Assembly: GCA_963822945.1 (NCBI GenBank)
Contig: CAWGJO010000019.1
Span: forward strand, 1-34,123
DNA: 34,123 nucleotides
Origin: an uncultured Gemmatimonadaceae bacterium
GTDB lineage: Bacteria; Gemmatimonadota; Gemmatimonadetes; Gemmatimonadales; Gemmatimonadaceae
Direction of reading: 5' to 3'
Shown here: piece by piece, positions 1 through 34,123 of the stretch
Position numbering within the stretch: the first letter of the stretch is position 1
How the letters are laid out: every line of letters starts with the position of its first letter
Position numbers and translations under genes: made by a program
The notes under the pieces: model-generated
The model's database searches: none
What the model was told of the DNA's origin: nothing
What the model saw: the letters and a program-made list of their open reading frames with translations, nothing else

Positions 1-92
1 CGGCCTGGGTCCCTGAAAAGTGGTCCAGCCGGGGTCCCGTTTTGACAGGGAGCTGAAGCGAGGCCAGACTCTCGGGAGAGAGGAGGCCAGGG

Positions 93-359
93 ATGCGGAA
101 GAGCAAGTTTACGCCGGAGCAGATCCTCCAGGCGCTGCGGCAAGCCGAGGGCGGGACGGCGGTGGTTGACATCTGCCGGAAGCTCGGGGTGACGGAGACG
201 ACGTTCTATCGCTGGAAGAAGCAGTACACGGGGCTCGACGTGAGCGAGTTGCGGGAGCTGAAGCAGCTGCGGGATGAGAATCGGCGGCTGAAACAGGTCG
301 TCGCCGATCTGACGCTCGACAAGACGATGCTGCGCGAGGCGCTCGGAAAAAAATGGTGA
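93..359 (+). CDS. IS3-family transposase OrfA (HTH)
   Basis: MRKSKFTPEQI...ICRKLGVTETTFYRWKKQY HTH followed by leucine-zipper LKQLRDENRRLKQVVADL; RBS GGAGG upstream. Confidence 0.95.
   Translation: MRKSKFTPEQILQALRQAEGGTAVVDICRKLGVTETTFYRWKKQYTGLDVSELRELKQLRDENRRLKQVVADLTLDKTMLREALGKKW
347..353 (+). other. Programmed -1 frameshift slippery site (A7) joining OrfA and OrfB
   Basis: GGAAAAAAATGGTGA at the orfA/orfB overlap, typical of IS3-family elements. Confidence 0.8.
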
Positions 360-1207
360 GCCCAAGCCAGCGACGCCGGATGTTGGCTTGGGCGCGGGGC
401 GCCTATGGCGTGAGCGAGCGGCGCGCGTGCCGCGGCTTGGTGATCCAGCGCTCGTCGATGCGCTACCGGGCCCGGCGGCCGGACGATGCGCCGGTGCGCC
501 GCCGCCTCCACGAACTGGCCCGGGATCGCCCCAGCTTCGGCGCGAAGCGCCTGCACGTGCTGCTGCGCCGGGACGGGCTCCGGATCAATCACAAGAAGGT
601 GCATCGGCTGTACATCGAGGAAGGGCTGCAACTCAAGCCACGTCGCCGGCGTCGCCGCTCCGCGACCGTTCGACAGCCGCGGGCCGTGGTGAGCCACGCG
701 AATGAGCGGTGGGCGATGGACTTCATGCACGACGTGTTGGCCACCGGGCAGACAGTGCGCGTGTTCACGCTCGTGGACGTCTACACGCGCGAGTGCGTGG
801 CGCTCGAGGTCGCGCGCTCGTTCCGGGGGAGCGACGTGGCGCGGCTCCTCAGCGATGCCGGCGAGCGCCGCGGCGGCTTACCCACCATCATCCAGTGCGA
901 CAATGGGACGGAGTTCACCTCCACTGCGCTGGATCACTGGGCGTACTGGAATCGGGTCAAACTCGACTTCAGCCGCCCGGGGAAGCCCGTCGACAACAGC
1001 GTGTGCGAGGCCTTCAACGGCAGCGTACGACGTGAGTGTCTCACGTGTCATTGGTTTGCCTCTCTCGCGGAGGCGCGCGTCACGCTAGCTTCGTGGCGCG
1101 AGGACTACAACAACCACCGGCCCCATACGAGCTTGGGGCTGCAACCACCGGCGGCGTACGCGGGCGCCGGCCATTACCTACCTCGCATCAGAACTCTCAG
1201 AAACTGA
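353..1207 (+). CDS. IS3-family transposase OrfB (DDE/rve integrase core)
   Basis: WAMDF, DNGTEF, PGKPVDNSVCEAFNG and YNNHRPHTSLG motifs; lies in the -1 frame relative to orfA. Confidence 0.95.
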   Translation: MVSPSQRRRMLAWARGAYGVSERRACRGLVIQRSSMRYRARRPDDAPVRRRLHELARDRPSFGAKRLHVLLRRDGLRINHKKVHRLYIEEGLQLKPRRRRRRSATVRQPRAVVSHANERWAMDFMHDVLATGQTVRVFTLVDVYTRECVALEVARSFRGSDVARLLSDAGERRGGLPTIIQCDNGTEFTSTALDHWAYWNRVKLDFSRPGKPVDNSVCEAFNGSVRRECLTCHWFASLAEARVTLASWREDYNNHRPHTSLGLQPPAAYAGAGHYLPRIRTLRN

Positions 1208-1243
1208 CGCTCTGGCTTGGATCAGTTTTGGGGACCCAGGCCC

Positions 1244-1294
1244 ACTCTCCGAAACTGACGCTCCGGAGCGGATCAGTCTTGGGGACCCCGGCCC
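1244..1294 (+). repeat. Diverged tandem copy of the IS3 right end (51-bp period)
   Basis: ACTCTCCGAAACTGACGCTCCGGAGCGGATCAGTCTTGGGGACCCCGGCCC versus 1193-1243 ACTCTCAGAAACTGACGCTCTGGCTTGGATCAGTTTTGGGGACCCAGGCCC. Confidence 0.9.
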
Positions 1295-1569
1295 AACCCG
1301 AACGCTGGGACATAAGAACTGGGATAGCGTTGGGGTTCACGTGACAGAGTCTGTCGGTCTCCGGAGCCACCAGCATCGGCCGGTCGGTCGCTGAGTTAAC
1401 CTCGGTTAACCAGCCAATGACCCATGGTTAACCCCTCTGACCCTACTGTATTTCGGAGATTGGGAGGGGGATGCCAACCGCCTTCCTCGACTCCCCAATA
1501 CCGAGATCGCCGTCGCTGCCGCTGGCGACAAGGCGATGGACTTCCGCTCCCCCAATCTGGAGGCGTCCA

Positions 1570-2246
1570 ATGCGACCTCTCTCTCTGGCCGTCACACTCC
1601 TCATAGTCACCGCGTGTGACGGCGTACAACCCACGGCCCCTGCCGCACCCCGACCAGACGAATCTCGGACCATCACGGATATTGGCAGCCAAGGACAACT
1701 CGGGAGCGCCGCACCAGAGGCTCACACGGGGAGACGCTGAAGCGGTGCTCAACGCGTTCGGAACCGCCGGCTACCTGATCACGGCCAAGAAGGGATTTGT
1801 CCCGGTATCGGCCGCGCCCGGCGACTTCTACGGCGACAAGGGAGCCATCCGGCCCCTGCCCTACCTTGACGGGCATCACTATTGCACGCTCGACTGGCTC
1901 GTGCCGATGTTCGCGGTATTTGATTGGGACGATGCCAGTACGGGGCCGCGCTCTCCCCATGAGATCCGAGCGGAGCTTGCAAGCGGTTCGGTACTCCTGT
2001 CGATTGACGGCCAGGCGTTCCCAACCCGGCGCACCCCCGTAAAGCCAGCCAACGCGCAGCGAGCCTTTGGCGATGCGAACGCCCCTCGGCTACCAGGTCG
2101 GCAATCCGGTACCTCCTGGTACGTTCTCGATCGGCGCACACACGATCCATGCGGACGTCTTCTTGGATGGTGTGCTTGATGACTTCGGTCTGGAAACCAC
2201 CACGTTCTATATCGATGATGCATCGTCGGCCACCTGCACAGGATAG
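1570..2246 (+). pseudogene. Putative lipoprotein of unknown function, two frameshifts
   Basis: RBS GGAGG, then MRPLSLAVTLLIVTAC (signal peptide and lipobox). Continues in the 1616..2179 frame, then in a frame ending ...TTTFYIDDASSATCTG* at 2246. Confidence 0.6.
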
Positions 2247-2277
2247 CGAAGTCACACGAGAATCCTCGCGGCCCCAA

Positions 2278-2703
2278 GGGATAGGAATTTCAATCCCCGT
2301 ATGGTCAGACGGGGGCGCGCTGGGAACCGGTGTGCAACTGGGAGCCGGCGGGGGCGCGGCCCGCAGCGGGGCGTTGGGCCGCGCGCTTGGGGAGGGCGGC
2401 TGCTGTACCGGGGCGTGGCGGGTCCCCGGCGGGCGTTGCGCCCGCCCCGACGGGCACGCCGAAGGTCCCCCGGGGCGAGCCCAGGGGCCGATCGGCGGGC
2501 GATCAGGATGAGACGCGGGAGGCGGCGCGCCGCGGGGGCGGGGCCGCGAGTCGGCGCTCGGGTGGGGGCCCCCGCCCCCGCGTGGCCCGGCGGAGGTGGG
2601 CGAGGATCCGATCGATCACCGCTCCCTCGGTGATGATGGCGAGGATGCGCATCGCGCCGCCGCACGCCGGGCAGGCGAGCGGGTCCACTTCATAGATGTG
2701 GCG
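2278..2703 (-). mobile_element. IS91/ISCR-family (Y2, rolling-circle) element 3' remnant with oriIS-like end
   Basis: Transposase C-terminus IYEVDPLACPACGGAMRILAIITEGAVIDRILAHL...RGPP (stop at 2503), a GC-rich spacer, then GGGGATTGAAATTCCTATCCC (minus strand, 2298-2278), which resembles ISCR oriIS ends (TTGAAnTTCCTAT). Confidence 0.8.
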
Positions 2704-2711
2704 CACGATGG

Positions 2712-2795
2712 CTACTCTTTCTTGTGACACTTGTTGGGGCGTCCGTACCGTTTGTAGTTAGCTGGCGGTGGTTTAGCGCACGAGAAGCGACCTGA
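2712..2795 (+). pseudogene. 3' remnant of a truncated integron-cassette ORF (hydrophobic C-terminus)
   Basis: Lower-GC open frame LLFLVTLVGASVPFVVSWRWFSAREAT* ending just before an attC site and abutting the IS91 fragment. Confidence 0.45.
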
Positions 2796-2831
2796 CACCG
2801 CCTAGAATCACGACCATAATTGTTTGCTGCC

Positions 2832-2930
2832 GTATAACACGCGCTTGGAGCGGTCAACCGCGCCGGCGTACCAGTTGGATGGCTGACATATTGTGAGCGC
2901 GGATTGCCGCTCGAACGCAAACCGTCAGAC
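2832..2930 (+). other. Integron attC site
   Basis: R'' GTATAAC (2832-2838), L'' region GCGCTTGGAGCGG, inner stem GCGGTCAACCGCGC / GCGCGGATTGCCGC, L' region CCGCTCGAACGC, R' GTCAGAC (2924-2930; GTT mutated to GTC). Confidence 0.8.
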
Positions 2931-2945
2931 CGCCATCGAGGAGCC

Positions 2946-3359
2946 ATGCGATGTGCAGCACTTGCTTTGGCCATGCTCCTCGCTGGAACGCAAGCCAACG
3001 CTCAGTCGAGAACCGTTTTCAAGGGCAGTCCCTTTGTTAAGATCAGCGAAGCCGGGTCCAGCCGTGTGGTAGACTCGCTCTCGCGTCCACGCGCCGAAAA
3101 TCTAAGCGCCGTGGTTAGCGAGATTTCCGGGACATATTACTGGGCAAGTCGAGAGAACAAGGAGCTAATCAGACACGAATCGGGCGCCTTCATTACTTAT
3201 GCTGCTACCGATGGGTCGGGTTACATCCGTCTGATCGATCCACTGTTTAAAGATGCGGCAGCATTGATTGGTGATTCTGAAGCAAAGTACGACTACGCAG
3301 AGCAACTGTTGATTGGGCTCGGTTCAGTGACCTACTATGGCGTTGCCGACGCCTTTTGA
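2946..3359 (+). CDS. Secreted hypothetical protein carried on an integron gene cassette
   Basis: RBS GAGGAG, signal peptide MRCAALALAMLLAGTQANA, lower GC than the flanks, bounded by attC sites. Confidence 0.8.
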   Translation: MRCAALALAMLLAGTQANAQSRTVFKGSPFVKISEAGSSRVVDSLSRPRAENLSAVVSEISGTYYWASRENKELIRHESGAFITYAATDGSGYIRLIDPLFKDAAALIGDSEAKYDYAEQLLIGLGSVTYYGVADAF

Positions 3360-3372
3360 TTGGAGACGGCCG

Positions 3373-3442
3373 GTCTAACAGGCGCTTGAAGCAGTCCAGC
3401 CCCCCAGGCCTCGGCCTCCTTGCGGCGGCCCCCTGGCGGTGC
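3373..3442 (+). other. Truncated attC site (left half plus inner stem)
   Basis: GTCTAAC-AGGCGCTTGAAGCAG is a typical R''/L''. CGGTCTAAC is complementary (one mismatch) to GTCAGACCG at the cassette start. No matching L' found. Confidence 0.7.
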
Positions 3443-3550
3443 ACACTCGATGGAAGTCAGACAATTCGCTGCGGGCGAGGCACCGGAACCACGTTTAGCG
3501 ATGTGTGTGCCCGAACGATTCCGGCCGTTCCGAAGAGGAGGTATTAGCTC

Positions 3551-5311
3551 ATGACTGGATCGATCGCGTTCAACGGCGGCGCCACGAAGGTCGCCAAGAT
3601 CAACTACCAGCTACCCATGCCGGGCAGCCATCACGGCCGACGCCTTGTGCGGCTCGACCTGGGAATCAAGGGCTCCGAGTGGAGCGACGACGCCAAGGCC
3701 TTCGGCGAACAGCCGGGCGAGGCGGCTGGCATCGGGCCGTCCGGCCAAGGCTATACGATCGACGTGGCGCGCGCCCGTGAATACCTGCGGGGCAAGCTCA
3801 CCGCCGTGGGCTTCCGCGCGGACGACGTCGATCTCGCGCTGACGCGACTGCCAGGAGTGATCACCGGTGACGCCGAGCCGCCACGCCGACGCCAGCGTCG
3901 GGACCTGCAGCTGCGAGCCGCGGCCGTGTCTCGCGCCACGCTCATGGCCACCACGGCCGCGGTCGGCGCGGTGGACTCGATCTCCACCGCCGAGCCAGCC
4001 CCGGCGCCGGCACCCGCGCCTGCCCCGCCACCCACGGCGTCGGATCGCCTCGACGAGATCGTCGACGTGTTCGTCGCGAACGCGAACCGGGGGCTCGTCA
4101 CGTCGATCCTTCTCGACTCCACGGGCGAGACGGTGCTGCAGACCTCGCCGGTGACTGTGGTGGAGGAGCCGACACTGTTCCTGGTGGAGAAGGTGGCGAT
4201 CTCGTCGTTCCTTGGCGATTACGGCATGGGCCGCACCGTGCGGACATTCACGCTACTGCCAGGGGAAACGACGTCCATCCGGATCAAGACGTGGCAGTCC
4301 ACCGAGGAGTCGCGCAAGCAGGCGTCATCGATCATCGACTCCCACGAGCAAGAGGCGCAGACGCGGTTCCAGAGCGAGGTGCAGTCCGAGACCACCGACA
4401 AGCAGACGCGCAGCTCGGAGGAGAAGTGGTCGGTGGAAGCCGAGGCATCGGCCAGCTGGGGGTGGGGTAGCGCCAAGGTAAGCGGATCGGCGTCGGGCGA
4501 CTACCAGTCGGGCCGCGAGCAGTTCGCGAAGCAGGCGTCGTCGGCCGTGGGCGAGCATGCGGCCAAGGCGTCTTCCAAGCGCCAGCTGTCCGTCACGAGC
4601 GAGTCCGAGTCAAAGTCCACCACCGGCGAGGAGTCTGTGATCGAGCGGACGATCGAGAACGTCAACGTGAGGCGCGTGCTCAACTTCGTGTTCCGCGAGC
4701 TCAACCAGGAGTACTCGACCGTTCTGCACCTCACGGACATCCAGGTGGCGTTTACGAACCGGCGCACCAACTCCTGGCGCATCGTCCCGATCTCGGGACT
4801 GCGCGGCCTGCTCGAGACACTGCTCAAGGCCGCGCCCAAGCGCCGCGGCGAGATCGCGTCGCTAATCCTCAAACTCGCCGGAACCGTGATCGACGACCAG
4901 AGCGCGTCGGTCCGCACGCTCGACGCGCTCCACTACGACGTGGTCAACGACGTCATGACCGTGGGTCCGGTGACGATGGACGTGCAGGGCATGCCCGCCC
5001 CGCCCACCGAATCCGACTACTACCGATTCAAGCCGGGCCCGCTCGGGTCGCAGACGGAGGTGGACGGCGTGCGCATGAGCCAGCAGACCATCGTCATGCG
5101 GACGGATTCCGTGCTCGTCGAGGCGCTGCTGGGCGAGTCCGACGCGCTCGACGAGTTCGCAATGGAGGTGCAGCAGGCAGCCGCGACCGCGCAGACACTC
5201 GCCAACCAGCGCGAGACGCTGCTGCAGTCCACGCTGAACGCCATCGCGGATCCGGCCGAGCGCGCCAAAGCCGCCGCGGCGTTATACGGGCCGGTGAAGG
5301 AGACGGCCTGA
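3551..5311 (+). CDS. Uncharacterised 586-aa protein with a Ser/Thr/Glu-rich alternating beta-hairpin segment (possible beta-pore-forming protein)
   Basis: Strong RBS GAGGAGG; long ORF with high GC3; PAPAPAP linker; FTLLPGETTSIRIKTW, KWSVEAEASASWGWGSAKVSGSASG, RTIENVNVRRVLNFVFRELNQEY. The function is inference. Confidence 0.75.
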   Translation: MTGSIAFNGGATKVAKINYQLPMPGSHHGRRLVRLDLGIKGSEWSDDAKAFGEQPGEAAGIGPSGQGYTIDVARAREYLRGKLTAVGFRADDVDLALTRLPGVITGDAEPPRRRQRRDLQLRAAAVSRATLMATTAAVGAVDSISTAEPAPAPAPAPAPPPTASDRLDEIVDVFVANANRGLVTSILLDSTGETVLQTSPVTVVEEPTLFLVEKVAISSFLGDYGMGRTVRTFTLLPGETTSIRIKTWQSTEESRKQASSIIDSHEQEAQTRFQSEVQSETTDKQTRSSEEKWSVEAEASASWGWGSAKVSGSASGDYQSGREQFAKQASSAVGEHAAKASSKRQLSVTSESESKSTTGEESVIERTIENVNVRRVLNFVFRELNQEYSTVLHLTDIQVAFTNRRTNSWRIVPISGLRGLLETLLKAAPKRRGEIASLILKLAGTVIDDQSASVRTLDALHYDVVNDVMTVGPVTMDVQGMPAPPTESDYYRFKPGPLGSQTEVDGVRMSQQTIVMRTDSVLVEALLGESDALDEFAMEVQQAAATAQTLANQRETLLQSTLNAIADPAERAKAAAALYGPVKETA

Positions 5312-6120
5312 TGGGCGACACGATCACCGACACCTCCAAGGTGGCCGGGACATCGAAGGTCACCGGCACGGGCGTCGCGAACACAGCGCCGGTGCTCGGC
5401 AAGGCGGGCGCGCCGGCGGCGGGGAAGCAGCCGCCTCCGCCGCCGGCGATCCCGGCCTTCAAGGACAAGGCGGCCGCGCTCGCATGGGCCAACGAGGTGG
5501 TACACAAGGATCTCGGCCTCAACTCGACATCCGTGTACTGGTTCTCGGTGTCGGCCTCCAAGCGCCCTCATCCGCGGACCGGCCTGCCGCCGGACCCCGG
5601 CCTCGTGGACTGCGGCTTCGCCGCCTGGACCAACACGGCCACCGACATCTACCTTTTCGATGCGCTATGGGATAACAACCTGTCGGTCGGTGTCGGCTCG
5701 GCGCAGCAGGCCGAGCTCTGGGCAACGGTGGCGCACGAGTCGCTGCACGCCGTGCACTTCAAGTCCGCGTGGGGCGGTGGGCACCCACCGTCGCTCGCGA
5801 CCGGCTTCCACCACGAGTGGAGGACGTATGCGGCGAGCGCCAAGGCGCTGGGAGCGCCCACGCACAGCAGGGTGAAGCGCTTCATCGCCGAGGCGGCAGG
5901 CAAGGATGAGCTCGCGCGCCAGAAGGCCGCGCAGGAGGGAGTCGCCAAGGAGTTCGCGGGCTGGTACAACGGCCACAAGGCCGGGATTGGGAAGCTCAAC
6001 GCCGACCAGGCGGAACTTGAATACCTGAAGTTCTTCGAGAAATTCAATGGACTGCCGCCGAAGATCCTCGCTTCGGGCAAGACACCAAAGGAGATGCTAC
6101 AGCTGACGTATGGATACTAA
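5311..6120 (+). CDS. Putative zinc metallopeptidase (HEXXH)
   Basis: TVAHESLHAVH motif with a downstream Glu (HHEWRTY); low-complexity N-terminus; TGATG overlap with the upstream gene. Confidence 0.7.
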   Translation: MGDTITDTSKVAGTSKVTGTGVANTAPVLGKAGAPAAGKQPPPPPAIPAFKDKAAALAWANEVVHKDLGLNSTSVYWFSVSASKRPHPRTGLPPDPGLVDCGFAAWTNTATDIYLFDALWDNNLSVGVGSAQQAELWATVAHESLHAVHFKSAWGGGHPPSLATGFHHEWRTYAASAKALGAPTHSRVKRFIAEAAGKDELARQKAAQEGVAKEFAGWYNGHKAGIGKLNADQAELEYLKFFEKFNGLPPKILASGKTPKEMLQLTYGY

Positions 6121-6160
6121 GCGCAGGTCTCCTGCGTGAAGCACGCGCGGTACCGGTTGA

Positions 6161-6208
6161 CGTGCCCCGCGCGCGGTTGGCATACCACCCGTAGTAGCGC
6201 GTCACCAC
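6161..6208 (-). mobile_element. Short IS91-family transposase fragment
   Basis: VTRYYGWYANRARG matches the conserved RYYGxYxNxxRG catalytic-tyrosine motif of Y2 transposases. Confidence 0.7.
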
Positions 6209-6297
6209 CGCATTCTTCCGTGCGACCGTCTCCCGCGCTTCGAACCTCGGCTCCCTCACCTCCCGCGCGACGCCAGATTCTACCGGCACACCTCCTG
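6209..6297 (-). pseudogene. queG: queG 3' fragment, copy A (decayed)
   Basis: Minus strand reads SQEVCR*N, then after a frameshift AREVREPRFEARETVARKNA; colinear with the copy at 33888-34115. Confidence 0.7.
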
Positions 6298-6355
6298 GGA
6301 GGTGTGCCGACAAAACTGTATTGAAATTGTATTGGCAACGGGACGGCGAAGTCTC
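6284..6355. repeat. att-like site copy 1: perfect palindrome plus conserved arm
   Basis: CGGCACACCTCC-TG-GGAGGTGTGCCG (6284-6309) followed by ACAAAACTGTATTGAAATTGTATTGGCAACGGGACGGCGAA. Confidence 0.85.
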
Positions 6356-6655
6356 AGAGAGACAGATCCTTGGCTGTGTGTCTGTGACTCAGTGCGGCGG
6401 TGGTGATGCCGCCCAGTGGGGGCGGCCTCCGGGCTCGGCACACCTTCGGCCCCTTCCCGGGCTAGGAGTGATGTGGTCCACCATGGTTCATCAGTTGGGC
6501 GACCGCCGGCCCCCTTCTCTGAGTAGCGGTTCAGCTTTCGCGGGTCACGTCGCAGAACAGCTTAGTCGCATCTGATTCACGAAATGGGGCTCACAGCAGA
6601 TGCCGTTGGGGACGCCCCCGTAGGTGACGGACCAATAGTCCGCGGGCTGCCCGGA

Positions 6656-9018
6656 TCAACGGAGCCACACGAAGATGGCCGCACATCCATTGCCCATGGC
6701 TTCGACCGGGAGCTCGGCCACCGAGGTGTAGACCTCGACCCCCACGACCCAGGACACCGGGATCGCGTCGAGCACCTCTGGCGAGTCCATAGTGAAAGTG
6801 CCGTACGGCAGGTCGTCAATGAACAACTCGTAGCGCGGAATGCCGCCGACCGTTGCGTTGCGGCACTGGGGCAGCCGCCGCGCCTTTCCTTCGAGCAGGT
6901 CGGAGAGCTTGACCGGGTGCCGCCGCTCGATGTCGGTCTCCGTGAAGAAGTCGCCGCCCAGGCCCGACATGCGGCGCTGCGCGCTCCGCTGGTAGAAGAG
7001 GTCCAGCTTGTGCATCTGGTTGTCCGGCATGTCCGCCATACTGTCTGCTCTGGCGATGACCGTGGGCAGCAGCGTCACGGGTTGCATCGTCACCGAGAGG
7101 CTCGCGGCGCCATCGGGGGGGACGACGGTCGCCATCGCGACGGGCGCGAATCCCAATCGCCGGGCGCGCACGAGCGTCGTACCGGCCTTCACCGCCGGCA
7201 CGACGAAGTTGCCAAGCGAGTCGGTACGGGTGTGCACGTCGAGCCCCACGATGATCTCCACGCCGGGCACCGGGTTCCCCGCCGAGTCCGCCGCGAATCC
7301 GACGACGGTGCCGGTAGCGGAGGCCCGACCCCGCTCCTTCAGTGCGAAAGCCACCATCGTCGTCGGCGCGTCGGGGAGCGTGACGACCGTGTCGAGCACT
7401 ACGTCCGGGCCGTGCAGCGCCCGCACGGCCACGAAACGGCGTCGTGGCAGGTTGCACACGTAGAACCTTCCGCCGCCATCGCGAGACAACGTTCGTGCGC
7501 GCGCCCTCGGCGGTTCCGTCGCCCGGCCACGTCAGCTCGAGCGCGCTCGCCCAATCCGGCGCGGCGCCCTTCGCCGTCAAACGTCCCATCATCACCGTCG
7601 TCCCGGAATTCACCGGCTCGCCCTGACAGATCCTCCGCTCGATGTCTTCGTACGAAAGCAGAGCGAGGTTGGGGAGGGAATCGCGTTTGTCCGGCACGAC
7701 GACGTCCGCTTGCACGGGTGGTTCGGCGTGGAACGCGGCCAGCGCCATGTCTTGCGCGCGCACCGTGTAGCGCGCGGGCAGCAGATCATCGAAGCGGAAG
7801 GCGCCGTTCGCGTCGGTCGTAACCGTGTCCGCGGTCGCCGTGAGCCAGACGGTCACGTCGCGCGCCGGCAGGCCGAATGCGCCGCGCACGACGCGTCCCA
7901 CGAGCGTCCCTACGGGGCCATGCCAGCGTACGCCGTCGGGCCATGACGCGTCGGCCAGAATCCCACCGATGCGGTCCACCTGCGTGATCCGGTCCGGGAA
8001 CTCGCCGGGCGCGAGCCGGGCCGCGTTCCGTCGCACGACCACCGGCGCAATCAGTGACCAGCGGCTCAGCACCACGACGCCGTTCGACATCGTCGCGAAA
8101 GTGATGGAGCCGCCGGCGTTCGCCGCGGCGGCCGAGGCCTCGATGCCCACGTAGTGGAACTGCATGCTGCGCAGCTCAGGGTTGCCGCGCCGTAGCCAGA
8201 GCGTGCCCGCCACGTCCACGACGTCCGTCGAGGCATTCTTCGCCGGGTCGAAGGCCAGTCCGATGTCATTGGGGTGGTGGACCGAGTCGACCACCACCGA
8301 GAAGCAGTGCGTCGCCGCGAACCGCGGATCCAGCAGTACGTCGCCTCGGGCGCGTAGTAGGTGCGCAGCCCGTTGGCGTCCACCACGAACCCCATGCGCG
8401 CGAAGTCTCTCGCGCTGGCGGCGGCACCGAACGCCCGTTGCTCTCGACCGACGGTCACCCGCGATCGTTGCTGCAACAGATGGTCGTCCGCGTCGAAGAC
8501 CTGGCGATAGCTGAGCACCCGGACCGTCGCCGGGAACGTCTTGCGCCCGACCACCGTCGCCAGGAGTCCGGCGCGCGCCTGCTGCCAGAGCTCGAGCGCG
8601 ACGCCACCCCCGGCCTCTCGGCCGCCGCAGATCTTCTCCGACCTGCTGTACATCGCCGGGAGCACAATGGTGATGGCGGTCATGCGCACGTCAAGCCGTT
8701 CCGTCCGGCCCGCCTCGGCGCCACCGCCCGCTCCACGGGTCGGAATCCGATGCGCAGGACTCGCGCGCGAACCGTCTGAAGGGGAACCGCAACGTTGAAG
8801 TGTCCGGCCGCATTCGTGATGAACTGGCTAAGGACACGGCCCCGGCTGTCGGTCAGGGTCACAACCGCACCAGGGATCGGTGCCGAACTCATGCTGTCGC
8901 GCACCGTGCCCTCGACACGTTGCGCGCCAGCGAGTCGTGCGGTCAGGATGCACAACAGGCCGACTAGGAGGGCGCGGCCACCGAGACGCGCGGCATACGA
9001 CGCAACGGGTGAGCGCAT
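6656..9018 (-). pseudogene. Secreted protein with several carboxypeptidase-regulatory-like (CarboxypepD_reg) domains and a C-terminal TonB plug-like domain; about 3 frameshifts
   Basis: Signal peptide, then VEGTVRDSMSSAPIPGAVVTL, TTDANGAFRFDDLLPARYTVRA, TDSLGNFVV...RARRLGFAP and a final GCAAIFVWLR. Spread over ORFs 8680..9036, 8066..8689, 6816..8297 and 6656..7489. Confidence 0.75.
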
Positions 9019-9267
9019 AACCTCACCATGCGCCACGAGCCCGACGCCGGAAAGTGTGTGAGATTAGAAAATGATGAAGCTGGTGTTACGATGCTGTGAG
9101 GGCTGCTCAGCCTGGGCTTCCGGTGTCCCATCCAACGCGCCGACTATCCTGATGGGAACTCGCCCAAAGTGGTATCGACCACGTCCATCTCGTGCGCATT
9201 CCAGTAGGTCGCCGCAACCCGCCAACGACACTCACTACGCCATCCGCCGTCGACGGTCCGGCCGAGG

Positions 9268-9330
9268 TTCGCGCGCTCGAAAGCTCCTGACCTCCCGCGC
9301 GAACGCCACGTTCGATCGGTACCTGTCCTG
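9268..9330 (-). pseudogene. queG: queG 3' fragment, copy B (short, decayed)
   Basis: Minus strand SQDRYRSNVAFAREVRSFRARE; shares ACCTCCCGCGCGA with copies A and C. Confidence 0.6.
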
Positions 9331-9385
9331 GGAGACGTGCCGACAAAACTGTATTGCGATCGCGTTGGATACGGGACGGCGAACT
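9316..9385. repeat. att-like site copy 2
   Basis: TCGGTAC-CTGTCCTGGGAGAC-GTGCCGA then CAAAACTGTATTGCGATCGCGTTGGATACGGGACGGCGAA. Confidence 0.85.
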
Positions 9386-9441
9386 CGCTTAGGGACGCCG
9401 GGCGAGCAGAGCTGAGGCCCTCAAACGCCGTGGCCTTGGAC

Positions 9442-10239
9442 TCAGTCCGATCTGGTGATCCCGTCGTCGAGGCGATCGCCGCGAAGCTGCTCTGCGGAAA
9501 TTCCCGGAGCGTCGCCCGGCGGGGCCGCGGGCGCGTTGCCTGCTATGGCCTCACGCAACTCAGCTTCTTCGCTCTCGACGCGACGCCGGCCTATCCAGGT
9601 GATGAGGTGGACCAGCCAATTCGGGAGCTTATGTGCCTGTGCACTCTCAACTTGATGATCGAGCAGTGCCTTAGGGGTCCACCATTGGCGGTCCAACCCG
9701 CGAATCTCAGATTCCGCGAGTGCTTCCCCGCCGGGCAGCCGCCGCGCGAAGGCCACTTCCTGAGCCACACAGGCATTCTCGATGCGATCCCGCATGGCGG
9801 GTGCGTAGGGAATGCCGAACGCGTGAATGCGCCCGTGCGTTGCCTCATGGATGATGACCATGGCCGTAGTTGGCGCCGAGCAGCTCAGAACCGTGGGCCA
9901 TCCTAGCCAGATCTGGCGGGATGCCGGCTCGTAGTGGTTGATACGTCCCAAGTGGCCGTAGATCGCGCGTACATCCCGTTGAATCCGAGTTAGACGGCGT
10001 GGCTCATACTGGGCTATGTAACCAAGCGCACGCCGAATCCGCGCGGTGAACAGGGCCTCCATCCCAGGTTCCACCGTACCCGAGGCGACCGTGACGCCGC
10101 AAACCTGCTCGCGTTCGGTGAGCCGCAGTAGCAGGTTTGGAAGCAACGCGGCGATGCGCGCGCGGAGAGACCGCGGCGCGCGTCTCAGTCCGCGCTTCCT
10201 GTTATGTCCTCGAATTGCTCCACGTCTCATACCGATCAC
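9442..10239 (-). CDS. Hypothetical protein with an HEXXH zinc-metallopeptidase motif (start uncertain)
   Basis: VIIHEATHGRIH followed by RDRIENACVAQE. Confidence 0.65.
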   Translation of the reverse strand: MIGMRRGAIRGHNRKRGLRRAPRSLRARIAALLPNLLLRLTEREQVCGVTVASGTVEPGMEALFTARIRRALGYIAQYEPRRLTRIQRDVRAIYGHLGRINHYEPASRQIWLGWPTVLSCSAPTTAMVIIHEATHGRIHAFGIPYAPAMRDRIENACVAQEVAFARRLPGGEALAESEIRGLDRQWWTPKALLDHQVESAQAHKLPNWLVHLITWIGRRRVESEEAELREAIAGNAPAAPPGDAPGISAEQLRGDRLDDGITRSD

Positions 10240-10260
10240 AGTTTCAGATAGGCGCGACCC

Positions 10261-11103
10261 GTGCTGCTAGAGCGGATTGGCTTCACACCAGAAGAGATAT
10301 ACTACGGCCAGCTATTGTCAGACGGGAGAATTCTCGTTCCGGCCGTCGTCGCGGGCGAGACGGCGTTGTTTCTGCTGTACACGACGCAGCGCCTCGATCT
10401 GACGATTGATCTCGGCTTCGCGAGGAAACGCGACTGGCCCTACGAGCGGCGTACGAATGACTGGGGTCTTTCCCCCCTCACGGATTTCTTTGCCCTGGGC
10501 TCCGCTCGGCAACACGAGACGGTAGTGGTACAGGGCAGCGAGGAGGATGGCGGTGTCGAGTATATCACGGCGGGGCGGCTCGGAACACTCTACGTGAACC
10601 AAGGCGTGATGGCGATTGATCCGGTCGCCGCGGCAGTTGGGGTGGCGAGAAGCCTGGAGCCGCCCGTGCTACGAGGTGCGGGCGGCGTGTGCGTCGATCT
10701 CGTCGCCGGAACCCTGGATCGTTTGCCAGTGACGGCCAATCTGAGGGACAAGTCAGCCCCTGTCGGTGCTCCACGATTCATGCTTCACACCGGCCGAGAT
10801 CTTTCGGTGATATCCCTCGACTACATCGAGCGGTCGTGGGGCAGCGCCCGCCGCCGGAAAGAGGCTCGACGGGCCCACGAACGCTCGCGTCCGGTTCGCG
10901 TGTGGCTGCGACTGCCCGACGATACGACGGTGGACATGGAAATGCTCGTGGGCAACCTGATCGAACCCGACTACGTGGATACCCTCGGCTCCGGTATCGA
11001 CGGATACCTGGGCCTCGATTTTCTGTACCGCTGGCTTCCGCTCATCGATTTTCCGAACCATGCCCTCTGGTTGGTGCCACTCGATGCGGACGTTCGGACC
11101 TAA
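10261..11103 (+). CDS. Two-domain retropepsin-like (aspartyl protease fold) protein with degenerate catalytic motifs
   Basis: RFMLHTGRDLSVIS in place of FxxDTG, and C-terminal IDGYLGLDFL...LIDF. The first domain has ILVPAVVAGETALFLLYT and TAGRLG. Confidence 0.6.
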   Translation: MLLERIGFTPEEIYYGQLLSDGRILVPAVVAGETALFLLYTTQRLDLTIDLGFARKRDWPYERRTNDWGLSPLTDFFALGSARQHETVVVQGSEEDGGVEYITAGRLGTLYVNQGVMAIDPVAAAVGVARSLEPPVLRGAGGVCVDLVAGTLDRLPVTANLRDKSAPVGAPRFMLHTGRDLSVISLDYIERSWGSARRRKEARRAHERSRPVRVWLRLPDDTTVDMEMLVGNLIEPDYVDTLGSGIDGYLGLDFLYRWLPLIDFPNHALWLVPLDADVRT

Positions 11104-11108
11104 TCGGC

Positions 11109-11200
11109 GTCGGCACGCGGCCTGGAAGGTGTGCCGACAAAACTGTATTGAGATTCCGTTGGGCACCGGTCAACGGACTCTCAGCAAGGCAACGAGTTAG
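11109..11200. repeat. att-like site copy 3 (no queG fragment retained)
   Basis: GTCGGCAC-N14-GTGCCGAC (11109-11138) then AAAACTGTATTGAGATTCCGTTGGG...GAGTTAG. Confidence 0.85.
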
Positions 11201-11233
11201 AAGGGACTCCTCGCCCGGCGGGGTCGGCCGGTA

Positions 11234-11890
11234 TCAATCGCCACTTGCCTTTGCGCGACTGCGGCGAACGGCGCGTGCGCGTAACATCGCGCCGAGCACC
11301 GTCGCCCCCAGGATCACGCTGCTGTTGACGGCCTGCATGCCGACCGCCGCCAACCGGACCGTTCCGTGACCGGAGAGGGTGACAACTCCTGACACCAGCA
11401 GCGGAGTGCAGACCCACACGACGCCGAATGCGAGCCCGCTCAGGAGCGGAGTCCCGTCGCCGAGATAAGCGGCGATCACGCCACCCAGGGTTGCGTTGGG
11501 GATCCCGATTACCACGAAAACCAGAAGTCGCGCGAGCCCGTGCAACTCACCGATCGAATGGCCTAGCGCGAATCCGAAGGATCGTAAGATACTGGCCGTC
11601 ATCGCCATGACGAACACATCGAGCACCAGCAAGAACGTGAGCGATGAGAAGGCGATCGATGCGAGCCTGACGGCATCGCTGACCGTTAGACCGGACACCC
11701 ACGTGCGTAGCACGTGAGGGGTGGACCGCACCAGTTCCCGGTAGTACCAAAACCGAGCGGCGCGTACGCCGTGGCGGCGTGCCCGATCGGCAAACTCCTC
11801 CGCGAAGTCGCCGACGATGTCCTCGCGGAACGCGGTCTCCTCGGCGAGCGCGTCGAGGAACATTTCGGCGGTGCGTGGCGGCGCAATCAC
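11234..11890 (-). CDS. PadR-associated membrane protein (permease-prefix-like N-terminus, about 4 TM helices)
   Basis: PPRTAEMFL...EDIVGDFAEEF...GVRAARFWYYRELVRS followed by hydrophobic helices; GTGA overlap with the padR stop. Confidence 0.8.
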   Translation of the reverse strand: MIAPPRTAEMFLDALAEETAFREDIVGDFAEEFADRARRHGVRAARFWYYRELVRSTPHVLRTWVSGLTVSDAVRLASIAFSSLTFLLVLDVFVMAMTASILRSFGFALGHSIGELHGLARLLVFVVIGIPNATLGGVIAAYLGDGTPLLSGLAFGVVWVCTPLLVSGVVTLSGHGTVRLAAVGMQAVNSSVILGATVLGAMLRARAVRRSRAKASGD

Positions 11891-12222
11891 GCTCCCTCCG
11901 GGACAATGGGTGTGCCGACCCCCGCCCAAATCGAGGCGGATATCCGTTCGGCGTTGCAGATGGCCTTCCGTCCGGCTCCCGTGACGGCGAAAAGCCGCCG
12001 GGATCGCCCGCCGCGCACCGGCAGCGGGTCCGACGTTCGGGAAGTGAGGAACCCCTTCTCCTCCAACCGCTGCAGGGTCGTGTAGGTGGCCCCGACGGAA
12101 TGGTCGCGTTGCGTGCGGGCAGACAGGTCGCGGCGGATAGCTAGGCCGTAGGCGCCGTCGCCAAGGCGGACGACGGAGAGGAGGACCGCGAGTTCCAGCG
12201 ATCCGAGGGAGGGCGCACTCAT
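11887..12222 (-). CDS. PadR-family transcriptional regulator
   Basis: LGSLELAVLL...AYGLAI...GATYTTLQRLEEKGFL...RGGRSRRLFAVTGAG winged helix. Confidence 0.92.
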   Translation of the reverse strand: MSAPSLGSLELAVLLSVVRLGDGAYGLAIRRDLSARTQRDHSVGATYTTLQRLEEKGFLTSRTSDPLPVRGGRSRRLFAVTGAGRKAICNAERISASIWAGVGTPIVPEGA

Positions 12223-12224
12223 GA

Positions 12225-12239
12225 TTCTATATTGTAGAA
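12225..12239. promoter_or_regulatory. Palindromic operator / -10 region directly upstream of the padR start
   Basis: TTCTA-TATTG-TAGAA inverted repeat 3 nt from the ATG; the minus strand contains TACAAT. Confidence 0.55.
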
Positions 12240-12452
12240 CAAATCAAATGGGCGCAAGGGGGCGAAGGTCGTCGAATGCACGCGGGCGGGACATCCGGCG
12301 TGGGACGCCGAATGCTGCAATCGGTCAGGCGTCGCGCGCCTATTCCATTGAATAGACCTCGCCGTGGACCGCGCGCAGTACCTGCCCGGCCGCTCCATCG
12401 GCCGACCGACGTACGGGGGGCGCACAGCCGGCCGGTTGGTCTGCGACGCGGC

Positions 12453-12872
12453 TCACCTGCTGGAACTGCCGCTGGCGAAGACAACATCGGCACCGGCCCC
12501 TTCGCCGCCTAGCTTGCCGTCCGCCCCATCTGACCACAGTCGGTAGGAGTCCGCCGCGCGCCGATATTCATACGCGCGGCCCCAAGGGTCGAGCGGCATC
12601 CTGCCCGTGACATACGGGCCGTACCAAGCGCTATCCGACGGTGCGAGGTTCGGCTGTTGGGTGAGGGCGCCGAGCCCCTCGGTTGTCGTGGGGTAGCGCC
12701 CCACGTCGTGGCGGTAGGTCTCGAGTGCGGCCGCGATCTCCTCCATGTCGGACTGCGCCGTCGCCGCCGGATGGCGAATCGGCCGATACCACTGGGGGCG
12801 CACGACGCTGACGGCGAGCGCCGCGAGCACGAGCAGGAGCGCGACCCCGATGGCGCGATCAACGGCTGTCAT
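12453..12872 (-). CDS. gspG: Type II secretion major pseudopilin GspG-like protein (orphan)
   Basis: ALETYRHDVGRYPTTTEGLGAL, WYGPY, DPWGRAYEY and SDGADGKLGGEG motifs; N-terminal TM helix without a GFTLIE prepilin site. Confidence 0.8.
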   Translation of the reverse strand: MTAVDRAIGVALLLVLAALAVSVVRPQWYRPIRHPAATAQSDMEEIAAALETYRHDVGRYPTTTEGLGALTQQPNLAPSDSAWYGPYVTGRMPLDPWGRAYEYRRAADSYRLWSDGADGKLGGEGAGADVVFASGSSSR

Positions 12873-13350
12873 CGATCGCAATCGGTCCTCCGTGGCAATC
12901 CGTTGTGCGCCCCACGCCGGGGGGCCAGGAGTAGTTCTCCTGGACGTGCGGCGGGCCGTACCCCGGCGTCCGGCCCGGCGGGCCAATCCATTCCTGCGGA
13001 ATCGAGTCCGGCGGGGGCGCGGTGCGCGCATTGAGCGTGTAGTCGCACCACGTCCACCAGTACCCGAAGTTCCAGAGCCCAGCAAACTCGGTGTTGAGCG
13101 ACGCGGCCTGCTCGCTATCGAGGTGCGCGTAGATGGAGTCGACGTTGTAGGGCGGGCGCCCGAAGTGCTCGGCGTACGCATAGACGGACCGGGACACGAG
13201 GCGGAGGTACATCAGCGACGCCACGCGGTCGGAGACCAGAATGCGGGGTGCATGACGGATGCGACGAATGCGCCAACCCAACACGCCAATGCACGCGACG
13301 AGCGCCCGAGCAACAGCCATCGCCGGATCGCGGAGCCATGGCCAGTCCAT
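12859..13350 (-). CDS. Hypothetical membrane-anchored protein (fused to the permease in the ORF track only through a frameshift)
   Basis: Own RBS (GGAG) and ATG at 13350, just after the true permease stop at 13356; N-terminal hydrophobic segment followed by YAYAEHFGRPP. Confidence 0.55.
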   Translation of the reverse strand: MDWPWLRDPAMAVARALVACIGVLGWRIRRIRHAPRILVSDRVASLMYLRLVSRSVYAYAEHFGRPPYNVDSIYAHLDSEQAASLNTEFAGLWNFGYWWTWCDYTLNARTAPPPDSIPQEWIGPPGRTPGYGPPHVQENYSWPPGVGRTTDCHGGPIAIDDSR

Positions 13351-13355
13351 GTGGT

Positions 13356-16112
13356 CTACTCCGCCCGTAACGCTTCGGTCGGGTTGATGCGAACGCCCGG
13401 CGCGCCGGGATGTACGAGGCAAGCAGAGCGATGACGACGACAAGCCGACCACTCCGGCCAGCGTGGCCGGGTCCGACGGCGCGACGTGGTAGAGCATCCC
13501 GTGCAGCGCATTGGAGGCCGCGAGGGATCCCGCGAGGCCAAGGATCGCGCCGATTATCGCCAAGCGAACGCCATCACCAACGACGAGCCGGCGGATGGCC
13601 GCCCCATCGGCGCCGAGGGCGATGCGCACGCCAATCTCGCGCGTGCGCTGACTCACGGAATAGGCGATCGTCCCATACAGCCCGACGGCGGAGAGCACCA
13701 GCGCCACGATGGCAAAGGCCCCGAAAAGCGCCATGGCGAACTCGCTCGGAGCCATGACGTTATGAATGAACGTGTCGCCAACGGTGATGCGCCGGACGAG
13801 CACCATGGAGTTGACTGCGGCGACGGCGCGCCGCAGCGCCGGAACCATCGCCGCCGGCGGGCCGGTCACGCGGACCAGGTAGCTGATGTCACCGGGCAGG
13901 ACCCGCGGCTGGTAGATGAGCGAGCCTCGCGGCGGACCGACGGTCGGCAACCGCACGTTGGCTGCCGCAGGCAGTTGGACATCGCCCGCCACCCCCACCA
14001 CGACATAGCCGGCCTGCTGGCCCGCCCGCGGGTCCTGTTCGCGGAGCACGGAACCCACGGCGTTCCCGCCTGGCCATAAGAGGTCCGCCGTCCGCCGATC
14101 CACGACGATTTCTTCGGGGGCCCCGGCGGGTTCCTGCACCGCCGTGAGGTGGCCGTCAGCACCGGAGTTGGGCCCCGCCGGCGCGCGACCGGCGAGGATT
14201 GGAATCCCCGCCAAGCGGAAGTAGTTGGGGGTCGCGAAAACTTGTCCGCGCCGGGAGAGCCGACGCACGGCCCCGGTCGAATCGGCCTCGGTCTCGAGAT
14301 GGTCGACCGCGGACCACGGGTCACCAGGCATGGTCCCGACCGCGGCATCGACCACGCCCGGCGTACTCCGAAGTCCACGCAGGATGTCGGCATCCAGCGC
14401 GCTCTTCTGGGCCAGCGACTTGCCGCGCGTGGCGTTTCCCTGCATCACCTCGACCGCCACGAGGCCATGGGGATTGAATCCCAACGGGGCCTGTTGCAGG
14501 GCGACGAACGAGCGGACGAGCAGCCCCGCGCCCGTCAGAAGCACGAGCGACATCGCGATCTCGATGACGATGAATGCGGCGCGCACTCGGCGCAGACCGC
14601 GATCTCCGGACGCCGTGCGTCCGCCACCGCGGAGCACGTCGCCGACCGTTCGTCCACCGGCCAAGAGCGCCGGCGCCGAACCGAAGACGAGTCCGGTGGC
14701 GAGCGAGATGCCGACGCTCCAGAGGAGCGCGGGCATCTCGGGCCGAAGACCCGCCAGACCGTCGAGCGCCGGCGGCCGGAGCGCGATGATGATCCGCAGC
14801 GCGCCCCATGCCAGCCCCACGCCCAGAAGGCCGCCCGCCATGGCAAGGGTCAGACTTTCAGTCAGGATCAGCCGCACGAGCCGCCCGCGCCCGGCGCCCA
14901 GTGCCATGCGCACGGCGAACTCACGTCGCCGGATCCACGCCCGGGACATGAGCAGGCTCGCGACGTTGGCGCAGGCGATGAGCAGGAGCACGCCCACCGC
15001 CATGAAGAGCAGCTTCACCGATTGGACCTCGCCCGGATCGAGCAGGTCCTGTGCACGAAGCGCGCGTACGCAGCAGGCGGGTGCCGAGAAGCCACCGGGT
15101 CGCGCCGGCACCTGCACGCTGGCCGCGATCGACTGCAATTCTCGCGAGCCGACGTCAGCCGAGATGCCCGGCCGCAAGCGCGCGAAGATGTCGGGCTCGC
15201 CCATCGAGTCCAGTTTCGCCGGCAGGAAGATGCTGGCGGAGGCATTGTGCAGACGCGTACCGGGCCATCCAACCGACGCCGGGTCGCCCATCGCCGGCGG
15301 CGTTACGCCAACGATGGTGTACGGCAAGCTGTCCACGCGGATCGTGGAGCCGATCGCGCTCGCGCTGCCGCCGTACCGGGTGCGCCACAGATGGTCGGTG
15401 ATCATCGCGACCGTCGGTGCACCCGTGCCCGCGTCGGCGGTGGTGAAGCCACGCCCGAGTTCGGGACGGATGCCAAGCACATCGAGATAGTTCGGCGTGA
15501 TCCAGGCGTGCACCGTGTCCTGCTCGGCCAGCTCGTGCACGGCCATGGCGTCGACCACTATTCCGGCCAGGGGACCAATCGTGTGTGCCCGGTCCTCCCA
15601 CGCGCGCCGGACGGGGGCGCTGGCGGCGTATCGCGTGCCGTTCTTTCCCTGGATCACCGGCATCACGATCCGATTGCCGTCGGGGTACGGCAGCGGGGCG
15701 ATGAGCAGCCGGTGCACCACGGTGAAGATCGCGGTGTTGGCGCCGATCCCGAGCGCAAGGGTGAGGATGGCCAGCAGCGTGAACGCCGGGCTGCGCCGTG
15801 CATGGCGGCCGGCGAGGCGGAGATCCTGTACCCAGTCCTGAAGCCAGCCGATCGCGCGGTCCAGCAGCGCCCGTCGCTCGTCGACGCGGAGACAGTAGGC
15901 CTGGAGGTCGGCCTCGTCTCCGAGCCGCCGTATTGCCTCTGCTTCGGCGTCCTGCTCGCTCAGTCCACGCGCCCGCAGGTCATCAATGCGCATCTGCAAA
16001 TGGGTCTGCAGCTCGTCATCCAGGTCCCGGCGCATCTCCTGACGGCTCCAGGGGAGCCGGAAGACCGGCGAACGCCGGGCGGCAGCTTGTCCGTGCCGAA
16101 GCGGTGCCTCAC
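13356..16112 (-). CDS. ADOP-type duplicated ABC permease (MacB-PCD/FtsX x2), frameshifts near both ends
   Basis: [67 protein letters not shown]. The C-terminus RINPTEALRAE* is in ORF 13356..13541; the GTG start overlaps the padR stop. Confidence 0.88.
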
Positions 16113-16441
16113 GAGGGCTCCAGCACGCCCGAGACCGCGGCCACGTACCGGTGCCAGGTCGCGAGCTCGGCCTGCAGCGTGCGCCGTCCCTTTGCGGTCA
16201 GCGCGTAGTACTTCGCTCTGCGGTTGTTCTCCGAGATGCCCCAGGTGGCGCTGACGGCACCGGCGGCTTCGAGGCGATGCAACGCCTTGTACAGGGCGGC
16301 ATCGACAATCGCCAGCTCGTCGCCCGAGTGGCGCTCGATCCAGGTCGTGATGCCGTAGCCGTGCATCGGGCCCCAGGAGAGGGTCTTGAGCACGAGCACA
16401 TCGAGCGTGCCGTGGAGGAGGTCGTTGGTCGAGCGGGGCAC
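16109..16441 (-). CDS. PadR-family transcriptional regulator (Acidobacterial type)
   Basis: [24 protein letters not shown]...LYKALHRLE...[25 protein letters not shown] before the GTG. Confidence 0.93.
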
Positions 16442-16622
16442 GAATCCTCCACAAACCAGGTTAGATGAGAAGCTGCCGGTTCTGCCGGGCGGTGTCAAGC
16501 GCTCCACGCAGGGCCGGTCCTCACGCCGCCAATCGCCGAGTGGTAGGTTGGGAGCGCGACCCGTGGGGGCGACGGAGCGACATGGTGTCATCAGGAGCAT
16601 CCATCATGCCGGGAGCGACGTG

Positions 16623-19147
16623 ATGTCTGGTAGCGCCGCGGATTGGCGCCGCTCGCCGAGCGGGCGCGGCGGCGAGCGGAGTCGATCGTGGGTCAGGTTC
16701 GACGGCCTGCGCCAGGACCTCCGCTACGCCGTCCGCGGACTCGCCCGCCGCCCGGGCTTCACGGCCGTCGCCGCGCTCTGCCTCGCCATCGGCATCGGCG
16801 CGAATGCCGCGATGTTCGGCGTGGTGGACGAGTTGCTCCTTCGCCCGCCGGCGGGCGTCCGGGACGCGGGCTCTCTCGCGTGGGTGGGCCTGCAGGTTCG
16901 CGGCTACGATGGACCACAGGCGTTCTCGTATCCGGACTACCTGGACTTCGCGCGCGCCCCGGGGGCGCCGCCGGTTGCGGCCTATACGAGCACGAGCGGA
17001 TCCTTCGGGCGCGGCGCCAACGTCAGACACGTCGGTATCATCGTGGCCACCCATGCGTTCCTGTCCGTGTTGGGCGCCGCGCCCGCCCGCGGCCGGTTCT
17101 TTACCCCTTCCGACGAGCTGCCGGATGCGCCGCGAGTGGTGGTGCTGGGATATGCGTTCTGGCAGAGCGAACTCGGCGGGAGCGCGAGCGTCATCGGACG
17201 GACGGTTCGCGTGGGCACGGTGCCGTATACGGTGGTGGGGATCGCGCCGAAAGCGTTCAACGGAGTCGAGCGCTCGCGCGTGGACCTCTACGTTCCGCCG
17301 GCGTACATGGCGGACGTCCACACGAGGTCGCCGCTCATGTCGCGGTATCGGCACTGGGCCAAGATGCTCGTGCGGCTTCCGGCCGGCATGCCCCGCCGGC
17401 GGCTGGCGGCCGAGTTCACGGCCATCTATCGAGGGGCGGTTCCGGCCGACAGCTTCCGCGCTACGGAGCGGGTAATCGCTTCGGCGCCGGGTGCCATGGC
17501 CACGATGGACCACGCCCAGGTGCAGAACGTCGAGGTGTCGCTCTGGCTGTACGGGGTCGCGGCGGCCGTGCTCCTGATCGCATGTGCGAACGTCGGCGGG
17601 CTGCTGCTCATCCGCGCCACCAGCCGGCGGCGCGAAATCGCCATTCGGCTGGCGATGGGCATCAGCCGGGGGCGCCTCGCGCGGCTGCTCGTGGCCGAGA
17701 GCCTGCTGTTGGCCGCGGTCGGCTGCGCTGGTGGGCTACTGCTTGCGAGCGTCGCGGCGGGCATCCTGCGCGCCACCCTTCTTTCAGGCATCGACCCGGG
17801 CTCGGCATTCGTAGACGGACGCGTACTATCGGTGACGTTGGCGATCACGGTACCGACCGGCCTGGTGTGCGGTCTCACGCCGGTGGCCGTCGCGACCCGG
17901 CCCGATCTCGTCTCGGCACTCAAGTCCGGAGAGCGAGAGGGTCGACGCTCGGGAGGGCGCACGAACAGCGTCCTGCTCGTCGGTCAGGTCGCGCTCACCT
18001 TCCTGTTGCTGATCGGCGCCGCGGCGTTCGTGCGGAGCGTGCAGCACCTCGATGCGATCGACTATGGGCTGGATGCGTCGCACGTACTCCGGGCGCGTCT
18101 CACCGCGCACGCCGATGCGCCGGCGGCCGCAAACCAATACTTCCATGACGTGCTGCGACAGGTGCGAGCGATGCCGGGCGTTCGCCGGGCGGCACTCGCG
18201 AACGGTGGGCCATTTGCTGCTTACGGAGGCGGCCACCTATCCATTCCAGGGCATGCGCCAATCCGCGGTGCGGTCGCACCCCTGGTCTTCAGGACCACAC
18301 CCGGATTCTTCGAAACGCTCGGCATGCAGATCATCCAGGGGCGCACCTTTACCGCAGCCGAAGCCGATGTCGGCGCGCCGGTTGCCGTCGTCACCGACCG
18401 GATGGCGCAGCGCTACTGGCCCACGGGCGGCGCGCTTGGCAAGTGCATCGTGGTGGGCGGCGGCACGATGCCATGCACGACCATCATCGGTGTGGTTCGC
18501 GGCGCACGGCAGGGGAACGACCCCGGCGAACCGTCGCGACCGATGAACCGGAGTCGGCCTACTACCTTCCCTTCACCCGAACGGTGCCGCCGCACTTCGG
18601 GGCTCAGCCGGAAGCGTGGCTCTGGGTGCAGTCCGACGGCGCCGCCGCGCAGCTCGTCCCGGCCGTGCGCCGCATGCTGGAGAAGCTCTCACCGGACGCC
18701 CCGTATCCGGAGGTGGACGCCATCAGCACGGAGTTGGCGGTGAAGTTTCGACCGTGGCGCCTCGGCGCGACCGTCTTCACGATCTTCGGATTCGCCGCGC
18801 TCACGCTGGCGGTCGTCGGACTGTACGGCGTACTCGCATTCCACGTGGCGGAGCGTACGCGCGAGATCGGTGTGAGAATGGCGCTCGGTGCGCAGCGACT
18901 GGACGTGAAGCGGCTGGTGATTGCCCACGGGTTGTGGCTTGCATCGCTTGGCGTGGGCATTGGAGTCGTTGCCTCGATGGGTCTCGCGCCCTTCATTGAT
19001 CCACTGCTCTACAAGACGTCGGCCCGGGGCGCGCTCGTACTTTGCCTGACCGGCGGCGCGTTACTCGGTGTGGCGTTGCTGGCCAGCTTCGTACCTGCGG
19101 TTCGCGCCGCGCGAACCGATCCCATGGAAGCGCTGCGGGAACTCTAG
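16623..19147 (+). CDS. ADOP-type duplicated ABC permease, one frameshift near 18545
   Basis: [53 protein letters not shown]-terminal [13 protein letters not shown]...DPMEALREL in ORF 18443..19147. Confidence 0.88.
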
Positions 19148-19252
19148 CCACGCTGACTCGTGGGCATGCTCCGGCATACGAGTCGTCGCGGGCGTGCGCC
19201 ATTCGAGGTTGGGTGCGTTCGGTCAGTTCGTCGGGAGCCGACGGTCCTGAAC

Positions 19253-20560
19253 CTACCGCCTCTTGCCGGCCGCCAATTTCTCCGCGACGGCAAGCGCATC
19301 GCTTGCCGGCACCCTCACGTCCGGAACGACACCCACCCCTTCCCAGTTCGTATGGGTGATCGGATTGATCGCGCGCGCACCCGGGACGCCGATGATGAAG
19401 TGATCGTCGATTCGGTGGCCGGACACGGGGTGGGCGCCGCCTCCGGTGGTCTCGCCGACGATCGTTGCTCGCTTCTGTGCCTGAAGATCGTACGAGAACT
19501 CCTCGGCGCCGGAGAACGTGTGCGACGACGTGAGGACATAGACGGGTTTGATCGAGCCGAAATGGCGGCCCGGCGCGTGCGGGTTGGTCCAGAATTGCGT
19601 GGTCTCGCCGGTCTTGCGGTCCCAGAGGTCGTTGAGATGCGTCGAGTCGGTGAAGAGGTAGGACGCGATGAAGGTGACCATCGCGGGGCTACCGCCGCCG
19701 TTGTCGCGCAGGTCGATGATCAGGGCGCGCGTCCCGGCAAGGGACGTCATGACCGCCGATGCGGCCTTACCGCAGAGGCCAGGCGCCATGAACGCATCGA
19801 ACTTGAGATAGCCGACGTTGTCCTCGACGGGTCCGGCCGAGACGAAGCCGCACTTCGTCGCATCCATTCGGCCCGGGCGAGCCGGCGACGGAGGCCGACG
19901 GCCTCCGGTCGGAGGTACGGGCAGCGCATCAAGGCTGTAGTCCATGCGCAGGTGCTTGTCATGTCCGAGGTCTCGCAGCTCCTTTCCCAACTCGTACGCG
20001 TAGCTGACGCCGTTGGTGTATGGGTCGTACTCCCCGCGGTCCAGGCGTGCGCGCAACGAGTCGTCGATGCGATGCGCCACATCGGGGAAGACGTAGAAGT
20101 CGTCGAGCTGTACGATGGCGCCAGCGACCACCCGGGCGCGTTCGGTGGCGTCGACCGTGATGCGATTAGCCGCGGCGAGCGGCCCGAGCGGCTGCATCGT
20201 AAGTCAGGCGATCCTCGGCGGATCTTGCGACGAAAGATCGAAGATTCCGTAGGCGACTTTCGCGCTGTTGCGCTCCTTCGCGAGGAACTCAACGCGGCGT
20301 GGTTCGCTTCGCTCGATGCTCACGAGTTCGAAGCCGCCCGTCCGTTGGCGAAGCTGCATCTGAGCGTCCGCGTTTGGCATGGAAGCGTACCGGGCTTCGA
20401 ACGCACCAATCTGGGCGCTATCGCCGGAGTTGAACGCCTCGAGCCAAGAGGCCAGCACTGGCCTGCCGGCGTGTTCGGCGGTGTATGCTGCTGTGCCCGG
20501 CAGGTGTGCGCATGCGAGCGTCATGAGCACCAGGACCGCAACTGCGGAGCGATGGAGCAT
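19253..20560 (-). CDS. S41-family peptidase, secreted, frameshift near 20200
   Basis: NVGYLKFDAF, ALIIDLRDNGGG, TFSGAEEFSYDLQ, IVGETTGGGAHP, WEGVGVVPD; signal peptide in ORF 20204..20560. Confidence 0.88.
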
Positions 20561-20907
20561 GGTTCCTCCCGGGTCGTCGCGTTCTACGGCAGGCTGGCAG
20601 TAGCGTCTGCGGCGATAAGGTACGCCACCGAGCCGCGGTAGCCATGACGGGCGCGTGAAGGTCCCGTGATCATATGATTAAGCGCCGTGGTGCGGCAATC
20701 GAACGGGATCCCGGAAAGGGTCCGGGCCCCGCCCTCCGAGAATGTGCGGCCGGCTGGACGGAGTGACGGGAAGCCCGGCGGCGGTACGTGCACGGCCCAT
20801 CCGGGCCGATGGGCATCGGTCACCGGCGGTCGTCGTCCATCAACTCTCTGATCGATGAGCTGATGGACCACGCCTACGACATCCTTGCGCCGCTCCTGAA
20901 TCCGCTT

Positions 20908-22956
20908 CTAGTGCGGGTGCTTCGGCATGCACGCATCGGCTGCATGCACCCAGTCACCCTCGTACGTGGCCGGCACCTTGAAGGCTGCCGGCTTGGCCGG
21001 CGCGTCTGCGCCGGGATCGTAGGATGGCACGGCCATCGAATTGTCGAACGCGCTCAGGCGCGCATTGTCCCGCGCCGCGTCGGCCGCACTGATCTCCGGC
21101 TGCTCGGTACGCTCGCCGCGGATCATACGGAGGCTGCCGTCGCGCAGGTCGAACACCCGATAGTAATGCGTTCCGTAGTACGTCGTATTGAACGTGGTAT
21201 TGTGGCTCCAGTTGCCCGGCTTGGTATCGGTCGGCAAGCGCACCGTGGTGACGTCGCAATTGAAGTCGGGCGCATGGTAGAACGGCGCTTTCTGATCCTG
21301 GTCGGCAGCCCGCTGCTGCCGGTCAGGCGGGTTGAAGCCGCCGCCGGGCAGGATCAGCGAGAGTCTGGGAGCGTCGCTCTTGTCCCAGTCGACGGGCCCC
21401 GTGCCCATTTCGAGCACACTCGCCCGTTCGCCCACGTCGAAGTGATAATGGACGGCATCGATCGAATTCCACGCGGTGCCGCCGGCCAGATTGTTGCGCA
21501 TGGCCTGGAGCAACTGGTCGCTGCTCAGCACGGAGGCCTGCGCGTATTCGGCCAGTGCCTTGGGACCACGCTCGATGCTGGTGACGACGATGCGCGCCGG
21601 CTTGTCGAGGCCCGCGCGGGCATCGATCTCGTGCGGTTGAGTTCGTCAGGCCTGCTCGCCGGAGACCATGGGACCGGCTCGAGATCGTGCCCGTCGGCGG
21701 TAAGCGGAAGCACCCGTGATACGGGAAGTCCGGTGCAGTGCTGGGAGGGGCGACCTCCGGAAGCGTGCCGTCGAGCCAATAGGTCTTGCCGTCGATCGTC
21801 GCCCGGGCAAGCACGTGATCGAACAACCCGGGGTCGGGGAGCCGGGTGCGAAGCCATCGTCCGACCCCTGATTGCGGACGAGAACGGCTTCGGCCGGCAC
21901 GCCGAGCGCTTTCAGCGGGCCAACAACAACACCGCTTGGCTTTGCAGGTCGCCATAGCGCCACTGCCCAGGTCTGATCGGCCGTCGCGGGCAGGTAATTG
22001 CCGCCGTCGAGCCCGACGTAGACATAGCGCACCTGTTGCTGGACGAGCTTGAGGGCTTCCTGCGCGCGCCCGAGCTGATCGGGCTTGTCGGCGGCGATGC
22101 GCCCAGCTGCCTGCCTGAGGGGCGAATCGGCCGGCGGCCTGCCGCCGCCGCCGCAAACAGGCCCGTTGAAACGTCGGGACAACGCGGGCCAGCCAGCAAA
22201 GCGAGTGTATTCAATCGCGCGCTGCCAGGCATACCGCGGCGGCGCATCCTTGGGCGGCGTGATCGCCGGCGGATTGTCGATGCGAACGTCGACTGCTGCT
22301 TCGGTACGCACCAGCTTGCCGGCAAAGTCGTCAGTCGCCTGCACCCGCGGCTGGTCGCCGGGCTCCCAACTCAGGCCAACGTGGTACCGGCCTTGCAGTG
22401 GAGAGGAGAGCAACGCGAGCACGCCTGCGTTCTCGCCTTTCAGCGTTGGATCACCCGACGGCACGGTGTAGGCGACCTCGAGTTCATCGCCCACGCGCAG
22501 ATCCGGCACCTTGAGGACTGCCGTCAGCACGCCGGTGATCACCGACGTCTCGAGTTGGTCCTCACGCCGCAGGATCTCGAACTTCGCCGTCTTCAGCACG
22601 TCGATCGTCTCTGACCCGCGATGAATCTTGATGGCGTGCACCATGGGCGTTCCGGCCGCGGGGTTCCAGGACAGGGTGACGTTCCCCAACTGGAGCGCCT
22701 GCGGCTGGAGCAACACGATTCGCTCGCCGACATAGCTCGACTGTCCCTGCGCGTCGAGGTGGACGATGAGATCCTGCGCCCGGACGAATGCCAGCCCACT
22801 GGCATCCGCCGGAAGAGGGAGCGGTTGAGACGGTTTGGCCCACGCCGGAGCCGGTCCCTGATCCACCTGCTGCGCGGTCGAATAATCCTGTGCGGCCATT
22901 GGCCGGGCCGCCAGAACGGCCAGAGATGCCAGTATCCCGATGGTACTCCGATTCAT
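20908..22956 (-). pseudogene. DUF3857 / transglutaminase-like domain protein, several frameshifts
   Basis: Signal peptide; DLRVGDELEVAY, VQQQVRYV, frameshifted YGD-CKAK, FDHVLARATIDGKTYWLDGT. Confidence 0.78.
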
Positions 22957-23034
22957 TCCGCCCTCCGAATTCCGTGCATGATGGCTGGAAACGGCGCAAA
23001 TGCAAGAGGGAGAGGAACGCCCCCTTCCTTGTAT

Positions 23035-23256
23035 TCAGAAGTTCCCAGCCGCCACTTCCACGCTCGGCCTCAGCCCTCCCGGCTTCGCACGGTTCATCAC
23101 CGAGGCCATGAAAGCGGTGCAGGACTCCACGTCGCCGTTCCGGAGGCTCCCTACCGCGAGCGCCCTCGCAGTCGTTTCCACGATCGCCGCCCGCGGCTCG
23201 GAGATCAGGCTGTCCCACCTCCCGCGCGAGTCGAGATTCCGCCGATACACGTCCTG
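23035..23256 (-). pseudogene. queG: queG 3' fragment, copy C (decayed but in frame)
   Basis: AQDVYRRN...EPRAAIVETTARALA...TAFMASVMNRAKPGGLRPSVEVAAGNF* corresponds to QueG CQDVCPWN...AF.GSPMKRAKLRGLKRNAAVVLGN. Confidence 0.75.
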
Positions 23257-23312
23257 AGCAATGTGCCGACATAGCAGGATCGAGATTCCGTTAGAGTCCG
23301 GCGGGCGAATCC
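23242..23312. repeat. att-like site copy 4 (diverged)
   Basis: CGATAC-N14-GTGCCG (23243-23268) then ACATAGCAGGATCGAGATTCCGTTAG...GGCGAA. Confidence 0.75.
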
Positions 23313-23354
23313 TCACCGATGGAACGAGACGGGCGCTTGCGAATTCCCCTTGCA

Positions 23355-23400
23355 CTTCTACAATAACGACGTAGCTTCTCCTGTAGAAGCCACAGGGGAA
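23355..23400 (+). promoter_or_regulatory. Inverted repeats upstream of padR (likely autoregulatory operator and promoter)
   Basis: CTTCTACA...TGTAGAAG and overlapping TTCTCCTGT-N7-ACAGGGGAA, immediately before the ATG at 23404. Confidence 0.55.
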
Positions 23401-23403
23401 CTC

Positions 23404-23736
23404 ATGCCGCCGGACCGTCTCGATCTCCCGCAGGGCACGCTCGACCTGCTCATCCTCAAAGCGCTCTCGCTCGCCCCCCAGCACGGGTGGGGAATCTCGG
23501 AGCGCATTCGCCAGATCTCGCGCGAGGTGCTCGACGTACCGCAGGGGTCGCTCTATCCCGCCTTGCACCGGCTGGAGCGGCGCGGATGGGTCAAGGCGCG
23601 CTGGGGGACCTCGGACAACAATCGCCGGGCGAAGTTCTATGAGTTGACGCGACGAGGGCGCGCGCAGCTGGCGGTCGAAACCGGCGACTGGGAGCGGTTG
23701 GCCGCGGCGGTAGCCCTCGTTCTGCGGACCACCTGA
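23404..23736 (+). CDS. PadR-family transcriptional regulator (Acidobacterial type)
   Basis: DLPQGTLDLLILKALS...HGWGISERI...QGSLYPALHRLE...WGTSDNNRRAKFYELT. Confidence 0.95.
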   Translation: MPPDRLDLPQGTLDLLILKALSLAPQHGWGISERIRQISREVLDVPQGSLYPALHRLERRGWVKARWGTSDNNRRAKFYELTRRGRAQLAVETGDWERLAAAVALVLRTT

Positions 23737-23749
23737 CGCCGGCCGATCC

Positions 23750-26368
23750 ATGCTACGTGATCTGCTGAGTGATCTTCGCTACCGCCTCCGCGCGTTGTTC
23801 CGGCGAGAGCAGACCGGCCGCGACTTGAATGACGAACTCCGCTTCCACCTGGAACGCGAGGCGGAGAAGTACGTCGCCCAGGGGGTCGCACCGGCCGAGG
23901 CCAGGCGTCGCGCACGCCTCGCGTTCGGCGGCGTGCAACGCTTCACGGAAGAGACGCGCGACGTCGGCCGAATGCAGTGGATCGAGGCGGCAGCCTCGGA
24001 CATCCGCGACGCATTCCGTTCCCTCCGCCGCTCGCCGGGGTTCGTGGCGGTGGCGGTGCTGTCGCTCGGCGTCGCGATCGGCGTCACCGGCACCACGTTC
24101 GCGATGCTGGACGCGGTGCTGGATCCATACGTGCCGTACGCGAAGCCGGATCAGTTGCTCACGTTGCGAACGTATGGCTGGGCCACCGGCCACGTGGACC
24201 TCAGCCCCGAGATGCTGGGCACGATCGTCACGCGGCACGATCTCTTTGCCGACGCGATCCCGTGGGCGGTCAACGGACACAACCAGGTGTATGCGTCGAA
24301 CGGGCAAGGGATGCCGGGACACATCGTGCTCGTCGGGCCGGGGTTCGTCCATACGCTCGGCATCAGGCTTTCGCGCGGCCACGGCTTCGCCCCGTACGCG
24401 GCCGGCGAGCCACTGGCGAGCCCGGCCATCATCAGCTACCCAGTGTGGCGGCAGGAGTTCGGGTCCGGTCGGGATCTTGATCGATTGGTGATCACGGTGG
24501 CCGGCGAGCAGCACCCGGTGGTGGGCGTCATGCCGCCGGGCGCCGACTATCCCGACGGCACCGACGTGTGGCTGCGCATGCCGCAGACTATGGCTGCGGG
24601 GCTCGTAGGCCCGGCGCAGATGCAGGCGCTCGTTCGGCTGCGCCCGAACGTGACGCCACGACGACTGCAACAGCTGCTCGGAGCGTATGCGGCACGCGAG
24701 GCCCACGATCATGGACTGCCATCCGGCATGACGGCGGTCATGCTGAACGACGTGACGCCCCGGACCAATGGCTTCTTCGGCTTCAACGCCGGCATCGCGA
24801 TCGCGTCGCTCCTCGCGCTCATCGTGGCGTGCCTCAACATCGCGAACGTAATGTTGGCGCGAGGACTCGCTCGCCGACGAGAAATTGCGGTACGGAAGGC
24901 GATGGGCGCCACCGGCGCCGCGATCGTGAGGTACGTGATGGCCGAGGCGGTGCTGCTGGCGCTGGGCGGCGGCATCGTCGGTGGCACGCTCGCCGTCTGG
25001 GGCATCGACGTCGTGCAGGCGTACATGCCTCTGGCCATGCTCGAGTACTCGTTTCGCGTACCGGTGTTCAACTGGCACGTTCTGGTGTTCTTCGTCGCGG
25101 CCACGGGCGTGACCGCGCTGCTGTCGGGCCTCGCGCCCGCCCTCGCTGCGCGTCGCGCTGACATCGGCGAGGCCATGAAGGACGGCGGCAACGCCGTGGC
25201 CGGTCGCAGCAACGGCGGCTACCGCGTGGTCGTGAGCGCGCAGCTCGTCCTCTCATTGATGATGGCGATGGCCGCGGCAACGCTCCTCGCGGGCCTTCAC
25301 CCCCCGCCACCGCAAGTCTCGCCGATCAATGAGCACAATCTGTACTCCGGAACGGTCGTGCCCACGCACGCGGTGTGCCGGGCGATGTCGCACCCCGATC
25401 AGTTCATGCCCGACCTGCTGACGACCATTCGAAGCGTGTCCGGCGTGCGGCAAGGAGCCGCGGCCGTGTGGGCTCGGCCCGAGCGGGGCACGGTCACGTC
25501 CGACCAGCCGAGCGGTCCAGTCCAGGTTCCGCTGACGCAATATGCGCTGGCGACCCCAGCGTATTTTCGTGCCCGAGGGGTGCCGCTCATCGCCGGCCGC
25601 GACTTCGAAGCAGGAGACGTCGCCAGCGGCGCGGCGATCGTGAACCTGGTGCTCGCCAAGCGGCTCTGGCCGCTCATGTCTCCCGTTGGGCGGGCCCTCA
25701 AGCTGGGACCGACGGCGTCCGATGCACCGTGGGTGCGGGTGGTCGGCGTGGCGAGCGCTCCTATCGAGCTACCGGACGGTGAGCGCTTCGACCTTGCTCC
25801 GCGGGTGACGGTGGTGGGTCACTCGACCTGCGCCGCAGCCAATTTCTGGGCGCGCGTGGACCACGACGACGCGCAGACGCTGAGTGCGCTGTACCACGGA
25901 TTGCGTGCCGCCTTTCCGGGCGCGGTGATCAGCGACATCTACGGGTCCGCCGCGCAGACGACGAAGTGGAACTATTCGGCAGCGGTCACGGCGTACACGT
26001 ACACCGGGGTCGCGCTGTTCATGCTGCTCCTGTCGGCGGCTGGCGTGTTCGGCGTGATGAGTCTGGTGGTTGGAGGCCGCACGCGGGAGTTCGCCGTTCG
26101 GGTGGCCCTCGGGGCGCAGGGCCGCGACCTCTGGCGGCTCGTGATGCACGATGCGCTGCTGATGGGGCTCGCCGGCATCGCGATCGGCGCGTTCGCGGCC
26201 ATGCACTTCGGCCCTTACGGTGGCCTCAGCGTTCAGTGGATGGACACCGATCCCGTCTCGCTCGTGATCGCCGAAGCGGCGGTCGTGACGGCGACGTTGC
26301 TGGCGTGCGTCGTGCCGGCCCACCGCGCCTCGCACGCCGATCCCGTCGAAGTGCTGAGGGCGACCTGA
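23750..26368 (+). CDS. ADOP-type duplicated ABC permease (intact, 872 aa)
   Basis: DLNDELRFHLE, ARRRARLAFGG, LIVACLNIANVMLARG, RRREIAVRKAMGA, RTREFAVRVALGA, DPVEVLRAT. Confidence 0.92.
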   Translation: MLRDLLSDLRYRLRALFRREQTGRDLNDELRFHLEREAEKYVAQGVAPAEARRRARLAFGGVQRFTEETRDVGRMQWIEAAASDIRDAFRSLRRSPGFVAVAVLSLGVAIGVTGTTFAMLDAVLDPYVPYAKPDQLLTLRTYGWATGHVDLSPEMLGTIVTRHDLFADAIPWAVNGHNQVYASNGQGMPGHIVLVGPGFVHTLGIRLSRGHGFAPYAAGEPLASPAIISYPVWRQEFGSGRDLDRLVITVAGEQHPVVGVMPPGADYPDGTDVWLRMPQTMAAGLVGPAQMQALVRLRPNVTPRRLQQLLGAYAAREAHDHGLPSGMTAVMLNDVTPRTNGFFGFNAGIAIASLLALIVACLNIANVMLARGLARRREIAVRKAMGATGAAIVRYVMAEAVLLALGGGIVGGTLAVWGIDVVQAYMPLAMLEYSFRVPVFNWHVLVFFVAATGVTALLSGLAPALAARRADIGEAMKDGGNAVAGRSNGGYRVVVSAQLVLSLMMAMAAATLLAGLHPPPPQVSPINEHNLYSGTVVPTHAVCRAMSHPDQFMPDLLTTIRSVSGVRQGAAAVWARPERGTVTSDQPSGPVQVPLTQYALATPAYFRARGVPLIAGRDFEAGDVASGAAIVNLVLAKRLWPLMSPVGRALKLGPTASDAPWVRVVGVASAPIELPDGERFDLAPRVTVVGHSTCAAANFWARVDHDDAQTLSALYHGLRAAFPGAVISDIYGSAAQTTKWNYSAAVTAYTYTGVALFMLLLSAAGVFGVMSLVVGGRTREFAVRVALGAQGRDLWRLVMHDALLMGLAGIAIGAFAAMHFGPYGGLSVQWMDTDPVSLVIAEAAVVTATLLACVVPAHRASHADPVEVLRAT

Positions 26369-26518
26369 GTCGCATTCGCCCGAGCCGCCTTCCGCGTCGT
26401 CTGCGAGGGGGCCTGGGTCCGTGAAGAGTGGTCCGGCTTCCCAAACGCCTGCACTGGAGGCGCTCCCCTGCCTGACCGGACGGCCGCGAGCGGCTGCCCG
26501 CCTATCGACCGAGGCGGG

Positions 26519-27022
26519 TCATCCGCACTTCTCGTGGTAGATCATCATCTGGATCTTCCCGTCACCGGCCGCGTCCGGAGTGAATACGTACACGTAGTCG
26601 GCGTCCAGGTGGTCGTTGGTGCGCTCTCCCGCGGCGTCGAACACATCGCTTCTCGTCGTGCCGATGGACCACGCGATCTGGTCGGACGCGAACGAATGGG
26701 TCTCGGTGTTCATCGAGTTCCTGAACACCTTGGGGTTCGATGTCAGTACCGTTTTCGCCATGGCGTCCCGGCCGTAGCGGAGCTGGAACGGCGATCGGAA
26801 AAACGCGTTGGAGTGGATCTGCGCCAGCATGCCGGGCAGGTCATCGGCGTTCCAGGCCTGCTGGAACGCGTGCATCAAGGAGTCGGTGAGGGAACCGGAA
26901 GTCGCGCTGGAGACGGGAGCGACCGCGGCCGTCGGCGCGGGGACCTGGGTGCGGTGGCCGTGGAGAAAGCCCAGGGAGTAGGTGGCCAGGAGGACGAGGA
27001 CGTGGGGAAGGGACTTCCTCAT
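26519..27022 (-). CDS. NTF2-like / SnoaL / DUF4440 domain exported protein
   Basis: N-terminal signal or TM segment; FQQAWNADDLPGML...YGRDA...IAWSIG...YVYVF pattern. Confidence 0.7.
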   Translation of the reverse strand: MRKSLPHVLVLLATYSLGFLHGHRTQVPAPTAAVAPVSSATSGSLTDSLMHAFQQAWNADDLPGMLAQIHSNAFFRSPFQLRYGRDAMAKTVLTSNPKVFRNSMNTETHSFASDQIAWSIGTTRSDVFDAAGERTNDHLDADYVYVFTPDAAGDGKIQMMIYHEKCG

Positions 27023-27043
27023 GGGTTCGACTCCGGTAAGGAA

Positions 27044-27064
27044 GGGATGGGAAATTCAATGGGG
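27044..27064 (-). mobile_element. Orphan IS91/ISCR oriIS-like end
   Basis: Minus strand CCCCATTGAATTTCCCATCCC; the 17-nt core matches 2278-2294 at 15 positions. Confidence 0.45.
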
Positions 27065-27161
27065 GTCGGTCGAGTATATGGCGTGGTCCCCCGCAGTGGG
27101 AGGACCGACGACGCGTGCGCCACCATCAATCAACGCCTCTCGGCCCCTGGAATTCCGGCCA

Positions 27162-28580
27162 TCAGGCCGAGACGGATTTACCGCTGTAGGCCACGCCAAG
27201 CCTGAACACGGCCCACAGCACTCCGGTCACTGGGATTGCGATCAACGTCAAACCAAGATCGGGCTGGAACAGGTTGAGGGTGCCGAACGATGCGCCGAGC
27301 ATGCTCGGCATGAGGCTGAAAATGACCCAGGCCGAGCCCAGCGTGGTGAGCAACGGGAACCACAAACTGAACAGGCCGAACGGGCCCGACTTGGCGCGTA
27401 GTTCGCGGCGGTGACGCCATGCCCAGATCATGCTGAGCAGGAACATGACCGGCGTGAGCACCAAAGAGATGAACAATGCTTTCAGGGACCAGCGGGATCC
27501 CTCGCCATCGTAATCGAGACCGAGCGCCCGGGCCGCGATGCCGTTGCGGAGCTGCAGCCGTTTCCCCAAAGCCGATGCCGCTGCCGGCGTTGACCAGCAC
27601 GACCACCCCCTTCTTTTCTGCCGGGACCATCGTCGCGAGCGATTCGTAGCCGAGGCTATTCCCCGTGTGGCAGACGGTTCCTTTCCCTGGATCCACAAAC
27701 CACCCGAAGCCGTAGAAGGGAGAGGCTTCGCTTGCCGGGCGCATCATGGCGGCTTTGCCCTTGGCGCTGAGGACATCGTCTTTGCCATTCATCATCATCA
27801 CCATGTAGCGCGCCAGATCGCTGGCGCTGGCGATGATCCCGCCTTGGGGAGCCGTGCCCAGATCGGTATGGTTTACGGCCAGCGGGCGCTTGGAGCCAAA
27901 CCATGGTCTGTGCCCTGGTCGCCATGGCGTCATGGATCTCTCCATCAGCGACAAAGCTGTGCGTCATGCCAACCGGCTCCATGATGTTGGTTTCAATGTA
28001 GGTCTGGTATGTCTGCCCGCTGACGACTTCGATCAGGCGACCAAGAATCTGGTAATTCAGGTTCGAATACTCCCACTTGTCGCCAGGTTTGTAGGCGGGA
28101 GTCACCCCTGCCATCTGGTCAACCCGGCGCGCCAGTGCATCCTTGTGCTGGGTGTCGTCCTTGTGTGAGACGGTTCCCTTGAAAGGTGGACAACCCGCTC
28201 GTGTGGCTGAGCAACTGGCGGATCGTGATCGCCCCGGCGGGCCGGCCGGAGAAAACGGCGAGATAGTGCGAAACTTCGGTATCCAGGCCGACCTTGCCCG
28301 CCTCGACCAGTTGCATCACGGCCAGCGCCGTAAAGCTCTTGGAGATCGAGCCGGTATTAAAGGGTGTGTCCGGCGTGACGGCCTTGTCGCCTCCCATCCT
28401 GACGACACCTCGCGCGCCAACCGTCTTGATTTCGCCATCAGCCACGACGGCATAGGCCAGACCGGGAACGCCGGAGACCGGCATCTCGCTGGCGATGAAG
28501 TCGTCGATGGATCCTGTAGGTATGCCGGCTTGCAACGCAGCGGTGAACCCAAATGCCAGGAGAGCCAGCATTCGCCGCAC
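27162..28580 (-). pseudogene. Serine hydrolase (beta-lactamase/PBP-related family) with C-terminal TM helices, several frameshifts
   Basis: SISK (SxxK), LLSHTSG, YSN and HTG motifs across ORFs 28119..29138, 27656..28114, 27178..27954 and 27162..27698. Confidence 0.82.
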
Positions 28581-28845
28581 GACATCCTTCCTGTGATCCC
28601 GTGCCCGCAAACCCGGCACGGACCTGTTCATTGCCAAACGAATGGTCACTACTGAGAGGAAATTCCTTTGGGGCGGCGCATCAGGGGAGGCCGGAATGAC
28701 ACCGAATCGTGCGTTCGTTCGACGGTGCTTCGAGGGGCTGGTAGCAACGGGGCGCACGCCGGGAGGCCAGCCGCTATGGAGATCATAGGCTTTCATCCGC
28801 GCAAGCGCGAGCGTCGACTGGCGATCGAAGCCGAGGACGGCACGA

Positions 28846-28912
28846 ATGCTGGCCCGTTCAGGTCGTGCGCGAAATTGCGGTTGAATGGGCACCCCTCCTG
28901 GGAGAAGGGCCG
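28846..28912 (-). pseudogene. queG: queG 3' fragment copy D with att-like core copy 5
   Basis: Minus strand SQEGCPFNRNFAHDLNGPAFVP; plus strand GGGCAC-CCCTCCTGGGAGAA-GGGCCG (28887-28912). The arm is not recognisable. Confidence 0.7.
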
Positions 28913-29127
28913 GTCGGCGCTGCCATCCGCAGCCGTCATTCCGGTGTGACACGGCGGACCCTATATTGGCGCACCCCCCACTCGCCCGCTTCGTCCCATT
29001 TGAGGGTCTATGTCCGACGCCGGACTGCGTGAGCAGGTTCAGAGCACCGTGAGGGCGTCGCATCCCCTCGAGCGTGAACGCGCGGGCGGGATGCCACGGG
29101 TCACCCTTCCTCAAGCGGCGGCCTGAC

Positions 29128-31818
29128 GTGGCTGGCATTCCCTCCCGGCTCGTGGCCGCCCTCGCCGACCGCTACCGCCTCGAGCGCGAGCTCGGGCAGG
29201 GCGGGATGGCGACCGTCTATCTCGCGCGCGATCTCAAGCACAACCGCGACGTCGCGATCAAGGTCCTGAAGCCCGAACTGGCCGCCGTGCTCGGCGCCGG
29301 GCGGTTTGTTCAGGAGATCGCGACGACCGCGGCCCTGCAGCATCCCAACATCCTGCCACTGTTCGACTCGGGAAGCGCCGACAGCTACCTCTATTACGTG
29401 ATGCCCTACGTCGAGGGCGAGACACTGCGGGCCAGGCTCGATCGTGAGACACAGCTTGGCGTGGAAGAGTCCGTGCAACTGATCCGTGAACTCGCCGACG
29501 CGCTCCAGTACGCGCACGCGCACGGGGTAGTGCACCGCGACATCAAGCCGGAGAACATCCTCATCCACGCCGGCCGTCCGACGGTTGCGGACTTCGGCAT
29601 CGCGCTTGCCGTGAGCGCGGCGGCTGGCGGGCGAATGACGGAAACCGGGCTCAGTCTCGGCACCCCGCACTACATGAGTCCGGAACAGGCGACGGCGGAG
29701 AAAACGATCACCGCGCGCAGCGATATCTACTCGCTGGCCAGCGTGTTGTACGAGATGCTCGCCGGCGAGCCGCCGCACACGGGCACGTCGGCACAGCAGA
29801 TTATCCGGAAAATCGTGACCGATGATCCTGTGCCGATCACGACGATCCGCAGGGCCGTGCCGCCGAACGTGGCGGCTGCGCTGGCGAAGGCCCTCGAGAA
29901 GCTCCCGGCCGACCGGTTTGACAGCGCCAAGACGTTCGCGGACGCACTCGCAAACCCAGCCTTCGCCGTCGCGGGGACCACGGCGGTGGGCGCGGCAGCC
30001 GGGCGGCCGACACCGCGGGCGTGGCTCCGCGCCGGCGCCGCCGGCGTGCTCGCCGGGGCGGCGATTGCCGCAGCGGTTATCGTGCCGCTCAAACTGCATG
30101 ACCGGGCGGCCCCGACGGACCGCTACCGGTTCGCCATCGCCGCGGGCGGGACGGCGGTCGCCACCCACACGACGCCTCAATTTGCGATCGCTGACGATGG
30201 CATGACCATCGCCTTCATCGCGAAGGATTCCGCGGGGGCGAGCCAGCTCTGGCTCCGGCGTCTCGATCAGGACACCGCCCAGCGTGTCCCCGGTTCGGAC
30301 GGCGCCAGCGCGCCGTTCTGGTCGCCCGACAGCCGATCGGTCGGCTTCTTCGTCGGCAACACCCTCGAGCGGTACACCATCGGGAACACTCGGCCGTCGC
30401 CAATCGGTGCGGTGAGCGGCTCGTCGTTCACCGCCGCCTGGATGTCCGACGACGAGATCCTGTTCTCCCCGTCCAACGGGCCGATTCTGCGCATGTCCGT
30501 GCGTGGCGGCGGGACCGTGCCGGTGACGACGCTCGATTCGGCTCGTGGCGACATCGCGGATGTCGGTCCGACGCGGCTGGCTGATGGGCGACACTTTCTC
30601 TATACGGCGCTCAGCTTCACCGGGAGTTCGTCCGGTCGCGTCACGCTGGTGGGCTCGCTGGATGGCGGGACCCCCATTCGGGTGATCGACGGCTTCCCGG
30701 CGTACGCGGCGCCGAACCATCTGATCGTAGTGCGCAACGGCGACCTGGTCTCGCTCGACTTCGATCAGAGGACCTTCCAGGTGCACGGCAACGGCGTCAC
30801 GATCGGCAGCGCTGAGACAGTCGGTGAACTCTTTGCATCGGCCAACGGCACGTTGGTGTGGTCGCGGCCGCCGAGTGAGCGGCATACGTCGCTCGAACTG
30901 TACGACCGGCGCGGAATGCGCGTCCGCACGATAGGTCCTTCGGCGTCCGAAGCCGATCACGGATACTACGGGGCGCGATTCTCGTCCGACGGCAGCCGGG
31001 TCGCGTTCGCGCATCACCTGGGCGAACGCGGTGGCGACCTCTACCTGTTCGACCTGGCGACCGGTACCGCAACGCGCGAGACGTTCAAGCCGACGACGCA
31101 CAACCCGCCGGGGCCGTGGTCGCCCGACGGCCGGCGCATCCTCATCAACTCCACGCGGAGCGGAGCGGACAACATCGATGTGAAGACGATCGGTCAGTCG
31201 GACCAGCACCTGATGGTGCCGCCGGTGGCGGTGGGGAGCTTCGCCTCGGATTGGTCGCGCGACGGCGGGACGATCCTCTTCGACCGGCCGAGCATGCGCA
31301 CGCAGGACGACGTGTGGGAGATGCCGGCGAGTGGAGATAGCAGCGCGGGCCCGCCCAAGCCGCTGCTCGCGTCACCCGCGAATGAGATGGAGGCGGTGTT
31401 CTCACCGGACGGTCGCTGGATTGCCTACGCGTCGGATGAAACCGGTCGCTTCGAAGTATATGTGCGCCGGTATCCGCTCACCGGTGAGCAGTGGAAGATC
31501 TCCGCCGATGGCGGCGAGGCGCCGCGGTGGCAGCGCGATGGCAAGGAACTCTTCTTCCTGGCGCCCCGTGGCGAGCAGACGGCCGTGATGGCGGCGTCGG
31601 TGGAGCTGGGCTCGAGCTTCCGCAGTGGCCGGCCCGTCGAGTTATTTCGGAAACCCATACAGCGGCTCCGGGGATTCTTGCGAAGCCTCATGCCCTACGA
31701 CATCTCCCCGGACGGGCAGCGGGTTGCGGTCATCGAGAACGACACGGTCGGTCCGACGCGAGTGCCGCAGGTGGAGGTGTTCGTGAATGCACTGAGTGCG
31801 GCGAGGTCTCCGCACTGA
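29128..31818 (+). CDS. Ser/Thr protein kinase with a TM helix and C-terminal TolB-like/PD40 beta-propeller repeats
   Basis: LGQGGMATVY, VAIKVL, HRDIKPEN, DFGIA, GTPHYMSPEQ; repeated FWSPD/FSPDGR motifs. Confidence 0.95.
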   Translation: MAGIPSRLVAALADRYRLERELGQGGMATVYLARDLKHNRDVAIKVLKPELAAVLGAGRFVQEIATTAALQHPNILPLFDSGSADSYLYYVMPYVEGETLRARLDRETQLGVEESVQLIRELADALQYAHAHGVVHRDIKPENILIHAGRPTVADFGIALAVSAAAGGRMTETGLSLGTPHYMSPEQATAEKTITARSDIYSLASVLYEMLAGEPPHTGTSAQQIIRKIVTDDPVPITTIRRAVPPNVAAALAKALEKLPADRFDSAKTFADALANPAFAVAGTTAVGAAAGRPTPRAWLRAGAAGVLAGAAIAAAVIVPLKLHDRAAPTDRYRFAIAAGGTAVATHTTPQFAIADDGMTIAFIAKDSAGASQLWLRRLDQDTAQRVPGSDGASAPFWSPDSRSVGFFVGNTLERYTIGNTRPSPIGAVSGSSFTAAWMSDDEILFSPSNGPILRMSVRGGGTVPVTTLDSARGDIADVGPTRLADGRHFLYTALSFTGSSSGRVTLVGSLDGGTPIRVIDGFPAYAAPNHLIVVRNGDLVSLDFDQRTFQVHGNGVTIGSAETVGELFASANGTLVWSRPPSERHTSLELYDRRGMRVRTIGPSASEADHGYYGARFSSDGSRVAFAHHLGERGGDLYLFDLATGTATRETFKPTTHNPPGPWSPDGRRILINSTRSGADNIDVKTIGQSDQHLMVPPVAVGSFASDWSRDGGTILFDRPSMRTQDDVWEMPASGDSSAGPPKPLLASPANEMEAVFSPDGRWIAYASDETGRFEVYVRRYPLTGEQWKISADGGEAPRWQRDGKELFFLAPRGEQTAVMAASVELGSSFRSGRPVELFRKPIQRLRGFLRSLMPYDISPDGQRVAVIENDTVGPTRVPQVEVFVNALSAARSPH

Positions 31819-31823
31819 GACGG

Positions 31824-31908
31824 TTCGGTCGACGGGCCCCCGGGTGTTCGACATTGAGATTCGATTGGCCAGCGGCGGCGGAACGCTCAATTCCGCAGAG
31901 AGTTAGGG
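31824..31908. repeat. att-like site copy 6 (degenerate core, arm retained)
   Basis: GGTGTTCGAC-ATTGAGATTCGATTGG...CGCTCA...GAGTTAG aligns to copy 3 (GGTGTGCCGAC...ATTGAGATTCCGTTGG...CTCTCA...GAGTTAG) with a short deletion. Confidence 0.55.
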
Positions 31909-32055
31909 CAGCCCCCGGCGCCCGGGGCCATACGGTGCCAGCGTTTGTTTTTATCGTGGGACTCCGATATCCGGGAATAGCGATTTGCCATAGTTCCACT
32001 TATTCGGCACGAGGTTGTCCTTGCATTTCTGGAACGTCACTCCATAATTGCAAGG

Positions 32056-33227
32056 ATGATCCATCGCCGCCTGCTCGCATCGCTTTCCGCCGCCCTCGAG
32101 GAATCTCCGGCCACCGCTCTGCTGGGGCCGCGGCAGGTCGGGAAGACCACGCTCGCGCTCGAAGTCGCCAAGACGCGGCCGGCGGTCTACCTCGACCTGG
32201 AGTCCGAAGCCGACCGGGCCAAACTCGCCGAGCCGGAACTGTACCTGGCGCAGCACGAGGACAAGCTGGTCATCCTCGACGAGATCCAGCGCACGCCGCA
32301 GCTCTTCCGCAGCCTGCGCGGGCTGATCGACGCCGGCCGGCGGCGCGGGCACGGGCAAGGGCCGTTTCCTGGTGCTGGGGTCGGCGTCGATGGACCTGCT
32401 CAAACAATCCAGCGAGTCGCTCGCCGGTCGCATCCGCTATCTGGAACTCGCCCCGCTCGACGCCGGCGAGGTGGGGCGCAAGCGCCTCGACGCCCTCTGG
32501 TTGCGCGGCGGCTTTCCGGAGAGTCTGCTCGCCGCCTCCGACGCCGCGAGCCTGCGCTGGCGCACGGATTTCATCCGCACCTACCTCGAACGCGACATCC
32601 CGCAGCTCGGGCCGCGCATTCCGGCCGAAACGCTGCGCCGGCTCTGGACCATGCTCGCGCATCAGCAGGGTGGGCTGCTCAATGCCGCGGCGCTGGCTCG
32701 CGCCCTGGCCGTGGACGGCAAGACGGTCGCGGCCTATCTCGACCTGCTCGTGGACCTACTCCTCGTGCGCCGCCTTGCGCCGTGGCACGGCAATGTCCGT
32801 AAGCGTCTGGTCAAGTCGCCCAAGGTCTACGTTCGCGACAGCGGGCTGGTGCACTGCGCTGCTTGGGGTCGGCGACCGCGAAGACCTGCTGGCGCACCCG
32901 GTGGCCGGCGGGAGCTGGGAAGGGTTGGCCATCGAGTCGCTGATCGCGCGCGGCGCCCCGCGGCACCGAGGCGCACTTCTTCCGTACCGCGGCCGGCGCC
33001 GAGATCGACCTCTTGCTCAAGCTGCCCGGCCATCGGAAGCCGTGGGCCATCGAGATCAAGCGCGGGCTGGCGCCGAAGCTCGAGACGGGGCTTCCAGCTC
33101 GCCTGCGAGACGGTGCGGCCGGAGCGCCGCCTCGTGGTCTATGGTGGAGCGGAGCGATTTCCGCTGGCCAAGGACGTGGAGGCGGTTTCGCTCGTGGGAG
33201 CTGTGCGAAGAGGTTGCCGCTGCGTGA
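32056..33227 (+). pseudogene. AAA+ ATPase (AAA_14) with DUF4143 C-terminal domain, several frameshifts
   Basis: Walker A GPRQVGKT, Walker B LVILDEIQ, LGSAS, LRGGFPES, KRLVKSPKVYVRDSGL, EIDLL...AIEIK. Confidence 0.85.
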
Positions 33228-33263
33228 GCGGGTTCAACACCCGACACGTAAGGAAGCACTGAC

Positions 33264-33876
33264 ATGGACATCGGGCGAAGCACGCTCCAGTTCAAGATCA
33301 CCCTGCGGCACATCGAACCGCGCATCTGGCGCCGCATCGAGGTGCCGGCGAGCTATTCGTTCTGGATCTGCACGTGGCCATCCAGGACGCCATGGGCTGG
33401 CTGGATTACCACCTCCACGTGTTCCGCGTGCGGAACCCTGAAACGCGGCAGGCCGAAGAGATCGGGATTCCCGACGACGATCCGTTCGAGGGCGATCCGG
33501 TGTACGTGCCCGGGTGGACCGTGCCCATCAGCAAGTATTTCTACGTCGGGGCACGCGGGCGCAGTACGAATATGATTTCGGCGACGGGTGGGAGCACGAT
33601 GTGGAACTGGAAGCCGTCGGAGGCCGCGAGCCGGGCACCAAATACCCCCGGTGCCTGGCAGGCGAGGGGGCGTGCCCGCCCGAGGACTGCGGTGGCCCGC
33701 CCGGCTACGAGCGCCTGCTCGAGATCTTGAGCAACGCAGCCGACGAGGAATACGAAGAGACCCTGGAATGGACGGGCGGGCAGTTCGACGCGAACGCATT
33801 CGCTCCCGAGGGCGTGCGATTCGACGACCCCAAGGTGCGCTGGCGCAAGGCATTCGGGGGGCGGCGGAGCCGGTAA
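33264..33876 (+). pseudogene. Plasmid pRiA4b ORF-3 family protein, two frameshifts
   Basis: QFKITLRHIEPRIWRRIEVP, IQDAMGWLDYHLHVF, YEYDFGDGWEH, ACPPEDCGGPPGY. Confidence 0.88.
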
Positions 33877-33887
33877 CGATCCGCGAC

Positions 33888-34115
33888 TCAGTTGTGATCG
33901 TCTGGCAGAACGATCTTGGGGTTTCGACGAAGCCCCTTCAGCTTCGCCCGCGTCATCGCCGAACCTTCAAACGCTGCGCGGAGTTCCTCCTCGCTCCTCA
34001 TGAGGAAAATGCCCGCCACCGCCTTCGCGTCCTTGCTCCCAATGACTTCCCGCGCCTCGGACCTCGGCGCCTTTGCGTTGCGGGGGAAGTGATGGTTGAA
34101 CGGGCATACCTCCTG
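33888..34115 (-). pseudogene. queG: queG 3' fragment, copy E (best conserved, open frame; missing from the ORF track)
   Basis: Hand translation: TS-QEVCPFNHHFPRNAKAPRSEAREVIGSKDAKAVAGIFLMRSEEELRAAFEGSAMTRAKLKGLRRNPKIVLPDDHN*, matching the QueG CxxCQxxCPxN ... RAKLxGLxRN segment. Confidence 0.82.
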
Positions 34116-34123
34116 GGAGGTGT
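34102..34123. repeat. att-like site copy 7 (cut by the window edge)
   Basis: GGGCATACCTCCTGGGAGGTGT, nearly identical to the core of copy 1. Confidence 0.8.

Follow-up and report, generated by a model that had tools for sequence, protein, structure and literature searches.

The window analysed here, a stretch of 34,123 nt that makes up one whole contig (C19), comes from a soil Gemmatimonadaceae bacterium whose 3.97-Mb assembly (G000, 88% complete) is metagenome-assembled, as are all the genomes compared with it. The window holds gene cassettes bounded by copies of one site, and remnants of the 3' end of queG abut five of these copies. The cassettes between successive cores measure 3.0, 1.8, 12.1 and 5.6 kb, and array units range from 1.5 to 15 kb. 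The core of the site is a 24-bp palindrome with an 11-2-11 layout; mismatches in the following list of features are counted against the reference palindrome, GGCACACCTCCTGGGAGGTGTGCC.

1-6284, right-hand part of a 15.1-kb cassette starting at C37:66128 (overlap with C37, 99.3%)
93-1207, IS3-family element with IS3 transposase (Pfam): orfA 93-359, orfB 440-1207
2277-2708, remnant resembling the end of an IS91-type element; matches DNA at and beyond the 3' ends of Y2_Tnp genes of G012
3551-5311 and 5311-6120, two ORFs without family match (Pfam)
6047-6284, minus strand, queG 3' remnant from the QEVC codons, decayed, with a stop and a frameshift (translation; HMM 22.9 bits)
6285-9317, 3.0-kb cassette: CarboxypepD_reg-domain protein (6656-7489, minus strand), ORFs without family match, terminal queG remnant
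6285-6308, plus strand, core 1: 0 mismatches, a perfect palindrome, folds as an 11-bp hairpin
6309-6400, plus strand, arm after core 1, belonging to cassette 6285-9317 (alignment of 53 distinct sites)
9107-9317, minus strand, queG remnant (translation)
9318-11111, 1.8-kb cassette: two ORFs without known family, 9442-10146 (minus strand) and 10261-11103 (plus strand)
9318-9341, plus strand, core 2: 6 mismatches; arm reaches about 9430
11112-23243, 12.1-kb cassette (Pfam): two PadR regulators, two FtsX/MacB-type permeases, T2SS-G-like pseudopilin, DUF3857 protein, ORFs without family match
11112-11135, plus strand, core 3: 4 mismatches; arm reaches about 11225
23038-23243, minus strand, queG remnant (HMM 22.4 bits)
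23244-28887, 5.6-kb cassette: PadR (23350-23736), FtsX/MacB permease (23750-26368), ORF without family match
23244-23267, plus strand, core 4: 7 mismatches; arm reaches about 23345
27178-27954 and about 28154-28490, minus strand, regions holding the pieces of a broken beta-lactamase-fold gene
28796-28887, minus strand, queG remnant (HMM 16.8 bits)
28888-28911, plus strand, core 5: 4 mismatches; arm broken off about 10 nt past the core
29074-31818, plus strand, Ser/Thr protein kinase gene with PD40 repeats (Pfam), inside a 2.9-kb insertion interrupting the core 5 arm
31853-31906, plus strand, outer remainder of the arm of core 5; matches the arm consensus
31907-33887, cargo of the split cassette: frameshifted AAA_14/DUF4143 ATPase (32056-33262), frameshifted PRiA4_ORF3 gene (33264-33873)
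33888-34102, minus strand, intact-looking queG 3' end, 77 codons to the stop including the core codons (HMM 146.8 bits)
34103-34123, plus strand, core 6, cut by the contig end

An earlier note on this DNA had the array begin at 6209. However, because positions 1-6548 equal C37:75002-81532 (99.3% identity), with the end of C37 overlapping the start of the window, positions 1-6284 are already the end of a further cassette of 15.1 kb. Cassettes of the array hold several genes, on both strands, and bring regulators of their own (PadR, sigma-factor or two-component); in the arrays no conjugation genes were seen. As the note had said of its modules, none of the 39 ORFs in the window has a Pfam match to a tyrosine or serine recombinase. 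The frameshifts in the split cassette were established with Pfam and by tblastn in three frames. G004, G009 and G011 have this cassette next to sites, in G010 a part of it (the PRiA4_ORF3 gene and the queG 3' end) stands directly at queG, and shorter pieces are present in other congeners. Window positions 12486-23250 match G012:C13:467115-477889 at 96% identity, the background level for that species.

All cores in the window are on the plus strand and, by the ORF calls, intergenic, in agreement with the earlier description. The left half of core 1 is the reverse complement of the queG codons E-V-C-P; read in the direction of queG, the right half of the palindrome alone is queG sequence and the left half arrives with the arm. 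In the alignment of 53 distinct sites there is one common arm with a similar outer limit, consisting of about 70 well-conserved nt and an AGTTAG-like motif near +90, and the cargo is unrelated; the junctions are 80-95% alike across roughly 100-150 nt. RNAalifold applied to 48 sites predicted 3 pairs with no covariation, and a scan for paired alignment columns found no varying helix, the 11-bp core hairpin alone being able to fold. The outer edge of the core 4 arm coincides with the end of a 98% block common to G006. In the counterpart of core 6 in G006, the core continues into the conserved arm and three further cassettes.

Of the seven same-orientation sites first counted, five cores stand and a sixth is cut by the contig end; the seventh, at 31840, is outer arm alone and has neither a core nor a queG remnant. 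At 28900 the opposite parts are found, a remnant and a core whose arm stops after about 10 nt. Since these parts are complementary and a 2.9-kb insertion lies between them, 28900 and 31840 count as one site in two halves and not as separate sites. The unsplit site of the same cassette is found in a relative (L025:10677-10752), and the inserted kinase gene has many genomic paralogues of about 70-81% identity.

Minus-strand translation to the left of the cores at 6297, 9330, 23256, 28900 and 34115 gave QueG C-terminal remnants that start at the QEVCP codons, and these are the five sites at which the earlier note had placed a joined 3' piece of queG. The QueG C-terminus HMM did not detect the remnant at 9330, although it is visible in translation; at the right end of the 1.8-kb cassette (core 3, 11124) no remnant is left. 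The sole open frame among the window remnants is the 77-codon one at 34115, and its region is 84% identical to the functional queG 3' end and neighbouring gene of G010. Intact queG was located at C31:16790-17947, with no stops and with Fer4_16 and QueG_DUF1730 domains (TIGR00276, 311.5 bits), downstream of GreA, RmuC, a LOG-type gene and ORFs without family match. The insertion point lies about 75 codons ahead of the stop, where queG codes for the final Cys-Pro of the second 4Fe-4S motif.

A profile of the site was built from the four best window sites and used to search the 3.97-Mb assembly (E<=10); 31 rows were returned, among them the four window rows that match by construction, and all were on 5 of the 45 contigs (C19, C31, C37, C8 and C7). 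Because these contigs represent 4.65% of the assembly, the confinement of the sites is beyond chance. Sites follow queG on C31, the end of C37 overlaps the window, and the downstream flank native to G010 and G014 has its counterpart at C37:42.8-49.7 kb, so that the far flank of the array lies on C37. On these grounds the pieces form a single array in the order C31, window (reversed), C37, which extends over at least 90 kb and has 19 sites. Some 20 gene cassettes without a recombinase of their own are stacked serially at a fixed point within queG, and the window is probably a central part of a single, very long accretion array with its origin at this point. For all 56 sites, on 16 pieces, orientation is the same within each piece, and the 14 sites on the 5 queG-bearing pieces all have the same direction relative to queG. 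Chimeric joins at repeats are possible, since C31:48329-55999 folds back on itself (94% identity), the two ends of G006:C8 are inverted copies of each other, and the genomes are assembled from metagenomes.

Arrays were found in 12 of 16 congeneric species, with 1-18 profile hits each. In the 3 of 3 site-free congeners examined (G014, G015 and G016; no site at E<=1) the empty state was seen, with one queG and one C-terminus, and in G014 a flank homologous to C37:49682-45509 begins 40 nt past queG. The interpretation offered in the earlier note is thus supported on each of the four points that it had named as able to overturn it: the fragments match the QueG C-terminus by translation and HMM, an intact queG lies in line on C31, the sites are co-oriented and confined to array contigs rather than scattered over the genome, and the modules differ in content among relatives, whose site counts run from zero to at least 14 on a single contig.

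Background identity is 87.6% between G000 and G006 and 85.7% between G006 and G012. Against this, a 1,627-nt cassette is 99.3% identical from core to core in G000 and G006, with unrelated neighbours, and window positions 23345-34123 are 98.0% identical to G006:C7:9213-19985. G006:C7 is not mis-binned, since it runs into its own native flank, which is 84% identical to G000. G006 and G012 have three successive cassettes in common at 99.2-99.9% identity, after which divergence starts at a core, and a 7.19-kb block of two cassettes with cores at both ends is about 100% identical between the same species. These identities indicate that related species exchange single cassettes as well as blocks, and the unit proposed in the earlier note (queG 3' patch, cargo and arm) holds in structure. 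At the core that ends the window there is a three-way junction: the G006 sequence is that of G000 as far as the left half and that of G012 from the right half on, and the switch point falls within CCTGGGA at the palindrome centre. Two other boundaries are discordant with this. The 1,627-nt cassette of G000 and G006 differs at 2 of 12 positions in its own left half-core, and the preceding 1.6 kb differ by 0.7%, so that its breakpoint lies about 12 nt outside the centre; and the 98% block stops, in G006, where the arm has its outer edge, a position without a site.

The only PF00589 hits in G000 are at C24:31324-31839 (180.7 bits), a protein that is Xer-like by score, and a weak one at C6:58726. 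The recombinase that the earlier note had suggested looking for near queG was not found, there being no PF00589 hit on C31, C19 or C37, nor was one seen in the arrays of G000, G012 (C13, C19), G006, G009, G010 and G001. PF00239 had 0 hits in 6 genomes (G000 and 5 relatives), and the controls gave hits in 12 of 14 genomes. Since the units in this genome carry no recombinase, an enzyme acting in trans would be needed, for which a divergent tyrosine integrase of 480 aa from G012 (L022:11270-12712, minus strand; PF00589 30.2 bits, residues 319-444) is the leading candidate. Its translation contains DLRHMAAITWA and LLGHSTIKETERY, stretches that we read as the putative R-H and H...Y boxes of a tyrosine recombinase. 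The stop of this gene is about 50 nt from a core, and an intact-looking queG patch follows that core. An 89% orthologue has the same placement in G002, with different DNA beyond the core. Since G012 and G002, two of the 17 genomes of the genus, have an integrase adjoining the same core, the system is not integrase-free at the level of the genus. In the block beside the integrase, identity begins at the core centre; the flanks beyond are unrelated, which rules out homologous recombination at this junction. Relatives of the 480-aa protein are few, 9 at E<=1e-10 in a collection of 5.8 billion clusters, and none was found in viral contigs. On the integron-integrase model, which has a cut-off of 265, the G012 integrase scored only 18.4 bits. 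In G000, tblastn of both G012 integrases gave nothing at E<=1e-3; as this genome is 88% complete, an integrase could be unassembled there. The arm conserved in the cassettes is unlike the one on the integrase side: when both are read in the same orientation, the DNA between integrase and core has no 10-mer in common with the conserved arm (one mismatch allowed), and the few matches otherwise found are G+C-rich words that either lie on the opposite strand or are distant from the core.

We consider it likely that the array arose by site-specific accretion of non-autonomous cassettes moved in trans, each with a queG 3' patch and an arm of about 70-90 nt. In the direction of queG, a unit would consist of the right half of the core with a replacement queG 3' end, cargo of 1.5 to 15 kb, the conserved arm, and a left half of the core that is an inverted copy of the queG half-site. 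On circularization, arm, core and patch would form one attP-like site, and the putative circle could recombine at the core in queG or at any core that the array already contains, strand exchange taking place across ~7 bp at the centre of the 24-bp palindrome. The incoming patch would become the working end of queG; the old end would be pushed downstream and decay. The HMM scores show no steady trend of remnant decay with distance from queG, which counts against this scheme. The enzyme would be supplied in trans, possibly by the 480-aa integrase.

It is unlikely that the array is a graveyard of autonomous islands, of the kind known as classical CIMEs, which lost their own queG-specific integrases and are now inert, with sharing due to inheritance or to transfer of large blocks between species. 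Signs of decay are seen in the form of broken queG remnants, of pseudogenes and of IS elements, there is an integrase-bearing element that has the same core, the part of the array common to G012 at background identity fits plain vertical descent, and the CIME route is the default for such tandems in the published account (PMC5704250). However, no integrase remnant was detected, either by tblastn of the G012 integrases against G000 or by PF00589 in the arrays of six genomes. Independent deletions would not yield 53 sites with one arm that is unlike the integrase-side arm. Finally, complete core-to-core units of 1.5-1.6 kb are 99-100% identical across species with a background of 86-88%.

Somewhat less probable still is movement of the cassettes by a housekeeping recombinase (of the Xer type or another) that all cells possess, as in Xer-dependent integrative elements. 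The site is a two-armed palindrome, arrays are far more widespread (12 of 16 congeneric species) than the dedicated integrase (2 of 17), recent exchange involves G006 and G000, where the 480-aa integrase was not found, and Xer-like genes are conserved in 5 of 5 relatives searched. On the other hand, use of the same core by the integrase-bearing element argues for a dedicated enzyme, the target is inside a coding sequence rather than at a chromosome dimer-resolution site, and 4 of 16 congeners, in which Xer-like genes are expected, have no sites though their queG has the same half-site. A last explanation, that there is no site-specific machinery today, that the conserved junctions act purely as patches of homology and that homologous recombination after DNA uptake accounts for the exchange, duplication and loss of cassettes, draws on the similarity of the ~150-nt junctions, on the breakpoint outside the palindrome centre and on the block ending at the arm edge, but is very improbable because it leaves unexplained the first entry into an empty queG, where the match to the core is 13-16 nt only, the unrelated flanks at the integrase-side junction, and a single three-way junction within the central 7 of ~150 conserved positions.

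Site-specific accretion thus being preferred, the array belongs to a kind already described, tandem site-specific accretion, which includes CIMEs, SCC-like cassettes, ssrA islands and additive islands. Its units are bounded by direct att repeats that include the 3' part of the target, and they lie downstream of an intact queG. Like CIMEs, they lack integration genes and have a related element with an integrase at the same core; the uniform arm, unlike the integrase-side arm, and the lack of integrase remnants speak against an origin by decay. As with tyrosine-recombinase elements, there are inverted half-sites (11-2-11), in two species a candidate integrase whose stop is ~50 nt from the core, and one recombinant junction within the central 7 bp.

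In the account of the CIMEs of ICESt1/ICESt3-type elements of streptococci, tandem site-specific accretion takes the form of stacking at the 3' part of a housekeeping gene, with entry at an att site and tandems that can co-move (PMC5704250). As far as that account goes, the present array differs in having one dedicated conserved arm in nearly all units (53 distinct sites) and no integrase remnants, units down to 1.5 kb in arrays of ~20 units and 90 kb or more, no conjugation genes seen, a host of the phylum Gemmatimonadota, and queG as target. In staphylococci, SCC and SCC-like cassettes are described in tandem downstream of rlmH (orfX), likewise as arrays at the end of one housekeeping gene with accessory or defence cargo; their recombinase-less members, flanked by att and mobilised by recombinases elsewhere in the array, resemble the queG units (PMC11470126). 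SCC movement depends on Ccr serine recombinases, whereas here a tyrosine integrase is the sole candidate. An SCC-type cassette is ruled out by the lack of PF00239 in G000 and 5 relatives and by the target, queG and not rlmH; because the queG target is ~75 codons inside the gene, unlike that of SCC, each cassette carries a replacement end of ~230 nt.

For the ssrA-specific tandem islands of Dehalococcoides, more than a dozen repeats of the target 3' end are described within 100 kb downstream (PMC3146451). There too the target is single-copy, island number varies by strain, extra conserved sequence lies beside the repeat and some islands have no integration module, but most carry a six-gene module with a serine integrase (16 islands), and the 20-bp repeat comes from an RNA gene, unlike the protein-coding 3' end, palindromic core and mostly integrase-less units of the queG array (PMC3146451). 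Additive flexible genomic islands at tRNA hotspots of Alteromonas (PMC4898812) and tycheposon islands of Prochlorococcus (bioRxiv 10.1101/2020.12.28.424599) are likewise hotspots, in which the cassettes differ in number and kind and the target gene is present in partial copies, with near-identical cassettes across species and newcomers that push older units outward. Their targets are tRNA or tmRNA genes, tycheposons by definition carry their own integrase, and a common non-autonomous arm is not part of the descriptions in these two sources.

Xer-dependent elements (IMEX) carry a dif-like site and integrate at the dif of the chromosome, a pattern that a target inside queG does not fit. Prophages 21 and e14 integrate inside icd and bring a replacement 3' end, so that a protein-coding target is kept working by an element-borne substitute; they are single and autonomous with their own integrase, whereas the queG arrays are built of non-autonomous cassettes. 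The integron-like capture proposed in the earlier note survives as a functional analogy only, in the fixed insertion point, the recombinase-less cassettes with a recombination site, and co-oriented arrays of variable content among relatives. The defining features of an integron fail: no intI is present beside the insertion point, the sites are conserved in sequence and not of the folded attC type, a long imperfect hairpin that is preserved in structure and not in sequence, and the cassettes (1.5-15 kb, multi-gene, on both strands and with their own regulators) are not single promoter-less co-oriented ORFs. Each queG cassette, unlike those of integrons, also repairs its target gene. The array is a large and clear example of a known mode of gene capture, at a target, queG, that has not been reported before.

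The genome studied, G000, is a metagenome-assembled genome of 45 contigs (3.97 Mb, 68% G+C, 88% complete), and the window is the whole of its contig C19. A junction repeated along the window was seen both by a repeat search and by direct reading. At its centre is a 24-bp palindromic core, GGCACACCTCC-TG-GGAGGTGTGCC; the core is followed on its right by a conserved arm, and at five junctions a remnant of the QueG C-terminus adjoins it on the left, on the minus strand. The cores found in the window were:

6285-6308, perfect copy of the palindrome
9318, 11112, 23244 and 28888, cores with 4-7 mismatches to the palindrome
34123, end of a further copy, broken off by the contig end

Translated on the minus strand, the QueG remnants begin at the QEVCP codons at five junctions. 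The remnant at 34115 is an open frame of 77 codons that scores 146.8 bits against an HMM of the QueG C-terminus. The others contain stops and frameshifts and score 22.9, 22.4 and 16.8 bits, while the one at 9330 is recognizable by eye alone and falls below detection by the HMM. A steady age gradient of the remnants was rejected, since remnants farther from queG do not score consistently lower.

The earlier note had read the window as an array of cassettes delimited by seven queG-derived sites. That reading is essentially right and the finding is real, with some corrections. The repeated junction is present, but there is no remnant at 11124. The site placed at 31840 consists only of an outer arm (31853-31906), and the arm of the site at 28900 is lost after about 10 nt; the two thus form one site that has been split. 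The splitting insertion is 2.9 kb long and carries a Ser/Thr kinase gene, and the same cassette in the congeneric genome G009 has an unsplit site. The kinase-PD40 gene occupies 29074-31818 of the insertion (flanks 28912-29073 and 31819-31852), about 10 nt from the core, and has many paralogues in G000 at roughly 70-81% identity, on C23, C33, C44 and C13. Nor does the array start at 6209 as had been proposed; it continues leftward, because window positions 1-6548 are 99.3% identical to the end of another contig, C37.

A site profile was built from the four best window sites and used to search the assembly at E<=10. All 31 rows, including the four window rows that match by construction, fell on contigs C19, C31, C37, C8 and C7, which make up 4.65% of the assembly. 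The sites are confined to 5 of the 45 contigs and are not a genome-wide repeat. Contig ends coincide with or adjoin sites on the right of C19, on the left of C8 and on both sides of C7, which accounts for the breaks in the assembly. A single full queG was found at C31:17015-17941 (TIGR00276, 311.5 bits, no stops), with remnants following downstream, which places the fragments in line with an intact gene as had been anticipated. This queG has the Pfam domains QueG_DUF1730 and Fer4_16, and the core lies at the end of its second Fe-S motif. The intact gene has only the right half of the palindrome; the left half comes from the arm. On C31 and C37 the sites are at the following positions:

C31, after queG: about 24.2 (degenerate), 26.3, 33.3, 41.7, 45.0, 48.3, 50.0 and 51.7 kb
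C37: 53.4, 57.0, 59.8 and 66.1 kb, and one site in common with the window

In two congeners, G010 and G014, the DNA that flanks queG downstream corresponds to C37:42.8-49.7 kb, reversed. The array therefore runs from queG on C31, through the window reversed and C37 reversed, to the native flank. It comprises 19 sites and extends over some 90 kb or more, which exceeds 2% of the genome. The end of C31 (48329-55999) folds back at 94% identity around a centre near 52.16 kb that lies within a cassette; this may be a genuine inverted duplication, or two strains joined by fold-back. In contig C8 of the congener G006, too, one end is an inverted copy of the other. C8 of G000 is an 89% variant of C31:24145-33306. 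The codon-usage gene caller mis-called queG, so the gene lists for these arrays are approximate; key genes were checked by ORF listing and Pfam.

The 94-nt site matched 12 of 16 other species of the genus, with 1-18 matches each. One other genus gave two weak matches; 19 more genera of the family gave none, nor did 24 genomes from two sister families. The contigs in which the arrays of G009 and G010 are embedded measure 715 kb and 1.8 Mb. No site was found in the congeners G014, G015 and G016, each of which has one queG with the same half-site and one C-terminus; in G014 the native flank begins 40 nt after queG. These site-free congeners represent the empty state. Between this state, the single 2.1-kb cassette of G010 (a PRiA4_ORF3 gene and a Fic gene) and the array of G012, with at least 14 sites across 105 kb of one contig, module content varies among relatives, as the earlier note had expected. 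All 56 sites on 16 pieces of array point in the same direction within their own piece, the orientation of pieces without queG being assigned from their own sites, and all 14 sites on queG-bearing pieces point the same way relative to queG. G012 also has an extra 3.2 kb (positions 3844-7065 of L024, a locus on its C19) at a point matching C31:17882-17910 of G000, with an overlap of 29 nt. This point is close to the stop codon of queG, away from the QEVCP core, and may reflect a second insertion point or an IS element.

Exchange of cassettes was judged against the background identity of the DNA next to queG, which for each pair of genomes was:

G000 and G012, 96.2%
G000 and G006, 87.6%
G006 and G012, 85.7%
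G000 and G009, 84%
G000 and G010, 79.4%

Between G000 (C31) and G006, a cassette measuring 1,627 nt from one core to the next is 99.3% identical, and its neighbours in the two genomes are unrelated. Window positions 23345-34123 match G006:C7:9213-19985 at 98.0% identity. G006 and G012 have three successive cassettes in common at 99.2-99.9% identity, after which the arrays diverge at a core, and a two-cassette block of 7.19 kb that ends in cores is about 100% identical in the same two genomes. As judged from these comparisons, cassettes move as units between species. Contig C7 of G006 leads on into the native flank of that genome, which is 84% identical to the G000 flank, and so is not mis-binned; it could be a chimeric assembly. 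The part of the window common to G012 (12486-26394) is at background identity and is thus inherited. Four soil sequencing runs contain 6-10% of the sampled words.

The point of crossover could be located within the core. At the window-end core, G006 agrees with G000 on the remnant side as far as ...ACCTCC (G012, ...ACCGCC) and with G012 from GGGAC onward (G000, GGGAG). This switch places the crossover within CCTGGGA, the central 7 bp of the core. In the integrase-side block of G012, described below, identity with G006 begins at TCCCAGG. Beyond it the DNA is unrelated, with an integrase gene in G012 and, in G006, a sequence that bears an IS-end-like repeat some 40 nt upstream, so homology cannot have guided this join. 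Two cases misfit a simple central crossover: in the cassette common to C31 and G006, the left half-core belonging to the cassette differs at 2 of 12 positions, and the 98% block of G006 stops at the outer edge of an arm, with no site there.

Alignment of 53 distinct sites from eleven assemblies (ten genomes of the genus and one metagenome contig) showed about 70 well-conserved nucleotides after the core and an AGTTAG-like motif near +90. A structured RNA or attC-like fold was rejected: Rfam gave 0 matches in the window, RNAalifold on 48 sites predicted 3 pairs with no covariation, and a paired-column scan of the sites found no covarying helix, nor anything beyond the conserved sequence. We infer that the arm is probably protein-binding DNA. 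Public collections were searched with a 20-nt degenerate arm pattern, which was too loose; the matches listed included 148 loci (28 viral, 120 metagenomic), among which one (L094) has a clear site by profile and another (L138) is marginal (E 5.6e-4). The L094 locus is not circular.

The cargo is mostly PadR regulators paired with FtsX/MacB-type permeases. Among 110 called ORFs from the rest of the G000 array and the G012:C13 array, 25 were FtsX/MacB-type and 11 PadR, some of these being pieces of one gene. Ser/Thr kinases, ECF sigma factors, two-component systems and Fic proteins are also carried, as are transposases of IS3, IS110 and IS91 type. As drivers of the array the IS91-type (Y2), IS110 and IS3 transposases were rejected, being present in few cassettes and in no fixed relation to the sites, and they are treated as passengers. 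The PRiA4_ORF3 gene was likewise rejected as a component of the system: several species have it 120-350 nt past the core, but it is restricted to a single cassette type and is frameshifted in the window. It is intact in G006, G010, G011 and G004, where it is convergent with the queG patch and lies 240-350 nt past the core (in G010, 12 nt after the queG stop). Genes for IS110-family (DEDD) transposases in the G000 and G012 arrays are at C31:34104-35234, about 770 nt past a site, and at L045:10140-11198 and L046:4928-5821 in two extracted G012 loci. Further features of the window were:

2-29 (64 nt ahead of IS3 orfA at 93) and 26410-26437, a 28-nt repeat of the GGCCTGGGTCCCTGAAAAGTGGTCCAGC type
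1193-1294, two tandem 51-nt units (86% alike) across the end of IS3 orfB (stop at 1207)
1127-1242, a segment that recurs at C31:35571-35686 (94%)
2277-2708, DNA 94-95% identical to that at and beyond the 3' end of a G012 IS91-type (Y2_Tnp) gene (L045:200-629) and to G006 L038:19175-19603, and 81% identical to the region of a second G012 Y2_Tnp gene; in the window the transposase gene itself is missing
27178-28490, minus strand, a beta-lactamase-fold (PF00144) gene split over two frames and thus a pseudogene, with a paralogue on C43 that is 72% identical at the DNA level
32056-33873, AAA_14/DUF4143 ATPase and PRiA4_ORF3 genes, both frameshifted

The 28-nt repeat looks like an IS terminal repeat; another copy, roughly 60-85 nt ahead of the G006 core at C8:29398, has taken the place of the arm.

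The modules had been described as lacking a recognizable recombinase, and by Pfam no tyrosine or serine recombinase was found among the 39 ORFs of the window, nor among the 110 ORFs of the other two array sets. PF00239 had no match in G000 or five relatives. Across the G000 genome PF00589 gave one strong match, on C24, which by our reading of its score is Xer-like, and one weak match, on C6. In the five relatives it gave 35 matches, only two of which are beside array sites, both on G012:C18. The candidate there is a divergent tyrosine recombinase of 480 aa (PF00589, 30.2 bits, with weak Xer-like matches). Some 50 nt separate its stop codon from a core whose left half differs slightly, and this core is followed by an intact-looking queG patch and two cassettes with the conserved arm. 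An orthologue in the congener G002 (89%) is placed likewise, and the two loci are alike to about 60 nt beyond the core. No motif on the same strand is common to the integrase-side arm and the conserved arm. The G006 cassette that precedes the integrase block was found in G012 only in pieces. The integrase is present in 2 of 17 genomes of the genus, and a search of the species-genome collection gave just two loci. In a large protein collection 9 proteins matched it at E<=1e-10; none of its relatives was found on viral contigs, and no queG remnant was present at eight loci of weak or distant homologues (seven in other genera, one in the congener G004). The region of the queG-core integrase looks like an ordinary island. 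The same G012:C18 locus (L022, 14338-19876) contains a second tyrosine integrase, a Fic gene, a gene for an OLD-type (AAA_15/21 and TOPRIM) nuclease and an 89-nt tRNA-Arg(GCG) gene predicted by ARAGORN; this stretch looks like a defence island, of which the far end was not found.

In full-text searches we found no paper on queG as an integrase integration site or attB, and no relevant paper on tandem integrase-bearing genomic islands in Gemmatimonad bacteria. Passages in published sources already describe CIMEs and tandem accretion (PMC5704250), SCC-like tandem cassettes moved in trans by Ccr (PMC11470126), tandem ssrA islands in Dehalococcoides (PMC3146451), additive islands in Alteromonas (PMC4898812) and tycheposon islands (bioRxiv 10.1101/2020.12.28.424599). 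Staphylococcal SCC elements, Dehalococcoides ssrA islands and the marine additive islands likewise capture recombinase-less cassettes at a housekeeping gene. The queG array belongs to this known kind, and is neither a new category nor an integron. Distinctive features are its target in Fe-S-motif codons, its uniform non-autonomous cassette design, its size, the exchange across species and a crossover mapped to 7 bp.

The observations might be read, tentatively, as a system dedicated to gene capture on the chromosome, an analogue of the integron with a different construction. Its cassettes would be purpose-built and non-autonomous, each with a conserved recombination arm of about 90 nt, half of a palindromic core and a queG self-repair patch, and they would circulate among species of Gemmatimonadaceae. 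Insertion at the queG Fe-S-motif codons would be by a rare, transient tyrosine integrase or by an unrecognized host factor. The resulting 'super-arrays' of 90-120 kb would be the main store of accessory paralogues in the genus (PadR-permease pairs, kinases and sigma factors).

Gemmatimonadota is a phylum known mostly from metagenomes. Recombinase-less cassette capture at a housekeeping gene also operates in soil members of this phylum, and at large scale. The target comprises the most conserved codons of an Fe-S enzyme, and the anatomy is unusually clean, with a uniform arm, a palindromic core and a 7-bp crossover. Near-identical cassettes cross between species that are only 86-88% identical, and together with the clean anatomy this makes the array a good natural system for studying the origin of non-autonomous cassettes and what moves them. 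If the integrase-core pair works, it would be a new tool for site-specific integration with a ready target in many bacteria. Since PadR-regulated FtsX/MacB permeases dominate the cargo, the array may drive the expansion of these gene families in the lineage.
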